In this document: positions 1 through 64,000 of the stretch, piece by piece
Numbering within the stretch: position 1 is the first letter of the stretch
Layout: each line of letters begins with the position of its first letter
Source of the DNA: Clostridia bacterium
GTDB lineage: Bacteria > Bacillota > Clostridia > UMGS1883
Assembly: GCA_051866635.1 (NCBI GenBank)
Contig: JBJDXJ010000038.1
Location: 146,372 to 210,371 of the forward strand
DNA: 64,000 nt
Direction of reading: 5' to 3'
Notes under the pieces: generated by a model
Database searches by the model: none
Told to the model about the DNA's origin: nothing
Seen by the model: the letters and a program-made list of their open reading frames with translations, nothing else
Made by a program: the position numbers and the translations under genes

Positions 1-304
1 TGTAACGGACGTTGTCAAACTTTATCTGACCTATCCTGCCTATCATTTTTTGCCATGTGCCGTATGTAGCATATATGGGTATATTATATCTGCGGCTTAA
101 CACCCCGGCACCTTTAATGTGGTCAGTGTGTTCATGTGTTATAAAAATACAGTCAATACAATCAGGTGCTACGCCGATAGATTTAAGGGCATTTTCAACG
201 TATACCCCACTGTCACCGCAGTCAACAAGTATATTTGTGTTTCCTGCCTTAACAAAGGTTGCGTTGCCGCTACTGCCCGAAAAAAGGCTCTGAAGTTCAA
301 CCAT
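1..304 (-). CDS. MBL-fold metallo-hydrolase, YycJ/WalJ family (runs off window edge; not in ORF track)
   Basis: Manual translation from ATG at 304: MVELQSLFSGSSGNATFV..LVDCG..ITHEHTDHIKG (SGSSGN and THEHxDH motifs); overlaps murA stop. Confidence 0.85.
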   Translation of the reverse strand, partial: MVELQSLFSGSSGNATFVKAGNTNILVDCGDSGVYVENALKSIGVAPDCIDCIFITHEHTDHIKGAGVLSRRYNIPIYATYGTWQKMIGRIGQIKFDNVRY

Positions 305-1562
305 TGGACACGTACACTCTTTCTATCTTAGCACCTATTGCACTAAGCCGCTCTTCTATACATTCATAACCACGGTCAATATGGATAGGCTCGTTGATTG
401 TTGTTGTTCCGTCAGCGGCTAACCCTGCTATGATAAGGGCGGCACCGGCACGTAAATCAGTGGCCTTTACAGGAGCACCGTAAAGACGGTCCACACCTTC
501 AATAATAGCTGTGGGACCTGAAATTGATATATCTGCACCAAGACGCTTTAATTCGCCTACATACTGGAAGCGGTTGTCCCACACGTCTTCCGTTACCTTG
601 CTGGAACCCTTTGCCAAAGAAAGAAGTGCCACAATCTGGGGCTGAAGGTCTGTGGGGAAACCGGGGTAAGGCATAGTTTTTACATTACAGGGCTTTAATG
701 GCTTACTGCGTTGTACACGAATAGCATCGTCATATTCTGTAATTGAAACACCCATTTCCTCAAGCTTTGAAACAAGAGACTCCATATGCTTGGGGATTAC
801 GTTTTTAACAAGCACATCACCGCCTGCCGCCGCCGCCATAATCATAAAAGTACCTGCTTCAATCTGGTCGGGAATAATGGAATAGTTGCCGCCTGTCAGC
901 TTTTTAACGCCTGTTATACGGATAACGTCTGTACCTGCACCACGAATTTGGGCACCCATAGCGTTAAGGAAGTTTGCCAAATCTACAATATGAGGTTCCT
1001 TTGCGGCATTTTCAATAACTGTTCTGCCATCAGCCAATGTGGCGGCTAAGATAATATTCATGGTTGCACCTACACTTACAGTGTCAAGATACACGTTGGC
1101 ACCTGTAAGGTGGTCAGCTCTTGCAGTTACTTGACCACGGACAGTCTCAACCTCAGCACCCATGGCACGGAAGCCTTTTTCGTGCAGGTCAATAGGACGT
1201 TGACCGAAATTACAGCCACCGGGAAGAGCAACTTCTGCCTTGCCGAACCTGCCTAAAAGTGCACCTAAAAGATAGTAGGACGCACGCATACGGCTTGCAA
1301 GGTCATAAGGTGCTTTAAAGGTAGAAACACATGAAGAATCAATCTCAACAGTGTTGGGATAAATCTTTGTAACCTTTGCACCAAGGTAAGTAAGCATTTC
1401 CAATATAAGATTAACATCACGGATGTCGGGAACATGTTCAATGCGGCAAACGCCGTCAATTAAAAGAGCAGCGGGTATTATTGCAACAGCGGCATTCTTT
1501 GCACCGCCTGTTGTTATTTCCCCATAAAGAGGGTTACCGCCGGAAATACGTAAGGTTTCCAT
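297..1562 (-). CDS. murA: UDP-N-acetylglucosamine 1-carboxyvinyltransferase
   Basis: GAKNA, MRASYY, LPGGCNFGQRPIDLH, PYPGFPTDLQ, TDLRAGA motifs; 421 aa. Confidence 0.97.
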   Translation of the reverse strand: METLRISGGNPLYGEITTGGAKNAAVAIIPAALLIDGVCRIEHVPDIRDVNLILEMLTYLGAKVTKIYPNTVEIDSSCVSTFKAPYDLASRMRASYYLLGALLGRFGKAEVALPGGCNFGQRPIDLHEKGFRAMGAEVETVRGQVTARADHLTGANVYLDTVSVGATMNIILAATLADGRTVIENAAKEPHIVDLANFLNAMGAQIRGAGTDVIRITGVKKLTGGNYSIIPDQIEAGTFMIMAAAAGGDVLVKNVIPKHMESLVSKLEEMGVSITEYDDAIRVQRSKPLKPCNVKTMPYPGFPTDLQPQIVALLSLAKGSSKVTEDVWDNRFQYVGELKRLGADISISGPTAIIEGVDRLYGAPVKATDLRAGAALIIAGLAADGTTTINEPIHIDRGYECIEERLSAIGAKIERVYVSNG

Positions 1563-1722
1563 TTATATAAAAACACCACTTTCTGAAAAAAGTTGGATAC
1601 ACGCACATATGCAACCTATATTATAACCCGAAAATGCACAAAATGTCAATATAAAGCATGGAAGATAAGGAATATTTTTTTTGGATATGTTAACAATACA
1701 TTTAAAGAAAGAGGGATGAGTA

Positions 1723-2349
1723 ATGGGGCTTTCCTTTATAAGGACAATAATTTTATACAGCTGTGTAATTTGTGCTATGCGTATTATGGGAAAACGGACC
1801 ATAGGCGAAATGAACCCCACGGATATGGTTGTGACGATTATGATATCCGACTTAGCGTGCGTACCTATGCAGTCAAAATCCACCCCATTGTGGGAGGGAA
1901 TTATCCCCATATTTACCCTTGTTGTAATGGAGGTTTTCTTTGCCTTCTTAAATGTTAAAAGCCGTTGTATAAGAAGAATTCTTGTGGGAAGAAGCTGTGT
2001 GGTGGTAAAAGGGGGGAAACTGCTCAGTAAAGAAATGGAAAAGTTAAGGGTCAGTGTAGATGATTTGGAGGAGCAAATCAGAATTCAAGGCTACACTGAC
2101 CTGTCAGATGTAAGTGAAGTTATACTGGAAACAAGCGGCAAGATAAGCGTTATACCAAAAGAGTCAGGGAAGGAAGTTCCATATATAATTATTGCAGACG
2201 GCAAAATACGAGAAAATGAGCTGAAAAAGTCGGGACTAAGTATGGATAAAATCAAAGGAGAAATGGAAAAGAAAAATATTAAATCCCTTGAGGATATTCT
2301 GTATATGAGTGGAATAAATTCCCGCATTGTATATATGCAAAAAAGGTGA
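1723..2349 (+). CDS. DUF421/YetF-family membrane protein
   Basis: RIMGKRTIGEMNPTD N-terminus, three TM segments, ILETSGKISV motif. Confidence 0.85.
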   Translation: MGLSFIRTIILYSCVICAMRIMGKRTIGEMNPTDMVVTIMISDLACVPMQSKSTPLWEGIIPIFTLVVMEVFFAFLNVKSRCIRRILVGRSCVVVKGGKLLSKEMEKLRVSVDDLEEQIRIQGYTDLSDVSEVILETSGKISVIPKESGKEVPYIIIADGKIRENELKKSGLSMDKIKGEMEKKNIKSLEDILYMSGINSRIVYMQKR

Positions 2350-2354
2350 TGTAA

Positions 2355-2765
2355 ATGCGAAGAACGTTATCGGCAGTTGTTATTCTTCTTTTGATTTTCA
2401 CAATGTGGTTTTTTGAGGTGAAAACATTAAGTAATATATGCCAAGGATTAATAGAAAAAAGTGAAAGCCTTGAAAAAGCATTAAATGAAAACGAAAATAT
2501 CCAAAAGGCACAAGAGGATTTTTTTGTCCAATGGGAAAAAAGCAAAAATATACTTAATCTTATTACAAGCCACGACGATACAGAAGAAATTAACCTTTTA
2601 TCCGTAAGGCTTAAGATATATATGGATAAACACGATGTAAAAGAAGCACTGGTGATTATGGAAGAAATAAAGGAGCATGCAAAAGAAATTACAGAAAAAT
2701 CCAAAGTGGATATTTCCACAGTTTTTTACATTTCAAAGGGTGGTTTATATGCAAGCAGTAATTAA
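2355..2765 (+). CDS. DUF4363-like small exported protein
   Basis: N-terminal TM, W..K....L...H motif, usual position after DUF421 gene. Confidence 0.6.
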   Translation: MRRTLSAVVILLLIFTMWFFEVKTLSNICQGLIEKSESLEKALNENENIQKAQEDFFVQWEKSKNILNLITSHDDTEEINLLSVRLKIYMDKHDVKEALVIMEEIKEHAKEITEKSKVDISTVFYISKGGLYASSN

Positions 2766-5130
2766 TCTTACAGGCGAGGGCACAAAGTTAAGACCGTTAA
2801 ACTGTGAAAAGTGCGGTGCTATGCTGAAAATGACAGCAAATACCGTCATAGGTGAAAATATCAGGCACCTTAGAAAACATAACATTAAAAATATCCTTAT
2901 TTTAGCCAGGTATATGGGAAAGGATTTAAAAAAGTACCTTGAGAAATACGAAAAAAACTCTGTTACGGTAAAAATTTTAACTGAAGATTTAGGTGACGGT
3001 GCACTGGTGGAATGTTATGATTTTCTTGAAGAAGATTTTGTTTATTTTTCAAGTGATTTGTACACCGTATGCGATTTAACCGCCCTTATAGAGTACCACA
3101 GGGAAAAGGATGCCTTTGCAACAGTGTTTTTACGATGCCCTGAAGGCGGCAACTTGCAGGGAAGAAGTGACGGAAGAATTACAAAGGTACCTGAAAAACG
3201 CCTTTGGAACAGTTTTGGGGAGGATAAAAACGGGACAGGTATATATGTTTTGAAAAAAGATATTGTTAAGTATATGCCACCTCACTCCCATTGCGACATT
3301 AAGAACAATGTGCTTCCTTCACTTATACGAAGCGGTAAAAATGTTTATGTATCCTTTGATAAGGATTGGGGGGAGAGCATAACAGATTTTGCCTCATATA
3401 TGCGTGCCAACTTTTTGCTTTTAGACAGCTACAAAAATATACACCACAAGGGAATTTTTGTGGAGGACGGTGCTGTAGTTGAAAAGGGTGCCCTTTTGGA
3501 GGGCCCTTGTTATGTGGGTTCGGGTGCTCATATAAAAAAGGGGGCAAGTATAGGTGCATACAGTATTATTCAAAAACACGCAATTATCAGTGAAGGGGCA
3601 AATATTAAACGAAGCATAATAGGAGAAGAGTGTAAAATAGGCAAAAATTCTGCCCTTCGTGGCTGTATAATTGACGAAAAGGTTGTTTGTGGCGAAAACA
3701 GCTCTGTTTTTGAACAGGCAGTAATCGGAAAGGGATGTGTAATTGAAAAGGATTGCACAATCCGTTCCTTTGTAAGGATATGGCCTGAAAAAACCATTGA
3801 AAAAGGTATGAATGTAACTGAAAATATAATGTGGGGACAGAAAAAGAGGAAACGACTTTTTGAAAAAGGGGAAATATCGGGTATTGTAAATTCGGACATA
3901 ACTGCATCTTTTTCTTTGAAATTGGGCGAATGTATCGGCACCGTTACAGATATGGGCGATGTGGGAGTAAGCTGTGACGGAAAAAGCAGTTCCATGATGC
4001 TTCGTGACAGCCTTATATCAGGGCTTCTTTCAACAGGTTGCTCTGTTAAGGACTTTGGCGAACAGCCCAAGGCAATAACAAGACGTGCGGTAGGCTTTTA
4101 TATGCTTTCCTGCGGTGTTGTTATAAGTGTTACCGATAAAGACGGTGAGGACTGTGCTGAAATTTCTCTTATATGGAAAAAGGGCATGGATTTGGATGAT
4201 GCTACAAAAAAAAGGATGGAGGATGTATTTTCAAACGGTGATGTTGTGTACACCGAATCAAAAAACATAAAGGAATGTGAGTACCTTTTCGAGTATAAGC
4301 TATACTATCTTAAAAATATTTTAAATAAAATTGCCGAAAAAAGCGGAGCGGGAAAAGTTCTCATAAGCTGCCCTGCAACATGGGGCAGACGCCTTATAGC
4401 ATCAGCCCTTTCAGACTTGGGCTATGGTGTGAATATGTATTCTCCGCCCGTTTCAAAAAGTGTTTCGGAAAGCGAAAAGTTTGAAAAAGCACTTAAACAG
4501 GAAGGCTTTTATCTTGGTTTTATAATAGATTCGGAATGTGAAAACCTTACCATTGTCACACCGAAGCACGGTGTTGTTGAAAAGGAAATTTACGATGCCA
4601 TCTGTGCCTATATCATTATGAAAAAATATCCTGACAAAGAGGTTTATATTCCCCTTACCGCAAGCCGTATTATTGAAGATGCAGGTAAAAAGGAGCATAG
4701 AAACGTAGTTCGTGTGGCAGACGAAAGGAAAGAGCTTTTAGAAAAACTAAGCCAAGGGGAAAAAAGCTGTGAGGAGCAGTACGTTTTAAAGTTTGACGCT
4801 GTTGGTGCAATTGTGAAAATACTTGACTTTATTTCTAAGGAAAACACCACCTTGGACAATATAATAGACGGCTTTCCCAAAATAAACATGGCACGGGCAT
4901 ATGTTGAAATGACAAAGGAGGAAATGGAGGGTGCAATTGAACGCATAAAAGATATTGACGGATATTATAAAAGTAACCCAGACGGTGTAAAAATCACCTT
5001 TGACAAAGGCTGGGTACTTGTTATGGAGGATAAATACCGTGACCTTTGCAGTGTGATAAGCGAAGGTGTAAGTGCAGAAACGGCACGGGAGCTTTGTGAT
5101 TTCTGCGTTGAAAAATTAATGGGAGAATAA
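2749..5130 (+). CDS. Sugar-phosphate nucleotidyltransferase / hexapeptide repeat / phosphomannomutase-like fusion (divergent)
   Basis: Likely start MQAVINLTGEGTKLRPL at 2749; beta-helix repeats; RIWPEK..WG..RLF linker; DGVKITFDKGWVLV PGM domain IV. Confidence 0.75.
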   Translation: MQAVINLTGEGTKLRPLNCEKCGAMLKMTANTVIGENIRHLRKHNIKNILILARYMGKDLKKYLEKYEKNSVTVKILTEDLGDGALVECYDFLEEDFVYFSSDLYTVCDLTALIEYHREKDAFATVFLRCPEGGNLQGRSDGRITKVPEKRLWNSFGEDKNGTGIYVLKKDIVKYMPPHSHCDIKNNVLPSLIRSGKNVYVSFDKDWGESITDFASYMRANFLLLDSYKNIHHKGIFVEDGAVVEKGALLEGPCYVGSGAHIKKGASIGAYSIIQKHAIISEGANIKRSIIGEECKIGKNSALRGCIIDEKVVCGENSSVFEQAVIGKGCVIEKDCTIRSFVRIWPEKTIEKGMNVTENIMWGQKKRKRLFEKGEISGIVNSDITASFSLKLGECIGTVTDMGDVGVSCDGKSSSMMLRDSLISGLLSTGCSVKDFGEQPKAITRRAVGFYMLSCGVVISVTDKDGEDCAEISLIWKKGMDLDDATKKRMEDVFSNGDVVYTESKNIKECEYLFEYKLYYLKNILNKIAEKSGAGKVLISCPATWGRRLIASALSDLGYGVNMYSPPVSKSVSESEKFEKALKQEGFYLGFIIDSECENLTIVTPKHGVVEKEIYDAICAYIIMKKYPDKEVYIPLTASRIIEDAGKKEHRNVVRVADERKELLEKLSQGEKSCEEQYVLKFDAVGAIVKILDFISKENTTLDNIIDGFPKINMARAYVEMTKEEMEGAIERIKDIDGYYKSNPDGVKITFDKGWVLVMEDKYRDLCSVISEGVSAETARELCDFCVEKLMGE

Positions 5131-5301
5131 CAAAGTGTCTCCGACACTCTTTTGCAATAGTTGCCTCTAAAGCCAATAGCGGAGAAAACACTTTGTTACG
5201 CCATGTGCGTTTTCCGAGTTTGCGAGGAAATTCTCGCACGGCAATAAAATCAAAATTTATTTTTTACATTATAGGAAATGAGGAATTTCCTATAATGTAA
5301 A

Positions 5302-5346
5302 AAACACACCGCATTGAAGTTTAATGCTTCTTTGCGGTGTGTTTTT
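5302..5346. terminator. Hairpin between convergent genes
   Basis: aaacacaccgca...tgcggtgtgttt; second hairpin ttttacattataggaaat..atttcctataatgtaaaa just upstream. Confidence 0.6.
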
Positions 5347-5355
5347 GTAGAGAAA

Positions 5356-6378
5356 CTACAAAAGCTCAATCAGCTTTTGCACATCTTCTGTGCTTGTTGC
5401 CCAGCTTGTGGCAAAGCGTACAACGGTATTATTGTCGTCATACTTTTCCCAATAGCTTATGGCAACTTTTTCTTTTATCTTTTTCATTTTTTCGTTTTCA
5501 AGTATAATGAAAATCTGATTTGTAGGTGAATTTATGAAAAATCGGTAACCCTTTTGGGTAAATGCCTTTTTTAACATATTGGCAGTTTCAATTGCGTTCT
5601 TTGAAATCTCCATATACAGATTGTCTGTAAAAAGTGCATCAAACTGAACACCTAAAAGTCTGCCTTTTGCCAGCATTGCACCATGTTGTTTTGTCAGTGT
5701 GGAAAAATGCTTTGGTGCATTGCTTTTTGTAAAAACAACAGCCTCTCCGCAAAGGGCACCGCACTTCGTGCCGCCTATGTAAAATACATCGCAAAGAGAG
5801 GCGATAACAGGCAGTGTAACAGAGGAATCGGAGGCTAATGCATAACCTAAACGGGCACCGTCTAAAAACAGGGGAATTTCATACTCACGGCACACCCGGC
5901 TTATAGCTGTAAGCTCATCTAATGTATACAATGTGCCGTATTCTGTAGGGTGGGAAATATATACCATTCCGGGATAAACCATGTGAGAATGGCTTTCGTC
6001 AGCGTAAAATGTGTCAATATGGTTTTTTATGTCCTTTGCACTTATTTTCCCCTCTTTTTGAGGAAGGGTTATAACCTTATGACCTGTGTATTCAATTGCA
6101 CCTGCCTCATGTAAAGCAATATGACCTGTGGAACATGCAATTACGCCCTGATGCCTTCTTAGCATAGTTGCAATAACTGTCTGATTTGTCTGTGTGCCGC
6201 CTGATATGAAGAAAACTTCTCCCTCGGGACAGTTACAGGCTTTTTTTATTTTCTCCTTTGCAATAAGGGAATATTTGTCTTCGCCGTAGCCCTCAAGTTT
6301 TTCACTGTTTGTTTTGATAAGATGCTCTAAAACCTTAGGGTGTGCACCTTCAGAATAGTCATTTTTAAAATATAACAT
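5356..6378 (-). CDS. ltaE: Low-specificity L-threonine aldolase (PLP)
   Basis: FKNDYSEGAHP, GGTQTN, HEAGA, LFLDGARL, IGGTKCG motifs. Confidence 0.9.
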   Translation of the reverse strand: MLYFKNDYSEGAHPKVLEHLIKTNSEKLEGYGEDKYSLIAKEKIKKACNCPEGEVFFISGGTQTNQTVIATMLRRHQGVIACSTGHIALHEAGAIEYTGHKVITLPQKEGKISAKDIKNHIDTFYADESHSHMVYPGMVYISHPTEYGTLYTLDELTAISRVCREYEIPLFLDGARLGYALASDSSVTLPVIASLCDVFYIGGTKCGALCGEAVVFTKSNAPKHFSTLTKQHGAMLAKGRLLGVQFDALFTDNLYMEISKNAIETANMLKKAFTQKGYRFFINSPTNQIFIILENEKMKKIKEKVAISYWEKYDDNNTVVRFATSWATSTEDVQKLIELL

Positions 6379-6393
6379 ATTTTAAATCCTCAA

Positions 6394-8574
6394 TTATTCA
6401 TTAAATAATGTAAGCTGTTTTTTTCCGCTGTCCTCGTCCTTAAGGTAGTAGCCTGCCGAGGGAAGTGAACGTGCCTTGTAGCCCATTGGGTCTGCCAAAA
6501 GCTCTGTTGCGGGGACAATGGATTTAAGAGTTGCCTTTTTACGAAGTGTCATTATTTGAACACCCTGAGAAGTTCTTGAAGTTTTTGTAAGAACATCTTT
6601 TGTGTCAAATACAACGCACTTTCCGTTGTCGCTGAATGCGGCAACAGATGTGTCCTCTTTAATATACAACACTGCGGCTAAAGGTGCCTTGTCGGAAAAT
6701 GCACCTGTCAGGCGTTTTCTGTTAGTTTTTGTTGCATAACTCTTCATATCGATTTTTGCAATTTTTCCGTTTGTGAATGCGAAAAGCATAAAACCTTCAT
6801 AGTTATTTGTGGGGACACAGTAAACAACCTTTTCCCCATTTTCCATTGAGAGAAGGTTCGGCAGATAATCACCCATGGCACTTGCCTTTGTGTCCTTAAT
6901 GTCATAAAGACGCATTTTGTAGGCATTTTGCATATCAGAGAAAAACAGCACATCCATCTTATTGGAAGCATCCCATTCAAAGACTGTTTCGTCTCCCTCT
7001 TTGAATTTATGCTCACTACTTGCACGAAGGGAAATAAGTGTTATCTTCTTGAAATAATTTTCCCGTGTCATGAATAATTTAACATTGTAGTCGGGGATAT
7101 CTTCTTTGACGTCCTCAACTTCTGTATCAACAGCATCAATTAAAACTGTTTTTCTGTCCTTGCCGTACTTTTTCTCAATTTCCGTAAGCTCATCGGATAT
7201 AATCTTTTTGATTTTACGTGTGCTTTCACTTGTTTCACGAAGGTCTGCAATGTCTTTTTTCAGCATATCGATTTCCTCAATACGCTTTATAATGTAGTCA
7301 CGGTTAAGATTACGAAGCTTTATTTCAGCCACATATTCAGCCTGAATACGGTCGATATTAAAGCCCTCCATAAGGTTGGGAACAACCATGGAGTCATCGG
7401 GTGTATTACGCACAATGGCAATGGCTTTGTCAATATCAAGAAGGATTTTTTCAAGGCCTAACAATAAGTGAAGCCTTGCCTCCTTCTTTTCGGCGTCATA
7501 AATAACCCTTCTTTTTGTGCAGTTAATGCGAAAATCAATCCAGTGGGAAAGGATGCCGCGTACGCCTAAAACCATAGGCTCTCCGTCAATCAAAACGTTG
7601 AAATTACAGCTGAATGCATCCTCTAACGGGGTGGAACGGTACAGCTTTGCCATAAGTTTTTCAACGTCTGTGTTCCGCTTTAACTCTATAGCAAGCTTTA
7701 AGCCCATCTTATCGGTTTCGTCACGTACATCGTTAATTTCACGCAGCTTGCCCGCCTTTACAAGCTCGGCAATTTTATCAATAATAGCCTCGGTGGAAGC
7801 AGTATAGGGGATTTCCGTCACTTCGATAAGGTTGTTCTTTTTATCGTAGGAATATTTTGCCCTTAGTCTTACACTGCCGCGACCTGTTTCATATATCTGG
7901 TTAAAAGTATCTTCGTCACGGATTAAAAATGCACCTGTTGAAAAATCGGGCCCTGTAATGTAATCGGAAAGATTAATTTTATCATCTTTCATTAAAGCCT
8001 TTGCCGCAAGGCAGATTTCTCTTAAATTAAATGAGGCTATGTTTGATGCCATACCTACCGCAATACCTTGATTGGGATTTACCAGAATGTTGGGAAATGC
8101 CGAGGGTAAAAGTGCAGGCTCCTTCTTTGTGGAATCGTAGTTGTCCACAAAGTCAACAGTGTTTTTGTCAATATCACGGAAAACCTCTGCCGCAATGGGA
8201 GAAAGCTTTACCTCTGTATAACGTGATGCGGCAAATGCCATATCACGGCTGTACTGCTTGCCAAAGTTACCCTTAGAATCAACAAAAGGATGTAAAAGTG
8301 CTTCGTGCCCTTCTGTAAGACGAACCATTGTTTCGTATATTGCCATATCACCGTGAGGGTTAAGACGCATTGTCTGACCTACAACGTTGGCACTTTTTGT
8401 CCTGCCGCCTTTAAGCAGTCCCATATCGTACATAGTGTAAAGTAACTTCCTGTGTGAAGGCTTGAAGCCGTCAATCTCCGGGATGGCACGTGATACAATT
8501 ACACTCATGGCATAGGGCATATAATTTTCTTCCAGTGTTTTTGTAATCTGCTGTCTGCTGATTTCATTTTCCAT
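6394..8574 (-). CDS. Type IIA topoisomerase subunit A (GyrA/ParC family)
   Basis: YAMSVIVSRAIP..DGFKPSHRK, PHGD, AASRYTE catalytic Tyr, GIAVGMA, GPDF. Confidence 0.92.
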   Translation of the reverse strand: MENEISRQQITKTLEENYMPYAMSVIVSRAIPEIDGFKPSHRKLLYTMYDMGLLKGGRTKSANVVGQTMRLNPHGDMAIYETMVRLTEGHEALLHPFVDSKGNFGKQYSRDMAFAASRYTEVKLSPIAAEVFRDIDKNTVDFVDNYDSTKKEPALLPSAFPNILVNPNQGIAVGMASNIASFNLREICLAAKALMKDDKINLSDYITGPDFSTGAFLIRDEDTFNQIYETGRGSVRLRAKYSYDKKNNLIEVTEIPYTASTEAIIDKIAELVKAGKLREINDVRDETDKMGLKLAIELKRNTDVEKLMAKLYRSTPLEDAFSCNFNVLIDGEPMVLGVRGILSHWIDFRINCTKRRVIYDAEKKEARLHLLLGLEKILLDIDKAIAIVRNTPDDSMVVPNLMEGFNIDRIQAEYVAEIKLRNLNRDYIIKRIEEIDMLKKDIADLRETSESTRKIKKIISDELTEIEKKYGKDRKTVLIDAVDTEVEDVKEDIPDYNVKLFMTRENYFKKITLISLRASSEHKFKEGDETVFEWDASNKMDVLFFSDMQNAYKMRLYDIKDTKASAMGDYLPNLLSMENGEKVVYCVPTNNYEGFMLFAFTNGKIAKIDMKSYATKTNRKRLTGAFSDKAPLAAVLYIKEDTSVAAFSDNGKCVVFDTKDVLTKTSRTSQGVQIMTLRKKATLKSIVPATELLADPMGYKARSLPSAGYYLKDEDSGKKQLTLFNE

Positions 8575-8712
8575 CAGTTACACCACTCCTTTTAAGCTGT
8601 TACAGTATATCATATTTTTGCATTTTGGTCAAGTTTTGGGCAAATTGAGCCAAAATTTTGTTAACAAAATGAAAATAATTACATAATTGTTAAAAAAGTT
8701 TTACAAAAAGGG

Positions 8713-8740
8713 TTTACAAATTGGAATTTTTATGTATAAT
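8713..8740 (+). promoter_or_regulatory. sigmaA-like promoter
   Basis: TTTACA..TATAAT upstream of RBS agaggtg and GTG at 8773. Confidence 0.5.
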
Positions 8741-8772
8741 AGGTAACGGTAAAAGAAAAAAGAGGTGTTTAC

Positions 8773-9960
8773 GTGAAACATACAAAAAACATTGCAAAAG
8801 ATATTTTCAAAGTTATTAAGAATACAGATACAAAAGTAGTTTCAGTAGTAGTTGCTCTTGCAATTCTCCTTAGTTCAGCGGGAATTGTTACAAATTATTA
8901 TACAGTAGGCTATAATGTTTACTACGGCGAAACAAATGTGGGAACTATTTTGTCCAAGGATGATGCATTAAAGGTTTATGACGAAGTCAACAGCGATATT
9001 GAACATCGTAAAGGCAGAGGGTTGTCTGACGAGCTTAGCTTTGTTTTGACAATTGCACCTGCATCAGACGTAACAGGAACAGACATTTACCGTAACATTG
9101 TTATTGCGGAAGATGGCGAAAACAAATGTTACAGCTTGAGTGCGGGATCTGTTACAATTGCAAAGCTTAAAACACGTGAAGAAGCACAAGAAGCTATAGC
9201 ACAGTATGTTGACAGCTTTGAACGTGAAGATGCTGAAATTTACAGCGAATATACCATTTCTCCCGATGTGGATATCGTTACTGCACTGTCGAGCGTTGAA
9301 GAAACAGTTGATGCACTTAAGGAATGTGGTCTTGTTAAGGTTTCCTACAGTGATGTGTTTGAAGAAGAAATAAGTGTTGAATTTGAAGAAATTATTGAAG
9401 AAACAGATACTTTGCCCAAAGGCTTGGAATATTGTAAGCAGGAAGGTATAGAGGGTGTTGCGGTAAAAAGATATATCACCTTTTATGAAAACGGAAAGCA
9501 GAAGCATGACATTGCACCTGTAATTGAAATTATAGAGGAACCTGTTGACTGTATTGTATATGTGGGTACAGGTGAAGGCGGCATTAAAAAGAATTCTATT
9601 CCCTGGCCTTGCGAAGGCACATTTACATCTAAATTCGGCAAAAGATGGGGCAGAAACCATAACGGTATTGATATTGCCGCATCTATAGGGACAGCCGTAT
9701 ATGCTCCTGCGGCAGGTGTTGTAACATTTTCTTCAACAAAGAACGGTTACGGTAACTATATAATTATTGACCACGGTAACGGCTTTGAAACAACATATGC
9801 ACATCTTGATTCCCGTGGGGTGGAAGAAGGGGATATTGTTACGTCAGGTGACTATATCGGTGCTGTAGGCGTAACGGGCAACGTGACAGGTTCTCACCTT
9901 CATTTTGAAGTTTTATATAACGGAAATTTCGTTGACCCAATGAACTATATTGCAGGTTGA
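8773..9960 (+). CDS. G5-domain M23 peptidoglycan endopeptidase
   Basis: N-terminal TM, G5-like segment, HNGID and HLHFE motifs. Confidence 0.9.
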   Translation: MKHTKNIAKDIFKVIKNTDTKVVSVVVALAILLSSAGIVTNYYTVGYNVYYGETNVGTILSKDDALKVYDEVNSDIEHRKGRGLSDELSFVLTIAPASDVTGTDIYRNIVIAEDGENKCYSLSAGSVTIAKLKTREEAQEAIAQYVDSFEREDAEIYSEYTISPDVDIVTALSSVEETVDALKECGLVKVSYSDVFEEEISVEFEEIIEETDTLPKGLEYCKQEGIEGVAVKRYITFYENGKQKHDIAPVIEIIEEPVDCIVYVGTGEGGIKKNSIPWPCEGTFTSKFGKRWGRNHNGIDIAASIGTAVYAPAAGVVTFSSTKNGYGNYIIIDHGNGFETTYAHLDSRGVEEGDIVTSGDYIGAVGVTGNVTGSHLHFEVLYNGNFVDPMNYIAG

Positions 9961-10033
9961 CAAAACAGGTTACGGATTATATAATAGAGGTTGCAGGTAT
10001 TCTGCAACCTTTTTGTTTTCAGAGGTGGGGTTT

Positions 10034-10450
10034 ATGGATAAAATCAGGCGGTTTATATATTTGCCGGTTATATATCACAGTGCCGTTTTTCTGGCAATGA
10101 TAGTGGTCCTGGCAATGAAAATTAATGTTTCCTTGTTGGTTTTGTTGGATTGGTGCGGCGTTTTGTTATCACCCATACTTCTTGCCATATTATCCGTAGC
10201 ACATGCGATTGTCCATGAAGGTAAGGTTTTTGATTATCTTAAGGACTGTGTTATCTCTCTTTGTGCAGTAAGCATTGTAAGAGTTGTTTTGTATTCTGTA
10301 TTTTCATTGGGTATTTTGCCTGTTGCGGCAATGTGTGCACTTATTAGCTTTGGCGTGTTCTTTATATGGGATTGTGTTTTTGCTTTGACAGATAAAATTA
10401 TGAAGAAAAAGCCACTTCAAAGAAATATGTACAAAAAGAATAAAAAATGA
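10034..10450 (+). CDS. Hypothetical membrane protein
   Basis: RBS gaggtgg, ATG 10034, about four hydrophobic segments. Confidence 0.7.
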   Translation: MDKIRRFIYLPVIYHSAVFLAMIVVLAMKINVSLLVLLDWCGVLLSPILLAILSVAHAIVHEGKVFDYLKDCVISLCAVSIVRVVLYSVFSLGILPVAAMCALISFGVFFIWDCVFALTDKIMKKKPLQRNMYKKNKK

Positions 10451-10602
10451 TACACAAAGTCTTCTCCTTAAGAGAAGATTTTGTGTGTTGAGAAAAATAT
10501 TGAAATAGACACCAATATGTGTTATAATTTTTTCACTAAAAGTACAATTTGTAGAAAACGTAGTATAATGTTATTGCAAATTGTAAAAAGGATTGGTAAT
10601 GT

Positions 10603-11529
10603 ATGATTTGTAATAATATTTTGGAAGCTATGGGGAATACCCCCATAATAAGACTTAACCATCTCACTGACGAAAACTCTGCCGAAATTCTGGTGAAGTT
10701 CGAGGGCTTGAATGTGGGTGGCTCCATTAAAACAAGAACGGCTTTTAACATGATAAAAAAAGCTGAAGAAGATGGCAAAATTAATAAAAATACAATTATC
10801 GTTGAGCCTACAAGCGGTAATCAGGGCATAGGACTTGCCTTGGTTGGTGCAGTGCGTGGGTATAAGACTAAAATAATTATGCCTGACAGTGTCAGCGAAG
10901 AAAGAAGAAAGTTAGTAGAGCATTACGGTGCAGAAGTAATACTCATTCATGATGCAGGCAATATCGGCGAATGTATTGAAGAATGTTTGCAGACTGCTCT
11001 TAAAATGCAGAGGGAGGATGAAAACGTGTTTGTCCCTCAGCAATTTGAAAACCCTGCAAATCCTGCCGTTCAGCGTTCTGTTACAGGATGGGAAATCCTT
11101 TCACAAGTGGCAAAGCCTATCCACGGCTTCTGCTCAGGTATTGGAACTGGCGGCACAATAACAGGTATCGGTGAAGCCTTGAAAAAGGAAAACCCCGATA
11201 TCGAAATTTGGGCGGTAGAGCCTGAACATGCGGCGATACTTTCAGGCGGCTCAATAGGCACTCATTTGCAGATGGGCATTGGTGACGGGCTTATACCCGA
11301 TATTTTGAACCGTGAAATCTATGACGACATCTGCATTGTAAAAGATGATGAAGCTATTTTGACTGCGAAACTTCTTGCATCTAAAGAAGGCATCATGTGC
11401 GGTATATCTTCAGGCACAAATGTTGCCGCCGCCATAAAAATGGCTAAAAAGTTAGGTCGGGGTAAAACTGTTGTAACGGTGCTTCCTGACACTGCGGAGA
11501 GATATTTCTCAACACCTTTGTTTGAATAA
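10603..11529 (+). CDS. cysK: Cysteine synthase
   Basis: GNTP, GGSIKTR (PLP Lys), EPTSGNQG, GTGGT, PDTAERYFST. Confidence 0.92.
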   Translation: MICNNILEAMGNTPIIRLNHLTDENSAEILVKFEGLNVGGSIKTRTAFNMIKKAEEDGKINKNTIIVEPTSGNQGIGLALVGAVRGYKTKIIMPDSVSEERRKLVEHYGAEVILIHDAGNIGECIEECLQTALKMQREDENVFVPQQFENPANPAVQRSVTGWEILSQVAKPIHGFCSGIGTGGTITGIGEALKKENPDIEIWAVEPEHAAILSGGSIGTHLQMGIGDGLIPDILNREIYDDICIVKDDEAILTAKLLASKEGIMCGISSGTNVAAAIKMAKKLGRGKTVVTVLPDTAERYFSTPLFE

Positions 11530-11535
11530 CGCATT

Positions 11536-12561
11536 ATGCGTATTAATAAAATTATTACATCGGAGGAAATGGAAATGGATTGGAATTCAAATGTAAGACC
11601 TGAAACAATGGAAAGGATTACAACTAAGGAACAGGCTGATGCTTATATTAATGAGCTTGTTGAGTTTACCCGTAAACAGGTAGGCGACAAAAAGGTGCTT
11701 TTGGCTCTTTCAGGCGGCGTTGACTCATCTGTTGTTGCCGCACTTTTGATTAAGGCTATAGGCAAACAGCTTGTATGCGTTCATGTAAACCATGGACTTA
11801 TGCGTAAGGGCGAAAGTGAACAGGTTATTGAAGTGTTCAAGCATCAGATGGACGCAAACCTTATTTATATTGATGCAACAGACCGCTTCTTGGATAAACT
11901 TGCAGGCGTTGCCGAACCTGAAAAGAAAAGAAAGATTATCGGCGGCGAATTTATCGAAGTGTTTAACGAAGAAGCTAAGAAGCTTGAGGGTATCAAGTTC
12001 CTTGCACAGGGTACAATTTACCCCGATATTTTGGAATCTGACGGCGTAAAGGCACACCACAATGTGGGCGGTCTTCCCGAAGAAATGGAACTTGGTCTTG
12101 TTGAACCTGTTAAGCTTCTCTTTAAGGATGAAGTAAGGGTTGTGGGAAGTGCTTTGGGTCTTCCTAATGAAATGGTTTACCGTCAGCCATTCCCCGGTCC
12201 CGGTTTGGGCGTAAGATGCTTGGGTGCTATTACACGTGACAGACTTCATGCCCTCAGGGAAGCTGATGCAATACTCCGCGAAGAATTTGCAAAGAACGGC
12301 TTAGAAGGTAAAGTTTGGCAGTACTTTATATCCGTGCCCGATATGAAGAGCGTGGGCGTAAAGGAAGGCAAGCGTTACGAGGGCTGGGCGGCAATTATCC
12401 GTGCAGTCAATACTGTTGACGCAATGACTGCCACAGTTCCCGAAATTGACTGGGCACTTTTAAAGCATATTACAGACAGAATACTTTCCGAAGTTGAAGG
12501 TATTAACCGTGTACTTTACGATTTGTCACCTAAGCCTGTGGCAACAATCGAGTGGGAATAA
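11536..12561 (+). CDS. guaA: GMP synthase ATP-pyrophosphatase + C-terminal domains only (no glutaminase domain)
   Basis: LSGGVDSSV, LAQGTIYPD, HHNVGG, RQPFPGPGLGVR, KPVATIEWE; start may be a later Met (11569/11575). Confidence 0.9.
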   Translation: MRINKIITSEEMEMDWNSNVRPETMERITTKEQADAYINELVEFTRKQVGDKKVLLALSGGVDSSVVAALLIKAIGKQLVCVHVNHGLMRKGESEQVIEVFKHQMDANLIYIDATDRFLDKLAGVAEPEKKRKIIGGEFIEVFNEEAKKLEGIKFLAQGTIYPDILESDGVKAHHNVGGLPEEMELGLVEPVKLLFKDEVRVVGSALGLPNEMVYRQPFPGPGLGVRCLGAITRDRLHALREADAILREEFAKNGLEGKVWQYFISVPDMKSVGVKEGKRYEGWAAIIRAVNTVDAMTATVPEIDWALLKHITDRILSEVEGINRVLYDLSPKPVATIEWE

Positions 12562-12579
12562 TATAATGTGGTTTTAAAG
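12546..12579 (+). repeat. attL-like 34-bp direct repeat overlapping guaA 3' end
   Basis: aatcgagtgggaataatataatgtggttttaaag; 32/34 identical to 17953-17986. Confidence 0.85.
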
Positions 12580-12851
12580 TGGTTTGAAATCAAGTGATTT
12601 CAAACCACTTTTTTGCGTCAACTATAAAACAAATCACATCAAAAACAGAGGAAATACTAAGAATGAAATTGAGAAAATCAACAAAGCACTGCATGAGCTG
12701 CGGAGTGCTGTGAAAACCTGTAACAATATTTTTAAGGATGCCGAGCGTATCAGAGAACATACAAACTATGTTTCTCGACTTGAGCAAGAGGCAAAGGAAC
12801 AAAACAAAAGTAAAAATAAAAATTATATTATTCGATAGAATGGAGGAACTT

Positions 12852-13407
12852 ATGAAAACGATAAAATCAATTATTATTTTAATTATGGTAATGATATTTA
12901 CAACAACTACATATGCAGCAGAGGTGCCGAGAGAGTCGGCATCCTGCTATACTACAAATGACAGTATTACCGTGGCAGAAAACCTTATAGGCGATATTTT
13001 GACTGAAGTACAAAATGGTTTAGGCTACGCCGATGCAAGAGCAAGTCGAATGTGATTTCAATGCATGGCTTAACGGACAGACTTGCGATTTTAGTTATGG
13101 AGAGCTTGTTAATATAGCAAATAATGCGATATGGCAATATCGAGATATGTATTTGCGACCTGATTTTTATGCAAATAATCTTGAAAAGGTAAGAGTTATT
13201 ATTGCTCCTGTAATTGAAGATTATAAATCCGGCAAAAGCACTTATGCAGAAGCAGAATTCAATGCACAAACAAAGATTTATCAATCCGTAAAGTCTGATT
13301 TCAATCCCGATGTAGAATATATGAAAGATCCTCTTTCGAGGGATATTCCGTCAGTTGATAATAGCTTGTTTATACTTGCAAGAAAGCTGATTTTAGAAAA
13401 CAAATAA
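12852..13407 (+). pseudogene. Frameshifted secreted protein
   Basis: RBS ggagg, signal peptide MKTIKSIIIL..TYA; frame ends 13055 while overlapping frame 13033-13407 continues without its own RBS. Confidence 0.55.
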
Positions 13408-13547
13408 CTTTTGGTGCGGTAGTGGGTGTGTTTCCACTATCGCACTAATAAATCTTTGTATAAAACGTAGAAAAGTTAAAAATAGTATTGCTTTTATTCG
13501 AGTTTTAGAATATAATATAATTTGTAATAGACAAGGAGTGTAGAAAT

Positions 13548-14618
13548 ATGGAAGTTATGTCTGCAAGAGAAGCTGCTGATAAGTGGGGCATATCCCAAAG
13601 ACGTGTAGCGGTCCTCTGTTCTGAAAATAGAATAGCAAATGTTCAAATGTTAGGTAATATGTGGCTTATACCTACAAATGCAGAAAAACCTATTGACGCA
13701 AGAAGTACAAGATATAACACTACAGACGAAAAGACAGTAAAACCTTTTCTTAAATGGGCAGGTGGCAAAGGACAACTATTAAAAGAAATTGAAAGATATT
13801 ACCCTTTTAACAATGGTAATATTACAAAGTATGCGGAGCCATTTGTCGGAGGAGGTGCTGTTCTTTTTGATATTCTCAGTAAATATGATTTGGAACAGAT
13901 TTATATAAGTGATATAAATGCTGAGCTTATAAACACTTATGTTATCATAAGAGAACATATTGAGGAACTGATAGGATTATTAAGCAAATATCAAAGTGAG
14001 TATGTGCCTCTTGAAACAGAAGATAGAAAGTCATACTATATGGCAAAAAGAGTTAGATTTAATGATTTGAAAGTTAACGGCAACGAGGCTGAAAACATTG
14101 AAAAAGCAGCATTGATGATTTTTCTTAATAAAACTTGCTTCAATGGTCTGTTTAGAGTAAACAAAAAAGGTCTGTTTAATGTTCCTATGGGAGCATACAA
14201 AAATCCGCTTATCTGTGATGAAAAAAACCTTCGTGCGGTATCGGACAAACTTCAAAATGTTGAAATTGTATGTGGTGATTACAGAGAGTCGGCTGACTTT
14301 ATTGATAAAAATACATTTGTTTATTTTGATCCGCCATACAGACCTATTACTGATACCGCAAGTTTTACTGCATATACTGAGAATTTATTTAATGACGAAG
14401 AACAAATTGAACTTGCTGAATTTGTTGAATGTATGCACAAAAAAGGAGCAAAAGTAGTTGTAAGCAATTCCGATCCGAAGAATTCTAATACAGAAGATGA
14501 TTTCTTTGATAATATATATTCTGCTCATAAAATTAAGCGAGTTGAGGCTACACGAATGATTAATTGCAACAGCGAAGCAAGAGGAAAAATCAAAGAACTG
14601 CTTATATCAAATTTTTAA
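13548..14618 (+). CDS. Dam/DpnM-family m6A DNA methyltransferase with N-terminal HTH
   Basis: MSAREAADKWGIS HTH; KWAGGK, EPFVGGG, FNGLFRVN, DPPY. Confidence 0.92.
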   Translation: MEVMSAREAADKWGISQRRVAVLCSENRIANVQMLGNMWLIPTNAEKPIDARSTRYNTTDEKTVKPFLKWAGGKGQLLKEIERYYPFNNGNITKYAEPFVGGGAVLFDILSKYDLEQIYISDINAELINTYVIIREHIEELIGLLSKYQSEYVPLETEDRKSYYMAKRVRFNDLKVNGNEAENIEKAALMIFLNKTCFNGLFRVNKKGLFNVPMGAYKNPLICDEKNLRAVSDKLQNVEIVCGDYRESADFIDKNTFVYFDPPYRPITDTASFTAYTENLFNDEEQIELAEFVECMHKKGAKVVVSNSDPKNSNTEDDFFDNIYSAHKIKRVEATRMINCNSEARGKIKELLISNF

Positions 14619-14633
14619 GGAGATTTTGGACTT

Positions 14634-15170
14634 ATGATAAAGAACGGAAAAGGCTGCGGCAATACCAAAACCGGACTTGTATTTGAGGGAAAAACTGATT
14701 TGGCAACTTTCTTAAACAAACAAAAGGGGTATCGTGTTACAGATAACATTGTGTTTTATAACGATGAAAAAGTTGCTCGCATTTTTAAAAAGCATGGATT
14801 TTATAAGTTCTTGGAAGAAGTTGGGGTTGATTGGACAAAAATCATATCAAAAAAACTTCTGCCGGATGACAGTATCTATGTAATCGTGAATAATACGCTT
14901 TTTATTATCGAATGTAAGTATCAACAAGTGGCAGGCTCCGTTGATGAAAAATTACAAACTTGCGATTTTAAAAGAAAACAATATCAAAAATTGATGGCAC
15001 AACTAAATATTGATGTGGAATACATATATTTATTGTCAAATTGGTTTAAAAATCCTAAGTACAAAGATGTATTAGACTATATTATAAGTGTGCGTTGTCA
15101 GTATTACTTTGAATATATACCGCTTACAAAATTAGGTTTGCCTGTACCCAATAATGCAGAGGAGGAGTAA
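14634..15170 (+). CDS. PD-(D/E)XK nuclease-superfamily protein
   Basis: LLPDD...IIECKYQQVAGSVDEKLQ. Confidence 0.75.
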   Translation: MIKNGKGCGNTKTGLVFEGKTDLATFLNKQKGYRVTDNIVFYNDEKVARIFKKHGFYKFLEEVGVDWTKIISKKLLPDDSIYVIVNNTLFIIECKYQQVAGSVDEKLQTCDFKRKQYQKLMAQLNIDVEYIYLLSNWFKNPKYKDVLDYIISVRCQYYFEYIPLTKLGLPVPNNAEEE

Positions 15171-16034
15171 TTGATGTCAAGGGAGTTTAATACTTGGTTA
15201 TCCGAATTTCGTGACAGTATCGCAGATTACGGATATTATATAGATTTTGAAAAGGTACATAGAAATGTCGGAAATATAAAGGTTGAGCTTAATATTCTGA
15301 ACTCACTTATTGGTTCTGACAATATTGAAGATGATTTTGAAAATTTAATTAAAAAATATCCCGAAGTGTTAAAATGTATTCCATTGCTTTTGGCTGTACG
15401 GGCGAATGAGATATATGCTATTGATGGTGATGGAGCGTTTACATATAATTTTAAGAAAGCTAATCTCGACTCAGAACAGTATAAGGTGTTTATGCGTAAA
15501 ACAGGTTTGTTTGATTTAATAGCTAATCATATTGTGAACAATTTGGTTGACTATGCTACGGGCGTTGAAACAGGACTTGATTCTAATGGTCGCAAAAATC
15601 GAGGTGGACATTTAATGGAAAACTTGGTTGAAAGTTTTATTAAAAAAGCGGGATTTGTAAAAGATGAAACATACTTTAAGGAAATGTATATTCATCAGAT
15701 TACCGAGAAGTGGGGCATTGATTTATCTGCAATTTCAAATCAAGGCAAAATGGAAAAACGCTTTGATTATGTAGTTAAGACACCAAATATGATTTACGGT
15801 ATTGAAACTAATTTTTACGGCAGCGGCGGCTCAAAACTCAATGAAACTGCTCGCAGCTATAAAACACTTGCTCTTGAAACCGATACAATAGACGGATTTA
15901 CTTTTATTTGGTTTACGGACGGCAAAGGTTGGACAAATGCAAGGCACAACCTTGAAGAAACATTTGATGTTATGGAACACATTTATAATATTAATGATAT
16001 GGAAAACGAGATAATTCAAGAGGTTTTTAAATAA
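15171..16034 (+). CDS. DpnII-family type II restriction endonuclease (GATC expected)
   Basis: GVETGLDSNGRKNRGG, KRFDYV, IETNFYGSGGSKLNE, WFTDGKGW. Confidence 0.9.
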   Translation: MMSREFNTWLSEFRDSIADYGYYIDFEKVHRNVGNIKVELNILNSLIGSDNIEDDFENLIKKYPEVLKCIPLLLAVRANEIYAIDGDGAFTYNFKKANLDSEQYKVFMRKTGLFDLIANHIVNNLVDYATGVETGLDSNGRKNRGGHLMENLVESFIKKAGFVKDETYFKEMYIHQITEKWGIDLSAISNQGKMEKRFDYVVKTPNMIYGIETNFYGSGGSKLNETARSYKTLALETDTIDGFTFIWFTDGKGWTNARHNLEETFDVMEHIYNINDMENEIIQEVFK

Positions 16035-16783
16035 TGGCAGAGAAAAAAATTAAAAAATGGGAGCCTGAAGATTTTGAGCTTGAAATGACTACGCATTGGT
16101 CATTTCCAAAGCGTGGCGATTGGGCAACTCACGATGCTAAATGGCGTGGCAATTGGTCTCCATACATACCAAGAAATATTATATTAAGATATTCTCAAGA
16201 GGGAGATTTAGTTCTTGACCAATTTGCCGGGGGTGGTACTACTCTTGTTGAAGCAAAACTTTTGAATCGAGACATAATTGGTGTAGATATAAATGATGTT
16301 GCACTTGAACGCTGCAGAGAAAAAACAACATTTGATTATGAACCTGCAAAAGGTAAAGTGTATATCAAAAAAGGCGATGCAAGAAATCTTGATTTTGTAC
16401 CCGATGATAGTATTGACTTGATATGCACCCATCCACCTTATGCAGATATTATTAAGTATAGCGATGGCATAGAGGAAGATTTATCTCAATTAAAAGTTAA
16501 AGACTTTCTTGAAGAAATGAAAAAGGTTGCAACAGAGAGTTATCGTGTGCTTAAAAAGGACAGGTTTTGTGCTGTTCTTATGGGCGATACAAGGCAAAAA
16601 GGATGTATGATACCGATGTCGTTTGAGGTTATGAAAATTTTTCAAGACGCAGGATTTAGACTTAAAGAACTTATAATAAAAGAACAGCATAATTGCAGGG
16701 CAACAGGATATTGGAAAACAAATAGTGTGAAATATAATTTTTTGCTGATTGCACACGAGTATTTGTTTGTATTTAGAAAGTAA
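16034..16783 (+). CDS. Second DNA amino-methyltransferase
   Basis: DQFAGGGTT SAM-binding motif, HPPY motif; coupled to REase. Confidence 0.85.
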   Translation: MAEKKIKKWEPEDFELEMTTHWSFPKRGDWATHDAKWRGNWSPYIPRNIILRYSQEGDLVLDQFAGGGTTLVEAKLLNRDIIGVDINDVALERCREKTTFDYEPAKGKVYIKKGDARNLDFVPDDSIDLICTHPPYADIIKYSDGIEEDLSQLKVKDFLEEMKKVATESYRVLKKDRFCAVLMGDTRQKGCMIPMSFEVMKIFQDAGFRLKELIIKEQHNCRATGYWKTNSVKYNFLLIAHEYLFVFRK

Positions 16784-16795
16784 GGAGGATTTTGA

Positions 16796-17782
16796 ATGGG
16801 AGCAACAGAAATTGTTCAAGCATTAGTGTCTCCAACAGAAAAATTAATAGATGCTGTATCAGGAGCTATAGGGAAAGCATATGAACCTCGCCATGTCAGA
16901 AAAATGGCGGAAGCAAAATCTTATGAACTAAAATTAATTGCAGATACAGTTCGTAATAATAGCGATGTACCAATAGTATACGATTCAACTGGTGTTGTTA
17001 TTGACACAAGCAATTATGAGGAAATTGCAAAAAGAGCTTCATGTCGCTTGGCATTTCAAGAAATTACAAAGCAGCAAAATATTGAATCAATTGCCGACAA
17101 AGCTTATGAAGAACTAGAAAATTCTGATTCTGTAAGCAATGTACCCGTGAGTCAAGATTGGATGTCTCGTTTCTTTAACTCAGTCGAAGATATTAGTGAC
17201 GATAAGATGCAAGAAGTTTGGGCACATATTTTAGCGAGTGAAATCAAGACACCTAATACATATTCATATCGAACTATTGACAAACTTAAGAATATGACTC
17301 GAAATGAAGCAGAATTATTTCAAAGAGTTGCGGGACTTTCAATGCGAGGCGGTAGTGTATATTTCATACTTTCCGATAAAGAACTTCTTAATAGTTATGG
17401 TGTTTACTTCAGTGAGCTTCTTTCGCTTGAAGAGTGCGGTCTAATCTCTACACAAAGTTTGACTTTTAAGATTGAAGCATCAGAAAAACAACCAGGACAT
17501 TTAATGACTGATAAATATATAGGTTTTATTCGTGGCCGAGAAACAGATAAGATACAAGAATTTAAGTTAAATATATATGTGTTTACAGAGAGTGGTAAAC
17601 AGCTAATTAATGCAATACACCCACAAACGGACGATAAGTATTTTATTGACTGCATGCAAAAAATTCACCAAGAGCACAGTAGTTTCTCTGTTGCAGTTCA
17701 CAGAATCAATTATATTACTGACGATGGTAGAATAAATTATAATGATGTCGATATTCTTTCTACAATAAATAATGTTGGTTAA
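16796..17782 (+). CDS. DUF2806-like protein
   Basis: QQNIESI..A, DWMSRFFNSVEDISDDKMQEVWAHILASE..PNTYS. Confidence 0.75.
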   Translation: MGATEIVQALVSPTEKLIDAVSGAIGKAYEPRHVRKMAEAKSYELKLIADTVRNNSDVPIVYDSTGVVIDTSNYEEIAKRASCRLAFQEITKQQNIESIADKAYEELENSDSVSNVPVSQDWMSRFFNSVEDISDDKMQEVWAHILASEIKTPNTYSYRTIDKLKNMTRNEAELFQRVAGLSMRGGSVYFILSDKELLNSYGVYFSELLSLEECGLISTQSLTFKIEASEKQPGHLMTDKYIGFIRGRETDKIQEFKLNIYVFTESGKQLINAIHPQTDDKYFIDCMQKIHQEHSSFSVAVHRINYITDDGRINYNDVDILSTINNVG

Positions 17783-17952
17783 ATCAAAATTGCTATGATT
17801 AAATACTTTGATTAGCATTTCATTTAAAAATTTTTTGAGTACATTTTGAGTACAAAAACTTTCGCAAAAGAAATCACGACACAGGAATTCGTAAAATTTA
17901 AGGAATGTAATTATGCAAAATCAAGGAAAAACACCTTGATTAACTTCCCATA

Positions 17953-17986
17953 AATCGAGTGGGTATAATATAATGGGGTTTTAAAG
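17953..17986 (+). repeat. attR-like copy of guaA 3' end
   Basis: aatcgagtgggtataatataatggggttttaaag. Confidence 0.85.
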
Positions 17987-18148
17987 AGGCTGTAAAATGT
18001 CTCTTAGTAAATAAGTTAAGACCATTTGGGACAGTCCCCCTTATGGCAAATTGGGCGACAATTTGCCAAAGAAACCTTGCGAGGTTTTGTTGGGACAGTC
18101 CCGAAATGGTCTTTTTGTTATCTCAGTGTGGACTTTTTTTACAGCCAC
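17986..18148. mobile_element. About 165-bp MITE-like structured repeat, copy 1
   Basis: Ends gaggctgtaaaa / ttttacagccac; near identical to 32895-33059. Confidence 0.75.
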
Positions 18149-18301
18149 TTTTTATGTTTAGTTTTCTTTGAAACCTAACGTGTTTAAAACTGTTGTCGCA
18201 TTTTCCCATTGTTATGGGAATGTTTTACGCATTTGAAATCGGTAGGATTTGTTTAGGAACAGCACAATGAAAATAAATGTAAAGATTTTTTCATTTTTCT
18301 G

Positions 18302-18330
18302 TTGACAAGATAAAAAATTGGTGCTACAAT
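18302..18330 (+). promoter_or_regulatory. sigmaA promoter of Met/Cys transport operon
   Basis: TTGACA-17 bp-(TG)cTACAAT. Confidence 0.8.
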
Positions 18331-18378
18331 ACAACCAATCTAAACAGTAGGTAAATAATAAGAAAGGGGAGAGCGTGC

Positions 18379-18519
18379 ATGACAAGATTTTATAGAAACG
18401 GCACAATGATAATGATGTGTATGTGTATCTGTATGTGTTCTTGGTGTATGCATATGGCTTTTTTGTATATTTATACGATATGTTCTCCCTTTAGGATAAA
18501 ACATTGTGTCACATTGTAA
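18379..18519 (+). CDS. Putative Met/Cys-rich leader peptide (46 aa)
   Basis: RBS aaagggga; MTRFYRNGTMIMMCMCICMCSWCMHMAFLYIYTICSPFRIKHCVTL*. Confidence 0.75.
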   Translation: MTRFYRNGTMIMMCMCICMCSWCMHMAFLYIYTICSPFRIKHCVTL

Positions 18520-18539
18520 AAATGTGGAATAACGCTTTT

Positions 18540-18580
18540 AAACCGGGAAACTTATCGAAAGTTTTCCGGTTTATTATATT
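18540..18580 (+). terminator. Attenuator-like intrinsic terminator in leader
   Basis: aaccgggaaact-tatcgaa-agttttccggtt followed by tattatatt. Confidence 0.65.
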
Positions 18581-18709
18581 AAGAGGTGAAAGGCATGAAA
18601 TTGTATTTTGAAAAGCTCGTCAGAGCAAATTACAGGTTCGGGCGAATGTGACAGTAATATTTTAAGGAAAAAATATTATAAATTTATAAATTAAAGGAGA
18701 TTTACTGTC

Positions 18710-19564
18710 ATGAAAAAAATAACATCAACTATACTTAAATTATTACTTACACTTGCCATTGCAATTTCCTTTGCAGGTTGCGGAAAAAATTCAGACAAAA
18801 TTACAATTGCAGTACCAAACGACACAACAAACGAAGCGAGAGCGTTGCTCCTTCTGGAGGATTTGGGCTACATAAAGCTTAAAGAAGGCGCCACTATTAC
18901 AGCTACAATTCTTGATGTGGAAGAAAATCCCTATAACATAAACTTTAAAGAAGTAGAGGCCGCACAGCTTCCAAATACACTTAAGGATGTTGACTATGCC
19001 GTAATAAATTCAAACTATGCCATTGAAGCAGGACTTAATCCCACGAAAGATGCTCTTGGTATTGAAGGTTCATCATCATCTTACAGCAATATCCTTGCTG
19101 TAAAACAGGGAAACGAAAACACCGATATTGTGAAAGCTCTTGTTGCGGCTCTTGAAAGTGAAGACGTAACAAATTTCATTAGAAATGAATATGATGGTGC
19201 AGTGGTATCTGTAGTTGATAATCCCACTGACGGTTATGACACATCTGTAGACTATGATTTATTGGCAGGAAAAACAGTTAAGGTTGCCGCATCGCCTACA
19301 CCTCATGCGGAAATATTGTCAGTTGTGAAGAACATTCTGGCAAAGAAAGAAATTAATCTTGAAATTATCGAATTCACCGACTATGTTCAGCCCAACAACG
19401 TGGTAGAAAGCGGCGAGGTTGACGCAAATTACTTCCAGCATGTGCCGTATCTTGATGATTTTAATAAGGAAAACGGAACCCATATTGTATCTGTGGCGGC
19501 TATCCATGTGGAGCCTATCGGAATTTATGGGGGAAAACAAAAAGCCCTCGATGAAATAAAATAA
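18710..19564 (+). CDS. metQ: MetQ/NlpA methionine-binding lipoprotein (circularly permuted)
   Basis: Lipobox FAGC; IAVPNDTTNEARAL; ASPTPHAEIL..FTDYVQPN..DANYFQH. Confidence 0.88.
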   Translation: MKKITSTILKLLLTLAIAISFAGCGKNSDKITIAVPNDTTNEARALLLLEDLGYIKLKEGATITATILDVEENPYNINFKEVEAAQLPNTLKDVDYAVINSNYAIEAGLNPTKDALGIEGSSSSYSNILAVKQGNENTDIVKALVAALESEDVTNFIRNEYDGAVVSVVDNPTDGYDTSVDYDLLAGKTVKVAASPTPHAEILSVVKNILAKKEINLEIIEFTDYVQPNNVVESGEVDANYFQHVPYLDDFNKENGTHIVSVAAIHVEPIGIYGGKQKALDEIK

Positions 19565-19578
19565 TACCGGAGATAAGT

Positions 19579-20592
19579 ATGATTGAAATAAAAAATGTAT
19601 CCAAAACTTTTAACACCGCAGAAGGAAAGGTTGAGGCTTTAAAAAATGTGTCTCTGACCATTCCCGACGGAGATATCTTTGGAATTATAGGCATGAGTGG
19701 AGCCGGGAAAAGCACCCTTGTGCGGTGTATAAATATGCTGGAGCGACCGACTGAAGGCAGCTGTATAATAGACGGATGCGACATAGGGAAGCTGAATGAA
19801 AAAGAGCTTAGAAATGTTCGCCGCGAAATTACAATGATATTTCAGGGATTCAATCTTTTAATGCAGAAAAACTGTCTTAAAAATGTGTGCTTTCCCTTGG
19901 AATTGGCAGGTGTAAAAAAAGCAGAAGCCAAAAAGAGGGCACTTGAACTTTTGGAAATTGTAGGTCTTAGCGATAAAGCCAAGGCGTACCCCTCCGAGCT
20001 TTCAGGCGGTCAACAGCAGAGAGTTGCCATTGCACGTGCTCTTGCCACAAACCCAAAGGTTTTACTTTGTGATGAAGCTACCAGTGCACTTGACCCTCAA
20101 ACCACAAATTCAATTCTGGATTTAATCCGCAGTATTAACCAAAAGCTTGGTATTACGGTAATTATTATAACCCACCAGATGAGCGTTGTGGAAAATATAT
20201 GTAAGCATGTGGCTATTTTAGACGGGGGATGTGTTGTGGAGCAAGGTGAGGTTACAGAGGTTTTTACACACCCCAAATCAAAGGCGGCACAAAGTCTTGT
20301 TTTCCCTGAGGGAGATATAAATTCCACTTTGGTGAAAAATCCGGGCGAAAGGTTTATCCGTGTTGTTTTTAGCGGAACTGATGCAACCGGGACACCGCTT
20401 ATTGCCCATATGGCAACAAAAAAAGGCATAGAGGCAAATATTGCTTATGCTTCAACAAAAAGCATTAACGGAAAGGCTTACGGGTCTATGCTGTTGGGCA
20501 TTTCGGGAGATGACAGCAAGGTAAATGAGGCGATTGATTATTTAACCAAAGCTTCCGGAGTTATTGCAGAGGAGGTGCAAAAGGATGAATAA
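19579..20592 (+). CDS. metN: Methionine ABC transporter ATPase with NIL domain
   Basis: GMSGAGKST, LSGGQQQRV, LLCDEATSALDP. Confidence 0.92.
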   Translation: MIEIKNVSKTFNTAEGKVEALKNVSLTIPDGDIFGIIGMSGAGKSTLVRCINMLERPTEGSCIIDGCDIGKLNEKELRNVRREITMIFQGFNLLMQKNCLKNVCFPLELAGVKKAEAKKRALELLEIVGLSDKAKAYPSELSGGQQQRVAIARALATNPKVLLCDEATSALDPQTTNSILDLIRSINQKLGITVIIITHQMSVVENICKHVAILDGGCVVEQGEVTEVFTHPKSKAAQSLVFPEGDINSTLVKNPGERFIRVVFSGTDATGTPLIAHMATKKGIEANIAYASTKSINGKAYGSMLLGISGDDSKVNEAIDYLTKASGVIAEEVQKDE

Positions 20593-21298
20593 CGGTATTT
20601 TCTCTGCTGAAGTATTGGCAGAAACATGGCAGATTTTAAAGATGCAGTTTCCCCTTGCAATATGGGAGACAGTTTATGTAACTGTTCTGGCAACTTTATT
20701 TGCTGTTATCATTGGGCTTCCCTTGGGCATTTTACTTGTTGTAGGCGAGAAAAAGGGCGTTTTGCCCCTTCCTTCTTGGATTATGCAAGCTTTGAATGCT
20801 ATTATAAACCTCTTAAGGTCTGTTCCGTTTCTAATTTTGATGATTTTGGTTTTTCCCCTTACCAGGCTAATTGTGGGAACGGTTGTGGGTACCGTGGCAT
20901 CTATTGTCCCCCTTGTTATAGCGGCATTTCCATTTGTGGCGAGACTTGCGGAAAGCAGTTTAAGAGAGGTTAACCCCAACACCATCGAAATGGCACAAAG
21001 CATGGGTGCATCACCGTTACAGATTATTGTAAAAGTAATGATACCTGAGAGTATGCCCTCACTTATATCAAACGGTGCAATTGCAATTACCACCATTTTG
21101 GGCTACAGTGCAATGAGTGGTATCATAGGCGGCGGTGGACTTGGAAAAATTGCCATAAACTACGGTTATTACAGATATAAATATCTGATTATGCTCATAG
21201 CGGTTGCTTTGCTGATTGTTATTGTACAGATATTCCAGAGCATAGGAACCTCTCTGGCGGCAAAGTCAGATAAGAGACTGAAAAACAAATCGACATAA
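20585..21298 (+). CDS. metI: Methionine ABC permease
   Basis: NLLRSVPFLIL, GYSAMSGIIGGGGLG; start ATG 20585. Confidence 0.92.
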   Translation: MNNGIFSAEVLAETWQILKMQFPLAIWETVYVTVLATLFAVIIGLPLGILLVVGEKKGVLPLPSWIMQALNAIINLLRSVPFLILMILVFPLTRLIVGTVVGTVASIVPLVIAAFPFVARLAESSLREVNPNTIEMAQSMGASPLQIIVKVMIPESMPSLISNGAIAITTILGYSAMSGIIGGGGLGKIAINYGYYRYKYLIMLIAVALLIVIVQIFQSIGTSLAAKSDKRLKNKST

Positions 21299-21316
21299 GG
21301 AGATGCTTAGGAAGGT

Positions 21317-21982
21317 ATGCAGCTGAATTTGGATTTTTGCATGAAGTATTTACCCTTGTATATTGACGGGGCAAAATTGACTGTGCGGATTGCTTTTTTT
21401 GGAATTGCCATAGCTTTGGTTATAGGTATAATTTGTGCCATAGCGAAATATTACCGTGTACCTGCTTTGGAAAAAGTTATTTCTGTCTATATTGAGTTAA
21501 GCCGCAACACACCCCTTCTGGTTCAGCTGTTCTTTTTATACTTTGGTCTTCCGAAAGCCGGGATTTGTTTAAGTGCGGAAACCTGTGCCGTGGTGGGGTT
21601 GGCATTTTTAGGCGGCAGTTATATGGCAGAGAGTGTAAGAAGCGGATTGGAGTCTGTTGACAAAGTACAGCTTGAATCGGCACAAAGTCTTGGATTGTCA
21701 CCTTATCTTACAATGAAAGAAGTAATTCTCCCTCAGGCGTTGGCTGTATCTGTTCCCGGCATATGTGCAAATGTGATTTTTTTAATTAAGGAAACCTCGG
21801 TTGTAAGTGCAATTGCCCTTGCAGACCTTATGTATGTGACAAAAGATTTAATCGGCTTATATTATGAAACAGACGAAGCTTTAATTATGCTTGTTATTTT
21901 TTACCTGATTATTCTTCTGCCTGTTTCGGCTATAGCCTTGCTTTTGGAGAGGAGGTTTAGGTATGCCGGATTTGGGCATTAA
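21317..21982 (+). CDS. Polar amino acid ABC permease
   Basis: RNTPLLVQLFFLYFG, EAA-like loop, KETS. Confidence 0.9.
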   Translation: MQLNLDFCMKYLPLYIDGAKLTVRIAFFGIAIALVIGIICAIAKYYRVPALEKVISVYIELSRNTPLLVQLFFLYFGLPKAGICLSAETCAVVGLAFLGGSYMAESVRSGLESVDKVQLESAQSLGLSPYLTMKEVILPQALAVSVPGICANVIFLIKETSVVSAIALADLMYVTKDLIGLYYETDEALIMLVIFYLIILLPVSAIALLLERRFRYAGFGH

Positions 21983-22637
21983 TGTAATTTTCATGGGAAA
22001 TAATTTTTTGAGGTTACTGGGCGGACTTTGGGTAACTGTGAAAATAAGCCTTCTGGCTGTTATTATATCTGTTCCTTTAGGCATACTTTTTGGAATGTTT
22101 ATGACACTTAAAAACCCGCTTTGCAAAGCTGTAAGCAGATTTTATCTGGAGTTTATACGCATTATGCCACAACTTGTTTTACTCTTTATAGCCTATTTTG
22201 GTGTTACGAGGGCATTTGGAATAAACCTTTCAGCAGAATTCAGTGCAATTTTAGTGTTTACCCTTTGGGGAACGGCTGAAATGGGAGATTTGGTACGCGG
22301 TGCCCTTATAAGCATACCAAAGCACCAATATGACAGTGCTTTTGCCCTTGGTATGACTTCGGTGCAGACATTTGTATATATAGTTATTCCTCAGACAATA
22401 AGGCGTCTTATTCCCCTTACCATTAACCTTACAACAAGAATGATTAAAACAACGAGCCTTGTTGTTTTGATAGGTATAACGGAGGTTTTAAAGGTGGGAA
22501 AGCAGATTATAGACGCAAATCGTTTTGAATACCCTACAGCGGTATTGTGGGTATACGGCGTGATATTTCTTTTATATTTTCTTGCCTGTTGGCCCATTTC
22601 TGTTCTGGCAAAGAAATTGGAAAAAATCTGGGGGTGA
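21963..22637 (+). CDS. Polar amino acid ABC permease
   Basis: RIMPQLVLL, AEMGDLVRG, IKTTSL. Confidence 0.9.
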   Translation: MPDLGINVIFMGNNFLRLLGGLWVTVKISLLAVIISVPLGILFGMFMTLKNPLCKAVSRFYLEFIRIMPQLVLLFIAYFGVTRAFGINLSAEFSAILVFTLWGTAEMGDLVRGALISIPKHQYDSAFALGMTSVQTFVYIVIPQTIRRLIPLTINLTTRMIKTTSLVVLIGITEVLKVGKQIIDANRFEYPTAVLWVYGVIFLLYFLACWPISVLAKKLEKIWG

Positions 22638-22643
22638 TTGTAG

Positions 22644-23408
22644 GTGGAGAATAAAATTCAGCTTAAAATAACAAACCTTATTAAACGCTTTGGTGAAGAA
22701 ACAGTCCTTGACGGCATTGATTTAACTGTTCATAAAGGTGAAGTTGTGGTTGTTTTAGGCCCGTCGGGCTGTGGCAAAAGCACACTTTTACGCTGTATAA
22801 ACGGCTTAGAGAAATTAAGCGAGGGGGAAATCTTTCTGGGCGGTGAAAAGGTTAATGCAGAAAGCAAAGAAATAACAAGACTCAGACAAAAAATAGGCAT
22901 GGTTTTTCAAAGCTACGAGTTATTTCCCCATAAAAATATTATGGATAACATAACATTGGCACCTATAAAGGTCCAGAAACGCTCACGTGCAGATGCGGAA
23001 AAAGAGGCGGAAATCCTTTTAAAGCGGGTGGGTTTATGGGAAAAGAGAAAAGCCTATCCAAGAGAATTGTCAGGGGGACAAAAACAGCGTGCGGCAATTG
23101 TAAGGGCACTTTGTATGAACCCTGAGGTTATGCTCTTTGATGAAGTGACAGCCGCCCTTGACCCGGCAATGGTACATGAGGTTTTAGAGGTTATGATAGA
23201 GCTGGCAAAAAAGGGTATGACAATGGTAATTGTAACCCATGAAATGCAGTTTGCAAGGGCCATTGCTGACAGAATTGTTTTTCTGGAAAACGGAAAAATT
23301 GCCGAAGAAGCAGACCCTGAAGAATTTTTTACAAACCCGAAAACAGAGCTTGCAAAGGATTTTCTCTATACCTTTGCATATGAAAACCGCAGAATTAATA
23401 AGAATTAA
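22644..23408 (+). CDS. Polar amino acid ABC ATPase
   Basis: [27 protein letters not shown]. Confidence 0.92.
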
Positions 23409-23437
23409 TACTAATCTTAAGAAAGAAGGAATTTTTT

Positions 23438-24295
23438 ATGAAAACGAGAAAGGGTATTATAGGATTAATTGCCTTAGCACTGACTGCCATAGTTTTAATA
23501 TTCACTATTTCAGGGTGCGGAAAAAATGAGAAAAGTGCAGCTTCTTTTCGTTCTGTTGATGAAATTAAAGAAAGCGGAAAAATTGTAATTGGCGTATTCA
23601 GCGATAAAGCACCCTTCGGCTACGTTGATGAAAACGGAAAGTATCAGGGATATGATATTTATTTTGCAGAACGCATTGCAAAGGATTTGGGAGTTAGGGT
23701 TGAATATGTTTCCACAGACCCTGCCAGCCGTGTTGAATATGTGGCAACAGGTAAGGTTGATATCATCCTTGCAAACTTTACCGTAACGGAGGAGAGAGCA
23801 AAGCAAGTGGATTTTGCCCTTCCTTACATGAAGGTAATGCTTGGTGTCGTTTCTCCTGAGGACAATATTGTCAGAAATGTAAATGACCTTGTGGGCAAGA
23901 AACTTATTGTTGTTAAGGGTACAACGGCTGAAACATATTTTGAAAAAAATCACCCGGAGATAGAGCTTCAGAAATATGACGAATATGCAGATGCTTACAA
24001 CGCACTTCTTGACGGACGAGGAGACGCATTCTCAACAGATAATACAGAGGTGCTTGCGTGGGCACTTTCAAATCCCGGCTTTACTGTAGGCATTGATGCA
24101 CTTGGCAACGCCGATACAATTGCACCTGCTGTCCAAAAGGGAAATACAACACTTCTTGAATGGATAAATGCCGAAATTGAAAGGCTTGGTGAAGAAAATT
24201 TCTTCCACGAAGACTATGAAGAAACCTTAAAACCCGTATACGGCGATGCGGCAGACCCCGAAGCTTTGGTTGTAGAAGGCGGAAATGTAGATTAA
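23438..24295 (+). CDS. Cysteine/amino acid-binding lipoprotein (CjaA-like)
   Basis: Lipobox ISGC; GVFSDKAPFGYVD, ILANFTVT, DFALPYMKV. Confidence 0.85.
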   Translation: MKTRKGIIGLIALALTAIVLIFTISGCGKNEKSAASFRSVDEIKESGKIVIGVFSDKAPFGYVDENGKYQGYDIYFAERIAKDLGVRVEYVSTDPASRVEYVATGKVDIILANFTVTEERAKQVDFALPYMKVMLGVVSPEDNIVRNVNDLVGKKLIVVKGTTAETYFEKNHPEIELQKYDEYADAYNALLDGRGDAFSTDNTEVLAWALSNPGFTVGIDALGNADTIAPAVQKGNTTLLEWINAEIERLGEENFFHEDYEETLKPVYGDAADPEALVVEGGNVD

Positions 24296-24299
24296 AATA

Positions 24300-24334
24300 A
24301 AAGACTCCTGTGCAAAAATTGCACGGGAGTTTTT
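24300..24334 (+). terminator. Intrinsic terminator
   Basis: gactcctgtgcaa-aaa-ttgcacgggagtttttg. Confidence 0.7.
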
Positions 24335-24345
24335 GTGGAATTTAA

Positions 24346-25278
24346 ATGGAGGACAAGACAATGACCGTTCGTGAAGTTCAGGAGGAAATTCTGAGAATAA
24401 AGAAGGAAAAAAATATTTGTATTCTTGCCCATGCGTATCAAAGTCAGGATATATGGGATGTTGCCGATTATGTGGGGGATTCCTTTGGGTTAAGCCAACA
24501 AGCGGCTTTGACAAAAGCTTCGGTGGTTATTATGTGCGGTGTGCGGTTTATGGCAGAAACAGTGAAAATTCTATCCCCTGAAAAGAAGGTTATTCTGGCA
24601 AATGGCACAGCAGGCTGTCCTATGGCAGAGCAGATGGACACAGATTTGATTTTACAGCTTAAACAAAGCTTCCCCGACTACACGGTGGTAGGGTATATAA
24701 ATACAACCGCAGAGCTGAAAACAATATGCGATGTTTGTGTAACAAGTTCATCTGCACTTAAGATTATAAAAAACATTGAAAACGATAAAATACTTTTTAT
24801 ACCTGACTGCAATTTAGGGCATTGGATTTCAAAACAAGTCCCCGAAAAAACAATAAAGCTTATAAGCGGTGGATGTCCAACCCATTTAAGAATTACAAAA
24901 CATGATGTGGAAAAGGCACGAAATCTTTATCCTAAAGCACTTATGCTTGTGCATCCGGAATGTCACCCTACTGTTGTTGAAAAGGCGGATTTTGTGGGCA
25001 GTACAACGGAAATAACAGACTTTGCGGTAAACAGCCTTGGCACGGAATTTATTATCGGCACAGAAAACAGTATTGTGGAGCATTTGCAGTTTTTGTGCGA
25101 GGACAAGAAGTTTGTGCCCTTGTCTAAGGACTGTGTATGCCACAATATGAAAGCCACAACACTGGTGGATGTATATAATTCTGTTAAAGGCTTAGGTGGC
25201 GAAGAAATAAATCTTTCGGAGGATGTTATCAGCAAGGCAGTTAGGTGTATAGATGAAATGATGAGGTTGGGAAAATGA
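24346..25278 (+). CDS. nadA: Quinolinate synthase
   Basis: LAHAYQ, GDS, CGVRFMAE, AGCPMA, HPEC, C-x-NMK. Confidence 0.92.
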   Translation: MEDKTMTVREVQEEILRIKKEKNICILAHAYQSQDIWDVADYVGDSFGLSQQAALTKASVVIMCGVRFMAETVKILSPEKKVILANGTAGCPMAEQMDTDLILQLKQSFPDYTVVGYINTTAELKTICDVCVTSSSALKIIKNIENDKILFIPDCNLGHWISKQVPEKTIKLISGGCPTHLRITKHDVEKARNLYPKALMLVHPECHPTVVEKADFVGSTTEITDFAVNSLGTEFIIGTENSIVEHLQFLCEDKKFVPLSKDCVCHNMKATTLVDVYNSVKGLGGEEINLSEDVISKAVRCIDEMMRLGK

Positions 25279-26345
25279 GTAAAGCTTTGATTGCAATGAG
25301 TGGAGGAGTGGACTCCAGTGTTGCATCTTGCCTGATGGCAGAAAAAGGGTTTGATTGTATGGGCGTGACAATGAAACTGTTTCACAATGAGGATATAGGT
25401 CTGTCAAGGGAACATAGTTGCTGTTCTTTGGAGGATGTGGAAGACGCAAGAAGTGTGGCATATAGCTTGGGCATGCCATATTATGTCTTTAACTTTACCA
25501 ATCGCTTTCGTGAATGTGTAATAGATAAATTTGTACAGGCATATGAAAACGGTATTACGCCAAATCCCTGTATCGACTGTAACAGATATCTGAAATTTGA
25601 CAAGCTTTTTTGGCGTATGAAGGAGCTTGATTATGATTATGTTGTAACAGGTCATTATGCCCGTATTGAATATGATTCTGCTACGGACAGGTATTTGTTA
25701 AAGAAGGCCATTGACAATGATAAAGACCAAAGCTATGTGCTTTATACAATGACACAGGAACAGTTAAAACATACTTTGTTCCCTCTCGGAGAATTGACAA
25801 AGCCAAAGGTTCGGGAAATAGCAAAAAAACACAGATTTATCAATGCCGATAAGCGCGACAGCCAGGATATTTGTTTTGTGACAAATGGAAAATACACTGA
25901 TTTTATAAAACAATATACTTCAAAAGATTATCCCGAAGGTGACTTTGTGGATATGAACGGGAAAATTTTAGGTACGCATAAAGGGATAATCCATTATACA
26001 ATCGGACAACGCAAAGGATTGAATATTTCAGCCGGCGTTCCTCTGTATGTTTGTGACATCAACGCAAAAGAGAACAAAGTCATACTTGGCACAGAAAATG
26101 AACTGTATCGAAAAGAACTTGTTGCAAAAGATATAAATATGATTTCTGTTCCTTGTATAGAAAAGCCTGTAAGACTGCAAGTAAAAGTGCGTTACCGCCA
26201 TCCTATGCAGTGGGCGACTGTGACACAAATGGATAGCGATGTTTTAAAAATTGAATTTGATGAACCTCAAAAGGCTATTACAAAAGGGCAATCTGTTGTT
26301 CTGTACGATAACGACATTGTCGTTGGCGGTGGAATAATACAGTAA
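25275..26345 (+). CDS. mnmA: tRNA 2-thiouridylase
   Basis: AMSGGVDSSV, TPNPCIDCN, TGHYA, KDQSY, DSQDICF. Confidence 0.95.
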   Translation: MSKALIAMSGGVDSSVASCLMAEKGFDCMGVTMKLFHNEDIGLSREHSCCSLEDVEDARSVAYSLGMPYYVFNFTNRFRECVIDKFVQAYENGITPNPCIDCNRYLKFDKLFWRMKELDYDYVVTGHYARIEYDSATDRYLLKKAIDNDKDQSYVLYTMTQEQLKHTLFPLGELTKPKVREIAKKHRFINADKRDSQDICFVTNGKYTDFIKQYTSKDYPEGDFVDMNGKILGTHKGIIHYTIGQRKGLNISAGVPLYVCDINAKENKVILGTENELYRKELVAKDINMISVPCIEKPVRLQVKVRYRHPMQWATVTQMDSDVLKIEFDEPQKAITKGQSVVLYDNDIVVGGGIIQ

Positions 26346-26448
26346 GCTTTAACCTGCCTGAAATGGGATAATACTAAACAGAGATTGCTTTTTCTATGTG
26401 GCAGATGTGCCGGGAAAGATGATTGAAAGCGATTGGGTATAACGGTTG

Positions 26449-26578
26449 AAAAAAGGCAGTACAACACTTCTGGAATGGCTAAATGACGAAATTGACCGTT
26501 CATGAAGTTCATAAGAAATTCTGAGAATAAAGAAGGAAAAAATATTTATATTCTTGCCCATGCTTATCAAAGCAAGGT
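26449..26578 (+). pseudogene. Fused remnants of binding-protein 3' part and nadA 5' part
   Basis: 26449-26495 resembles 24135-24180; 26493-26578 resembles 24362-24450. Confidence 0.7.
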
Positions 26579-27226
26579 AAATTTGTTTTTTTCAAACCTG
26601 ATAAAACCTTCATCACGCATTTTGCACAGCTCTTTTGACATTGCACTTCTATCTACGGACAAAAAATCCGCAAGCTGCTGGCGGTTGAAGGGAATAGTAA
26701 AACTATTGCTTTTTTGTCTGTTTGCTTCTTCGGAAAGGTAAGATATAAGTTTTTCTCTTGTTGAACGTTTTGACATATGCCCCAGCTTTCTTACCAGTTT
26801 TCTGTTTTTTTCGGATATTTCAAAAAACAGATTTTGTACAACTGCGGAATGAAATCTGCAAGCGGATGGACAGGTTGTCAATATTTTATTAATATCAAGG
26901 AAAAGCACTGTACAGTCATCAGATGCAATAACATCATTTAAAAGTGTGCAGCTTTCAGCTGCGGCGTACGCTTCGCCGAACAGCTCGCCTGCACCTACAA
27001 TATTTATAATACTTAAATTACCCCAGTAATCCTCTCTTTGAATTAGAAGAGAGCCTTCCGCCAAAAGGGTGATATGGCTTATATGGTCGCCTTGCCTGAA
27101 CACATATTCACCTTTCTTATAATGGCACATCTTTGCTCCGAGGCAGTTCAGCATTGTCAGGATTTCATCTTCACTTATTCCTAAAAACAGTTTTGTATGT
27201 TTTAATATTGGGATATATTTTTTCAT
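26567..27226 (-). CDS. Crp/Fnr-family regulator (HcpR-like)
   Basis: cNMP-binding fold (GELFGE) and HTH RQQLADFLSVDRSAMS; start MKKYIP with RBS gaggt. Confidence 0.9.
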   Translation of the reverse strand: MKKYIPILKHTKLFLGISEDEILTMLNCLGAKMCHYKKGEYVFRQGDHISHITLLAEGSLLIQREDYWGNLSIINIVGAGELFGEAYAAAESCTLLNDVIASDDCTVLFLDINKILTTCPSACRFHSAVVQNLFFEISEKNRKLVRKLGHMSKRSTREKLISYLSEEANRQKSNSFTIPFNRQQLADFLSVDRSAMSKELCKMRDEGFIRFEKNKFTLL

Positions 27227-27313
27227 AAAGACCTCATTTCGTTGCAAAAACAACAGACTTGTTTTATTTATTGTAATATAATTGTGTCATAAAAACAACA
27301 GGAGGACACAAAA

Positions 27314-28006
27314 ATGATAAGAAAAATAATAAGAATTGATGAATCAAGGTGCAACGGATGCGGTGCGTGTGCTTTAGCCTGCCATGAAGGTGCAATTGAA
27401 ATGATAAACGGTAAAGCTAAACTGACCAGGGAGGATTACTGCGATGGGCTTGGCGACTGCCTACCTGCTTGTCCGAAAAATGCTATAAGCTTTGAAGAAA
27501 GAGAAACCCCTCAATACGATGAAGCGGCAGTTAAAAAAGCTCAAATGCAAAAGAAGGATGCGACTTTGCCCTGCGGATGCCCGGGAACACAGTCAAAAGC
27601 CATAGTCCGCAAGGAGAAATGCATAGAAAATAAATCCGTGGAAAGTGAGCTTTGTCAGTGGCCGGTACAAATAAAGCTGGTGCCTGTAAACGCACCTTAT
27701 TTTGAAAATGCAAATCTTTTGATTGCGGCAGACTGCACCGCCTATGCTTACGGAAATTTTCATTATGAATTTATAAGAAACCATATAACCCTCATTGGAT
27801 GCCCAAAACTTGACGAGGGAGACTATACCGAGAAATTGACAGAGATTATTTCAAACAATGAAGTTAAAAGTGTGACTGTTGTCCGCATGGAGGTACCCTG
27901 TTGCGGCGGAATAGAAAATGCGGCAAAAAATGCAATTAAAGAAAGCGGCAAATTTATACCCTGGAGAGTTGTTACAATTTCCACAGACGGAAGGATAATA
28001 GATTAA
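27314..28006 (+). CDS. 4Fe-4S dicluster protein
   Basis: CNGCGACALAC, CDGLGDCLPACP, GCPG, QWPVQ, GCPKLD, MEVPCC. Confidence 0.9.
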   Translation: MIRKIIRIDESRCNGCGACALACHEGAIEMINGKAKLTREDYCDGLGDCLPACPKNAISFEERETPQYDEAAVKKAQMQKKDATLPCGCPGTQSKAIVRKEKCIENKSVESELCQWPVQIKLVPVNAPYFENANLLIAADCTAYAYGNFHYEFIRNHITLIGCPKLDEGDYTEKLTEIISNNEVKSVTVVRMEVPCCGGIENAAKNAIKESGKFIPWRVVTISTDGRIID

Positions 28007-28210
28007 TATAAAGGTGCGATGCCCCCTGTAAGTTGGATTTATTAATTCTGATTTACGGGGGGCATTATATGTGTTATGGTGCTGCACGACAGGCAGACAA
28101 AATATTTATGGAAACATAAGCCCGCTTATAAAGCCGAGAAAAAGATGAATTCTCTCTTGAATTTAACAGAAACGTGCAATAAAGGTAAGTATATTTACAA
28201 TTTATAAATA

Positions 28211-28250
28211 AAAAATGCCTTGTAACCGTAAAAAGTTGCAGGGCATTTTT
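28211..28250. terminator. Bidirectional terminator
   Basis: aaaaatgccttgtaac..gttgcagggcattttt. Confidence 0.7.
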
Positions 28251-28337
28251 ATGCATTCAGGTATAATTCAATTCATAATCAATGGAAATAAACACTTTAT
28301 CTGATATAGTTACAATACAAGTTTGCAAACTTATTAA

Positions 28338-28363
28338 GTCCGTAAACTAAATATTTTCGGACA
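28338..28363 (+). repeat. Left inverted repeat of invertible segment
   Basis: gtccgtaaactaaatattttcggaca, exact reverse complement of 29662-29687. Confidence 0.95.
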
Positions 28364-28434
28364 GCGTAAAAATCTGCATTATTACTGAATTTTACGGCTT
28401 TTTATATCTAATGACAGCATAAGATGTTAAAATG

Positions 28435-28463
28435 ATTGTAGCACACAAACTGCGGTAAATCAA
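28435..28463 (-). promoter_or_regulatory. Outward-facing sigmaA promoter inside invertible segment
   Basis: Minus strand TTGATT-17 bp-(TG)cTACAAT. Confidence 0.7.
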
Positions 28464-28550
28464 GTGTTTTGTCAAGTTTCTCCATTTTGTACAAAAATAT
28501 TTTGTTTTATTCTCAGTCAGTATTGTAGTCAGATGAAAGGAAGTGTTGTT

Positions 28551-29603
28551 ATGGCTCGCAGAGGTGAAAATATTTATAAGCGTAAAGACGGTCGTTACGA
28601 GGGCAGATATATAAAATATTACGATATGTCCGGCAAGGCTGTTTACGGATATATTTATTCAAAAAGCTATATGGAAATCAAAGAAAGACTCGCAAAGTGT
28701 AAAACGGAAAGACAATCAGAAATTAAGGATTCAAACACTTTGCTTTGCGATTGGCTTGAAATATGGATGATGTCGCAAGGACTTTTAAAACCTACTACCA
28801 AAAGAGTTTATAAAAGCCATATTAAAAACCATATCAATCCGCAAATTGGTAATATTCCGCTAAAAAAGCTAAATGCCGAAATTTTGCAGAATTTTATAAA
28901 CAGTTTGGAGTTGTCTGCTTCAACGATAAAAACAGTATTCAGTACATTAAAATCTGCATTATCAGAAGCAGAAGATAAAGGATTTATAACAAATGTATGG
29001 AGTAAGGTTAAATTACCCAAAAAGGATATATCAATAGTTCGGGTTTTATCGGCAGCAGAACAGCAACGGCTTGAAAAAGTATTAATAGACGGTGTCGATA
29101 TGGGTATTTTAATTTGTTTATATACAGGGCTTCGTATAGGGGAATTGTGTGCGTTAAAATGGTCGGATATTAACTTTGAATTGTCAATACTGACTGTAAA
29201 CGGAACACAGGCAAGAACAGAAAACGGTGTTGAAATTATATCTCCAAAGAGCAAGAGCTCAAAAAGAGAAATTCCTATACCGCCGTTTCTTCTTGATAAA
29301 ATCAAGTCACTACCACGAAAAGGTAAGTTTGTTGTTTCAAAATACGGAAAGCCTTTTGATGTCCGCACTTACAGGAGGCATTTCAAAAAAATATTGAAAA
29401 AAGCGAATTTGCCGGATATAAAATTTCATTCCCTGAGGCACACATTTTCAACCCGTGCTTTAGAGGTGGGTATGGATTATAAAACCTTGTCGGAAATTCT
29501 CGGTCATTCATCGGTAGCAATTACTCTTGATTTGTATGCACATTCTCTTAAAGAGCATAAGAAAAATCAGATGTGCAAGCTCGTCGAAATTTATAATTCA
29601 TAG
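28551..29603 (+). CDS. Tyrosine recombinase/invertase
   Basis: Start MARRGENIYKRKDGR with RBS aaaggaag; TGLRIGE, PKS, HSLRH, LGH, LYAH catalytic set intact. Confidence 0.95.
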   Translation: MARRGENIYKRKDGRYEGRYIKYYDMSGKAVYGYIYSKSYMEIKERLAKCKTERQSEIKDSNTLLCDWLEIWMMSQGLLKPTTKRVYKSHIKNHINPQIGNIPLKKLNAEILQNFINSLELSASTIKTVFSTLKSALSEAEDKGFITNVWSKVKLPKKDISIVRVLSAAEQQRLEKVLIDGVDMGILICLYTGLRIGELCALKWSDINFELSILTVNGTQARTENGVEIISPKSKSSKREIPIPPFLLDKIKSLPRKGKFVVSKYGKPFDVRTYRRHFKKILKKANLPDIKFHSLRHTFSTRALEVGMDYKTLSEILGHSSVAITLDLYAHSLKEHKKNQMCKLVEIYNS

Positions 29604-29620
29604 TCAAAGTTTATAGTCAG

Positions 29621-29662
29621 AAAGGCGTAAAGGCTGATTAAATCACAGTCTTTACGCTTTTT
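29621..29662 (+). terminator. Terminator between recombinase and right inverted repeat
   Basis: aaaggcgtaaaggctg..cagtctttacgcttttt. Confidence 0.7.
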
Positions 29663-29687
29663 GTCCGAAAATATTTAGTTTACGGAC
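29662..29687 (-). repeat. Right inverted repeat of invertible segment
   Basis: tgtccgaaaatatttagtttacggac. Confidence 0.95.
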
Positions 29688-29877
29688 AAATGGTAAATAA
29701 ATCAAGTTATTATTACTATTTTTATAGTTATTATGTGTTATTGACGGAAAATTTAATACAAGAAGGTGAGAAAATGTTTTTAAACAAAGAGTTAAAAGTG
29801 TTAATGCCACCTTAGTTATGAGGGAATTAACTTTAATATCAAAATACAATAATGATTAACTGAAAGGATTTACAAAT

Positions 29878-32832
29878 ATGAAAAAAATAATTACAGCATT
29901 GTTGGCATTTGTAATGCTCGTGTCTAGTACAGTGTCATTTGCAGCAAATGAAATGTTTTTTTACAAAGACGAAACAAAAGTATATTTCAATAATGAATTT
30001 GTTGATATTTTAGATGGAGAAGGTATAGCACCAACAGTCAAAGATGGTGTATTTTATGTGCCAATCAGACCATTCGTAGAATTGAAAAATGGATATATTA
30101 CATGGAAAGTTAATGGCGAAAAACTCCAAGCCGATTTTGCAGTAGGAAGTTATTATACAATCCAGGATAATTCTAATGAAATAGTAGAATATACAGGTGT
30201 AAATGAAACATTAAGTGCAGAAGTTTTTCTAAACACAAATTACAATCGTTTAATGGTTCCCGCAGATACATTTGAGAAGTTAGGATACAAAATAATTCAA
30301 GGCGATGACTATTTAGGAATATTCTCAATATCCAAACATGAAGATGTTCAAGCTATTGCATTTGATAGGAATTCTACCATTTCCGAAGCTACTGTTAAAT
30401 ATACTCTTTTAAATGATAAGGGTGATGTATTTATAAGAGATTTATCAAATACTGGTGATATTGTTAATACAGTAGTTGGTGGTTTGGGAGCTTCTATTGA
30501 CATTACAGTAAATAATGGTAGTGTGGACAGTGCAACAATTTCATTTGCATATGATGAATCAAAATTAGGCACAACAAACGAGTCTGATTTAAAAATTGTA
30601 TGGTATAATGAAATTTTAGGACGCATGGAATTGTTGGAAAATTCTGTTGTAGACACAAACAATAATGTTGTATTAGTTCAGTCATCTCATTTTAGTAAAT
30701 ACAGTGTAGTAGATTCCAAACAATGGTATGCAGCATGGGCAGAAACACAGTTAATAAAAAGAGATGATACTAAAGGAAATGGCTTATTTAATGTTAATTT
30801 AGTATTGGATACATCAGGAAGTATGAACGGTTCAGTTGCTTTATTAAAAGAAACCGTTATTAAGTTTATAGACGGATTAAATGATAATGATATTATAAAT
30901 GTAATAACTTTCTCAAACGGTGCAGAAACATTAATAGACAGCAATTCAAAATCAAATTCAAACTATGAAAATATTATCAACCGTATATCTGCAAACGGTG
31001 GAACAGATATGATTTCCGGATTAAATGAGGTTCTTTATGGCAATATACTTATAGAGCCTGTAAATCCCACAGAAGAAGAAAAACTACAATATGAACAACA
31101 CAAGCAAATTCAAGATTTGAAAAACAATGCAACGACTGTTACTATTTTATTATCCGACGGTGTGCCGGATTCAGATAATAATACTGATGATATCATATCA
31201 TCATGCAAAACTATTGCATTAAGAGGAAAATTTATTTCTGTAGCATTAGGCTCAGGTTCTCATTCGGCACTAATGGAAAAAATAGCAAAGGAAACAAACG
31301 GATTATATAAATATATAAGTGATTCTAATGGATTATTAGAAATGTTTATGCAAATAAGTGGTGAAGTTATTGGTCTTGAGCAGGATACAGATGGTGATGG
31401 AATCCCCGATTTAATTGAGACAACAGGCATGAGAGATCAAGCCGGAAATATATTTACAACTGATCCAAACAAAGCTGACACAGATGGAGATATGTTGTCT
31501 GATGGTGATGAAATGGGTGTGTTTGTAAATGAAAATGGAGGTTATTTTATAAGGGAATCTAATCCTAATATATTTACTACGTTCCAAAGTATTGCACAAT
31601 TAGGAGATAATTCAATAGATGCTTTGTTCTCAGACTATAATGGTAATTTTAAGATTAAGTTAAATATGAATGTATTGTCAGAGAAAATTATGGAAAAAAC
31701 TGTATTTTCATCTTCTGGAAATGCTGTAAACCATTCAGCAATGGAAACTCTTTATGCAAGTGTACAAAACTTGAAGATTTCTTTTTCAAAATTACCAGAT
31801 TGCATAGAAAATCCTCAATTAGCACCATATCAGGTTGCTGTTGCTGAATCAGGACATTCATATAATTATATCGTCGTTGCAAAATGCAAAAATGGTGGAG
31901 TAAATTGTAAAAACAATCATACAATAGAAATTACTATTAGTGGAGATAACCTTGATCCAGTAGTAGTTAAACAAGATGTTGATTTAAATCAGATTATGTT
32001 AGAACAAGCAAGAAAAGATGTTTCTTCAATTCAAACTGAAATATCAAATCAAACCAAACGAAAAGCAACTGAGTATGTAACATCGGAAAATACAAAGGTA
32101 TACAATAGCTCTAACGAATTGCTGAATAGTATAAATTTAATTCAAACCAATATACCAAATGATGCACAAATTGCTATAAAAAATGTAATTATGAATTTGG
32201 TTGCTGAGAAAAAGGGATTGGAAAAAATTAGTATAAATCCATCACAGCAAATTAAGGATTGTGCCGAATTAATCGGTATGGTAAATGATGAAACATTTTA
32301 TCCTGTAATTAACGGAGTTCAATACGAAGTACATATCACAGGAAGTTTTATTCCTAAAATTAATTTATTTTCGTTGCCCTATATAAACGGTACTTGCAAT
32401 GTGAAAAATAAACCTAATGAAAAATATAGTTTTTCATATATTCCTACCGACAGGGATGAAGTTAATAAATTTTTAGACGCATACAATAAGGCATTGGATG
32501 ATTCAAAACAAGAGGCTATTGAAGAAATAGATAAACAAGGAAAAGCAGCAATAAAATCTATTTTAAATGAAACCTTTAAGGCGTGGGGCGTTACTGAAAT
32601 AATGAATAAGTTAGAAGCAGATGCACTAAAGGAAGTTGGAATTTATGAGGAAGTGCAGATGTATAAAACAGGTTTAGACCTATTAGAAAAAGTTTCGTCT
32701 ACTGAAGGGTTTTCACCTAAAGATGCTGTTGATACTTGTAAAGAATATAAGGATTATGGAACGAAAAGCAGTATAATAAGTGATTGGGCAACAGATAAAA
32801 TAACAGATTTAATAAAATTTCTTTCAAAATAA
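29878..32832 (+). CDS. Secreted/surface protein with stalk (Cu-amine-oxidase N-like) domain, vWA domain and Ca-binding DTDGDG repeats
   Basis: Signal peptide; FYVPIR; LVLDTSGSM MIDAS, GGT, LLSDG; DTDGDGIPD and DTDGDMLSD. Confidence 0.8.
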   Translation: MKKIITALLAFVMLVSSTVSFAANEMFFYKDETKVYFNNEFVDILDGEGIAPTVKDGVFYVPIRPFVELKNGYITWKVNGEKLQADFAVGSYYTIQDNSNEIVEYTGVNETLSAEVFLNTNYNRLMVPADTFEKLGYKIIQGDDYLGIFSISKHEDVQAIAFDRNSTISEATVKYTLLNDKGDVFIRDLSNTGDIVNTVVGGLGASIDITVNNGSVDSATISFAYDESKLGTTNESDLKIVWYNEILGRMELLENSVVDTNNNVVLVQSSHFSKYSVVDSKQWYAAWAETQLIKRDDTKGNGLFNVNLVLDTSGSMNGSVALLKETVIKFIDGLNDNDIINVITFSNGAETLIDSNSKSNSNYENIINRISANGGTDMISGLNEVLYGNILIEPVNPTEEEKLQYEQHKQIQDLKNNATTVTILLSDGVPDSDNNTDDIISSCKTIALRGKFISVALGSGSHSALMEKIAKETNGLYKYISDSNGLLEMFMQISGEVIGLEQDTDGDGIPDLIETTGMRDQAGNIFTTDPNKADTDGDMLSDGDEMGVFVNENGGYFIRESNPNIFTTFQSIAQLGDNSIDALFSDYNGNFKIKLNMNVLSEKIMEKTVFSSSGNAVNHSAMETLYASVQNLKISFSKLPDCIENPQLAPYQVAVAESGHSYNYIVVAKCKNGGVNCKNNHTIEITISGDNLDPVVVKQDVDLNQIMLEQARKDVSSIQTEISNQTKRKATEYVTSENTKVYNSSNELLNSINLIQTNIPNDAQIAIKNVIMNLVAEKKGLEKISINPSQQIKDCAELIGMVNDETFYPVINGVQYEVHITGSFIPKINLFSLPYINGTCNVKNKPNEKYSFSYIPTDRDEVNKFLDAYNKALDDSKQEAIEEIDKQGKAAIKSILNETFKAWGVTEIMNKLEADALKEVGIYEEVQMYKTGLDLLEKVSSTEGFSPKDAVDTCKEYKDYGTKSSIISDWATDKITDLIKFLSK

Positions 32833-32894
32833 GCAATAATGTATATAGGATCAAAATAGGATACAATCCAAAATTTGGTGTAAAGTCCATACAA

Positions 32895-33059
32895 GAGACT
32901 GTAAAAAAAGTCTCTAAAGAAATAAGTTAAGACCATTTGGGACAGTCCCCCTTATGGCAAATTGGGAGACAATTTGCCAAAGAAACCTTGCGAGGTTTTG
33001 TTGGGACAGTCCCGAAATGGTCTTTTTGTTATCTCAGTGTTGACTTTTTTTACAGCCCC
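32895..33059. mobile_element. About 165-bp MITE-like structured repeat, copy 2
   Basis: 18-bp TIR gagactgtaaaaaaagtc / gactttttttacagcccc. Confidence 0.75.
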
Positions 33060-33232
33060 TTAATTATGCCAAGGAAATTTTAAGAAACATGAAAGGTCCT
33101 GATGTAAAGAATTTTGATGACCTGAAACTTGTCACCAAAAAAGACTTTAAAGACAAGTTTTGGATAATATGCAGTCGCCTGCTTTTAGATTTTATTTTAA
33201 AATGCTGTATAATAAAAGATAAGGGAGTGTGA

Positions 33233-36200
33233 ATGTATATGAAAAAAGTGGCGTTTATATTAGCTTTAATAATGTTGTTATCTTTTTGCCCGTGCATAAG
33301 CTTTGCTGATACGGAATATAAGCTCCGCAACGTTAATGACGGGGCATATACGGAAGTCAGTATGAGCGAGTATCAGACATATGAAACGGAGCACTTTCAG
33401 ATTTTTTGGGATACTGACGGCGCAAACAGTGCTAAGGTGACGGACACGTTTTTGAAAAAGTGCGAAACTGTACTGGAAAACTGCTGGGATTTATATATTG
33501 ACAAAATGGGAATGGAACCCACAAGCACGTCTGTAAATTGGGATGGAGATAAAATAACCCAGTACAAAACAAACGTAATTTTAATGGGTACAGGCGTTAC
33601 GCATTATGATTTAGGTGCAAATGACTGGGGCGCTTACGGCTCGGTTGATTCCTGCGGTTACCCGTATTTTATGTGCTGCTTAGCGGCAATGGATGCACCT
33701 ACGGTTGTGGCACATGAGTTTGGTCACGCAGTGCATTACGCCCAGGGCGACAACGCATGGAAGGATAATATTTTCCTCGGCCCTTGGTTTGAGGCGGTGG
33801 CAAACTGGTTTGCAGAGCAGTATATTTACGAATATATGCCCGGTACGACACAAATGTCCCATCTGTATCTGAGGGAAACATCTCTTACAAAAATGAACGG
33901 CAGAGGCTATTACGAAGCCTGGCCCATCCTTCAGTATTTAACGGAGGACCCCGACAACACGGAAGTATACGGCGAAAACTTTGTGCAGAAGCTCCTTAGC
34001 TATAACTCCGGCAGTACATCGACCCTTTTCTGGGAGGTGCTGGAGGCTTGTAACGGCAATTTAACAACTGCCGATACTGTTGGTATGTATGCTTCACACA
34101 TTGCCACAATGGATTTTAAAAATAAGGATTTATATAACCGCTATATAAATAACTTTTATAACGGTCATTATTTCTACTGGCAACAGCGATACACAATGCT
34201 TGAAAAGTTAGGCAAAGAGGCAAATACATATGCCGTGCCCTTTGAGAGAGCTCCTCAGGCGATGGGATATAATATTACGCCGCTTAACTTTACACCCGGC
34301 GAGGTAACGGTTAAGCTCAATGCTTTAACAGATGTTTACGGCGCAGACTGGAGAGCAAGACTTGTCAAGGAGTCAAACGGTGTGACAAGTTATTCAAACC
34401 TTTTCTCCGACGGCGAAGAGGTGACAATGAATGTGACAAGTGGGGATGAATTATACCTTTCCGTTGCGGCAACACCTTCCCTTGACACAATGCCCCGTCA
34501 TACTATTACAGGTTGGGCGGAGCACAGCAAGGAATCAAACTATCCTTATGAAAATAAAACACAGTACCCCTACAGCGTTACCCTTACAAATGCAACACCT
34601 ATGTCACGTCCCGTCTATAGCGGATTGAAACAGCATCCTAACGGTGGGGGATGGATTTCATATAACGCAAACGTGGCACCTACTGCATATGTTGGTCCCA
34701 ACGCGTTGGTGCTTGACCGTGCAACAGTAAGTGACAATGCGGTAATTGACGGTTACGCAATCGTTGCACAAAATGCAAAGGTAAGCGGCAATGCATATGT
34801 TGGCGACACGGCAGTGCTTTTTGACCGTGCCCAGGTCAGCGGAAATGCAAGAGTGATTGAAAACGCCTGCCTCTATGTTGACTATAAGGTTTCCGGCAAT
34901 GCTGTTGTAAAGGGACAGGCGTTAGGATTATACAATGGTACAGCAACCGGAGAAACAATCCTCTACGGCGACTGGTTTGAGGATGAGGGCCACGATTTGA
35001 ACGGCGGAAGATTTTCGGGCTGGCACTCTATTTCAACGGATGACAAGTATGCAACAAATAATGGCGACTATTATACACGCGACTATATAGCAGGTCTCCG
35101 CACAAGATATGAATTTAATTCTAACTTAAAAGACACCTACGGTTATACCGACCTTTACAGCGTGGGAAACCCTGTGGTGGATAACGATACCGTGACCTTT
35201 GACGGCAAAAACTATGCAGTTCTTGACGATTCTGTCCTTTATTATGACAATATGAAAATTGCCCTCAAAGCAAAAGGCGAGGGCGAAGTTTTAAATATCG
35301 GCGACTGTATTGTACTTACTTTGAATGACAAAGCCATATTGAATGTTGGCGGTAAAACAGTTTCTGTTAATGCCAATGACGGTTGGAACGATATTGAAAT
35401 CGACTTTAACGATGGTGCTGTAACACTCTCCGTAAACGGCAGTGAAAAGAGCCAAAATAGTACTGTCACACCTCTTGAAGCAACACGAAGCGGTGAAAAC
35501 TATATAGGCAAAGGCTTTACGGGCAGTGTGGACTATATGCGTATTTTTGATTTGGCAACCTATGTTGAAAGTGACAGCATAGATTATACCAGACTGTACC
35601 TTGTATTAAATCCTGAAAATAAGAATGCTTTTTATGGGTGGAGGACAGACAGTTCAAACGTAACCTTTAATAAAGGGCTACATATTGCGGGTAATACCAC
35701 GGCAACTGTTACAAGTCCTTCCTGCAAGGCAAACAAGTTTATACTTGAATTTTCACCCTCGGGCGGCAGTACATACCCCGACCACGGCATTATGGACACA
35801 GACGGAGATGTTTTATTCGCACACCGTTATGCAACCGATGCAAAAACGGTATATGTTGGAAGAGGCGAGGTTAATTCCTACGTAAGAGGCAACAGCTATA
35901 TTACGGATGCTGCCGCACAGCAGAGGCTTACTAATTTTGTTGCCGAAAAGATTGAGAATGCAAGTGCAAGAAGTGACCGTGGTGCGGTGAATTATGCTGA
36001 AGGCGATACGGTACGCATAATCGCAGAAAACACAATATGGACAGAGAAAATGGCTGAAAAATTTGCAAACAGTGAAAACTATACAGACAATCTTTCTGCT
36101 ATGACAGATGGAGAAGATGTTTACACTGTAACATACTACTTGATTGACGATGGTTTAACAATGAAGGTCAGCGAAAGTGTATACAAGGGCCATTTTAAAG

Positions 36201-36559
36201 GCTTTGGAGGGTTTAAGGCTGCAGGCGGTACAAAAGGTGTAACGGTTTCGTACAATGACTTGAGGATTTATACAGACAATGCTGAGCCCAAGATAATATG
36301 TGAAGATATGATGATTAAGTCTGAAGGCTTTGAAGGCGAAGCTTTAGCCGTTTTTGCAGTGTATGATGAAAGATTTGATGTTTACACCGAAAAAGTAAAG
36401 GGAGATTTTGAAATACCTATCCCCGAAGGCTTTGAAAACAGCAAGTTTATGCTTTTTACAAATCTTGAAGATTTATATCCTTTAGTAAAATCATTTGATG
36501 TGCAGGGGGAAAATATTTATACTGCTTCTGCAGGACAGAATGAGGATACGTTTTTTTGA
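33233..36559 (+). CDS. Secreted zinc-metallopeptidase-like protein (DUF6055-like) with beta-helix and LamG-like domains
   Basis: Signal peptide; AHEFGH..WFEAVANW; HPNGGG followed by hexapeptide repeats. Confidence 0.7.
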   Translation: MYMKKVAFILALIMLLSFCPCISFADTEYKLRNVNDGAYTEVSMSEYQTYETEHFQIFWDTDGANSAKVTDTFLKKCETVLENCWDLYIDKMGMEPTSTSVNWDGDKITQYKTNVILMGTGVTHYDLGANDWGAYGSVDSCGYPYFMCCLAAMDAPTVVAHEFGHAVHYAQGDNAWKDNIFLGPWFEAVANWFAEQYIYEYMPGTTQMSHLYLRETSLTKMNGRGYYEAWPILQYLTEDPDNTEVYGENFVQKLLSYNSGSTSTLFWEVLEACNGNLTTADTVGMYASHIATMDFKNKDLYNRYINNFYNGHYFYWQQRYTMLEKLGKEANTYAVPFERAPQAMGYNITPLNFTPGEVTVKLNALTDVYGADWRARLVKESNGVTSYSNLFSDGEEVTMNVTSGDELYLSVAATPSLDTMPRHTITGWAEHSKESNYPYENKTQYPYSVTLTNATPMSRPVYSGLKQHPNGGGWISYNANVAPTAYVGPNALVLDRATVSDNAVIDGYAIVAQNAKVSGNAYVGDTAVLFDRAQVSGNARVIENACLYVDYKVSGNAVVKGQALGLYNGTATGETILYGDWFEDEGHDLNGGRFSGWHSISTDDKYATNNGDYYTRDYIAGLRTRYEFNSNLKDTYGYTDLYSVGNPVVDNDTVTFDGKNYAVLDDSVLYYDNMKIALKAKGEGEVLNIGDCIVLTLNDKAILNVGGKTVSVNANDGWNDIEIDFNDGAVTLSVNGSEKSQNSTVTPLEATRSGENYIGKGFTGSVDYMRIFDLATYVESDSIDYTRLYLVLNPENKNAFYGWRTDSSNVTFNKGLHIAGNTTATVTSPSCKANKFILEFSPSGGSTYPDHGIMDTDGDVLFAHRYATDAKTVYVGRGEVNSYVRGNSYITDAAAQQRLTNFVAEKIENASARSDRGAVNYAEGDTVRIIAENTIWTEKMAEKFANSENYTDNLSAMTDGEDVYTVTYYLIDDGLTMKVSESVYKGHFKGFGGFKAAGGTKGVTVSYNDLRIYTDNAEPKIICEDMMIKSEGFEGEALAVFAVYDERFDVYTEKVKGDFEIPIPEGFENSKFMLFTNLEDLYPLVKSFDVQGENIYTASAGQNEDTFF

Positions 36560-36692
36560 TATTACTCCAAGGACTCCGTTGCGGACTGTAAGCGTCAGCT
36601 TACATCCCGGTTTTGGTATTGTGAAAATCCGTTTAAATCAGTATGAATAAAAAAGTAAAACGCAGACCGACAAAAACGGTCTGCGTTTAAGT

Positions 36693-36765
36693 TTAGCGGA
36701 AGTTCATTCCATTAATTTTGGTGGGCTTGCCTTGGTAGGTGACACGGCGTAAGGCTTCACCGATA
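36693..36765 (-). repeat. cotJC 3'-end copy A with diverged core
   Basis: Translates IGEALRRVTYQGKPTKINGMNFR*; hairpin at 36659-36688; arm ttactc follows on + strand. Confidence 0.85.
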
Positions 36766-36975
36766 TTACTCTTTAAAACTAATTGAATTTTGGTCGGTAA
36801 TTAAGGTGTAAAATGGAATTTGTGAGTTTTGTAATAGGGGAAACTGCGTTTAATATATAGTTATTTTAGCATGTAGAAAAGGGGTCGTTGTTTTGATAAA
36901 ACACCTCTGCATAAAAACTATTGAATAATTAATAAAATACAGGTATAATCAAAACAAGAGATTTATCGTAAAAAG

Positions 36976-37581
36976 GTGATGGGAATGGCTGAAGTTTATA
37001 AATTTAAAGTAAAATTAAGAGAGCCGGAAGATAAAATCTGGCGTGATATTGAGCTTACCTCCACATCAAGTGTGGCGAAATTAGGGTATGCCATTCTTGC
37101 CTCTTTCGAGGCAGAGGGAATTCATTTGTTTTGCATAAAATTCAAAGGAGACAGATATGAAATCGTTAACGATGATTTTTATGATAAATTGGGAATAAAA
37201 ACGATGGATCCGATTTTTATAAAGTTATCCTCTTTAAAAATGGAAATTGGCGATACAATGGAACTGGAATATGATTACGGTGTAGGCTGGTTTTTTGATA
37301 TTGAGCTTATTTGTGTAAAACCGATGGCAAAAGGAACGGGAAATTACTATCCTTACGTTACAGATGGTGCGGGTTTGGGAATTATAGAAGGTCTTTATGC
37401 CGATGAATGGGCAGAGTACATAAAAACGGTTGATGAAACGGGCGTGCCTCCGATTTACTATGATGTGTTCGATAAAGAAGTTACTTGGGACTATCGGAAA
37501 TTTGATATAGATATAACCAATGCTTTGTTGAAAGGGACTGTTAAGCGAATGAAAAGAATCTACGAGGACCTTTTTGAGTAA
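36976..37581 (+). CDS. pRiA4b ORF3 / IS1096 TnpR-like protein
   Basis: YKFKVKL..IWRDI, HLF, LEYDYG..W.FDI, YP.VTDGAG.GIIE. Confidence 0.8.
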   Translation: MMGMAEVYKFKVKLREPEDKIWRDIELTSTSSVAKLGYAILASFEAEGIHLFCIKFKGDRYEIVNDDFYDKLGIKTMDPIFIKLSSLKMEIGDTMELEYDYGVGWFFDIELICVKPMAKGTGNYYPYVTDGAGLGIIEGLYADEWAEYIKTVDETGVPPIYYDVFDKEVTWDYRKFDIDITNALLKGTVKRMKRIYEDLFE

Positions 37582-37611
37582 TAACTGAAATAGTAGAGGA
37601 GAGATGGAAAA

Positions 37612-37668
37612 ATGGCAACAGAATTAGAAATGTTAGAGCGAGCAAAGATATATATGGAAAAGCTGGCA
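37612..37668 (+). pseudogene. 5' stub of the 39518-40084 gene
   Basis: MATELEMLERAKIYMEKLA then jumps to terminator. Confidence 0.8.
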
Positions 37669-37709
37669 TACAAAAAGACAACGAGACCGAATTTTGGTCT
37701 CGTTTAAGT

Positions 37710-37782
37710 TTAGCGGAAGTTCATTCCGTTGATTTTTACAGGTTTTCCCAGGTCAGTGATGCGGCGGAGCGCTTCACCGAAA
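37710..37782 (-). repeat. cotJC 3'-end copy B with 17-bp core
   Basis: FGEALRRITDLGKPVKINGMNFR*; core ggagcgcttcaccgaaa 37766-37782; hairpin 37680-37704. Confidence 0.9.
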
Positions 37783-37969
37783 TTACTCTTTTAAAAAAAT
37801 CTCTGAAAGCATTGGGGAGACTGGATTTGAGGCGTGTTAACAGTTTTGGGATTTTGGAAAGGTTTGAAATTTTATAATAAAAGCCTTGATATTCTTGTAT
37901 TATTTGATTATAATAATAATTATTATTAGAGAGTTATTAGATAATTATTAGAAAGATGAGGGATAACAC

Positions 37970-39277
37970 ATGCTTGCAGAAGGTAAGGGTATTGAACTAA
38001 AAAGAGAATATGTAGATGATATTAAAAAGACGGTTATAGCTTTTGCTAATTGTGATGGAGGAAATATTTATATTGGAGTTAATAATGACGGAACTGTATG
38101 TGGAATAGAAGATACTGATGAAATTATGTTAAAGGTTACTAATGCAATTCGTGATGCTATTCGGCCTGATGTTACGATGTTTGTGGACTGCAGGGCAGAA
38201 CAGTTAGACGAGAAGGCTGTTTTGTGCATTTCAGTTCAGCGAGGTACTGCGAGACCCTACTATCTTCAAGGAAAAGGGATAAGACCCGAAGGTGTGTTTG
38301 TAAGACAGGGAGCATCTACAGTTCCGGCAACAGAATCTGCAATTTTAAATATGATAAAAGATACCAGTGGCGACAGCTATGAAAAAGCAAGAAGCATTAA
38401 CCAGGAATTGACTTTTGAAAAAACCACGGATTTCTTTAAAAAGAGAAACATAGAATTTGGCAATGCACAAATGAGAACATTGCATTTTATTGGAGAAGAT
38501 GGTATGTACACAAATCTTGCATTTCTTCTTTCTGATCAGTGTTCACATAATGTCAAGCTGGCGGTATTTGAAGGTAGTGTAAAAACCGTGTTCAAGGACA
38601 GAAAAGAGTTGTCGGGATCACTTCTTTCACAATTAGAAGAAGCGTATGAATATATTGAGCGTTACAATCGCACGAGGGCGGAATTTTCCGGACTTGATAG
38701 GATAGATAGCAGAGATTATCCTACGGAAGCTGTCAGAGAAGCCCTTCTTAATGCAATTGTGCATAGAGATTATGCATTCAGCGGACCTACATTGATAAGT
38801 ATTTTTGACGACAGAATTGAGTTTGTGACAATTGGCGGCTTAGTAAAAGGGATAAGTCTTGATGATGTTTTTCTGGGAGTATCTGTTTTGAGAAATCAAA
38901 ATCTTGCCAATGTTTTTTATAGGCTGAACTTAATTGAAGCATATGGTACAGGTGTTTTAAAAATTAACGGCAGTTATGCTGACTGCAATATGAAACCGGT
39001 GATAGAAGCAACAGATAATGCATTTAAAATAACTCTCCCGAACTTAAACTATAATACCGATTTAAAGCCAAGAAAAACAAAGGCTACAAATAAAAGAGAA
39101 ACTATTATATTGGAATACTGCAAAGAAAATAACGGAATAACCCGTCATGAGATTCAGGAACTTTTAGATGTATCACAGGCAACGGCTATCCTTATCATTA
39201 AGGAAATGATAAAAAACAAGATGCTTATTAAGGTCGGTCAGGGTAGAAATGTGAGCTATATTACTAATGAAAGATAG
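37970..39277 (+). CDS. AlbA_2/Schlafen DNA-binding + RecG-C-like ATPase + wHTH protein
   Basis: IELKRE..IAFANCDGGNIYIGV; REALLNAIVHRDY; IEAYGTG. Confidence 0.85.
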   Translation: MLAEGKGIELKREYVDDIKKTVIAFANCDGGNIYIGVNNDGTVCGIEDTDEIMLKVTNAIRDAIRPDVTMFVDCRAEQLDEKAVLCISVQRGTARPYYLQGKGIRPEGVFVRQGASTVPATESAILNMIKDTSGDSYEKARSINQELTFEKTTDFFKKRNIEFGNAQMRTLHFIGEDGMYTNLAFLLSDQCSHNVKLAVFEGSVKTVFKDRKELSGSLLSQLEEAYEYIERYNRTRAEFSGLDRIDSRDYPTEAVREALLNAIVHRDYAFSGPTLISIFDDRIEFVTIGGLVKGISLDDVFLGVSVLRNQNLANVFYRLNLIEAYGTGVLKINGSYADCNMKPVIEATDNAFKITLPNLNYNTDLKPRKTKATNKRETIILEYCKENNGITRHEIQELLDVSQATAILIIKEMIKNKMLIKVGQGRNVSYITNER

Positions 39278-39517
39278 GTGATAAAATAAGCTCTATTTCA
39301 TTGGTAAGCGGACAATCAGCAAAGTTAAAGGCTGTGGCAGCAATTATGACGTTTGTATAGATTTTACACTCTTCCCTGACGAAGCAGAAGAATATATATG
39401 AGAAGTAGAAAAAAGCGAAGAAGGAAGATAATTTGTGTCAATTAATTAATTCTCGTCCTGAGTGTATGAAAAATATATTATTGAGAAAATAATCTATACT
39501 GAAAGAAGTGAAGATAC

Positions 39518-40084
39518 GTGGCAACAGAATTAGAAATGTTAGAGCGAGCAAAGATGTATATGGAAAAGCTGGCAAACGGAATTAATCCCATTGATGATAC
39601 GGAAGTTAAAGATGATGACTGTATTAACAATGTGAGGCTGTCCAGGTGCTTTTTCTATGTGGCAGATGTGCTTGGAAAGATTATAGCAAACGGAGGAACA
39701 GTGCCGGTTAGGAAGAAAGCCGGTACTATGCCTTTTTCGATAACAGATGAACAACTTAAAAATTATGAGTTTTCAGATAATCCTATTGTACTTAGTGAAA
39801 TTGCAAAAAGATTAAATGCATTGAAAACTGACACAAATATGAAAAATATTACATATAACCATCTGGCGGATTGGCTTATGAGCGTTAATATGTTAGAGTA
39901 TGCAACAAAAAGTAACGGCACTACTACCAAATATCCAACCGAGGCGGGGAAGCGTATGGGAATGACAGTTGAGAAAAGGCAAAGTGTGCGAGGGGAATAT
40001 TTGGTTGTGGTATATAATAAACAGGCACAGCAGTTTATTATTGATAATATGGATGCTGTTTTGGACAGCATAAGTAAGAAATAA
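39518..40084 (+). CDS. Conserved hypothetical protein
   Basis: 188-aa ORF with RBS; paralogues at 37612 and 52660. Confidence 0.8.
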   Translation: MATELEMLERAKMYMEKLANGINPIDDTEVKDDDCINNVRLSRCFFYVADVLGKIIANGGTVPVRKKAGTMPFSITDEQLKNYEFSDNPIVLSEIAKRLNALKTDTNMKNITYNHLADWLMSVNMLEYATKSNGTTTKYPTEAGKRMGMTVEKRQSVRGEYLVVVYNKQAQQFIIDNMDAVLDSISKK

Positions 40085-40117
40085 GACAACGAGACCGAAT
40101 TTCGGTCTCGTTTAAGT

Positions 40118-40190
40118 TTATCGGAAGTTCATTCCGTTTGTCTTGACGGGTTTGCCTAAATCGGTTACACGACGGAGCGCTTCACCGAAA
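40118..40190 (-). repeat. cotJC 3'-end copy C with 17-bp core
   Basis: FGEALRRVTDLGKPVKTNGMNFR*; core 40174-40190; hairpin 40088-40112. Confidence 0.9.
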
Positions 40191-40523
40191 TTACTCTTTT
40201 AAAAAAATTTCTGAAACGCCCGGATAGACTTGGGCTCATCGAGGTTTTATTTTTTTTGTAAAAATTGGAATAAAAGTGGAGAAATCGGATGATGTGCAGA
40301 TAACTTTCCTCACATCCGGCTTACGTACAGGAAACTGTATGTGAGTCTTTTTATATATAATCGGAGTATATTTATTCTTTAATAAAAACCTTCAAAATAT
40401 TAGAAATTAAAGATTTCGTATGTTTATATGGTCATTCGTCCTGAATTATTGATTTAAATAAAGGCACATGCTATAATAGCTTTGATGGTATAATATACCA
40501 TATTAAAGGGAAGTGATCTAAAG

Positions 40524-41333
40524 ATGAGAAATCAGGAAGCGGAGTTCATTCGCTTAACACAGCAATGCTGGCAGCATTACTGGCAGCTTGATATGGATTT
40601 TATGCTTAGCTATTGCGATGAAAAGGTTACATGGATAGGTGCCGAACAAAATGAATTTATAAGAGGCATAGAAAATGTGAAACAAAATTTTTCCGAGCTT
40701 CTTCTTCATCTTCGCACCTGCCATCTGCTTAATCAGGAATTCTACGCACAGCAATGCGTAAAAAATACCTGCACCGTTATAGGGCGGTATTTGGTTGCGA
40801 CTGACGAAACAAACGATTACTTCTTGCAGGCACAGCAAAGATGCACATTCGTATGGGAAGTTAAAAACAAAGAATATAAAATAATTCATATTCATGTGTC
40901 AAACCCCATGGGGGAGTTAAAGGTTGCAAAGGGGGAACGCTTTGTAAATACCGTAGGATATATGGCAAACAAATATCTTGAAGAGAACTTCAAGAAAAGA
41001 TTTCTTGGAAAACGAATCACTACAACGGACGTAAACGGTGCGGTTCGGTTTATACATTTATCTGAAATAATGTATGTAATAGCACACCGCAACGATTTGG
41101 TTATTGTAACTATCGGCGGAAACATAGAGGTAAAAATGAACATTTCTGAATTTATGGAGCTGGCGGACAGCAAATTTCTGAAGGTTCACCGTAGCTACGC
41201 AATAAATATAGACTTTATGGTGAAGCTGGAAAGGTACGCAGTTACAATGAAAAACGGCGAGCAAATACCCATTCCCGTAAAAAAATATAACGGCTTGCGT
41301 GACGAGATAATTAAAATGAATAACTGCAAATAA
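40524..41333 (+). CDS. SnoaL/NTF2-like sensor + LytTR DNA-binding regulator
   Basis: WIG..E, RCTFVW..HIHVSNP; FLKVHRSYAIN. Confidence 0.85.
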   Translation: MRNQEAEFIRLTQQCWQHYWQLDMDFMLSYCDEKVTWIGAEQNEFIRGIENVKQNFSELLLHLRTCHLLNQEFYAQQCVKNTCTVIGRYLVATDETNDYFLQAQQRCTFVWEVKNKEYKIIHIHVSNPMGELKVAKGERFVNTVGYMANKYLEENFKKRFLGKRITTTDVNGAVRFIHLSEIMYVIAHRNDLVIVTIGGNIEVKMNISEFMELADSKFLKVHRSYAINIDFMVKLERYAVTMKNGEQIPIPVKKYNGLRDEIIKMNNCK

Positions 41334-41351
41334 AAGAAAGGAAAGATAACA

Positions 41352-43712
41352 TTGAAAACAAAAAAAATAATTGCACTGCTTATTGCCGCAATGACTGCAA
41401 TATCGGCATCATATACTGCGGCCGCCACCGGCGGAGATTACGTCACGCGTGGCGAGGCAGCCGAGATGCTTCAAATTGCCGCGGATGATTATAATCCGCA
41501 GATTAAAAAATCCGACATCATTAAAGGTTACGAAGACGGAGAACTCCACGAGGATGAAACCGTCACCCGTGCTCAGGCACTGGTAATGTTAAAGCGTGCC
41601 TTCGGCGATTTGCCCGAGCTTAAAGGCAACAATCTAAGGATTGCCATACCGAAGGAGAGCTTTTCCGATATTCCCGAATGGGCGGAAACGGAGCTTACGC
41701 CCATATTTGACGCCGGCATTGCCGCAGGGACGGGAGATGGAAAATTTTCACCGGATGACCCTGTTACGACAGAACAGATGAAAACTTTTATAAACCGCGT
41801 TTATACTCTGTACGGTTCAAACCTTAAGGACAGCTTTTATGCGACTGTAAACAAAACCGATCTCGAAAATCTCGAAATACCTGCCGGCAACAGTATTGCC
41901 GGAACCATTTACAGTATTAGAGACCAAAGCAACATTCAGGTTTCGGAGCTTATCAAAGAAATCTCCGTTTCTAATCCCAAATCGGGCTCAGCACAGGAGA
42001 AAATTAAAATTCTCTACGACTGCTTTATGGATGTCAAGGCACGCAACGAAGCAGGATATACACCGATTGCAGAGGATTTAAAGACGATTGAAAAAATCCA
42101 AAGCGTGTCGGAATTAAGTGAAATTCTGATAATGGATGGCAGTGCCTCCGCACTGTCGATAATGACCGAATTTACCTTGGGAATTGACAATTTTGACAGC
42201 GGAAAATACATAACTATCCTTTCTCCTGCATCCGCAGATCAGACAAAGCAGGTATACGAGGGAAAAGCGGAAACCCAAAAAAATGCGTATCTTAAATATC
42301 TGGCAGCACTGCTTACTCTGTGCGGCGAGGACGAAAAAAGTGCAGAAAAGGACGCTAAGGCGTTTTTTGAGTTTGAAAAACAGCTCTCGGACGCTTCGCT
42401 TACAATTGCGGAGCAGTACGATTTGGAAAAAACCTACAACATTTACACCCTTGACGAATTAAAAGACATCTTTTCCACTGTGGATTTGGAGACGGAATTT
42501 TTGCGGACCGGTCTTAAGGACAGCGGACGGGTTCTCGTATCCGATAAGGGAAAAATGACTCAGCTTGCTAAAATGCTGACGGACGAAAATATCGATGAAA
42601 TCAAAAATTATCTGAAAATGAAACTGATTATAACATGCTCGAAATATTTCGGCGAGGATTTCAGAAATGTCCGTATTACCTACTATAAGGAAGCCTACGG
42701 CATAGTCGGAGAAAAAACCATGGAGGAGGATGCCGCCGGAATAATTGCAGAAATTCTGCCGGATTATGTAGGGCAGGCTTACGCCGAAAAATATTGCACC
42801 GAAGAGATAATTTACGATGTTAGAAAAATGGTTAACGACATCATAGAGGTGTATCGCAAAAGAATTTCCGCACTGGATTGGATGAGCGAAAAAACTAAAA
42901 GCAAGGCTATTTTAAAGCTCGATTCCATGCGTATTCACATAGGCGCTCCCGATTACGGCAAGATTGCCTCACCGCTGGATACCGCCGTATTTAAAAGCAG
43001 TGAGGACGGCGGCAGCTATTTTTACAACGCAATGGAGATTAAAAAGGCAATCCAAAGGAACGACGCCCGCCTTTCGGGAGAGAGTGTGGATAAGGATCAG
43101 TGGATTACCACGCCGCAGACCGTAAACGCCTTCTATTTTCCAAGTTTTAATTCGATTACCTTCCCGATGGCATTTTTACAGTATCCGGTTTACGATAAAA
43201 ACGCCTCCTATGAAGAAAATCTCGGTGCCTTGGGTTCTGTAATCAGTCATGAAATTACACACGCGTTTGATTCCGAAGGCTCGCAGTACGATGAAAACGG
43301 AAACGCCGTAAATTGGTGGAGCGAGGAGGATAAAATAGCTTTCGCGAAGCTGTGCGAGAATGTGGTATCTTTCTTTGACGGTCAGGAATCCGCACCGGGC
43401 ATCGCCATTGACGGGACGCTGACACTCACCGAAAACATCGCCGATTTGGGCGCGCTCTCCTGCATTACGGAAATCGGCAGTCAGACGGAAAATTTCGATT
43501 TTAAGAAAATGTACGCTTCGTACGCAAGGCTTTGGCTTTCGACCGCCTCGAGAGAATATCTGCAAAGTATGGCGTATGAAGATGTGCACAGCTCCAACAA
43601 GGTACGCACCGACAGAGTGCTGCAAAGTTTGGATAAATTTTATGAGGTATACGAAATCGGTGAAAACGACGGAATGTACGTTCCGCCGGAGGAGAGAGTT
43701 AGGATTTGGTAA
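41352..43712 (+). CDS. SLH-anchored M13 (neprilysin-like) metallopeptidase
   Basis: Signal peptide, SLH repeats (TRAQ), VNAFY, HEITH, ENIAD. Confidence 0.92.
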   Translation: MKTKKIIALLIAAMTAISASYTAAATGGDYVTRGEAAEMLQIAADDYNPQIKKSDIIKGYEDGELHEDETVTRAQALVMLKRAFGDLPELKGNNLRIAIPKESFSDIPEWAETELTPIFDAGIAAGTGDGKFSPDDPVTTEQMKTFINRVYTLYGSNLKDSFYATVNKTDLENLEIPAGNSIAGTIYSIRDQSNIQVSELIKEISVSNPKSGSAQEKIKILYDCFMDVKARNEAGYTPIAEDLKTIEKIQSVSELSEILIMDGSASALSIMTEFTLGIDNFDSGKYITILSPASADQTKQVYEGKAETQKNAYLKYLAALLTLCGEDEKSAEKDAKAFFEFEKQLSDASLTIAEQYDLEKTYNIYTLDELKDIFSTVDLETEFLRTGLKDSGRVLVSDKGKMTQLAKMLTDENIDEIKNYLKMKLIITCSKYFGEDFRNVRITYYKEAYGIVGEKTMEEDAAGIIAEILPDYVGQAYAEKYCTEEIIYDVRKMVNDIIEVYRKRISALDWMSEKTKSKAILKLDSMRIHIGAPDYGKIASPLDTAVFKSSEDGGSYFYNAMEIKKAIQRNDARLSGESVDKDQWITTPQTVNAFYFPSFNSITFPMAFLQYPVYDKNASYEENLGALGSVISHEITHAFDSEGSQYDENGNAVNWWSEEDKIAFAKLCENVVSFFDGQESAPGIAIDGTLTLTENIADLGALSCITEIGSQTENFDFKKMYASYARLWLSTASREYLQSMAYEDVHSSNKVRTDRVLQSLDKFYEVYEIGENDGMYVPPEERVRIW

Positions 43713-43752
43713 GGTCTAAACAGAGTAATACTAACATATAGGGGGAAATCAG

Positions 43753-46700
43753 ATGAAACTTAAGTTGACAGCATTTCTGCTGGCTTTTATCATGGCTTTG
43801 CAGGTGTCGGGTCTGTCTGCTTTTGCACAGCAGACAGGGGAGAATTTACAGGAATCTGCCGTGAATGGAGAAAATTCCGCAGAAAAGACTGACGGAAACA
43901 CCTCGCCGACAGAGGAAGAGACTGTCGGAGAAGATGAAACTGTCGGAGAAAACGAGACTTCCGAAGTGGAGACGCCCGAAGAAGATGAGCCTTCCGAAGG
44001 GGAAGAGCCTACCGAAGGGGAAGAGTATGCCGAAGGCAGTGTGTTCAACTTTTCAGCAGCTAAATACGTGATGACTGAAACGGACGGGAACTGTGAGATT
44101 TTTGTGGAGCGACAGGGCAGTGCGGACGCTGAGGCGGATGTGGTGTTTAAGCTTGTTGACATTCTCGCAGTTTACGATAGAGATTATACGGTTTTGGACG
44201 AAAGCGGCAATATACTTCAAAAGGCGGACGGAACGGTGCTTGCACCTGAGGAAATGCAAAGGTTTTTGGCGCAACAGGACAAGCCAAAATCTCAGGAGAC
44301 ATCTGCGGATAGCGGACGCGACGATATTTTTGAGGTGCGTAACACCATGCTTGGAATCGACTCGGACAACGGGGAAGAACAGGCAATCAAAAACGAAATC
44401 CAAACCGCTGTGGAAACGGTAAACACGGAATTGTTCAATGCAGAGGGCATTTCCGGCGTCCTGCATTTTGCAAGCGGAGAAACCCGCAAGAGCTTTACCG
44501 TTGTTCCGGTGGATAACGATACGGGTGAATCGGACAAAACAGTGCTCCTTGCTCTCATAGGTGCCTCGGAGGGCAGCATTGCACCCAATGCGACGGCGAG
44601 TCTTGTCATTATGGACGACGAACCCTATGAGCCGCCCATCTTTGAGATGACGGAAAGAGATGTTACTCTGGAAGCTTCCGAGCCGCAGGCGGAGCTGACC
44701 GTACGACGCATCACAGGTGAGAGGTATTACAGCACCGTGTTAGTATCCACCTATTCAATGACGGCGCAGAGCAGTGTGGATTTTGTGCCTCTTAACAATC
44801 ATCAGATAGTGTTTGCACCGGGCGAAACGGAGCATACTGTGACGGTGGAGGCACTGAACTTTGACTATTGCGGTAGCTTTGGAGTGCGTATTGTCGGTGA
44901 CGGCAGCTGCCAAATCGGTGAAAATGACCGCACGATTGTACATATTTCCGGTGAAAAATCCGAACCGGAAGAAACAGAGCCTGAAGAGACCGTTCCCACG
45001 GCAACACTGTTTGAGACACAGGCAAATACGGTTTCGCTTGATTCCGCAGAAGATGAAGCATGGGACGGTGTGTTGGGGTCCAAGTTTTACCGTGTGAAGG
45101 ATTTGAATATGTGGCGGAGCAAGATGGATTATGATTGGACAATTCTCTTAAGTACGGGAGTCCGCAAGACTACGGAAGTCCGCAAGACGATAAAGCTCGG
45201 CGAGGAGGTTATCGTAGATAGCGGCGGCTCAGTATGTCTCAAAATCGACCTCGATTTAGGCGCGATCAACGCCAATGTTGAAAATATTTCTCTTGATATA
45301 AAAACAAAAGAGGTGTACAGTTATGACCTAACCTACGCGGACAGAAGTATGAAGGGAGGCTGGGAAAAGTCGAATGGATACAATATAGATGCCCCCGTTT
45401 CGCAGAATTGGGAAAGCAGAACCTTTAACATTGGTAAATTTCCGACCTCCTCAAGCTCCACCAACAGATATAACTATGTAATAGAACCGGCAGACTATTT
45501 TCCCGGAGATTTGGATGTCGTTGTTGAAGGGTGCACATATGAGTTTAAAGAAAAGTACGCCGTAAAAACGATGGAGGCGGAAGAAGTAAAAACGGTGCCG
45601 TATTTCAACTTAAATACGACGGAAAGTGCTGAATACTTGGTAAATTATAAGCCACCGAGTATTAAACTGCAAACCGACGACGGCAAGAACATAGACGCAT
45701 TTTATCCCACAGATGAAATGATAAATATTGTCTGCGACAATAACGATGCGATTTTGCACGGCATGAATCTAAACGGAGTCGTTGTTTCAAACCACGTATT
45801 GAGCGACAGCGAGCTTCGCAGATTAAAAAACAGCTGCAATTGTTCTTATGCCGCATATTTAACGCAGGACGAGTTTAAAATAAGTGGCATGGACCTTACT
45901 AAAAAGATAACAGAAAGCACGGAAACCTATTACTTTTATCCGGACTTCCGCACGGTATATACGAAAGTATGGCTTGAATCCGCAGACGACGGAGAAACGA
46001 CAATTCACTCGCAGCAAGGAGATTGTTTTTACACCAAAACCGGTTCGGTAATAGAGGGAAAGGGCTTTGCCGGTGCCAACAGGGTGATTACGGGTTATGC
46101 TGTTTACGGCCTCAACCTGCTTCTCGGCATGGCATCGCCTCGGACTCTTATCAGCGTGTACCGTCACCCGGAGGATTCGTCCTTGCTGGGCGGCGAAGGC
46201 AGTCTGTTTTTTGTGCCCTTTGTACCGCCTGAGTTTACATATGTGTACATTGTTCCGCTGACGGAATTTCAGGATCTGACCATCAAGCCGCATCCCAGTA
46301 CCAAAAACGAAACCATATATGAGACGGTGACCGACCCGGAAACGGGAGAGGCTGTAGAACGCGAGGTCACCTATGGAGGACGCATTTTCTTAAACCGTGT
46401 TTTCGGCGAGGGAGAGGACGGTGCCGGGCAAGTTGCGGCGGATGAAGACGGACAGATTTATTTTGATTCCGTTAACAGTAACGCTGTTTTTACGCTGAAT
46501 TCGCTTACTCCGAACGGTTACATCACCGAATGGGTGAACGGCACCATGGACTTTGACGAGGACGGCATTGTTGACGGCGAGCAGGCAGGCGGAATGAGTC
46601 AGTCAAAGGTAGACAGTTTGTATATCCCTGTTTACGGCAACCAGTTTGTCTATCAGGTGAATCAGGTTAATCCGAAATACTATTATCGGTTTACAAAATT

Positions 46701-49700
46701 TGACCCGTCCCGATTGCTGAACGGTCAGACGCGCGTTGGCTATGTTAAACAGGACAAACGCACAATTCTGGACTATGACGGCAGTGAACCCGGGTACAAG
46801 GATTTGGTACCGTGCTCGGGTGCAGTGGTGCAAATTGGTGAAAACACGGCTGTAACAGATGAGAACGGACGGTATGAAATCAAAATGGACGGAATTCCGG
46901 ACGCGGTGCGTGTCAGTACGGCAATCCGCACTGAAAACGGCAATTTCATCACGCACATCCAGTCCAATGTGGAAAACAACATTTCTATTCCGTGTTACGA
47001 CACCTTTGAGCCTTACGGTGTAACGGCGGCTTACAAAAACGAATCCCCCACTTCGGTGCGCGGACTGAAGGTGGCGGATAATGAACTGACTGTTACGGTT
47101 AAGGTAAAACACGAGGAAAACGGAATGTATATTAAGGACGCGCTGTTCTATATTGTTGACAGCAGCGGAAAAAAGGTGCTGGACTGCAATGAAAAATCGA
47201 AAGAGCCGGACAGCAGCTATGAAATCACCTATACCACCGATGAAACCTTTGGTTATGCGACTTTAAAAATGAATCCCAAAGTTGATATGGTATCGGGCAA
47301 TCAGATTTATGTGCAATTTATGGATCAGAACGGAGCGGTACACCGTGCTATGAATCTGGGTTACCGCTTTTTAGAGCAGCTGGATCTGGGCACCTTTATT
47401 CTGGGTGCCATCGGTTCCTCGTCTGTTGCCGATACGACCGAAACTGTCGTGGATTTGCTCGGCGCTCCGCTGTTTGACTTTGATATGGGACAAATCAGCG
47501 GCTTTACAACCACCACCGGTATTATTGAGCCGGACGCGCAGCTCTATGAAAACGGCAATCCGGTGTATCAGTATGATGCTACGCTTTACAGCTATCGTTG
47601 GGCATCGGACGGATTCGGAAACTGGAGTAACCTCTCGGACGACTCTGAGAATTCCGACGAGGACAGTGATGCGTCGCAGTTTAATGCACAGCACGGGGAA
47701 TTACTCAGCAAGATACAAAGCGGTGAACCAAGTAAATTTGAGCTTCCTGAGGGGGACTCTGCCAATGGAGAAGCACAAAAGGAACAGCAGAAACCAAAGG
47801 GAGCAGAGCTTAGCAACAGCGAGAAGACATCCGTTGCCTCTAAATATAATTTTGAGCTTTCTCCGTCCGTTCGCTTTGATATGATTACCACGGTACGCCC
47901 CGTAACGGCAGCGGATGGTAGCGTGAACTATAAGCACTACTTTGAGGAAATGTCACTGGGAGTAGGTCTGACCTTTGAGGCTGCCTCCAGAACGGAGATT
48001 TCCTTCCCAATTGGTATTTCCATTATGATTAAGCCGTCTCTGTCAGGCTCTGTGGAAGCTGTATATTACATGAAAACCGATTACAGCGGCGACAAGTTTT
48101 GGACAGAGAGAGCCATTGAGTACTCGGCGGACAGCTTCGGACTCTTTAATGATTTCGGAGGCAATATGTACCGTGCGGGCTATGTCAACTTAAATCCGAA
48201 GGTCGCAATTGCCGCCGGTGTGAAGGCCGCGATTGCCGAGGTTGATGTAAACGCTTCCTTCGACTTTGACATGGACTTTCGATTTGACAATCATGGTACG
48301 GCAACCTACGGCAATATGATTTACGGCGTGGGAATCAATATTCTCATTCTGAATTTCTCGGTGTACAAAAAGAAGCTGGCAAACGGTACTGTCCATTTAT
48401 TCGGACAGAGCAAACCCCTCGGTGACGGCAATATCTCGCTGATGTCGGATAGAATGAATCGGGCGGTTCAAAATGCATTTTCAGACGGAGACACCGAAGT
48501 GTCAGCGGCTGACCGCAGTTATCTTGCAGAACGCGGCGAATGGAACGAGAATAACCCGGAAGATGATGCTATGGCGTTTAGTCTGTTTACGCTTGATGAA
48601 CAGACTAAAGAGGATCATCCTCTGGACAGACTGCTGCAAAACGGAGTGATGCCGGGCGGACAGATGGATTCAGCCATGTTGGATGAAGATACAATGTTTG
48701 TGGTATATATTGATGACGCCGGTACAGACCGTGGAGCAAATGACAGAAGCTGTGCGTATTATACCTACACCAACGAGGACGGCAGCTGGCAGGAGCCTGC
48801 CGCACTGGAGGACGACGGTACCGCAGACAGCGAACCGGTTATATACGATATGGGTGAGAGTCTGCTGATTGCCTGGCTGACAGAGGATCAAACCTTTGAC
48901 GGAGCGGAGGATTCACTGGAAACCGTTCGTCAGTCGCTGAATGCACTGAATATTCATGCGGTGTTCTTTGATAAGGAGACAAGAACCTTCAGCGAAATTG
49001 ATAAGGTGACACAAACCACCGATAAGGATTTAAGTGCGGAGGGCAGCATCGCGATTACTTCGCTGGACGGCGGAAATGTGAGAATTTACTACACCAAAAC
49101 CCAGTACAGACAGAATCCTTCGGACGTGAACGAACTGATTGCGACCGATTCGGTCATTGCCTACCGCGACTGCATCGAAGGCATCTGGAGCGAGGAAATG
49201 ACACAGGAGGAAAAGGACAATATTTTGGAAAGCGGCGGCAATGTTGAGGAATATGAGACGCAGTGGTACGGACAGCATTTTGTGGATACCCGTATCAATG
49301 GGGCGTGGCCGCTGGTAACTGATTTGGAAGCGGATATCCTATGTGACAGCTGGACCTACTTTGCCTTTATCGCAGATCGGGACGGTAGTCTGGAGACAAC
49401 CGGCGACCGACGGGTATTTTTACTCTTTGACGCTTACGATGCACCGATATGCGTAACAGCGGAGGAGGGTGCTTACGACGATTTGCAGTTCTGTTACAGC
49501 GGCAGTGAGCTACTGTTGATGTTTAAGACAAATAAGGCAAAGGGTACATTTGACGGCGAGAAGAAAAATCTGGGCGGTATTTCCTATATTAACCTGTCCA
49601 ATGTATTTGAAAAAACGACATATACCGCTTCCTTTGACGGCGAAAACGGTTACTATCAGATGGTGATTTCCGGCGTGAAGGACGGTGAATCGATTGAAAT

Positions 49701-51957
49701 TCCCTATGTGCCGGAGGATGCAGTTATACTGGATGGAATGGTTCAGAACTATACTGTATTTGCAGACAGCGGCGAACGCATCTACGTGCTGTGGAATGAA
49801 AATACGGTTAACGATGACGGAACTGTCGGCATTCAGGTTTACACCTCCGTTTACAACGGAAAACCGGAGTGGACAGAGGGAGCGGAGAAAAATATCAGAG
49901 CCATGGGCAGAACATGGAGCTATCCGGTCCTTATGACCTCACCGATTTACGGCAGTTACAACTCCTTTACGGCACAAAGTATTACCGGAGACGGAATTGC
50001 ATTTGTTGCCAAGCGCACGTCCGCTGACGAAGAGGGGACGCCTCAGCTGGTATTCCATCTCCGTGCACCTTATGCGAGCTTTGTTTTCAGCGATCAGCTT
50101 TACGATACCAAGTACATTTATGAAGGCGAGCCGGTTCATCTGACAGCAGACGTTATCAATACGGGACTGTTGGCGGAAAAAACGGAGATGGTGGAATCCG
50201 GAGCAGGAAACACGTGGAAGGCTCTGCCCGGAAGATACCTTGTTACATTTGAAAGCGTGACGGACGGCACGGCGACAGAGATTGCCTCCTATGAATTGGA
50301 AACCGTGTGGAATGTGGGAACAACCATTTCTGCAGACTGCACCTGGTTACCGGAGGAGGTGTCGGACAATATGGATCTGCGTATTTTAGTTACGGATGCG
50401 GACACGGGAGAAGAGATTTGCAGCACGACCCGACCGATTGTAAAGCAGACGGAGCTAAACTTAGGTCAGCTGGAGATTTTAAACCAAACAAAGAACAATG
50501 TGTCGGTAACCTTTACCTTAAGTAATAGTGGCAACATCACCGCAAGTCCCACTGTAGTGATTTATGCATCAGACGAGGACGGAGAGAAAACGGATCTGAC
50601 TCGTATTCAGACAGGGGAGATTTTGCCTTTGGCAGCTACCGAGCAGTACATTCCTTTGGAAATTCCTGAGCAGTATCAAACTATTGAGGACGGTCAGGGA
50701 ACATTTAGGCTATTGATTGCAATTTTAGAAGGAGATGAGGTCTCCTTCAGTACCGAAACGAGTGGAAGCATCCCCTACGATGAAAAAGCCATGGCAGACA
50801 TTGCAACGGTGGAAGATTTCAGAGTGGAGCAGACCTCTTTGAAGCTGAAAAAGGGTGAAACTGCACAGCTGACGGCGGTTTTGACAGAACAGGAAGGCAC
50901 TGAGCGTAATCGTGTGGTTTATACCAGCTCGGATGAATCGGTAGCAGACGTCAGTGCGGACGGTACGGTTACGGCTGTCGGAAACGGAAAGGCAGTGATT
51001 ACAGCCTACGTTGTTCCAAAAACGGAATGGATTGCGGTTCTGTCGGACGGCTCTACGCAGATCAAAGATATGCGAGAGGCGATTCCGGACAGTATGATCA
51101 GGTCACAGGAAATAAGCGTGGTGGTATCCTCCAGCTCGGGTGGCAGCGGAGGCAGCACATCTTATACCGTTTCCTTTGATACCTGCGGCGGCAGTGCGGC
51201 AGACAGTGTGAGCGTGAACGGAAACGCCTTACTTTCGAAACCGCAGGATCCCACGAGAGAGGGCTATACCTTTGTGGGCTGGTTTACGGATGAGAAATGT
51301 ACACAGCCTTATGATTTCAGCAGGAAGGTAACAGGTGATCTCACGCTGTATGCAAAATGGATTGAAGGCAGTTCGCAGACAGGCGAATGGGAAAATCCAT
51401 TTTCCGATGTGAAGGAATCCGACTGGTTCTATAACAGCATATCCTATGTGTGTAAAAATAACCTGTTTGCGGGTGTAAGCAACACACAGTTTGCACCGGA
51501 TCATCCGATGACGAGGGCAATGCTGGTAACAGTGCTGTACCGTGCAGAAGGGGAACCTGATATGAAAAATGGAATTTGGGGTTACCCCTTTAGAGATGTA
51601 GATGCGGAAAGCTGGTACGGCAAAGCAGTTTATTGGGCACGGAAAAACGGCATTGTAAACGGCGTTACGGAAGAGGATTTTGATCCCGACAGCGATATTA
51701 CTCGTGAGCAGATTGCGGTAATCATGTACAGATATGCAAAATATAAGGGCTATGATGTAAGTGTTGGTGAAAGCACAAACATTCTTTCCTACGCCGACTT
51801 TGACGAAATATCCGAGTATGCAATTTCCGCTATGCAGTATACTGTTGGAAGTGGTTTGATGAATGGAAAAACAGAAAGCACAATCAATCCGCTTGATAAT
51901 GCAACAAGAGCAGAGGTTGCGACAATACTTCAAAGATTTCTTGAATTAAATAAGTAA
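43753..51957 (+). CDS. Giant S-layer-anchored surface protein (Calx-beta, Ig-like Big_2, InlB B-repeat, 3x SLH)
   Basis: 2734 aa; signal peptide; LHFASGETRK and VFAPGETEH; YTSSDESVA.V; PTREGYTFVGW; three SLH (TRAM/TREQ/TRAE). Confidence 0.85.
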   Translation: MKLKLTAFLLAFIMALQVSGLSAFAQQTGENLQESAVNGENSAEKTDGNTSPTEEETVGEDETVGENETSEVETPEEDEPSEGEEPTEGEEYAEGSVFNFSAAKYVMTETDGNCEIFVERQGSADAEADVVFKLVDILAVYDRDYTVLDESGNILQKADGTVLAPEEMQRFLAQQDKPKSQETSADSGRDDIFEVRNTMLGIDSDNGEEQAIKNEIQTAVETVNTELFNAEGISGVLHFASGETRKSFTVVPVDNDTGESDKTVLLALIGASEGSIAPNATASLVIMDDEPYEPPIFEMTERDVTLEASEPQAELTVRRITGERYYSTVLVSTYSMTAQSSVDFVPLNNHQIVFAPGETEHTVTVEALNFDYCGSFGVRIVGDGSCQIGENDRTIVHISGEKSEPEETEPEETVPTATLFETQANTVSLDSAEDEAWDGVLGSKFYRVKDLNMWRSKMDYDWTILLSTGVRKTTEVRKTIKLGEEVIVDSGGSVCLKIDLDLGAINANVENISLDIKTKEVYSYDLTYADRSMKGGWEKSNGYNIDAPVSQNWESRTFNIGKFPTSSSSTNRYNYVIEPADYFPGDLDVVVEGCTYEFKEKYAVKTMEAEEVKTVPYFNLNTTESAEYLVNYKPPSIKLQTDDGKNIDAFYPTDEMINIVCDNNDAILHGMNLNGVVVSNHVLSDSELRRLKNSCNCSYAAYLTQDEFKISGMDLTKKITESTETYYFYPDFRTVYTKVWLESADDGETTIHSQQGDCFYTKTGSVIEGKGFAGANRVITGYAVYGLNLLLGMASPRTLISVYRHPEDSSLLGGEGSLFFVPFVPPEFTYVYIVPLTEFQDLTIKPHPSTKNETIYETVTDPETGEAVEREVTYGGRIFLNRVFGEGEDGAGQVAADEDGQIYFDSVNSNAVFTLNSLTPNGYITEWVNGTMDFDEDGIVDGEQAGGMSQSKVDSLYIPVYGNQFVYQVNQVNPKYYYRFTKFDPSRLLNGQTRVGYVKQDKRTILDYDGSEPGYKDLVPCSGAVVQIGENTAVTDENGRYEIKMDGIPDAVRVSTAIRTENGNFITHIQSNVENNISIPCYDTFEPYGVTAAYKNESPTSVRGLKVADNELTVTVKVKHEENGMYIKDALFYIVDSSGKKVLDCNEKSKEPDSSYEITYTTDETFGYATLKMNPKVDMVSGNQIYVQFMDQNGAVHRAMNLGYRFLEQLDLGTFILGAIGSSSVADTTETVVDLLGAPLFDFDMGQISGFTTTTGIIEPDAQLYENGNPVYQYDATLYSYRWASDGFGNWSNLSDDSENSDEDSDASQFNAQHGELLSKIQSGEPSKFELPEGDSANGEAQKEQQKPKGAELSNSEKTSVASKYNFELSPSVRFDMITTVRPVTAADGSVNYKHYFEEMSLGVGLTFEAASRTEISFPIGISIMIKPSLSGSVEAVYYMKTDYSGDKFWTERAIEYSADSFGLFNDFGGNMYRAGYVNLNPKVAIAAGVKAAIAEVDVNASFDFDMDFRFDNHGTATYGNMIYGVGINILILNFSVYKKKLANGTVHLFGQSKPLGDGNISLMSDRMNRAVQNAFSDGDTEVSAADRSYLAERGEWNENNPEDDAMAFSLFTLDEQTKEDHPLDRLLQNGVMPGGQMDSAMLDEDTMFVVYIDDAGTDRGANDRSCAYYTYTNEDGSWQEPAALEDDGTADSEPVIYDMGESLLIAWLTEDQTFDGAEDSLETVRQSLNALNIHAVFFDKETRTFSEIDKVTQTTDKDLSAEGSIAITSLDGGNVRIYYTKTQYRQNPSDVNELIATDSVIAYRDCIEGIWSEEMTQEEKDNILESGGNVEEYETQWYGQHFVDTRINGAWPLVTDLEADILCDSWTYFAFIADRDGSLETTGDRRVFLLFDAYDAPICVTAEEGAYDDLQFCYSGSELLLMFKTNKAKGTFDGEKKNLGGISYINLSNVFEKTTYTASFDGENGYYQMVISGVKDGESIEIPYVPEDAVILDGMVQNYTVFADSGERIYVLWNENTVNDDGTVGIQVYTSVYNGKPEWTEGAEKNIRAMGRTWSYPVLMTSPIYGSYNSFTAQSITGDGIAFVAKRTSADEEGTPQLVFHLRAPYASFVFSDQLYDTKYIYEGEPVHLTADVINTGLLAEKTEMVESGAGNTWKALPGRYLVTFESVTDGTATEIASYELETVWNVGTTISADCTWLPEEVSDNMDLRILVTDADTGEEICSTTRPIVKQTELNLGQLEILNQTKNNVSVTFTLSNSGNITASPTVVIYASDEDGEKTDLTRIQTGEILPLAATEQYIPLEIPEQYQTIEDGQGTFRLLIAILEGDEVSFSTETSGSIPYDEKAMADIATVEDFRVEQTSLKLKKGETAQLTAVLTEQEGTERNRVVYTSSDESVADVSADGTVTAVGNGKAVITAYVVPKTEWIAVLSDGSTQIKDMREAIPDSMIRSQEISVVVSSSSGGSGGSTSYTVSFDTCGGSAADSVSVNGNALLSKPQDPTREGYTFVGWFTDEKCTQPYDFSRKVTGDLTLYAKWIEGSSQTGEWENPFSDVKESDWFYNSISYVCKNNLFAGVSNTQFAPDHPMTRAMLVTVLYRAEGEPDMKNGIWGYPFRDVDAESWYGKAVYWARKNGIVNGVTEEDFDPDSDITREQIAVIMYRYAKYKGYDVSVGESTNILSYADFDEISEYAISAMQYTVGSGLMNGKTESTINPLDNATRAEVATILQRFLELNK

Positions 51958-52247
51958 ACTTGAGCCAAGCGGAAACGCATGGCACTAAAGTGGTTGTAAA
52001 AAACAACTGAAAAAAAGGGCGTGTCTCAACAAGTGAATTTTCACCAAATTGAGGCAACGCCCTCTTTTTCTGCCACTTTTATCTCATGCAAAAAATTGCC
52101 CTTGACGGTTGGATATCGTCTTATTGTGCAATTTTTGAATATTGTATGCTATGGTTTTAATTGATACTAACTTTTTGTCAAAAACTGTTGAATGTTATAG
52201 AAAATCCATATATAATCATAGTGTGATATTGTGTCTTGAAAAGAGCA

Positions 52248-52628
52248 ATGGAAATGGCTGAAGTTGATAAATTTAAAGTAAAATTAAGAGATTTGGAAGA
52301 TAAATTTGGCACGATATTGAGATAACCTCAACATCAAATGTGGCGAAATTAGGCTATAGCGTTCTCGCGGCTTTCAAAGAAGAGGGAAGTCATTTGTTTT
52401 GTATAAAATTCAAAGGGTGCAGATATGAAATCGATTGCGATGATTTTTATGATAAATTAGGGATAAAAACAATAAATCCCATTGCTAAAAAGTTATCCTC
52501 TCTATTATGATGTATTTGATAAAGAAGTTACTTGGGACGATAAGAGGTTTGATATTGAGACAACCAATGCTTTGTTGAAAGGGACTGTTCAACGAATGAA
52601 GGAAAATTACGAGGAATATTTTGAGTAA
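52248..52628 (+). pseudogene. Degraded copy of pRiA4b ORF3-like gene
   Basis: Aligns to 36979-37581 with frameshifts and an internal deletion. Confidence 0.85.
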
Positions 52629-52659
52629 TAACTGAAATATTGAACAAGGAGATGGAAAA

Positions 52660-53163
52660 ATGGCAACAGAATGAGAAATGTTAGAGCGAGCGAAGGTGTA
52701 TATGGAAAAGCTTGCAAACGGAATTAATCCCATTGATGATACGGAAGTTAAGGAAGATGACTGTATTAATAATGTACGGCTGTCCAGGTGCTTTTTCTAT
52801 GTGGCGGATGTGCTCGGTAAGGTCATAGCAAACGGAGGAACAGTGCCTGTAAGAAAGAAAGCCGGTACTATACCTTTTGCAGTAACAGATGAACAACTTA
52901 AAAATTACGAGTTTTCGGACAATCCGATTGCATTGAGCGAAATTGCAAAAAGGATAAATGCATTGAAAACTGACCCAAATATGAAAAATATTACATATAA
53001 TCATCTGGCGGATTGGCTCATGAGCGTTAATATGTTAGAGTATGCAACAAAAAATGACGGCAGTACAACAAAGCGTCCTACGGAAGCAGGAAAGAGCAGG
53101 GGGATAACTGTTGAAAAGAGACAGGGTAGTGTTATATGGATGGATTACGAAAGAAAAAGGTGA
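52660..53163 (+). pseudogene. Damaged paralogue of 39518-40084
   Basis: TTA to TGA at codon 5, in-frame ATG 52678, divergent truncated C-terminus. Confidence 0.75.
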
Positions 53164-53168
53164 AAAAT

Positions 53169-53621
53169 ATGAGCTTAATATCTTTAGCAAGCGGTAAATC
53201 CTTGTGGCGAGGCTATGAATACTACAAAGGAAACCATGTTTATTACAAATCAAACAAGAGTGCAACTGAAATCGAGGGAAAAGTTACCGGTAGTGGACAA
53301 ACTTATACTGTTAATATAGACATTGAGCATCCACGTAAATCAAAGTGTAATTGTCCACATGCTGATGGAAAGCGGATTATTTGTAAACATATGGTTGCAC
53401 TATATTTTGCATCATTTCCCAAAGAAGCAGAAGAATATTACAATGAAGTTATTGCTTATGAGAAAGAACAAGAGCAGATGGAAGAAGAACTTGATTATAA
53501 AATTACTGCATACATAAATAAACTGTCTAAAGGACAATTACAAGACTTGGTATATGACCTTTTATATAATGGTCCTGACTGGCAGTTTGACAATTTTGTT
53601 AATGAAAATATTGAGTGGTGA
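53169..53621 (+). CDS. SWIM zinc-finger protein
   Basis: RGYEYY..CNCPHADGKRIICKH. Confidence 0.85.
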   Translation: MSLISLASGKSLWRGYEYYKGNHVYYKSNKSATEIEGKVTGSGQTYTVNIDIEHPRKSKCNCPHADGKRIICKHMVALYFASFPKEAEEYYNEVIAYEKEQEQMEEELDYKITAYINKLSKGQLQDLVYDLLYNGPDWQFDNFVNENIEW

Positions 53622-53625
53622 AATT

Positions 53626-53940
53626 ATGGAAGTATCAAAACAAGACTGGAAATTGTTTCAGGAGAAGATTGGCGACTGGCAAGAATCTTATATAGAAAGA
53701 CTTAATAATGAGTATATAAAACTTCTTGAAGGCACGGGAAAGCCATCAGAAAAGTTCTGGCAATTGGAAAAACGCATCAAAAAGGATAAAACACATTGTG
53801 GAGTATTAATTGAAATGAGAAAACAAAATATTCCATTTGATTTAGTTTCTTTAATAAGAGACGGTGCAATTGGGTTTGAAGATATAAAATGTTTCAGCGA
53901 TGACTTACAGGAAGTTGTTAGATTTTTAATGGAAAGATAA
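53626..53940 (+). CDS. Conserved hypothetical protein
   Basis: MEVSKQDWKLF..WQE.Y..SEKFW; start after preceding stop. Confidence 0.7.
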   Translation: MEVSKQDWKLFQEKIGDWQESYIERLNNEYIKLLEGTGKPSEKFWQLEKRIKKDKTHCGVLIEMRKQNIPFDLVSLIRDGAIGFEDIKCFSDDLQEVVRFLMER

Positions 53941-54077
53941 ATTCCACTCCACAAAGAGAAAACTGTAAAAAGGTGCAAAAATATCTTTTAGAATATTGAC
54001 TTATTTACATATTTGTGGTAATACTAATATATAAAACTGTAAAAAGGTGCAGAAATCTCTTTGGAGTGGTGATAGAT

Positions 54078-55373
54078 ATGGAAATTAAGCGAGATTTATA
54101 TTTGAATAAGCTGATTAGCTTGAAGCATAACGGATTAATCAAAGTTATAACCGGTATCAGAAGATGCGGAAAGTCTTACCTTTTGAACGAAATATTTTAT
54201 AATCATCTTTTAGAAAGCGGTGTAGATGAAAAGCATATCATCCGTTTTGCATTTGATTCCGGTGATGATTTGAATCTGATTGGTGAAAGCATAATTGAAA
54301 TAGAAAAACAAAAAAGAAAAGTTGATCCCGAAAAGTTTATGGCGTATATCCGAAATCAAATGAAAGATAACGAAATGTACTATATTCTTTTAGATGAGGT
54401 ACAGATGCTCGATTGCTTTGAAACTGTTTTAAACGGTTATCTTCGCAAGAAAAATATGGATGTTTATGTTACCGGAAGTAATGCGAAATTTCTCTCAAAA
54501 GATATTATCACTGAGTTTGCAGGTCGTGGTGACGAAATTCACATGTATCCGTTAAGCTTCTCTGAGTTTATGACGGCTTACAAGGGTGATAAGTACGAGG
54601 GACTTTCCGAATATATGATCTATGGAGGTATCCCACTGGTGGTTCTCAGGGATGGCCAGGAGAATAAGGCGTCTGCCCTTGAAAATCTTTTCAGTGAGAT
54701 TTATGTAAGAGATATTCAAAAAAGAAACAAGGTCAGAAACATCGGCGAGCTTGAAGATTTGCTTAACATAGTCTCTTCTGCCATCGGTTCTTTAACCAAT
54801 CCAGAAAAACTAAAAAACACCTTTAAATCTATCAAGAATTCAAAAATAACTTCCACAACAATCAAAAAATATCTTGATTTTCTTGAGGATTCATTCTTGA
54901 TTGAATCAGCACAAAGATACGACATAAAGGGAAGGACATATATTGAAACCCCTAAAAAATATTATTTTTCCGATATGGGGCTTCGTAATGCTCGTATAAA
55001 TTTCAGGCAGTTCGAGCAGACTCATGCAATGGAAAATGTAATCTATAATGAACTTAGAATGCGTGGATACAGAGTTGATGTCGGTGTTGTTCCGATTACA
55101 GAAAAGAACGAGAACGGTCAAACTGTCAGAAAACAGCTGGAGGTTGACTTTATATGTAACCTCGGTTCAATGAGATGCTATATACAGTCAGCTTTTTCAA
55201 TTCCTGATGAAGAAAAGAGAGTGCAGGAAATAAGACCGTTTAAGAAAATTGACGATTCGTTCAAGAAAATCGTTATTACAAAGGACATAGTTGCGCCTTA
55301 TTATGATGAAAACGGCATTCTCACTATGAATATTTACGATTTCCTTATGGATGAAAAGAGTCTTGAAAAATAG
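54078..55373 (+). CDS. AAA_14 ATPase with DUF4143 domain
   Basis: GIRRCGKS, LLDEVQ, VTGSN, KKYYFSDMG, EVDF; start MEIKR. Confidence 0.9.
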   Translation: MEIKRDLYLNKLISLKHNGLIKVITGIRRCGKSYLLNEIFYNHLLESGVDEKHIIRFAFDSGDDLNLIGESIIEIEKQKRKVDPEKFMAYIRNQMKDNEMYYILLDEVQMLDCFETVLNGYLRKKNMDVYVTGSNAKFLSKDIITEFAGRGDEIHMYPLSFSEFMTAYKGDKYEGLSEYMIYGGIPLVVLRDGQENKASALENLFSEIYVRDIQKRNKVRNIGELEDLLNIVSSAIGSLTNPEKLKNTFKSIKNSKITSTTIKKYLDFLEDSFLIESAQRYDIKGRTYIETPKKYYFSDMGLRNARINFRQFEQTHAMENVIYNELRMRGYRVDVGVVPITEKNENGQTVRKQLEVDFICNLGSMRCYIQSAFSIPDEEKRVQEIRPFKKIDDSFKKIVITKDIVAPYYDENGILTMNIYDFLMDEKSLEK

Positions 55374-55431
55374 AAGGTGCTTTTATTGTGAAAGACAAAG
55401 GCTTTGTTTTGATTGGATTTAAAGAAAGTGA

Positions 55432-56007
55432 ATGGAGGGAAAAATGATGAGAAAGAATTTTGATGCGAAAGCGATTTTATATCCGATGCCGGTACTGATT
55501 ATCGGTACATATGACGAGAGCGGAAAGCCTAATGCAATGAATGCTGCATGGGGTGGCATTAGCGAGGAAAACGAGATTTCTATTTGCGTGGATGATGGAC
55601 ACAAGACTGCAAAGAATGTTGTTAAGACGGGTGCATTTACCGTAAGCGTTGCAGATGCAGAAAATGTTGTAGCTTGTGATTATGTTGGTATCGTATCAGG
55701 CAATAAAGAGACTGATAAAATTAAAAAGACAGGTTGGCACATTACAAAGAGTGAGTTTGTAAATGCTCCGCTTTTTGACGAATTACCTATGGCACTTGAA
55801 TGTAAGCGCATCAGTTATGATGAAGAATCTTGCAGACTTGTTGGTGAAATCGTAAATGTCTGTGCAGACGAAAGAATACTTGACGAAAACGGAGAAATTG
55901 ATTTGAATAAATTCAGTCCTATTACATATGATCCGGTGCATCATACTTATCATAAGCTTGGTGAAGCGGTTGGCAAGGCGTTTCGTGATGGGTTGAAATT
56001 GAAATAG
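55432..56007 (+). CDS. Flavin reductase-like (flavoredoxin) protein
   Basis: YPMPVLIIGT..NAMNAAWGG, DYVGIVSG, LECK. Confidence 0.88.
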   Translation: MEGKMMRKNFDAKAILYPMPVLIIGTYDESGKPNAMNAAWGGISEENEISICVDDGHKTAKNVVKTGAFTVSVADAENVVACDYVGIVSGNKETDKIKKTGWHITKSEFVNAPLFDELPMALECKRISYDEESCRLVGEIVNVCADERILDENGEIDLNKFSPITYDPVHHTYHKLGEAVGKAFRDGLKLK

Positions 56008-56060
56008 AATACCGGGACAAAAAAACACGGAGTTACCAATTAGGTAAGCTCCGTATTTTG

Positions 56061-56261
56061 CTATTTGCGGGCAGGTTTTACGTTTACGGCAGGGTTTATG
56101 TTTCCATCGATTGTGCCGTGTTCTTCCTCAAATTTTTTTATGTTTTCGCGGATAAGGACAAGGACATGGCTGTTTACGCTGCGACCTTCATAGTCGGCCA
56201 CATAGCCAAGCTTTTCTAACATTTCTTCTTCGATACGGATTGATACACTCTTAATAGCCAT
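56061..56261 (-). CDS. Arc/ribbon-helix-helix DNA-binding protein
   Basis: SVSIRI..L.YVADYEGRSVN; RBS gaggtg; palindrome tagatatacagtatatcta upstream. Confidence 0.8.
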   Translation of the reverse strand: MAIKSVSIRIEEEMLEKLGYVADYEGRSVNSHVLVLIRENIKKFEEEHGTIDGNINPAVNVKPARK

Positions 56262-56362
56262 ACAAACACCTCTGAATAGATATATTATATGTTTATTTTA
56301 GAATGATTATGTGGTAAAATGTTTTAAATAGATATACAGTATATCTATAATATTTTCAAAGG

Positions 56363-56827
56363 GTGTTCAGAGTGAGTGTAAAGAGATGTTGTTTTGCAGG
56401 GCATAACGAAACATACGGTGATGAAGTTAAAGAGAAGATAAAAGGTATTGCTATCCGTTTGATTGAGGAAAAGGGCGTGGTTGAATTTTGGGTGGGGAAT
56501 TACGGCGGTTTTGACAGGTGTGCGGCATCGGCAATTGGTGAGGTGAAGAAAATATATCCGCACATTAAGCTTGTGCTTATACTGCCTTACCTGACAAAAG
56601 CGGTGAGCGACTGCAAAGAAGAGTATTACAAAAAGTATGATGAAATCGTTATAGCGTATATGCCGGAGAAAACACCTGCGAGGCTGAGGATAATAAAAGC
56701 GAATGAGTATATGGTGGATAATTGCGACTTTCTTGTTTGCAATGTGGAACACTCCTGGGGCGGTGCAGCAAAGACGGTGGAGTATGCCAAACGGGAAGGG
56801 AGGGAGATTTGGAATTTGGTGGTATAA
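56363..56827 (+). CDS. SLOG/YspA (DUF1273)-like protein
   Basis: CCFAGH, GGFD, NEYMVD, GGAAKTVEYA. Confidence 0.8.
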   Translation: MFRVSVKRCCFAGHNETYGDEVKEKIKGIAIRLIEEKGVVEFWVGNYGGFDRCAASAIGEVKKIYPHIKLVLILPYLTKAVSDCKEEYYKKYDEIVIAYMPEKTPARLRIIKANEYMVDNCDFLVCNVEHSWGGAAKTVEYAKREGREIWNLVV

Positions 56828-56973
56828 TTAGTGGATTTTGTTGAAAAGAGAGAAAAAGTATGATATGATAGCACAAAGTTGCAAATGTAATATAAAACAA
56901 TGTGTTACCACTTCATACTACTGAAATTAAACTGAAAATCTGATACTGTAATCTCAAAAAAGGAGGTTGCGGA

Positions 56974-57630
56974 TTGAAAGATTTTAAAATTTATGATGTA
57001 TTCAAATCGTTTTTAGTTGAAGATGCGGAGTATGACGGATATATTGAACTACCAAAGATTAAGACGAGTGATTTAATCCCCGATAAGGTTGTGACTTTTT
57101 CGAAAGCAATGGAGAAATCATTTAAAGACTTTGGCTGCCATGTTATGTTCTATGAACACGATGCGAAATTTGAAAGATTATGGAATAATCCAATTCAATA
57201 TCTTCCCAAACTAAAAAAGTTCAAAGGAGTTATATCGCCTGATTTTAGCCTTTACAGAAATATGCCCCTTTGTATGCAAATGTGGAATGCATACAGAGGG
57301 CGTGCACTTGCATATTGGATGCAGAAAAACGGGATTGAGATTATTCCCAATATAAGATTCAACGATGCGAGAACATACAGCTTTTGTTTTGATGGGATTG
57401 AACCATTTAAGACTGTAGCGGTGGGAACGCACGGTTGTATAAAGAAAAAAGAAGATAAGAAAATTTTTAAGCAAGGCTTAAAAGAGCTTGTAAGGGTATT
57501 ACAACCTAAAACAATTATTATATATGGTGCGGTTCCTGATGAAATCTTTGGAGGATATCGCAAAAAAGGCATAAATATTATCGCCTTTGAAAGTGAGTAT
57601 TCAAAATCCCGAAGGCAGGTGAATGCCTGA
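56974..57630 (+). CDS. DUF4417-family protein
   Basis: MFYEHD.KFERLWNNP, ISPDFSLY..MP...Q.WN.YR, IIPNIR. Confidence 0.85.
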   Translation: MKDFKIYDVFKSFLVEDAEYDGYIELPKIKTSDLIPDKVVTFSKAMEKSFKDFGCHVMFYEHDAKFERLWNNPIQYLPKLKKFKGVISPDFSLYRNMPLCMQMWNAYRGRALAYWMQKNGIEIIPNIRFNDARTYSFCFDGIEPFKTVAVGTHGCIKKKEDKKIFKQGLKELVRVLQPKTIIIYGAVPDEIFGGYRKKGINIIAFESEYSKSRRQVNA

Positions 57631-57965
57631 TGGGTGCAAGCACAGCTGGAAATTTCGGGTACACAAAGGGTAGTGGCAAGCGTATTTCTAATCCGATTGT
57701 TCGAGGCAAAAGAGTAGGGTCAACGGCAAAAAATAGAACAGATGGACAACATAAATTTAGCGATATTGTTGATAATTATGCAAGTGGTGCAAAAACTTTT
57801 AAAATAAAAGGCGGAGATGGTAAAACCAGAGTTCTTTACCAAATCAAAGGGAGTTTGAATGGTAAACAAGGAATATTTGAATGGATATTAGAAAGTGGCA
57901 GTAGAGTTACACATCGAAGATTCATTCCAAATGGCAAAATAACAGGAAGACCTAATGGACGTTGA
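57630..57965 (+). CDS. Small basic putative toxin with Gly-rich N-terminus
   Basis: H.F.DIVDNYA..LYQI.GSLNG..GIFEWI..VTHRRF resembles polymorphic toxin C-termini; very basic. Confidence 0.55.
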   Translation: MGASTAGNFGYTKGSGKRISNPIVRGKRVGSTAKNRTDGQHKFSDIVDNYASGAKTFKIKGGDGKTRVLYQIKGSLNGKQGIFEWILESGSRVTHRRFIPNGKITGRPNGR

Positions 57966-57977
57966 GAGGTGTATTAA

Positions 57978-58475
57978 ATGTACGAAATAGATAACAAAAG
58001 CATTTTAATGTTAGATTGGGACAGCATTTGTTTGGGAATTGAGGAGAATTTAATTTATCCTAAGGTAGCAATAGAATATGCGGAGTGTGTGATGTTACAA
58101 AATCAAGAGGAAAGCAATAGCGACATTGTTGAATTGCTTATATTAGATGAATTAGAAAAAAACTGTGTGTTGGCGTTGGTAAGAAAACTGGCAAAGAAAA
58201 AGAACAAAAAAACAAAGCGTGTTTTGAGATGCGCCATCTTAAGCAGTATAGCTAATCAAAAGCTTGGAGATGGCGAGTCATTGGACAGAATAATAGATGT
58301 TTACGAGGATTTTGATTGTCCTGAGGACATGGAAGAATTTATTGCATACCTTCCAACCAAAGATGCCGATGATTACAACCCGGAAGAACATTCCATTAAG
58401 GAAAACCAAAGAAGAATGGTAAAGAAGTTTGAAAACTTTTTGAAAGAAGAAATTGAGTGGGTAAATATGCGTTAA
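57978..58475 (+). CDS. DUF2247-like acidic putative immunity protein
   Basis: YEDFDCPEDMEEFI.YLP..YNP..HS..EN..R; acidic; follows basic ORF. Confidence 0.65.
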   Translation: MYEIDNKSILMLDWDSICLGIEENLIYPKVAIEYAECVMLQNQEESNSDIVELLILDELEKNCVLALVRKLAKKKNKKTKRVLRCAILSSIANQKLGDGESLDRIIDVYEDFDCPEDMEEFIAYLPTKDADDYNPEEHSIKENQRRMVKKFENFLKEEIEWVNMR

Positions 58476-58482
58476 TATAGAA

Positions 58483-59100
58483 TTATAAAAACCCCCAACG
58501 ACAAAAAGCATCTGTAAGAGCGTACTTACAGATGCTTTCGTGCTCTTTGAATCCGTTTAAATGAGTATGGAGCGCTTCACCGAAACGTTGGAAGTGTACA
58601 ATTTCGCGTTCTCGTAAAAAGCGTATAGGGTCAATAACGTCCGGGTCATCGGCAAGTGCTAAAATATTGTCGTAGGTTGAGCGTGCTTTTTGTTCTGCTG
58701 CCAAATCTTCTGTAAGGTCGGTTATTGCATCACCCTTTGACTGAAGATATGCCGCAGTGAAAGGTACGCCTGATGCTGACGCCGGGTAAATTGCAGTTGA
58801 ATGGTCAACAAAGTATGGGGCAAAGCCTCCATCTATAATTTCCTGTTCGGTAAGGTTACGGGTGAGCTGGTAAACAATCGCACCAATCATCTCCAAATGC
58901 CCAAGTTCTTCCGTACCTATATCATTTAAAACACCTTTTGTGATTGTGTCGGGCATTGTAAAACGTTGGCTTAAATAGCGTAGTGACGCTCCAAGTTCAC
59001 CGTCGGGGCCACCATATTGAGTTAAGATTACCTGAGCCATTCTGGGATCAGGTTTTTTTATATTTACGGGATACTGTAGTTTCTTTTCATAAACCCACAT
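58483..59100 (-). CDS. cotJC: Spore coat manganese-catalase-family protein, interrupted after RFGEAL
   Basis: MWVYEKKLQYPV, QYGGPDGE, DIGTEELGHLE, REIVHFQRFGEAL; tail after 58569 is element-derived. Confidence 0.92.
   Translation of the reverse strand: MWVYEKKLQYPVNIKKPDPRMAQVILTQYGGPDGELGASLRYLSQRFTMPDTITKGVLNDIGTEELGHLEMIGAIVYQLTRNLTEQEIIDGGFAPYFVDHSTAIYPASASGVPFTAAYLQSKGDAITDLTEDLAAEQKARSTYDNILALADDPDVIDPIRFLREREIVHFQRFGEALHTHLNGFKEHESICKYALTDAFCRWGFL
58503..58538. terminator. Bidirectional terminator at element end
   Basis: aaagcatctgtaag-agcgta-cttacagatgcttt perfect 14-bp stem. Confidence 0.8.
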
Positions 59101-59354
59101 TATAAATTGCTCCTTTCCCAAACCCATGGATTTTCTATCCACTGCCAAGGCGTCCGTTCATTTGATGCACCTGCAGTCAAAGGTCCGTATTTTGATTCAT
59201 ATTCATTACGAAGCTCTTTTGCTTCACGATGTTTTTCGTGATAGAGGGTTAAAGCACTCTGACAACAGGGGTGAGTGTCTAAATAAAGCATAAGGTCATG
59301 GGCTGCAAAGTCTGCCGCCTGTACTTTATACAAAAGCTCTTTTCTGCTATCCAT
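59100..59354 (-). CDS. cotJB: Spore coat protein CotJB
   Basis: LYLDTHP, YGPLT, WQWIENPWVWE. Confidence 0.92.
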   Translation of the reverse strand: MDSRKELLYKVQAADFAAHDLMLYLDTHPCCQSALTLYHEKHREAKELRNEYESKYGPLTAGASNERTPWQWIENPWVWERSNL

Positions 59355-59556
59355 TTAAACACCCCAAATCTGAAGCGGTAGTTGTAAATTCTCTGCCGTA
59401 TACGTCCCGGGGTTTATAAAGCTCGGGGAAAAGCGTACCTTTTGCAAGTGCTGTTTCATTATCGTATACGGTGTCAATTTGTTGCATGGGAGTGTAAGAA
59501 TAAGCAAGTGGGAGTGTTGAAAGGCAGGTTTTGCATTGTGTGTTATTTTCAACCAT
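59347..59556 (-). CDS. cotJA: Spore coat protein CotJA
   Basis: LAYSYTPMQ..ALAKGTLFPELYKP. Confidence 0.88.
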   Translation of the reverse strand: MVENNTQCKTCLSTLPLAYSYTPMQQIDTVYDNETALAKGTLFPELYKPRDVYGREFTTTASDLGCLNG

Positions 59557-59686
59557 AAATTTTTCATCCTTTCAGAGCGAAATGTTCGCTCAATACATAT
59601 TATGACAAAATTCTCTGTGTGTGAAATATATAGTTGAAAAAAATGGATAACGGTGCTACAATTTGAATTATAAGGGCGGTGGTATA

Positions 59687-60571
59687 ATGGGCGTGTTCCG
59701 ACCAAGCTATTATGACAGCTTTAAGTGCATTGCATCTAAATGCAAACATAGCTGTTGCATCGGTTGGGAAATCGATATTGATGAGGAAACCTTTGAAAAA
59801 TATAGAAATCTTTCGGGAGAAATGGGTGAAAGAATAAGGAAAAGCATATCTTGTGAAGATGAAAGTGTGCATTTTATCTTGGATGAAAAGGAACGATGCC
59901 CGTTTTTAAATGACGATAATCTTTGTGATATTATCATTTCGCAGGGTGATGATGCTCTTTGTCAGATATGCCGTGACCATCCCAGATTTGTGAATGTTAT
60001 CTTTGACCGCGAAGAAATAGGCATAGGGTTTTGCTGTGAAGGGGCGGCTAAGATTATTATAGAAAATAAGGATAAGGTGTATCTTTTGGGTGAGGGTGAC
60101 ATTGAAGATGAAGTTATTTTCAACATACGTGACAAAGCAGTTGAAAAGATACAGGACAGGGACAAAAGCATTGATGAAAGAATAGCTGATGTTTTTGAAA
60201 TGTTTGATATTTCTATCCCTGAAATTCATATGCAGAAAGTGTATTTAAGTCTTGAACGCCTTGACGAGGCGTGGACGGAAAAGCTTCAGCTGTTAAATAG
60301 GGAAGGGCATGATTTAAAAAATGATTGGAGTGTGCCATTTGAACAGATTTTAGTGTATTTTATATACAGATATATGGCGATGGGTGTCTATGACGGAAGA
60401 TATAAAGAAAGAATTCTGTTTTCCGTTTTAAGTTTTTATATGATAAGAGAGCTTTTTAAAAGAGGGAAGGAGGATATAAACTCTCTTGAAGATATTGCGA
60501 GAATGTATTCTTGCGAGGTTGAGTATTCGGAAGAAAATGTTGAAAAATTATTGAATTTATTGGGAGGTTAA
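59687..60571 (+). CDS. FliB-like flagellin lysine-N-methylase family protein
   Basis: FKCIASKCKHSCCIGWEIDID, CPFLN..LC, C..HPR. Confidence 0.8.
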   Translation: MGVFRPSYYDSFKCIASKCKHSCCIGWEIDIDEETFEKYRNLSGEMGERIRKSISCEDESVHFILDEKERCPFLNDDNLCDIIISQGDDALCQICRDHPRFVNVIFDREEIGIGFCCEGAAKIIIENKDKVYLLGEGDIEDEVIFNIRDKAVEKIQDRDKSIDERIADVFEMFDISIPEIHMQKVYLSLERLDEAWTEKLQLLNREGHDLKNDWSVPFEQILVYFIYRYMAMGVYDGRYKERILFSVLSFYMIRELFKRGKEDINSLEDIARMYSCEVEYSEENVEKLLNLLGG

Positions 60572-60576
60572 TTGTT

Positions 60577-60990
60577 ATGTGGTTTGTATTTGCACTTTTA
60601 TCTGCCGTTTTTGCGGCACTTACTTCAATTTTGGCAAAGGTTGGTATCGATGGAGTTAATTCAAATCTTGCTACGGCAATAAGGACCGTTGTTGTGGTGG
60701 GAATGAGCTGGATGATGGTGTTTGTAACAAATGCCCAGAACGGGATATTTGAAATAAGTAAAAAAAGCTGGATATTCCTTATCCTGTCAGGTCTTGCAAC
60801 AGGTGCATCATGGCTTTGCTATTACAGAGCATTGCAGATTGGCGAAGCAAGTAAGGTTGTGCCTGTTGATAAGCTGAGCGTTGTAATAACTCTTGTGCTT
60901 GCTTTTGTATTTTTACATGAAGGATTTACATATAAGTCGGCAATAGGATGTGTATTGATTACGGCAGGCACACTTATTATGGTGCTGTGA
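60577..60990 (+). CDS. EamA-family transporter
   Basis: AALTSILAKVG, ASKVVPVDKLS, five TM. Confidence 0.88.
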   Translation: MWFVFALLSAVFAALTSILAKVGIDGVNSNLATAIRTVVVVGMSWMMVFVTNAQNGIFEISKKSWIFLILSGLATGASWLCYYRALQIGEASKVVPVDKLSVVITLVLAFVFLHEGFTYKSAIGCVLITAGTLIMVL

Positions 60991-61018
60991 TTGTATAACA
61001 GATTAAGGAAGATCAACA

Positions 61019-63778
61019 ATGAAAGATGTAGACAAAAGAAAAGCGGCAAAGCAGTTTATTGAATACTGGAAGGACAAAGGTTACGAGAAAGGCGAAAGCC
61101 AGCCTTTTTGGCTTGAACTTTTGGGTAATGTTTTTGGTGTTGAAAGTCCTGCACATTATATTAAATTTGAAGAACAAGTGCATCTTGACCATACCAGCTT
61201 TATTGATGGGTTTATTCCTACAACACACGTGTTGATTGAACAAAAAGGTGCAGGAAAGGATTTGAGAAAGCCTATCAAACAGTCAGACGGAACATTACTT
61301 ACCCCTTTCCAGCAGGCACAAAGATATTCTGCTGTATTGCCTTACTCACAAAGACCTCGTTGGATTGTTACTTGCAATTTTACTGAATTTTTGATATATG
61401 ACATGGAAAAGCCGACGGGAGAGCCTGAAAGTATTTTGCTTAAAGATTTTGAAAAAGAGTACTATCGCTTACAGTTTCTTGTAGATAAAGATGATGATAA
61501 TATCAAAAAGGAAATGGAGTTGTCTATTCAGGCAGGTAATATTGTGGGCTTGATATATGATGAGCTCTTAAAGCAATACATAAATCCCGAAAATGAATAC
61601 AGTTTGAAAAGCCTTAATATGCTTTGTGTTCGTCTTGTGTTTTGCTTGTATGCAGAAGATGCCGGAATTTTTGGCGGTCATAACAAGTTTCATAATTATC
61701 TTCGCTCAGTATCTGCAAAAGATGCACGCAGAGCATTGATCGATTTGTTTAAGGTTTTAGATACAAAGATTAAAGACCGTGACCCATATATGGATAAAGA
61801 GCTTGCTGATTTTCCCTATGTCAATGGCGGTTTGTTTGCAGACGAAAATATCGAAATCCCACAGCTGAATGAAAAAATCATGAATTTGCTTATTGAGAAA
61901 GCGAGTGAAGATTTTGATTGGAGCGGTATCAGCCCCACCATCTTCGGTGCAGTATTTGAAAGTACATTAAACCCCGAAACAAGACGCTCGGGCGGTATGC
62001 ATTATACTTCCATTGAAAATATACATAAGGTTATTGACCCGTTGTTTTTAGATGAGCTGAGTGCTGAACTTGATGAAATCGGTACCATCAAGGTTGGTAA
62101 GGTGCGTGAAAACAAAATTAATGCATACAGAGAAAAGTTGGCAGGTTTAACTTTCTTAGACCCTGCTTGTGGAAGCGGTAATTTCTTGACAGAAACATAT
62201 ATGTCCCTTCGTAGGCTCGAAAATAAAGCCCTTGAGTTATTGTCAAGCGGGCAGATGCTTCTTGATACAGGCGATGTTATAAAGGTGTCAATCAGTCAGT
62301 TCTATGGCATTGAAATAAATGACTTTGCTGTAACGGTTGCAAAGACAGCCCTTTGGATAGCGGAAAGCCAGATGATGAAAGAAACAGAAAATATAGTTAA
62401 AAGGGAAATTGAATTTTTACCTTTGAAATCTTACGCTAATATTGTTGAGGGAAATGCACTTCGTATTGATTGGGAAACAGTTGTACCAAAGAATAAGCTT
62501 AACTATATCATGGGTAATCCACCTTTTGTAGGAAAAAAAGAGCAAACAAAGGAACAAAAGACAGAAATCATAGCTCTTTTTGATAAAAACGCAAAAGGAG
62601 TTGGCAATCTTGATTATGTGTGCGGATGGTATATTAAGGCAGCAAAGTTTATCTTGAACACGAGTATATCGTGTGCATTTGTATCTACAAATTCAATAAC
62701 TCAAGGAGAACAAGTTCCTATATTGTGGAAATGTTTAATTGGATTTGGTATTAATATTAATTTTGCACATAGAACATTTAAATGGAATAGTGAGGCTGCA
62801 GAAAAGGCGGCTGTTCACTGTGTGATTATCGGATTCTCTTATGTGAACAAATCGAAAAAGGTAATATTTACGTCAGATAGGTATGTGAATGTTTCAAATA
62901 TAAATCCATATTTGGTAGATGCTCCTACGGTTTTAATAGAAAATCGCAGTAAAAGTATCTGTGATGTTCCTGCTATTATGTATGGAAGTATGCCGATTGA
63001 TGATGGTCATTTGATTTTATCTGCGGAAGATACAGAGGTCCTCCTTAAAGAAAACCGTATGAATATCAAATTCGTAAAAAAATATCTTGGTGGTGCAGAA
63101 TTGCTACGAAATACTGACAGATGGTGTTTATGGTTAAAGGATGTTTCCCCTAAAGATATTCAACAATCTAAATTTATTGTTGAAAGATTAAAACGTGTAA
63201 AACTATTTAGAGAGAGCAGTAACAGACCTCAAACGAAAATACTTGCGGATACTCCTGCTTTGTTTGGAGAAATACGACAACCAAACAGCGATATGTTAGT
63301 TATTCCTAAGGTTTCATCAGAAAATCGTAAATATATTCCTATTGGTTTTATTTCACCGGATATAATCGTTAATGGTAGTGCATTAATAATTCCGGATGCA
63401 ACATTATATCATTTTGGTATATTATCTTCTAACATTCATAATGCATGGATGAGAATGGTAGCAGGCAGATTAAAAAGCGATTACCAGTATTCGGGTACTA
63501 TCGTTTATAACAACTTTCCTTGGGCTACACCAACAGAGGAACAAAAGGCAAAAATAGAAAAAACAGCACAGGCTATTTTAGATGCCCGTGCAATGTATCC
63601 TGATTGTTCCCTTGCAGATTTGTATGATGAACTTACAATGCCTTCTGAGATACGTAAAGCTCATCAGGAAAATGACAGGGCGGTAATGCAGGCATATGGT
63701 TTTGATATTAAAACTACAACGGAAAGTTCGTGTGTGGCTGAATTAATGAAAATGTATCGAGAATTGATAAAGGAATAA
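61019..63778 (+). CDS. Type IIL (MmeI-like) fused restriction-modification enzyme
   Basis: IDG..LIEQK nuclease, YVNGGLF, GMHYT, DPACGSGNFL, GNPPF, YNNFPW. Confidence 0.9.
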   Translation: MKDVDKRKAAKQFIEYWKDKGYEKGESQPFWLELLGNVFGVESPAHYIKFEEQVHLDHTSFIDGFIPTTHVLIEQKGAGKDLRKPIKQSDGTLLTPFQQAQRYSAVLPYSQRPRWIVTCNFTEFLIYDMEKPTGEPESILLKDFEKEYYRLQFLVDKDDDNIKKEMELSIQAGNIVGLIYDELLKQYINPENEYSLKSLNMLCVRLVFCLYAEDAGIFGGHNKFHNYLRSVSAKDARRALIDLFKVLDTKIKDRDPYMDKELADFPYVNGGLFADENIEIPQLNEKIMNLLIEKASEDFDWSGISPTIFGAVFESTLNPETRRSGGMHYTSIENIHKVIDPLFLDELSAELDEIGTIKVGKVRENKINAYREKLAGLTFLDPACGSGNFLTETYMSLRRLENKALELLSSGQMLLDTGDVIKVSISQFYGIEINDFAVTVAKTALWIAESQMMKETENIVKREIEFLPLKSYANIVEGNALRIDWETVVPKNKLNYIMGNPPFVGKKEQTKEQKTEIIALFDKNAKGVGNLDYVCGWYIKAAKFILNTSISCAFVSTNSITQGEQVPILWKCLIGFGININFAHRTFKWNSEAAEKAAVHCVIIGFSYVNKSKKVIFTSDRYVNVSNINPYLVDAPTVLIENRSKSICDVPAIMYGSMPIDDGHLILSAEDTEVLLKENRMNIKFVKKYLGGAELLRNTDRWCLWLKDVSPKDIQQSKFIVERLKRVKLFRESSNRPQTKILADTPALFGEIRQPNSDMLVIPKVSSENRKYIPIGFISPDIIVNGSALIIPDATLYHFGILSSNIHNAWMRMVAGRLKSDYQYSGTIVYNNFPWATPTEEQKAKIEKTAQAILDARAMYPDCSLADLYDELTMPSEIRKAHQENDRAVMQAYGFDIKTTTESSCVAELMKMYRELIKE

Positions 63779-63797
63779 TACTTTGATGTTGTGGGGG

Positions 63798-64000
63798 CGG
63801 GACGTCGAGGACGCCGTCCCCTACAAATTTTGTATTGTATAATGAAAAATGCTGTGCAACATGGGTGAATTGGTGTAAACGGGACGTCGAGGACGCCGTC
63901 CCCTACAAATTTTGTATTGTATAAAGAAAAATGCTGTGCAACATGGGGTGAATTGGTGTAAACGGGACGTCGAGGACGCCGTCCCCTACAAATTTTGTAT
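63798..64000. repeat. Tandem 82-83-bp units each with a GTAG-type REP-like palindrome
   Basis: cgggacgtcgaggacgccgtcccctac at 63798, 63880, 63963; intervening sequences nearly identical; runs off edge. Confidence 0.85.

Follow-up and report, generated by a model that had tools for sequence, protein, structure and literature searches.

The operon for a methionine transporter (metQNI) and a second amino acid ABC system in a Clostridia bacterium is very probably controlled by a ribosome-mediated transcription attenuator, which would read charged elongator tRNA-Met and probably also charged tRNA-Cys. The analysed stretch of DNA, here called the window, comprises 64,000 nt of contig JBJDXJ010000038.1 (forward-strand positions 146,372-210,371), and all coordinates refer to it. 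The attenuator reading is supported because the leader is conserved, has a dedicated terminator and a covarying alternative pairing, contains no riboswitch and is replaced in related operons by Met-responsive elements. The original prediction was a dual sensor of Met and Cys, based on ribosome stalling; stalling is supported by the present analysis, and the predicted sensing of Met is better supported than that of Cys, of which we are less sure.

The layout of the leader and its operon is given in Table 1; from promoter and SD it continues through about 9 spacer codons, a codon block with Met first and Cys after it, segment 2 and the stop to the terminator. The consensus promoter, the RBS with its 46-aa ORF, the accumulation of Met and Cys in codons 10-26 and the terminator hairpin had all been claimed from the letters of the window, and all are recovered, the hairpin with a T-rich tail. 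The promoter has TTGACA at 18302-18307, a spacer of 17 nt and TG followed by TACAAT with its end at 18330, and it is the best-scoring among nine sites in 17800-19000; most homologous leaders are preceded by similar promoters, as judged by eye. The Shine-Dalgarno (SD) sequence upstream of the leader ORF is purine-rich. A DNA profile search of the window finds no second copy of the leader, and the cysK gene of the window is without a Met/Cys leader of this kind.

Table 1. Features of the attenuator and its operon, in window coordinates
Feature	Position	Strand	Remark
Sigma-A type promoter, extended -10	18302..18330	+	11/12 consensus matches plus TG
ACCWA-N9-TWGGT palindrome over presumed transcription start	18334..18352	.	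candidate repressor operator
Leader SD = segment 1 (anti-antiterminator arm)	18364..18374	+	pairs with 18482-18492
Leader ORF, 46 codons	18379..18519	+	related ORFs at 40 loci
Sensing block, codons 10-26, 7 Met + 5 Cys	18406..18456	+	codon count
Segment 2	18475..18492	+	pairs with SD (1:2) or terminator (2:3, antiterminator)
Intrinsic terminator hairpin (3:4), U-rich tail	18539..18581	+	hairpin 18539-18573, 15 pairs
Second SD (18583-18589) and 18-codon uORF2 (18595-18651)	18583..18651	+	end CGA-ATG-TGA, conserved peptide core
metQ lipoprotein	18710..19564	+	circularly permuted relative to solved MetQ chains
metN and metI	19579..21298	+	best family matches
Polar amino acid ABC system: 2 permeases, ATPase, binding protein	21317..24295	+	probably cysteine
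Hairpin, candidate operon end before nadA-mnmA	24299..24333	+	-22.6 kcal/mol

The downstream genes had been described as metQNI and a cysteine-type ABC system, and both are found, with the qualification that MetQ, MetN and MetI are best family matches which remain below the equivalog cut-offs, and that cysteine is only the probable ligand. In solved MetQ-family chains, the C-terminal half corresponds to residues 32-166 of this MetQ and the N-terminal half to residues 187-283, a permutation noted for the MetQ family of the related loci as well. The best PDB matches of the ABC binding protein are 1xt8 (E 3e-80) and 2yjp (1e-78), followed by the next at 9e-40; we take both to be cysteine receptors, and the predicted substrate of the system is probably cysteine. 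The hairpin behind it probably ends the operon. The gene mnmA, for a tRNA 2-thiouridylase and thus a sulfur consumer, comes after the operon in the window (24346-26345) as well as in the related loci L001, L010, L014 and L022; in the window, nadA and the hairpin separate the operon from it. On the other side of the leader, short palindromes of the TTGGGACAGTCCC type are repeated at 18025-18105 between the upstream gene and the promoter, and one of them scores as a hairpin. Further upstream, 13548-17782 holds a type II restriction-modification-like cluster, with two ORFs which we take from their motifs to be methylase-like, and a TIGR03899-like gene below cut-off.

Relatives of the operon were gathered by a genome scan with MetQ and without the leader as query, which means that the leader counts are not circular. 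It yielded 480 relatives; the best 80 of them, mostly from Clostridia metagenome-assembled genomes, were kept (designated by L and a number). Their upstream regions were filtered for ORFs of 12-60 aa that are preceded by an SD, contain five or more Met/Cys in 12 codons and lie within 500 nt of metQ. Among the best 80 of the 480 relatives, 78 loci have enough upstream sequence and 40 of these pass, including a few ORFs of the uORF2 kind described below (e.g., L039 and L079), to be compared with 2 of 717 control genes in the same loci; the leader-locus counts are not independent trials, because the relatives share ancestry on the MetQ tree. One of the two control passes is a true leader, before the O-acetylhomoserine (OAH) sulfhydrylase gene that heads the operon of L001, and the leader of L024 stands before cysK. 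The conservation of Met/Cys codons upstream of homologous operons, on which the original prediction had proposed to be judged, is borne out by these counts. On a quick MetQ tree, the distribution of the leader takes 9 changes, vs 20.8 with shuffled labels, and the leader may have a single origin on this tree.

A profile of 30 leader peptides retrieves 99 clusters at 50% identity (E<=1e-3), and the Met/Cys criterion holds for 99 of 99; some of these clusters are the input sequences themselves, and they are known as peptides without genomic context. A word-based protein search with a single leader peptide as query gave no candidate, and blastn of 18290-18720 against plasmids and phages gave weak partial matches (best E ~0.03), none of which, among the matches listed, spans the leader. 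When the DNA profile search is extended to further loci, the only extra match is in the truncated L080. Judged from sequence comparison, the leader family is real and conserved, and it generalises beyond the window.

Several loci deviate from the common pattern. In L014, about 240-120 nt before metQ, a promoter is followed by a terminator-like hairpin (-13.5 kcal/mol), with no leader ORF, and then by uORF2; this may be a natural deletion or an assembly artefact. That the orphan terminator has been weakened was considered and rejected, with -13.5 vs -14.5 kcal/mol in L001. The leaders of L037, L050, L052, L053, L058, L059 and L068 have a Thr-rich run followed by a short Met/Cys block, and would possibly sense threonine as well. 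The MetQ loci of L052 and L078, whose bins carry the titles Bacteroidaceae and Sphaerochaetaceae, hardly differ from those of Clostridia, which may reflect recent transfer or mis-binning. The ACCWA-N9-TWGGT palindrome is seen in the window, L001, L010, L022, L014, L043 and L077, often in two copies, at the -35 and at the start site. With at most one mismatch and at most 110 nt from the start it is present in 13 of 41 leaders, vs 0.006 expected per 110 nt, and it is a possible, predicted repressor operator.

The structural analysis concerns 41 full leaders, which were hand-picked from the window and 40 loci with the truncated L080 excluded. Folding places a terminator-like hairpin after the stop codon in 41 of 41, and the energy of that in the window is -18.4 kcal/mol. 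The minimum free energy (MFE) of the window leader has z = -4.15, with 0 of 200 shuffles as stable, and in this structure 18482-18492 is paired with the SD at 18364-18374, in agreement with the earlier remark that ttctcccttt (18483) is complementary to the leader RBS region. The antiterminator role of 18475-18492, and likewise the second SD-led ORF at 18595-18651, are absent from the original prediction. The partner of segment 2 in the 2:3 pairing is the terminator 5' arm 18545-18551 together with the loop 18554-18557. In the window, the 1:2 duplex of -20.5 kcal/mol is equalled by 0 of 60 shuffles and the 2:3 duplex of -14.0 kcal/mol by 2 of 60. Over the whole set, the best 1:2 and the best 2:3 duplexes share a segment in 38 of 41 leaders, and the mean 2:3 energy is -16.2 kcal/mol for cognate vs -12.6 kcal/mol for non-cognate pairs, while duplexes that beat all but 3 of 60 shuffles are obtained in only 23 of 41 leaders for 2:3 and 28 of 41 for 1:2.

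Covariation was evaluated on 35 of the 41 rows, aligned by sequence only; six divergent rows were excluded. Here, the 2:3 pairing is 77.6% paired with a covariation of 0.311 and the 1:2 pairing is 73.8% paired with a covariation of 0.371; both values are reached by 0 of 500 shuffles and exceed six slid registers, controls that are not to be read as probabilities. The tested pairs come from a single row, L022, and the rows are related. Of five pair-count measures in this alignment, two fail to exceed the shuffles. For one subfamily the alignment is off by three columns, an error that works to the disadvantage of the structure. L032, L024 and L020 show double-sided changes in the loop helix. Applied to the same alignment, RNAalifold yields no more than 7 pairs of the terminator, in line with what alternative structures and a gappy alignment would give. 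Segment 2 occurs in all three frames relative to the leader start (19/7/6 among the 32 of 41 leaders matched by a motif regex), from which it follows that the RNA, and not the peptide, is conserved beyond the sensing block; in the window, it is frame-shifted relative to the neighbour L001 and most homologues. The antiterminator is weak or absent in 5 of 41 leaders (L056, L071, L072, L075 and L078), and in the divergent L071, L072, L075 and L078 a different 12-bp complement, found by eye, overlaps the start of the terminator arm. On these comparisons, the predicted antiterminator is conserved and mutually exclusive with the terminator.

Consider now how such a leader would work when amino acids are plentiful. 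The ribosome would run through the leader ORF and, in most homologues, cover segment 2 when it arrives at the stop codon, which is at most 15 nt from segment 2 in 31 of 41 leaders (the classical geometry). In the window, the stop lies 26 nt past segment 2, and its shut-off must therefore rely on 1:2 re-forming, i.e., segment 2 would be released and pair back with the leader SD. The terminator 5' arm would then be free, and transcription would stop near 18575-18580. When amino acids are short, the ribosome would instead stall in the sensing block, between the SD and segment 2. The 1:2 helix would then be prevented, either sterically or by a second ribosome on the SD, and segment 2 would capture the emerging terminator 5' arm and loop, upon which RNA polymerase would read through. 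A leader that is not translated would be off by default. In 34 of 41 leaders the best 12-codon block starts at codon 7-14, and a spacer of 7-14 codons is about one ribosome footprint, a length compatible with queueing that does not demonstrate it; the three leaders that start Met-Met-Met would need no queue. There are also points against the attenuator. A lack of Met might reduce translation initiation at the leader too, and L014 retains promoter and terminator-like hairpin without a leader ORF.

Folding models define more closely what the switch would require. The early intermediate is the transcript before the terminator has been transcribed, and the later intermediate is the transcript that ends just past the terminator loop. 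The 1:2 helix forms in 35 of 41 early intermediates (0.97 in the window, and 0.99 for the re-forming on which its shut-off would rely), and it persists in 38 of 41 when the stalled footprint alone is masked. With a ribosome in mid-block and the SD blocked, 35 of 41 leaders have 2:3 above 0.5 in the later intermediate; with a ribosome at the stop, 5 of 41 do. When only the stalled footprint is masked, 2:3 is obtained in 18 of 41 vs 16 of 41 without a ribosome. From this follows that footprint masking alone fails to switch the model, and that an extra, putative steric or queueing step would be required. In the later intermediate of the window, 2:3 is favoured in every state, the stop included (0.93-0.99). 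At equilibrium of the full leader, the complete terminator prevails in every simulated state (39-41 of 41) and antitermination is never seen in any of them, which means that antitermination must be kinetic. The folding of alternative structures, suggested as a check in the original prediction, supports the mutually exclusive pairings, but not the switching between them unless the SD is also blocked.

That neither an S-box nor a T-box consensus is visible had been claimed for the window, and an Rfam scan agrees. Rfam was run on 25 of the 80 loci. Nothing in the window reaches the gathering score, and in 17780-18760 there are only five weak, unrelated matches with E 0.3-9. Neither the SAM-I riboswitch (S-box, RF00162) nor the T-box leader (RF00230) has a match in the window or in the 10 leader loci scanned; the SAM-I model does match elsewhere in L069. 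T-boxes are found directly before metQ in three non-leader loci (L018, L040 and L069), with AUG at the apparent specifier when read by eye. The palindrome TATAG-N7-CTATA, which we take to be the LysR Met-box, is present in 0 of 41 leader loci vs 23 of 39 others, and some of these loci adjoin a LysR gene. By motif, orthologous operons that lack the leader carry Met-box-like palindromes or apparent AUG-specifier T-boxes instead.

The same attenuator could sense methionine only, with the Cys codons originating from a near self-complementary AUG-UGC-AUG that builds an inner hairpin. The T-boxes that replace the leader read AUG, just one Cys is present in 2 of 41 leaders, and in the folded leader of the window inner hairpins arise from the block, all of which would be expected if Met alone were sensed. 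Against this stands the composition of the 41 leaders, where Met is 8.0-fold and Cys 6.3-fold enriched, with every other residue at most 1.5-fold. Both Cys codons are used, TGC:TGT being 61:34 vs a genomic 946:471, and this nearness to the genomic ratio suggests that the amino acid rather than the triplet is selected; in the sensing block of the window, all Cys codons are TGT. The number of Cys codons per leader is 4.1 in operons with Cys genes vs 2.9 in the others (7 vs 34; p 0.012, uncorrected for kinship), but within the clade the association has p 0.14 and is not significant, which again favours Met alone. In 34 of 39 leaders Cys comes later than Met. Taken together, a methionine-only attenuator appears unlikely.

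Readings without a stalling ribosome fare worse. If an RNA-binding protein or a metabolite, in the latter case through an undescribed riboswitch, were to recognise repeated AUGUG-like motifs, the ORF would be incidental. The AUGUG repeats in block, segment 2 and uORF2 and the default fold, which terminates, suit this view, but internal ATG triplets are locked in frame (260 of 301 in the 41 leaders), L020, L045 and L049 have Met-only runs without AUGUG, and the SD is retained at start-codon spacing. Since there is, in addition, no Rfam match and no conserved aptamer-like fold, RNAalifold giving the terminator only, such recognition is very improbable. The 46-aa product might also function as a small metal-binding (Cu/Ag) protein, or as a metal-dependent arrest peptide: Met/Cys-rich peptides bind soft metals, and related peptides are called as proteins, namely the 99 clusters. 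Cys spacing is, however, not fixed, frameshifts occur directly after the sensing block, the downstream genes are for Met/Cys uptake and synthesis, regulators of Met type take the place of the leader, and no NCBIfam family exists for the peptide, so that a metal function is hardly credible. There remains chance, i.e., a low-complexity TG/AT repeat next to an ordinary terminator. The block is TG-rich, but its 12 Met/Cys in 17 codons contrast with a maximum of 9 in 60 order-3 Markov simulations of the window, and the runner-up among the 17-codon stretches of the 64 kb, with all six frames considered, has only 7. With the excess over control genes, the shuffle-tested pairings and the covariation added to this, the probability of mere coincidence is almost nil.

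Downstream of the putative attenuator, uORF2 is placed between terminator and metQ behind a strong SD, and a peptide pattern finds its relatives in 23 loci. For codons 8-16, there are 850 synonymous vs 389 non-synonymous pairwise differences in 22 aligned copies, a set selected by peptide pattern and hence biased towards synonymy, though not towards CGA. At codons 17-18, 22 of 22 copies read CGA-ATG, and CGA makes up 6.6% of the Arg codons in these loci. Of 106 copies of the motif CGAATGT(G/A) in 2.56 Mb, both strands included, 44 lie at most 500 nt from metQ, distributed over 38 of 80 loci, and an SD-led ORF shares the frame of 41 of these 44. The uORF2 core is found in 24 database peptides, and uORF2 stands behind attenuators, Met-boxes and a T-box (L018) alike. 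The spacer between uORF2 and metQ is A-rich, with no obvious hairpin, and by eye no conserved pairing partner is seen for the uORF2 motif. As in arrest peptides of the TnaC/SpeFL type, the peptide is conserved through synonymous change and its length is fixed. uORF2 is probably a separate, post-transcriptional and Met-responsive layer of control. Tentatively, a stall at CGA-AUG, to which the rare CGA and the nascent peptide would both add sharpness, might change the lifetime of the downstream mRNA. In L077, a Treponema metagenome-assembled genome, a uORF2-like peptide (1062-1142) ends in a Met-Ser-Ser-Cys-Cys-Cys run and precedes a second, unrelated metNIQ operon, the promoter of which has the ACCWA-N9-TWGGT palindrome in two copies.

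The attenuator and uORF2 can be combined into a two-stage sensor of sulfur amino acids in gut Clostridia that uses ribosomes only, a scheme that we consider somewhat doubtful. In its first stage, a queued ribosome that occupies the leader SD, behind one stalled on Met/Cys codons, would be the switch. In its second stage, the 18-codon uORF would act as a module behind attenuator, T-box or Met-box, where the conserved nascent peptide and CGA-AUG would cause a Met- or SAM-dependent arrest, without an RNA hairpin, and this arrest would control the fate of the downstream mRNA.

Met and Cys genes of Firmicutes are expected to be controlled by S-boxes, T-boxes or LysR factors, and a translated leader appears to take their place at roughly half of the nearest metQ loci that were sampled in gut Clostridia. 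S-box, Met T-box and LysR Met-box have the same target operon and signal, but no translated sensor. The leader family is invisible to Rfam and NCBIfam, and it could serve as an annotation handle for sulfur-metabolism genes in uncultured gut bacteria. It also offers a testable case of a dual Met/Cys sensor and of attenuation by an amino acid that also starts translation, and uORF2 is a candidate for a new kind of uORF. Leader-peptide attenuators are established for the trp, his, thr, ilv and phe operons of enterobacteria, with dual sensing in thr and ilv, and in E. coli pheA and trp a distal leader segment sequesters the SD. In common with these classical cases, the Clostridia leader has a short SD-led ORF, a run of cognate codons, an alternative pairing and an intrinsic terminator. 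It is unlike them in that its codons are for Met and Cys, where an S-box or T-box would be the expected route in Clostridia, in that the anti-antiterminator arm is the leader SD and not the sensing codons, in that the antiterminator includes the terminator loop, and in that a second uORF follows.

In the main texts of openly accessible articles no description of such an element in Clostridia was found, and the leader family is apparently undescribed. Several relatives in function have been described. His leaders take the place of T-boxes in bacilli (PMC2965389). In Streptomyces lividans, metL before metNIQ is a short ORF that ends in a Met/Cys/Arg run; the transporter is the same and the R-M-C ending resembles the ends of uORF2, but metL is leaderless, no intrinsic terminator was found, it has been presented solely as a leader for Met (and Thr), and the relevant text contains no structure model or test (PMC8079986). 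In Campylobacter jejuni, a MetL is predicted before metBA (PMC3847290); translation initiation has been detected, and there is CJsORF19, a sORF rich in Met that precedes the gene of a Met-binding protein (PMC11955535). These Campylobacter leaders share Met codons and a short terminated RNA with the Clostridia case, but they have three Met codons and no Cys block, occur in only a few Campylobacter species, and have a mechanism that, in the accessible text, is proposed only (PMC3847290, PMC11955535). Polycysteine leaderless sORFs of mycobacteria are translational attenuators (10.1101/834739; PMC1262725), where Cys codons sense Cys-tRNA as proposed here, but they respond to Cys only and act translationally, without a terminator (10.1101/834739). 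Sensing of Cys-tRNA is also shared by uORFC-8-2 of Rhodobacterales, which has two Cys codons before cysS and is for Cys only (PMC8632094). The accessible part of PMC7903761 holds nothing relevant. The novelty is accordingly narrower than a lack of precedent, since Met leaders are already predicted in Campylobacter and Streptomyces; what appears new with respect to known attenuators is the predicted sensing of Met together with Cys, a protective arm that is formed by the SD of the leader itself, and the second conserved uORF.

Follow-up and report, generated by a model that had tools for sequence, protein, structure and literature searches.

A probable self-contained, invertible promoter switch next to the gene of a secreted vWA protein in a Clostridia bacterium

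A 1.35-kb segment in the genome of a Clostridia bacterium carries an intact tyrosine recombinase gene together with a predicted leftward promoter and a predicted terminator hairpin between two perfect inverted repeats. The segment is probably (we put the chance at roughly three in four) a self-contained invertible promoter switch for the downstream gene of a secreted vWA protein, OFF as assembled. Four sets of observations lead to this reading: the anatomy of the segment, its conservation, the enrichment of its promoter and the occurrence of both orientations in related groups. All coordinates refer to the window, i.e., the whole stretch of 64,000 nucleotides that was analysed. The features are collected in Table 1, and related loci are designated by L followed by a number.

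Table 1 Features of the cassette and its surroundings
Feature	Position	Strand	Remarks
Bidirectional terminator hairpin to the left of the cassette	28211..28250		U-runs past the stem on both strands (predicted)
Conserved left flank outside the repeat	28268..28337	+	Weak promoter-like site; TCAA..TCAA motif
Left inverted repeat, core-type recombination site	28338..28363		9-nt arms, spacer CTAAATA
Extended -10 element, candidate recombinase promoter	28425..28433	+	TGTTAAAAT; back-to-back overlap with P_out
Outward promoter P_out (predicted)	28435..28463	-	-35 TTGATT, 17-nt spacer, TGc, -10 TACAAT; fires leftward through the left repeat
Arm-type-like motif	28516..28531	+	GTCA-N8-TAGTCA; immediately upstream of the RBS
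Tyrosine recombinase, Tn1549/Tn916-Int-like	28551..29603	+	350 aa; predicted N-terminal three-strand-plus-helix domain
Second arm-type-like motif	29603..29619	+	GTCA-N9-TAGTCA; overlaps the recombinase stop codon
Intrinsic terminator hairpin (predicted)	29620..29661	+	A-tract before, U-tract after; dG -21.9, z -5.3
Right inverted repeat, core-type site	29662..29687
Conserved right flank outside the repeat	29688..29760	+	Two AGTTATTAT repeats; TTGACGG
Secreted vWA protein, putative target	29878..32832	+	984 aa; signal peptide

The cassette and its recombination sites

The two repeats are 26 nt long, 100 % complementary and separated by 1298 nt, in full agreement with the preliminary description of this DNA. 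A search with a 25-mer of the repeat, in which up to three mismatches were allowed, returned just these two occurrences in the 2.33-Mb genome and none for the reversed control pattern. Each site has the anatomy GTCCGTAAA-CTAAATA-TTTTCGGAC, with an asymmetric 7-nt spacer. The layout of two inverted 9-bp arms around a 7-bp spacer, as described earlier, stands, albeit with imperfect pairing of the arms, which agree at only eight of nine positions; the sites of relatives have perfect arms of 8 to 10 nt flanking a 7-nt spacer. As in invertons, the segment is bounded by inverted repeats of a recombinase site, and tyrosine recombinases acting on identical core sites in inverted orientation bring about inversion. 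No target-site duplication is present at the repeat ends, as the bases beside the two repeats do not match each other. Every structural element that the preliminary description had postulated was found, and relatives keep all of them except the terminator in the left flank.

The recombinase

The longest recombinase reading frame begins at a GTG at 28464; the ATG at 28551 was taken as the start because it has an RBS and agrees with the starts of the homologues. In Pfam the protein matched Phage_integrase (E = 3e-28), with tyrosine-recombinase domains only. The catalytic residues R195, K233, H293, R296, H319 and Y329 are all present and are invariant among 21 aligned homologues, by which the enzyme, encoded by a single-copy gene in this genome, is indeed intact. 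In the relative L015 the recombinase frame is broken into two open reading frames; the repeats of that locus are still perfect.

A profile search of the PDB with the recombinase gave the Tn1549/Tn916 integrases 6emy, 6en0 and 6emz as the best matches (E = 2e-25). The same three entries were at the top when the structural model was submitted to Foldseek (TM 0.65-0.74), followed by full-length lambda Int. The N-terminus of the AlphaFold model consists of strands at residues 8-10, 16-24 and 30-37 and a helix at residues 40-52 (pLDDT 67-83), and is predicted to be an arm-binding domain of the IntTn916 type, with three β-strands and one helix. This assignment comes solely from the predicted fold, since residues 1-70 had no sequence match in Pfam or the PDB. 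In its accessible text, PMC8138268 describes a three-strand-plus-helix arm-binding domain for the IntTn916 subgroup and ties the domain to functions of mobile elements. The domain as predicted here would be unusual for an invertase, and the term domesticated invertase, used previously, is apt for a Tn1549/Tn916-Int-like enzyme of this kind.

Promoters, terminators and conserved flanks

A general promoter scan of the region yielded 10 sites, at chance level given the 10.3 expected in shuffled sequences; the case for P_out therefore rests on its conservation throughout the family. The site scored at least 12 of 15 in 57 of 69 unique cassettes, compared with 3 of 69 for the opposite strand of the same region. 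Shuffles of the P_out region scored 9.84 on average (Wilcoxon p = 1.5e-12). A perfect TTGACA-17-TGnTATAAT served as P_out in seven of these cassettes, and P_out was the sole promoter signal enriched across all 69. The leftward TTGATT-17-TGcTACAAT promoter proposed before is thus backed, as a prediction, by family conservation and enrichment, and these point to the outward-facing internal promoter that is typical of invertons. The extended -10 element is a candidate for driving the recombinase gene; its ATGnTAnAAT columns are invariant in nine of nine close relatives.

Outside the repeats, a promoter-like site in the left flank (TAAACA-16-TACAAT, 28289-28316) reads into the cassette with a score of 11 of 15. 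Neither flank was enriched for promoters across the family, and an inward promoter in the left flank was rejected as part of the design (family mean score 9.53 versus 9.28 in shuffles). Between 29688 and 29877, no promoter-like site of at least 9 of 12 was present on the plus strand, in line with the earlier remark that the vWA gene lacks a good promoter of its own.

The hairpin at 28211-28250 has a dG of -20.9 on the plus and -14.5 on the minus strand (z -4.5 and -3.2, respectively), and its U-run on the minus strand makes it the predicted terminator that P_out faces as assembled, as had been suggested. The second hairpin, with its U-run, fits the terminator placed just before the right repeat in the same description, and is predicted to shield the vWA gene from transcription of the recombinase gene. 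Both hairpins were recognised by folding; a simple terminator scan flagged neither. RNAalifold on a MAFFT alignment of the terminator region returned 0 pairs as a consequence of misaligned loops, and the sequences were instead folded one by one. Hairpins with different stem sequences occur at the same place in L013, L015, L016, L018, L019, L162 and L143, and are weak or absent in L020, L021, L160 and L161. Not every member of the family has a terminator ahead of its right repeat (median z -0.5, 77 loci).

The left flank is 88 % identical over 68 nt to those of L013 and L015, and is also kept in L016, L018 and L019. Since about 70 nt to the left and some 70-80 nt to the right of the repeats are conserved as well, the functional unit is closer to 1.5 kb. 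The arm-type-like motif has two matches in the 64 kb against an expectation of 0.27 (3 of 100 shuffles reached two), and both are within the cassette. The upstream copy is conserved among relatives and the downstream copy is kept in 10 of 10 aligned relatives. The TCAA..TCAA of the left flank resembles this internal motif, and TTGACGG in the right flank is the reverse complement of its CCGTCAA half. The conserved motifs within the cassette and those in the roughly 70 nt on either side of it probably represent sites of the arm or accessory type: the arm-like motifs may bind the recombinase, the left flank may be an accessory region for its binding, an inward promoter, or both, and the right flank may be an accessory site or a leader.

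The cassette family

Gut and rumen Clostridia harbour a large family of related cassettes, of which the present one is a member. Species-representative genomes contain at least 590 stretches with this family, and 80 of these profile matches were retrieved for study. Family members are also present in cultured strains, namely Oscillibacter valericigenes Sjm18-20 (L245), Sporobacter termitidis DSM 10068 (L243), Faecalispora sporosphaeroides DSM 1294 (L244) and Clostridium merdae Marseille-P2953 (L246). Homologues had been suggested as a check for flanking inverted repeats. Of 87 related loci that had enough sequence on either side, 76 have perfect repeats of at least 14 nt and 11 do not, and the repeats are at like offsets (some 185 nt ahead of the start codon and 50-90 nt past the stop codon). 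The same layout was seen in a further 20 of 28 loci of a chemotaxis-linked subfamily. Of 44 integrase homologues at a greater distance (24-37 % identity), none has a repeat longer than 12 nt. The repeat copies are identical within a locus and divergent between loci, with 10 distinct sequences in the set of the 12 closest cassettes. A single spacer base, carried by both copies, distinguishes L013 from L014, and changes in the arms compensate each other, as in the GTCCGTAAA/TTTACGGAC and GTCCTTAAA/TTTAAGGAC types.

The cassette is always intergenic and at a fixed distance from a gene start. It is found in none of nine genomes of the same genus, and copies that are 72-94 % identical are present in other lineages. 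In relatives, genes for TnpV and a large serine recombinase lie upstream of it; at the present locus, a 46-aa reading frame at 28067-28208 was rejected as the C-terminus of TnpV, the similarity being not significant (E = 0.028). The contig of L064, 1441 nt long, ends exactly at its 30-nt repeats, and by our count the longest contig measures 1279-1468 nt in 22 of the 120 homologue clusters listed.

The putative target encoded here has a Cu_amine_oxidN1-like domain, a vWA domain with DTSGS and TSP3-like Asp-rich repeats; among 63 other genomes of the taxonomic family, one partial match (39 %) was found. Across the family, the targets comprise surface proteins, helicases and NTPases of a defence-like kind, and chemotaxis operons; in the close subfamily they are surface proteins (BspA-type LRR, SLH, cohesin/dockerin, M4 peptidase). 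Recombinase-carrying promoter cassettes in Clostridia were not found described in the literature covered, the scope of which did not extend to Jiang et al. 2019 (PhaseFinder). For C. thermocellum, A. propionicum and D. dehalogenans, the accessible part of PMC5903667 lists inversions close to chemotaxis and HD genes; none of these species is among the 79 listed loci of the chemotaxis-linked subfamily.

Orientation of the cassettes

In 16 pairs of loci, falling into four groups, an orthologous flanking gene lies at the same offset on opposite sides of the cassette; in 89 pairs it lies on the same side. As these four groups of distant relatives show opposite orientations relative to orthologous flanking genes, the cassette design does invert. 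In the oppositely oriented L152 and L176, the recombinases are 81 % and the flanking genes 84 % identical, with one flank only being clearly orthologous beyond about 60 nt. L203, L214 and L192 have a ResIII+HA helicase gene that starts about 20 nt outside the repeat at the P_out end of the cassette, and in L236 this gene is at the opposite end; with so short a distance, there is no room for a promoter of the target itself in this group. The differences lie between species and could therefore be old, fixed events and not ongoing switching.

In the subfamily of the cassette itself, P_out is directed away from the target (OFF) in nine of nine loci with a conserved left flank, including the present one, and no flipped copy of this cassette or its subfamily was found. 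A pattern search for the left flank plus repeat in species-representative genomes retrieved eight loci, all in the assembled orientation. In two public DNA runs (0.05 of the words each, from relatives that are about 90 % alike), no inversion joint was among the joints listed; the contigs of these relatives break near both repeats and continue into two different right flanks. The closest relative of the cassette in a metagenome collection was 44 % identical. Of the phase-variable switch, currently OFF, that the preliminary description had put forward, the switching design is supported by the related groups in both orientations and by the enrichment of P_out, against which stands the single orientation of all nine loci of the subfamily itself.

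Proposed mechanism and alternatives

In the model that we favour, the recombinase would bind the two identical inverted core sites and exchange strands within the asymmetric 7-nt spacer, upon which the whole segment, with the recombinase gene in it, would flip. A single strong promoter, P_out, would diverge from the recombinase gene. In the assembled state, P_out would fire leftward into the two-way terminator and the hairpin before the right repeat would keep the vWA gene silent. After inversion, P_out would by arithmetic be at about 29562-29590, roughly 100 nt inside the right repeat, and would transcribe rightward, through the repeat and a leader of about 280 nt, into the vWA gene. The arm-type or accessory motifs could render the two flipping directions unequal. 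Flipping at this locus, activity of P_out, its control of the vWA gene and a role for the flank motifs would thus all be parts of the model.

Nine loci that share one orientation would also be expected if the switch worked by another logic or if it had become locked. In the former case, which we consider unlikely, the assembled orientation would be the productive one, for instance by read-through from the left-flank site or the recombinase gene, or the main output would be control of the recombinase, sense versus antisense, with the vWA gene on a weak promoter of its own. The conserved promoter-like site pointing into the cassette would suit this, as would the right flank, conserved over some 70-80 nt. 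However, a strong hairpin with a U-run separates the recombinase gene from the right repeat, the left-flank site scores only 11 of 15, inward promoters are not enriched family-wide and P_out is the only enriched signal. That the family inverts while this subfamily or copy no longer does so at a useful rate, its promoter being parked away from the target, is equally improbable in our estimation. The split recombinase frame of L015, with perfect repeats, would agree with such a relic, but the recombinase studied here is intact with all its catalytic residues, and some close homologues are on cassette-sized contigs. In addition, repeat pairs are perfect within loci though divergent between them, which argues for continued selection or conversion.

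We deem it highly improbable that the repeats are terminal inverted repeats of an IS-like element, the recombinase of which moves the cassette instead of flipping it, despite the patchy spread of the cassette (0 of 9 same-genus genomes versus 72-94 % identical copies in other lineages), the TnpV and large serine recombinase genes upstream in relatives, and the cassette-length contigs. The genome has one copy, the repeat ends are without target-site duplication and the sequence beyond the repeats is conserved between loci, for which reasons an identity as insertion sequence or transposon was rejected. Moreover, the cassette keeps to intergenic positions at a fixed spacing from the start of a gene, its orientation changes in place beside orthologous genes, and inverted identical core sites are known to give inversion with tyrosine recombinases.

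Comparison with known systems

The H segment of Salmonella comprises hin, the sites hixL and hixR, and the promoter of fljBA; relatives of Hin are Gin, Cin and Pin. Hin is a serine invertase and needs an enhancer and Fis. The cassette is like the H segment in that a recombinase gene and an outward promoter lie between inverted sites, and a flip would link or unlink the gene of a surface protein; the accessible text of PMC5903667 likewise locates the Hin gene within its invertible segment. Unlike Hin, the enzyme encoded in the cassette is an integrase-type tyrosine recombinase, and the sites have 9-nt arms and a 7-nt spacer. Membership of the Hin/Gin-type serine invertases was rejected because Pfam shows tyrosine-recombinase domains only, the likeness being confined to the way of working. 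The cassette combines a Hin-like layout with tyrosine chemistry.

In fimS and the Bacteroidales invertons, the segments are short, and the recombinase genes lie outside them and specify simple tyrosine recombinases without an arm-binding domain. The cassette, in contrast, encloses its gene, and its enzyme has a predicted arm-binding domain. What it has in common with fimS (FimB/FimE) and with the Bacteroidales invertons, as presented in the accessible text of PMC11892184, would be the inversion of a promoter segment by a tyrosine recombinase to turn surface structures ON or OFF. More than 75 % of surveyed invertible segments are under 300 nt, according to the accessible text of PMC11602134. 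The tyrosine recombinase RecV of C. difficile flips short stretches in front of surface or motility genes (cwpV, flgB, and others; PMC5903667, accessible part). Host class, type of enzyme and kind of target are shared with the cassettes, but RecV, as that text has it, is a single enzyme encoded elsewhere that serves several sites, whereas each cassette has its own enzyme and its own genome-unique sites.

The nearest solved relatives in sequence and fold are the Tn1549/Tn916 integrases, with which the predicted N-terminal domain agrees. These enzymes excise and integrate conjugative transposons at direct att sites, usually with an Xis partner. In the cassette, the sites are inverted and the product would be an inversion. 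A role in integration and excision of the Tn916 type was rejected on account of the inverted sites, the one copy per genome and the fact that no Xis-like ORF was seen between the repeats; conjugation genes were absent from the ORFs scanned beside the cassette (26567-28006 and 29878-43712).

The fimbrial locus of Providencia stuartii has a putative invertible segment of 844 bp that encloses a recombinase ORF between 14-bp imperfect repeats (PMC5903667), for which the accessible text gives no family or promoter analysis. By that description alone, it is like the cassette in being bigger than a bare promoter, with a recombinase gene inside and a surface-structure locus adjoining, and unlike it in its proteobacterial origin and imperfect repeats.

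Significance

A wider reading, held tentatively and at somewhat less than even odds, is that cassettes of this family are portable phase-variation modules of about 1.5 kb, in which an arm-binding integrase of the conjugative-transposon type has been turned into an invertase, and which have spread horizontally to very different genes. Besides the integrase, each module would bring its own sites, an outward promoter of consensus type and accessory sites in the flanks. The genes served would include those for surface adhesins and cellulosome-type proteins, pilus/type VII secretion loci, defence-like helicases, STAND NTPases and chemotaxis operons. By analogy with attP x attB versus attL x attR, arm sites on either side of each core may make the two flip directions unequal and open to regulation which, if real, would explain why the subfamily is always found OFF.

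Maps of phase variation in the gut microbiota come largely from Bacteroidales, and the tools behind them are tuned to short segments that hold nothing but a promoter. For this reason, cassettes of 1.3-1.5 kb with a recombinase gene inside may be under-sampled. A one-gene, self-contained flip switch would be a ready engineering part for Gram-positive anaerobes. If the reading is true, the cassettes would exemplify the recruitment of an arm-binding integrase for inversion, and if surface, defence and chemotaxis genes are truly switched in this way in Oscillospiraceae, Ruminococcus and their relatives, much of the on/off heterogeneity in dominant gut Firmicutes would have been missed.

Anatomy of the Cassette

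In an inverted-repeat search of positions 27000-31500, one outstanding pair was found, a perfect 26-nt repeat with 1298 nt between the copies, which bears out the roughly 1.35-kb enclosed segment of the preliminary description. Across the 63 contigs (2.33 Mb) of the genome, a 25-mer of the repeat occurs nowhere but at these two sites, even with up to three mismatches allowed. The sequence of either copy is GTCCGTAAA-CTAAATA-TTTTCGGAC. The recombination site had been described as two inverted 9-bp arms around an asymmetric 7-bp spacer; the spacer is as described, while the arms agree at 8 of 9 positions and do not form a perfect dyad. The recombinase within the repeats is intact, with R195, K233, H293, R296, H319 and Y329 all present. 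Hairpins were also predicted at both places where terminators had been proposed, and the proposed leftward promoter, TTGATT-17-TGcTACAAT, was recovered by the promoter scan.

Features of the cassette and its putative target gene
Feature	Position	Strand	Basis and remarks
Hairpin left of cassette	28211-28250	both	Folds with U-run on either strand
Left inverted repeat	28338-28363	.	Inverted-repeat search
Putative leftward promoter (P_out), TTGATT-17-TGc-TACAAT	28463..28435	-	Promoter scan
Recombinase ORF, 350 aa	28551-29603	+	ORF; GAAAGGAAG ahead of start; Pfam
Hairpin and U-run just before right repeat	~29620-29661	+	Folding, dG -21.9, z -5.3
Right inverted repeat	29662-29687	.	Inverted-repeat search
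vWA gene, 984 aa; signal peptide, Cu_amine_oxidN1-like and vWA domains	29878-32832	+	Pfam and further analysis

The Recombinase and Its Candidate Arm-Type Sites

The recombinase, which carries the Pfam domains Phage_integrase and SAM-like, is single-copy in the genome, its next paralogue being 30 % identical. The nearest solved structures are those of the Tn1549 integrase (6emy, 6emz and 6en0; E 2e-25 by profile, TM 0.65-0.74 by Foldseek), followed in Foldseek by full-length lambda Int. Residues 1-70 had no match in sequence searches; the structure model (mean pLDDT 84) has three strands and a helix within residues 8-52. According to PMC8138268, the arm-binding domain in the IntTn916 subgroup has such a fold, and this domain is tied to mobile-element integrases. 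The N-terminus of the recombinase is predicted to be such an arm-binding domain. For a motif GTCA-N8/9-TAGTCA, 0.27 occurrences are expected in the 64-kb window and only two exist, both within the cassette, one directly before the RBS and the other at the stop codon; in our reading of the alignments, the right flank holds an inverted half-motif and the left flank a degenerate copy. Given the predicted arm-binding domain, these motifs are plausible candidates for arm-type sites.

A Family of Recombinases Within Inverted Repeats

Using a protein-guided search of species-representative genomes, close relatives (72-94 % identity) were found in MAGs of the rumen, chicken gut and human gut. A profile built from 21 homologues gave at least 590 matching stretches, 80 of which were kept. 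The preliminary description had proposed that homologues be checked for flanking inverted repeats: of 87 fetched loci whose sequence extended far enough in both directions, 76 had a perfect repeat of at least 14 nt and 11 did not, the copies lying ~185 nt ahead of the start codon and 50-90 nt past the stop. The same layout was seen in a further 20 of 28 loci of a chemotaxis-linked subfamily. As a control, the corresponding regions were examined in 44 integrase homologues of lower similarity (24-37 % identity), and none had a repeat of more than 12 nt. Inside a locus the copies do not differ from each other, yet the sequence varies from locus to locus; we count 10 distinct repeats among the 12 closest unique cassettes. 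Between L013 and L014, a single base of the spacer has changed, and it has done so in both copies. Close-subfamily repeats have a 7-nt spacer, C-N4-TA, flanked by arms that form perfect dyads of 8-10 nt. Such a pattern is expected where site-specific recombination is selected for or brings about conversion.

In the complete genome of Oscillibacter valericigenes Sjm18-20 (AP012044.1; L245), a perfect inverted repeat of 218 nt surrounds the recombinase according to the script output, the family median being 24 nt. At L015:3983-5050 (84 % identical), the frame is split into two ORFs of 156 and 161 aa between still perfect 27-nt repeats; the switch may be locked here, or the assembly may be at fault. 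Two genomes carry two cassettes each, G009 (L143 on C50, L154 on C16) and G005 (L144 and L155, both on C8). Those of G009 have unlike interiors and share a core repeat (TGACCCAAAACTTAATCTTTTGGG), so four sites could be open to a single recombinase, with larger rearrangements as the outcome.

A Putative Outward Promoter as the Conserved Payload

In the alignment from left repeat to ATG, the invariant columns are those of a minus-strand -35 (AAAnCAAG on the plus strand) and an extended -10, with a variable spacer between them. The 55-60 % identity group has a perfect TTGACA-17-TGnTATAAT. The best minus-strand score was at least 12 out of 15 in 57 of 69 unique cassettes and the maximum of 15 in 7, against a mean of 9.84 for shuffled sequences (Wilcoxon p = 1.5e-12); on the plus strand of this region, a score of 12 was reached in 3 of 69. 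No enrichment of promoters was found in either flank of the cassettes in either direction. From the outer repeat edge to the -10, the median distance is 91 nt. From this conservation, the putative promoter P_out is the conserved payload of the cassette family.

Both Orientations Among Relatives

Loci were oriented on the recombinase and the outward-read flanks compared by tblastx. A homologous flank lay on the same side in 89 locus pairs and on opposite sides at equal offset in 16, which fall into four groups; in whole-locus comparisons, the cassette is collinear and the flank inverted.

Groups of related loci (L numbers) with a homologous flank on opposite sides of the cassette
Flanking gene	P_out side	Other side
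NlpC/P60, gene end ~50 nt from repeat	L152, L157, L174	L176
ResIII+HA helicase, start ~20 nt outside repeat	L203, L214, L192	L236 (recombinase-3' side)
STAND-type NTPase	L193, L188, L198, L204, L269	L206
HD-CheW-MCP operon (Pfam)	L189	L231, L209, L225, L241, L251, L252

The helicase group weighs most, since its gap between repeat and gene is too small for a separate promoter. L152 and L176 have recombinases that are 81 % and flanking genes that are 84 % identical, and their second flanks are alike for ~60 nt only. These opposite orientations, all of which are differences between species, argue that the cassette family inverts. An indirect hint comes from assembly: L064 is a 1441-nt contig that starts and ends exactly with its own 30-nt repeats, and the longest contig measures 1279-1468 nt in 22 of the 120 homologue clusters listed (counted from the table), as would be expected of assembly breaks in a sample that contains both orientations or more than one context.

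In the window's own subfamily, P_out is directed away from the surface genes at every close locus. A pattern search returned eight loci with the conserved left flank and repeat, six aligned in the normal orientation and two reading likewise, so that with the window 9 of 9 share one orientation. Either gut populations strongly favour the OFF state, or flipping is rare in this subfamily. Conservation extends ~70 nt to the left (from 28268) and ~70-80 nt to the right of the repeats in loci that are otherwise unlike.

Neighbouring Genes and Distribution

No plus-strand promoter-like site of at least 9/12 was found from the right repeat to the ATG of the vWA gene, in line with the earlier remark that this gene has no good separate promoter. 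Close relatives encode varied secreted or surface proteins beyond the repeat on the recombinase-3' side: BspA-type LRR proteins, some of which have SLH, Flg_new or Cu_amine_oxidN1 domains, cohesin/dockerin proteins and one SLH-M4 peptidase. At two loci with 39-42 % identity (L024, L025), the cassette precedes a Tad-pilus-type locus and an FtsK/SpoIIIE-FHA ATPase gene, which we take to be EssC-like (type VII secretion). TnpV or a large serine recombinase often lies upstream, pointing to a mobile-element neighbourhood.

In distant subfamilies (L203, L214, L192, L236; L193, L188, L198, L204, L206), the facing genes are defence-like and include ResIII helicases with 5-6 HA domains, STAND/NPHP3_N-type NTPases and a dynamin-like GTPase. 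At L198 and L206, either side of the cassette has an outward gene start, which could let it switch between two outputs.

The recombinase is absent from the same-genus genomes (0 of 9, completeness 59-96 %). Homologues occur in 11 of 63 genomes of the taxonomic family (39-61 % identity), and matches of E 1e-90 or better in 12 of 86 genomes of the order, the best 74 % identical. The copies with 72-94 % identity thus lie mostly outside the order, which implies horizontal spread. The vWA gene has a partial match (39 %) in 1 of the 63 family genomes. Synteny with five same-genus genomes stops at 28006, just ahead of the module, after a ferredoxin-like gene (27314-28006); beyond it the content differs in each genome, which makes this a hypervariable locus. 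The cassette is the first element of a region that is variable and accessory.

Between hairpins at 28019-28060 and 28211-28250 lies a 46-aa ORF (28067-28208), whose similarity to the C-terminus of TnpV is insignificant (E 0.028). After the vWA gene, 33233-39277 encodes a 1108-aa secreted DUF6055/LamG protein, preceded by a promoter-like TTTAGA-18-TATAAT (33184-33213), a PRiA4_ORF3 protein and a Schlafen AlbA_2 + HATPase_c_4 protein; these genes look accessory or defence-like. A 2734-aa ORF occupies 43753-51957 (+).

Relation to Known Switches

As in the Salmonella H segment, recombinase and outward promoter both lie within the invertible DNA. The cassette shares tyrosine-recombinase chemistry with fimS, Bacteroidales invertons and C. 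difficile RecV. The recombinase genes of these systems are located beyond the DNA that flips, and the enzymes are not known to possess an arm-binding domain. No description of the cassette family was found in a full-text literature search. PMC5903667 cites Hin as an example of a recombinase inside its own segment, and reports a putative 844-bp Providencia segment enclosing a recombinase ORF and inversion signatures beside chemotaxis and HD-domain genes in several Clostridia. The latter fit the chemotaxis-linked subfamily; no connection between the two was found.

In conclusion, the promoter switch of the preliminary description is supported in its essentials: the predicted parts are present, P_out is enriched in the family, and relatives occur in both orientations. 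With a probability of roughly three in four, the cassette would be an invertible promoter switch complete in itself, which at present leaves the vWA gene OFF. It would combine the layout of the Salmonella H segment with the chemistry of the tyrosine-recombinase switches.

Follow-up and report, generated by a model that had tools for sequence, protein, structure and literature searches.

Tandem cassettes and displaced gene ends behind cotJC, a spore-coat gene of an uncultured gut bacterium

In the genome of an uncultured gut Oscillospiraceae bacterium (here G000), the spore-coat gene cotJC departs from its native sequence just before its 3' end, and in-frame versions of that end lie many kilobases away. 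How might a conserved gene come to be accompanied by several spare copies of its own terminus, and what might move them? The locus was examined in a stretch of 64,000 nucleotides (the window), whose array sits inside a 220-kb contig, and was compared across 10 genomes of the genus, G000 included, all of which are draft, MAG-like assemblies. Arrays in these drafts often run out at contig ends. In B. subtilis, cotJC is expressed in the mother cell.

Anatomy of the array in the window

The cotJC frame leaves its native sequence at 58569, where this sporulation gene is interrupted; it reads ...RFGEAL, continues as HTHLNGFKEHES... and stops at 58483. Genes adjoining cotJ include a FliB-like methylase, EamA and an MmeI-type enzyme. 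The features to which the text refers are as follows.

59556-58483, minus strand: cotJA, cotJB and cotJC (Pfam)
58586-59100, minus strand: cotJC body, start codon at 59100, native up to ...RF (Pfam Mn_catalase, 2.2e-54; 87-91% identity to same-genus CotJC)
58569-58585: 17-nt core at the junction of cotJC and the element, an exact repeat in the attL-like order body-core-X
58483-58568, minus strand: foreign 28-codon cotJC end, translated from the X arm and hairpin with the stop past the hairpin; the same X-derived end occurs in G001, G002 and proteins P0002 and P0003
58497-58568: X arm, consisting of a hairpin (58505-58538) and ...AATCCGTTTAAATGAGTATGG; right end of the 18.4-kb unit (92-93% identity in G001 and G002)
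40191-58568, plus strand: innermost unit, 18378 nt between cores, a putative X-type element of mosaic GC content (0.34-0.49); Pfam cargo LytTR regulator, SLH-M13 peptidase, 2734-aa SLH protein, broken PRiA4_ORF3 copy, SWIM protein, AAA_14/DUF4143, flavin reductase, YpsA-SLOG, DUF4417 and DUF2247
40191-40290: Y arm of type a, from sequence comparison, belonging to the innermost unit, which has a promoter-like site at 40449-40477
40118-40190, minus strand: tail 1, made up of core (40174-40190), cotJC end FGEALRRVTDLGKPVKTNGMNFR and stop, with a terminator at 40112-40088
37783-40190, plus strand: 2408-nt unit with Y arm of type b, promoter-like site 37886-37914, Schlafen/AlbA_2-HATPase_c_4 gene, 188-aa gene B, terminator and tail 1
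37710-37782, minus strand: tail 2, made up of core (37766-37782), FGEALRRITDLGKPVKINGMNFR and stop, with a terminator at 37704-37680
36766-37782, plus strand: 1017-nt unit with Y arm of type c, promoter-like site 36921-36949, PRiA4_ORF3 gene A (36976-37581), gene B stub of ~20 codons, terminator and tail 2
36693-36765, minus strand: tail 3, made up of a diverged core (36749-36765), IGEALRRVTYQGKPTKINGMNFR and stop, with a terminator at 36688-36658
36627-36646: second X-arm copy, directly behind the tail 3 terminator and without a core
28464-29603, plus strand: tyrosine integrase gene (Pfam) within a low-GC segment that also contains VWA and DUF6055 genes, 7 kb outside the array

An earlier sequence-only reading had described a repeated core and three alternative gene ends, and both descriptions were borne out. 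The core, GGAGCGCTTCACCGAAA, has exact copies at 37766, 40174 and 58569 in addition to the diverged copy; the chance expectation for exact matches is 0.12, and three matches were reached in 0/100 shuffles. The diverged copy is part of a 137-nt direct repeat family with three copies, spaced by 1017 and 2408 nt, with identities of 64, 100 and 87%. Each of the three tails translates as claimed into a 22-codon in-frame cotJC end with a stop and has its own minus-strand terminator; each is also followed by TTACTC and flanked by a Y arm. The excision lengths given in that reading for joining of the cores (18395, 20803 or 21820 bp) follow from the coordinates, and the rejoined frame would hold 173 + 22 = 195 codons, which is the length of intact same-genus CotJC (195 aa in G004 and in proteins P0004 and P0005).

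The starts of the X and Y arms form a 12-nt inverted repeat (TTTAAATGAGTA and TACTCTTTTAAA), 11/12 complementary and separated by a 19-nt spacer. A promoter-like site with 10-11/12 matches stands at the head of every unit in the window, and the cargo reads opposite to cotJC. Cargo genes A and B are paralogous families with several copies each. The coreless X-arm copy that abuts the outermost terminator has no place in the accretion model set out below.

Tails and arms in same-genus genomes

If the tails are genuine cotJC ends, as had been claimed, then uninterrupted genes in relatives should finish in the same way, and they do: cotJC ends ...RFGEALRRVTDLGKPVKTSGVTFR before its stop in G004 and ...RRVTDLQKPVKQSGVTFR in G006, both corresponding to the window tail. 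From genus to genus, CotJC C-termini vary widely. Arrays of the order tail-core-Y are present in 7 of the 10 genus genomes. Behind the intact cotJC of G004 lie three more tails, at +1.1, +10.3 and +11.4 kb, and the uninterrupted 3' end in G006 is followed by four or five more.

Across seven genomes, 22 tails were found, one of which is decayed; the other 21, 19 of them displaced, stay in frame and stop precisely at codon 23. The intact tails have a pS of 0.59, a pN of 0.15 and a pN/pS of 0.25, and all 22 third positions are variable. Between tails 1 and 2, 13 of 16.2 synonymous sites are different but only 2 of 49.8 nonsynonymous ones, a synonymous divergence as large as that seen when cotJC bodies are compared across species (pS 0.64-0.74). 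Species-level synonymous divergence combined with few nonsynonymous changes indicates that the tails have been selected as protein and that they come from lineages as distant as species. Of the possibilities raised in the sequence-only reading, neither sporulation-programmed excision nor a functional choice of C-termini is supported; the three window tails differ pairwise by only 2-6 nonsynonymous changes. The flanks of tails 1 and 2 are nearly identical, with 15 of 18 differences falling within the tail, and one terminator module is common to these two and to the tail on contig C43 of G000. Such a concentration of differences would need swapping or constraint, neither of which a simple model of accretion predicts.

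Junctions occur in four combinations: body-core-tail (G004 and G006), body-core-X (G000, G001 and G002), Y-core-tail (14 places) and X-core-Y (contigs C19 of G000 and C85 of G007). The last had been predicted by the sequence-only reading as a circle or tandem junction, and it is present as genomic DNA. Together, these four are the set that would be expected from recombination of attB with attP. The X-interrupted gene is found in three species (G000, G001 and G002) and in further database proteins, with different genes adjoining the X arm in each of the three genomes. No tail was found in the G002 assembly, which is 96% complete and carries an X-interrupted cotJC; this counts against the accretion model.

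The X arm is 92-93% identical between species over 82-88 aligned nt, and the 16 Y arms have in common a proximal block of 33 nt and, distally, a tandem 8-mer. Both are conserved far beyond cotJC synonymous sites and beyond neutral expectation. Cassette content is different in every species pair, in agreement with the earlier suggestion that cotJC is an accretion site, and the junctions are base-exact across unlike cargo contexts, at the same point in seven assemblies. The truncated gene B junction of the 1017-nt unit recurs on C43, where the module of truncated gene B, terminator and tail is joined to a type-a Y arm (type b in the window). The Schlafen cargo, too, is paired with a type-b arm in the window but with one of type c in G004 (contig C64, 93% amino acid identity). 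Arms and cargo thus reassort. A barnase/barstar cassette with its Y arm is found at two loci, behind recN on C19 of G000 and in the cotJC array of G004 (88% identity over 1027 nt). On C19 this cassette adjoins the recN terminator without a tail, which does not fit the model.

Probable accretion and its alternatives

A Pfam scan of 21 long open reading frames within 36766-58568 revealed no Resolvase, Recombinase or Phage_integrase domain, as had been anticipated for the three units. No recombinase domain was present in long array reading frames scanned in G000, G004 and G006, and no conjugation, relaxase or integrase gene was seen in any unit; the units lack integration and transfer genes and keep their att sites. 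On contigs of the 10 genus genomes that carry tail or arm sites, no serine or tyrosine recombinase was found except on C6 of G006, where it is part of a separate element, and on C43 of G000, where the gene for a serine recombinase is 14 kb away from a Y arm, with its far end off the contig. The tyrosine integrase outside the window array has a nearest genus homolog only 38% identical and no Y arm near it, and is at most a putative member of the array. Resolvase-domain reading frames occur at five places outside arrays in G000 (three of them longer than 500 aa, none linked to sites), and tandem serine recombinase gene pairs in G002, G004 and G006 are similarly unlinked to arrays. On contigs with tail or arm sites in the 10 genus genomes, no autonomous partner element was found whose integrase has matching site specificity. 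Because no recombinase was identified, the argument for site-specific recombination is an anatomical one, and recombinase service in trans would be a deduction from this absence.

We consider it probable that the array grew by accretion: non-autonomous integrative cassettes would have been stacked in tandem at the 3' end of cotJC by site-specific recombination, with the recombinase encoded elsewhere. What we infer is that recombination took place, in which direction and in what order, and that it is still active. The attachment site would be the last 18 codons of cotJC, with crossover within the 17-nt core that encodes (R)FGEAL, and circular cassettes would enter at this core. Most would bring their own cotJC end and terminator beside the core, and entry of such a cassette would rebuild a full CotJC and restore an empty-looking site. 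That site could take the next cassette, shifting older cassettes and their tails outward, and the array would grow from the gene side. If two successive cores recombined, a core-to-core unit including the tail behind it would be freed, which would explain why tails belong to cassettes. A second class of element would have the X arm at its end in place of a tail. Integration of this class would swap the last 18 CotJC codons for 28 foreign ones and would cap the array, because the empty-site look is destroyed. The window genome would represent this capped state, with the 18.4-kb unit as the X-type element.

It is instead unlikely that the array is a static relic, built long ago by integrases since lost, in which CotJC works with its foreign end and the tails are fossils. 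Such a history would fit the lack of a recombinase in or near any array, the occurrence of X-interrupted cotJC in three species and in database proteins (compatible with long vertical inheritance), the absence of any tail found in G002, and the differing C-termini between genera, which leave room for a dispensable end. However, a fossil would not be expected to keep 21 of 22 tails intact at a pN/pS of 0.25, with only one decayed, nor X arms and Y blocks far better than cotJC synonymous sites. Variable cassette content in every species pair and one cassette at two loci also argue against a relic, and the unlike X-adjoining genes in G000, G001 and G002 against a single inherited insertion.

Constraint on displaced tails would be explained if, in the mother cell, recombinase joining of the core at 58569 to one farther out removed 18.4-21.8 kb and rebuilt the 195-aa CotJC while the germ line kept the insert, as with skin and SPbeta. 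The gene is a sporulation gene, its interrupted frame crosses a hairpin before the stop and might be poorly expressed, and displaced tail 1 is intact, correctly oriented and equipped with its own terminator. Furthermore, the cotJC bodies of G006, G017 and G028 are split by elements with large serine recombinases, and a preprint passage citing Abe et al. 2013 names cotJC as an integration locus (10.1101/2021.11.22.469490). This explanation is nonetheless a long shot for the window, given that the element, in contrast to every described case (PMC5595907), brings neither a recombinase nor a directionality factor, that G002 yielded no tail, and that the array of G004 follows an intact cotJC and needs no rearrangement. 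No excised circle, within-species empty site or rejoined cotJC was seen, which also counts against accretion; the one public DNA run (5% of words) came from a relative. It is very improbable that no dedicated system is involved and that homologous recombination, duplication, transformation with DNA of relatives or mis-assembly of strain variants made the repeats, even though the drafts are MAG-like, cargo genes A and B are multicopy paralogs, and tails 1, 2 and that on C43 have one terminator module. The repeat copies are 13-36% divergent inside a 220-kb contig and are therefore not collapsed repeats. The junction point is the same in seven assemblies, the arms are conserved and contain an inverted repeat, and the junctions are base-exact in differing cargo contexts.

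Accretion might also be extended to a genus-wide, integron-like platform with trans-served core-to-core cycling, in the population or in the mother cell, where tails are re-attached repeatedly and X caps act as a reversible switch of the CotJC C-terminus. Repeated re-attachment of stored tails would explain why 21 of 22 (19 displaced) still evolve as coding sequence, although we regard this extension as distinctly unlikely.

Comparison with known systems

The insert resembles skin, SPbeta and gin in interrupting a sporulation gene and in having direct repeats at its junctions that would permit precise rejoining. Those elements, in sigK, spsM and gerE, carry their own serine recombinase (PMC5595907), whereas none was found by the att site in the cotJC insert (scanned reading frames, 36766-58568), only the last 18 codons are displaced, and several spare ends are stacked. 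Should excision turn out to be linked to sporulation, the cotJC insert would become the first intervening element to be served in trans. The question raised by the missing recombinase is clear and testable.

Similarly to integrons, recombinase-free cassettes occupy one fixed site with proximal growth, and the cassette junction equals the circle junction. Unlike integrons, the array has no IntI or attI beside it and no attC-like structure at its sites. Instead of being promoterless and read from a common promoter, the cassettes come with promoter-like sites and terminators of their own; they can contain many genes and mostly run antisense to cotJC. Xer-exploiting elements (IMEX) integrate at dif-like sites of 28 nt; to our knowledge, the cotJC site bears no resemblance to dif sequences.

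Gene-end tandem accretion is already known from SCCmec and from streptococcal ICE/CIME islands. In the portions of the literature searched, no description of it at cotJC or in gut Oscillospiraceae was found beyond the preprint passage on cotJC. What the sequences show here is the repeat anatomy, the four site combinations, the coding conservation of tails, cassette variability, one cassette at two loci, and recombinase-free arrays. The cassette cargo includes defence, toxin-antitoxin and glycoside hydrolase genes, and the site is therefore a route of accessory gene flow in an uncultured gut clade. In ICE/IME accretion with CIMEs (the ICESt1/ICESt3 family), decayed elements that lack integration genes keep att sites and tandems excise in complex patterns (PMC5704250). 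The cotJC units likewise keep att sites without integration genes, but they are small (1-18 kb), each with a promoter-like site, and no cognate element was found on site-bearing contigs of the 10 genus genomes.

Further close parallels are with SCC and psiSCC, where Ccr enzymes can act from another element. These islands occupy the last codons of rlmH (orfX) in staphylococci, with tandem units, direct repeats that include the gene end and bound each unit, and terminal inverted repeats; a recombinase gene is missing from many of the units (psiSCC, as small as 2.6 kb) (PMC9430635). The cotJC units are also tandem, placed in the last codons of a conserved gene and recombinase-free in the reading frames scanned, with direct repeats of its 3' end (the core with a tail at 36693, 37710 and 40118, and without one at 58569) and inverted repeats at unit ends (11/12 complementary X and Y arm starts). 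The cotJC system differs from SCC in targeting a sporulation gene and in having a second, non-restoring element class with the X arm; none of its arrays yielded a ccr-like recombinase. Finally, where SCC restores a few codons, the cotJC restoring piece comprises 22 codons and its own terminator, which is long enough to hold an evolutionary record: its saturated synonymous divergence and conserved protein show that cassettes have been exchanged between species-distant lineages and selected to keep CotJC whole.

The interrupted cotJC gene and its repeated 3' ends

Within a 220-kb contig of the 2.33-Mb genome (63 contigs), the window carries the cotJ genes and, at a distance, three further copies of the end of cotJC:

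59556-58483, minus strand: cotJA, cotJB and cotJC (Pfam CotJA, CotJB and Mn_catalase)
58569-58585: 17-nt core at the switch point of cotJC
40112-40088, minus strand (reading direction of the tails): terminator after tail 1
37704-37680, minus strand (same direction): terminator after tail 2
36688-36658, minus strand (same direction): terminator after tail 3

The native frame of cotJC runs to ...VHFQRFGEAL; from there, 28 foreign codons (HTHLNGFKEHES...) lead to the stop at 58483 and end the protein in ...HTHLNGF, where the native end is ...NGMNFR. The core at this switch point occurs again, exactly, at 40174 and 37766 (three matches compared with 0.12 expected; none of 100 shuffles had three), and a diverged copy lies at 36749. 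These three outer cores, spaced 1017 and 2408 nt apart, sit in a family of 137-nt repeats, each of which carries on its minus strand the last 22 codons of CotJC and a stop. On the side away from the tail, each outer core is flanked by an arm, here called Y, that opens with TTACTC. In front of the core within cotJC lies another arm, X, which takes the place of the tail and consists of a 14-pair hairpin (58505-58538) and then ...AATCCGTTTAAATGAGTATGG; the stop codon of the interrupted gene is placed past this hairpin. X and Y open with 12-nt sequences that are inverted repeats of each other (11 of 12 positions complementary), separated by a 19-nt spacer. A second X copy at 36627-36646 touches the terminator of tail 3 and has no core. 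The sequence-only reading had calculated that joining cores would excise 18395, 20803 or 21820 nt and rebuild a CotJC of 195 aa, and the coordinates bear out this arithmetic.

That reading had also taken the tails for genuine ends of cotJC, which uninterrupted genes of the same genus confirm. A CotJC search over 41 related genomes gave a match in 40, and the uninterrupted 3' ends in relatives G004 and G006 finish in such tails: the G004 protein (195 aa) ends ...RFGEALRRVTDLGKPVKTSGVTFR and the G006 protein ...RRVTDLQKPVKQSGVTFR, each directly before the stop. The CotJC ends of other genera are quite unlike the genus tail. Among 22 cotJC loci checked for a downstream duplicate of the tail, only that of G004 was positive; at the other-genus loci examined, no second tail was found within ~1.5 kb downstream of cotJC, a negative that is weak because the flanks are short. 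In two other members of the genus, G001 and G002, cotJC is broken at the identical base by the same X arm, and two database homologues (P0002 and P0003) carry this same interruption. Two further homologues from other sources, P0009 (83% identity) and P0021 (73%), depart from the family consensus just after RFGE(A), and one of them goes on ...PNHTNL..., resembling a reading of the X arm. Their ends suggest that other genera carry related insertions at this position.

Several other features adjoin the locus. A FliB-like lysine-N-methylase homologue (59663-60571; NCBIfam 1.6e-60) diverges from cotJA and holds the same position in G001, G002, G004 and G006; it was the sole NCBIfam match among 10 cargo and flank proteins. 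Behind an MmeI-type restriction-modification gene (61019-63778) lie three tandem copies, at 63781-64000, of an 82- to 83-nt period with a GC-rich hairpin, which run past the window end. An Rfam scan of 28000-64000 returned no family reaching its gathering score.

Tails, cassettes and arms across the genus

Of the 10 genus genomes, 7 contain units resembling the 137-nt repeat, and in all 22 tails were found in 7 genomes. G004 has an intact cotJC followed by three further tails at +1.1, +10.3 and +11.4 kb, G006 has four or five more over 30 kb beyond the cotJC 3' end, and two or three lie on short contigs in each of G001, G003 and G008. No such units were found in the assemblies of G002, G005 and G009 (96, 85 and 89% complete); G002 has an interrupted cotJC, yet its assembly yielded no tail. 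Upstream of the tails lies a Y arm in 14 of 22, a third conserved arm of ~110 nt (Z) in five and cotJC's own sequence in two, and the remaining tail (G001:C84; L047:6740) has a different upstream flank. Another contig of the window's genome, C43, holds a tail-core-Y unit and a core-Y site, and X-core-Y junctions occur on a third, C19, and on G007:C85. All four combinations of empty site and circular element exist (body-tail, body-X, Y-tail and X-Y, where the body is native cotJC up to the core), and thus the full set expected from recombination is present.

All but one of the tails are in frame, with no internal stop and with the stop exactly at codon 23; the exception, in G006, is decayed. 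For the 21 intact tails, pS is 0.59 and pN 0.15. Because every third codon position is variable compared with 10 of 22 second positions, and pS exceeds pN, the tail is conserved as protein rather than as a DNA site, with DNA conservation only in its first four codons, the core. Tails 1 and 2 differ at 13 of 16.2 synonymous and 2 of 49.8 nonsynonymous sites, which matches the divergence between cotJC bodies of different species in the genus (pS 0.64-0.74, pN 0.06-0.07). By this match, the stacked tails derive from lineages diverged like species, each tail selected for a working CotJC end. Of the 18 differences between the repeat units at 37672-37808 and 40080-40216, 15 fall in the tail, within its 56 nt beyond the core, and the terminators, cores and Y starts of the two units are nearly identical. 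This pattern points to constraint on the flanks or to an exchange of tails.

The units between successive cores in the window carry the following cargo:

1017-nt unit: PRiA4_ORF3 protein (gene A) and a stump of gene B
2408-nt unit: Schlafen/AlbA_2-HATPase_c_4 protein and gene B
18.4-kb unit, first part: LytTR regulator, SLH-M13 peptidase, 2734-aa SLH protein, broken copy of gene A, copy of gene B
18.4-kb unit, further genes: SWIM protein, AAA_14/DUF4143 ATPase, flavin reductase, YpsA-SLOG protein, DUF4417, DUF2247

Their GC content is a mosaic from 0.34 to 0.49, and behind the Y arm of every one lies a promoter-like site that matches at 10-11 of 12 positions. Since copies 83-92% identical to genes A and B (36970-37671 and 39507-39818) lie inside the 18.4-kb unit at 52239-53163, this unit seems to consist of older cassettes fused together, with an internal site lost. 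Units of the relatives carry AraC regulators with GH95, GH78, GH31, GH4 and fucosidase genes, a rhamnogalacturonan lyase, barnase/barstar, GDSL lipase, Phd, DUF5131, DUF3990 and nucleotidyltransferase genes, as well as WXG100 proteins and PP2C with protein kinases.

The Y arms fall into types a, b and c. The module of gene B stump, terminator and tail has a type-b arm next to it in the window and a type-a arm on C43; type a is also found next to tail 1. The Schlafen cargo has 93% protein identity between the window, where its arm is type b, and G004, where it is type c. The G004 cotJC array and C19 share a barnase/barstar cassette with a type-c arm (88% identity over 1027 nt); on C19 it meets the recN terminator, has no tail, and lies between that terminator and an X-type element carrying a reverse transcriptase. 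In the stretch in question (G000:C19:1-6900; L009), recN is followed by a barnase-type toxin fragment with barstar, the X-core-Y junction and, past it, genes for a 313-aa reverse transcriptase, a 362-aa family-less protein, a YpsA-SLOG protein and an HD protein. This element may be a reverse transcriptase system of the retron-like or defence kind.

Over 82-88 aligned nt, the X arm of the window's genome shares 92-93% identity with that of G001 or G002, and 16 Y arms have in common a proximal block of ~33 nt and a tandem 8-mer 75-90 nt from the core, with a variable middle. The arms are thus conserved more than neutral DNA would permit at such divergence. Tyrosine integrases use core-type and arm-type sites, of which the two separate Y-arm blocks may be reminiscent.

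The search for a recombinase

No recombinase domain was found among the scanned proteins of the units, in the window or in relatives. Elsewhere, the window's genome has Resolvase-domain ORFs at 5 places, and its tyrosine recombinases number 9 in total. A genus-wide search for Resolvase and Phage_integrase domains gave matches on contigs with tails or arms in two cases only, G006:C6 and C43. The large serine recombinase on G006:C6 belongs to a separate 38-kb element (66249-104546) that splits the cotJC body at codons 62-69, and the junction of this element has no likeness to the tail core. On C43, a distance of 14 kb separates the 543-aa serine recombinase from a Y arm, and the island around its gene runs off the contig at its far end. 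This defence-type island (C43:1-20600; L010, L011) adjoins the tail-core-Y unit and also encodes a type III restriction-like enzyme, an SNF2 helicase, DUF4391, two HipA-like proteins and an HTH protein; the far side of the second core-Y site, at C43:20475-20509, carries no tail and no X.

Elements with a large serine recombinase also split the cotJC body in further relatives, at about codon 60 in G017 (4.9-kb insert, G017:C13:88682-94182) and at codon 138 in G028 (G028:C46:346-2495), and cotJC matches end near residue 137 or 65 in several other genomes. Six large serine recombinases (those on C43, C15 and C34 of the window's genome and the cotJC splitters of G006, G017 and G028) permit no inference because they are only 21-30% identical to one another.

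One candidate lies in the window itself:

28464-29603: tyrosine integrase, 7 kb past the outermost tail

Its role as the array enzyme is unsupported, as nothing ties it to the sites. A profile of the 16 Y arms found no Y arm anywhere near it; at 28380 a sequence resembles the X-arm inverted repeat but differs from it at 5 of 17 positions, and the window contains 14 matches of this kind compared with 12.8 in shuffles. Its nearest genus homologue is 38% identical and lies on a contig without an array. The surrounding low-GC segment (28100-36650; 0.32-0.36 at left, up to 0.44) also encodes a 984-aa VWA protein and a 1108-aa DUF6055 protein, and finishes in the X-arm copy directly behind the tail 3 terminator; its left boundary was looked for and not found.

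Searches were also extended beyond the arrays. Contig ends of the window's genome held no cut-off Y arms, and a tandem 8-mer match at C15:95 proved not to be one. The core-plus-Y pattern gave two stretches in public metagenome contigs, both unrelated on inspection, and no counterpart of 40080-40300 turned up in the phage and plasmid collections. An X-arm 21-mer was found in only two records of public genome contigs, apparently those of G001 and G002.

Proposed growth of the array and comparison with known systems

From the observed anatomy and comparative pattern, we infer a reaction, an enzyme for it and perhaps present activity. The reading that we favor, and hold to be somewhat better than an even bet, is accretion by site-specific recombination at the cotJC core. 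A recombinase encoded outside the array would join this core to that of a circular cassette. A tail-bearing cassette would rebuild CotJC and leave a site of empty appearance, at which the next cassette could enter, so that the array would grow from the gene side. Two successive cores might also recombine and release a unit with the tail behind it, and this taking along of the tail is how cassettes could acquire tails. X-type elements would not restore cotJC and would thus close the series, a state in which the window appears to be. Several observations count against accretion or are left unexplained by it: no array enzyme, excised circle or same-species empty site was seen in the genus assemblies or in one partly covering DNA run, and the tail-less G002, the coreless X copy, the tail-less cassette on C19, the flanks of tails 1 and 2 and the stop codon placed past the X hairpin must be added to these.

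That the array is a relic of past integrations is rather unlikely; against it stand the 21 intact tails beside one decayed. Sporulation-programmed excision, which the sequence-only reading had raised, we regard as improbable; such excision would rebuild a full CotJC, and sporulation-gene intervening elements, as described in PMC5595907, bring their own serine recombinase. An origin by homologous recombination or mis-assembly is very improbable, the X junction recurring at the identical base in separate assemblies. A search for sequencing runs gave this single DNA run (contigs, share 0.05) and no RNA run; the DNA run was compared with 39500-59400, parts that it left uncovered being uninformative. 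Its pieces are mostly 85-95% alike and come from relatives; one contig of 3421 nt spans 58491-59147, from the X hairpin through cotJC. The joints listed connect paralogous copies of genes A and B, and none of the contigs, with partial coverage, showed a joint from 40190 to 58569.

In the literature searched on integration at cotJC, no description of a tail array was found; a preprint (10.1101/2021.11.22.469490) names cotJC among integration loci with reference to Abe et al. 2013, whose locus table may list cotJC cases. Of known systems, two come closest: ICE/CIME accretion and the SCC/psiSCC composite islands, which sit at the 3' end of rlmH. In ICE/CIME accretion, as the review PMC5704250 describes it, decayed elements that lost their integration genes retain att sites, and tandems excise in complex ways. 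In its workings the cotJC array is like an SCC- or CIME-type accretion site, but no recombinase of the kind that defines such sites was found here, and the array is assigned as a member to none of the SCC, CIME or sporulation intervening-element families. In SCC/psiSCC islands, according to PMC9430635, tandem units lie between direct and inverted repeats, and many of these units are without ccr, one being only 2.6 kb long.
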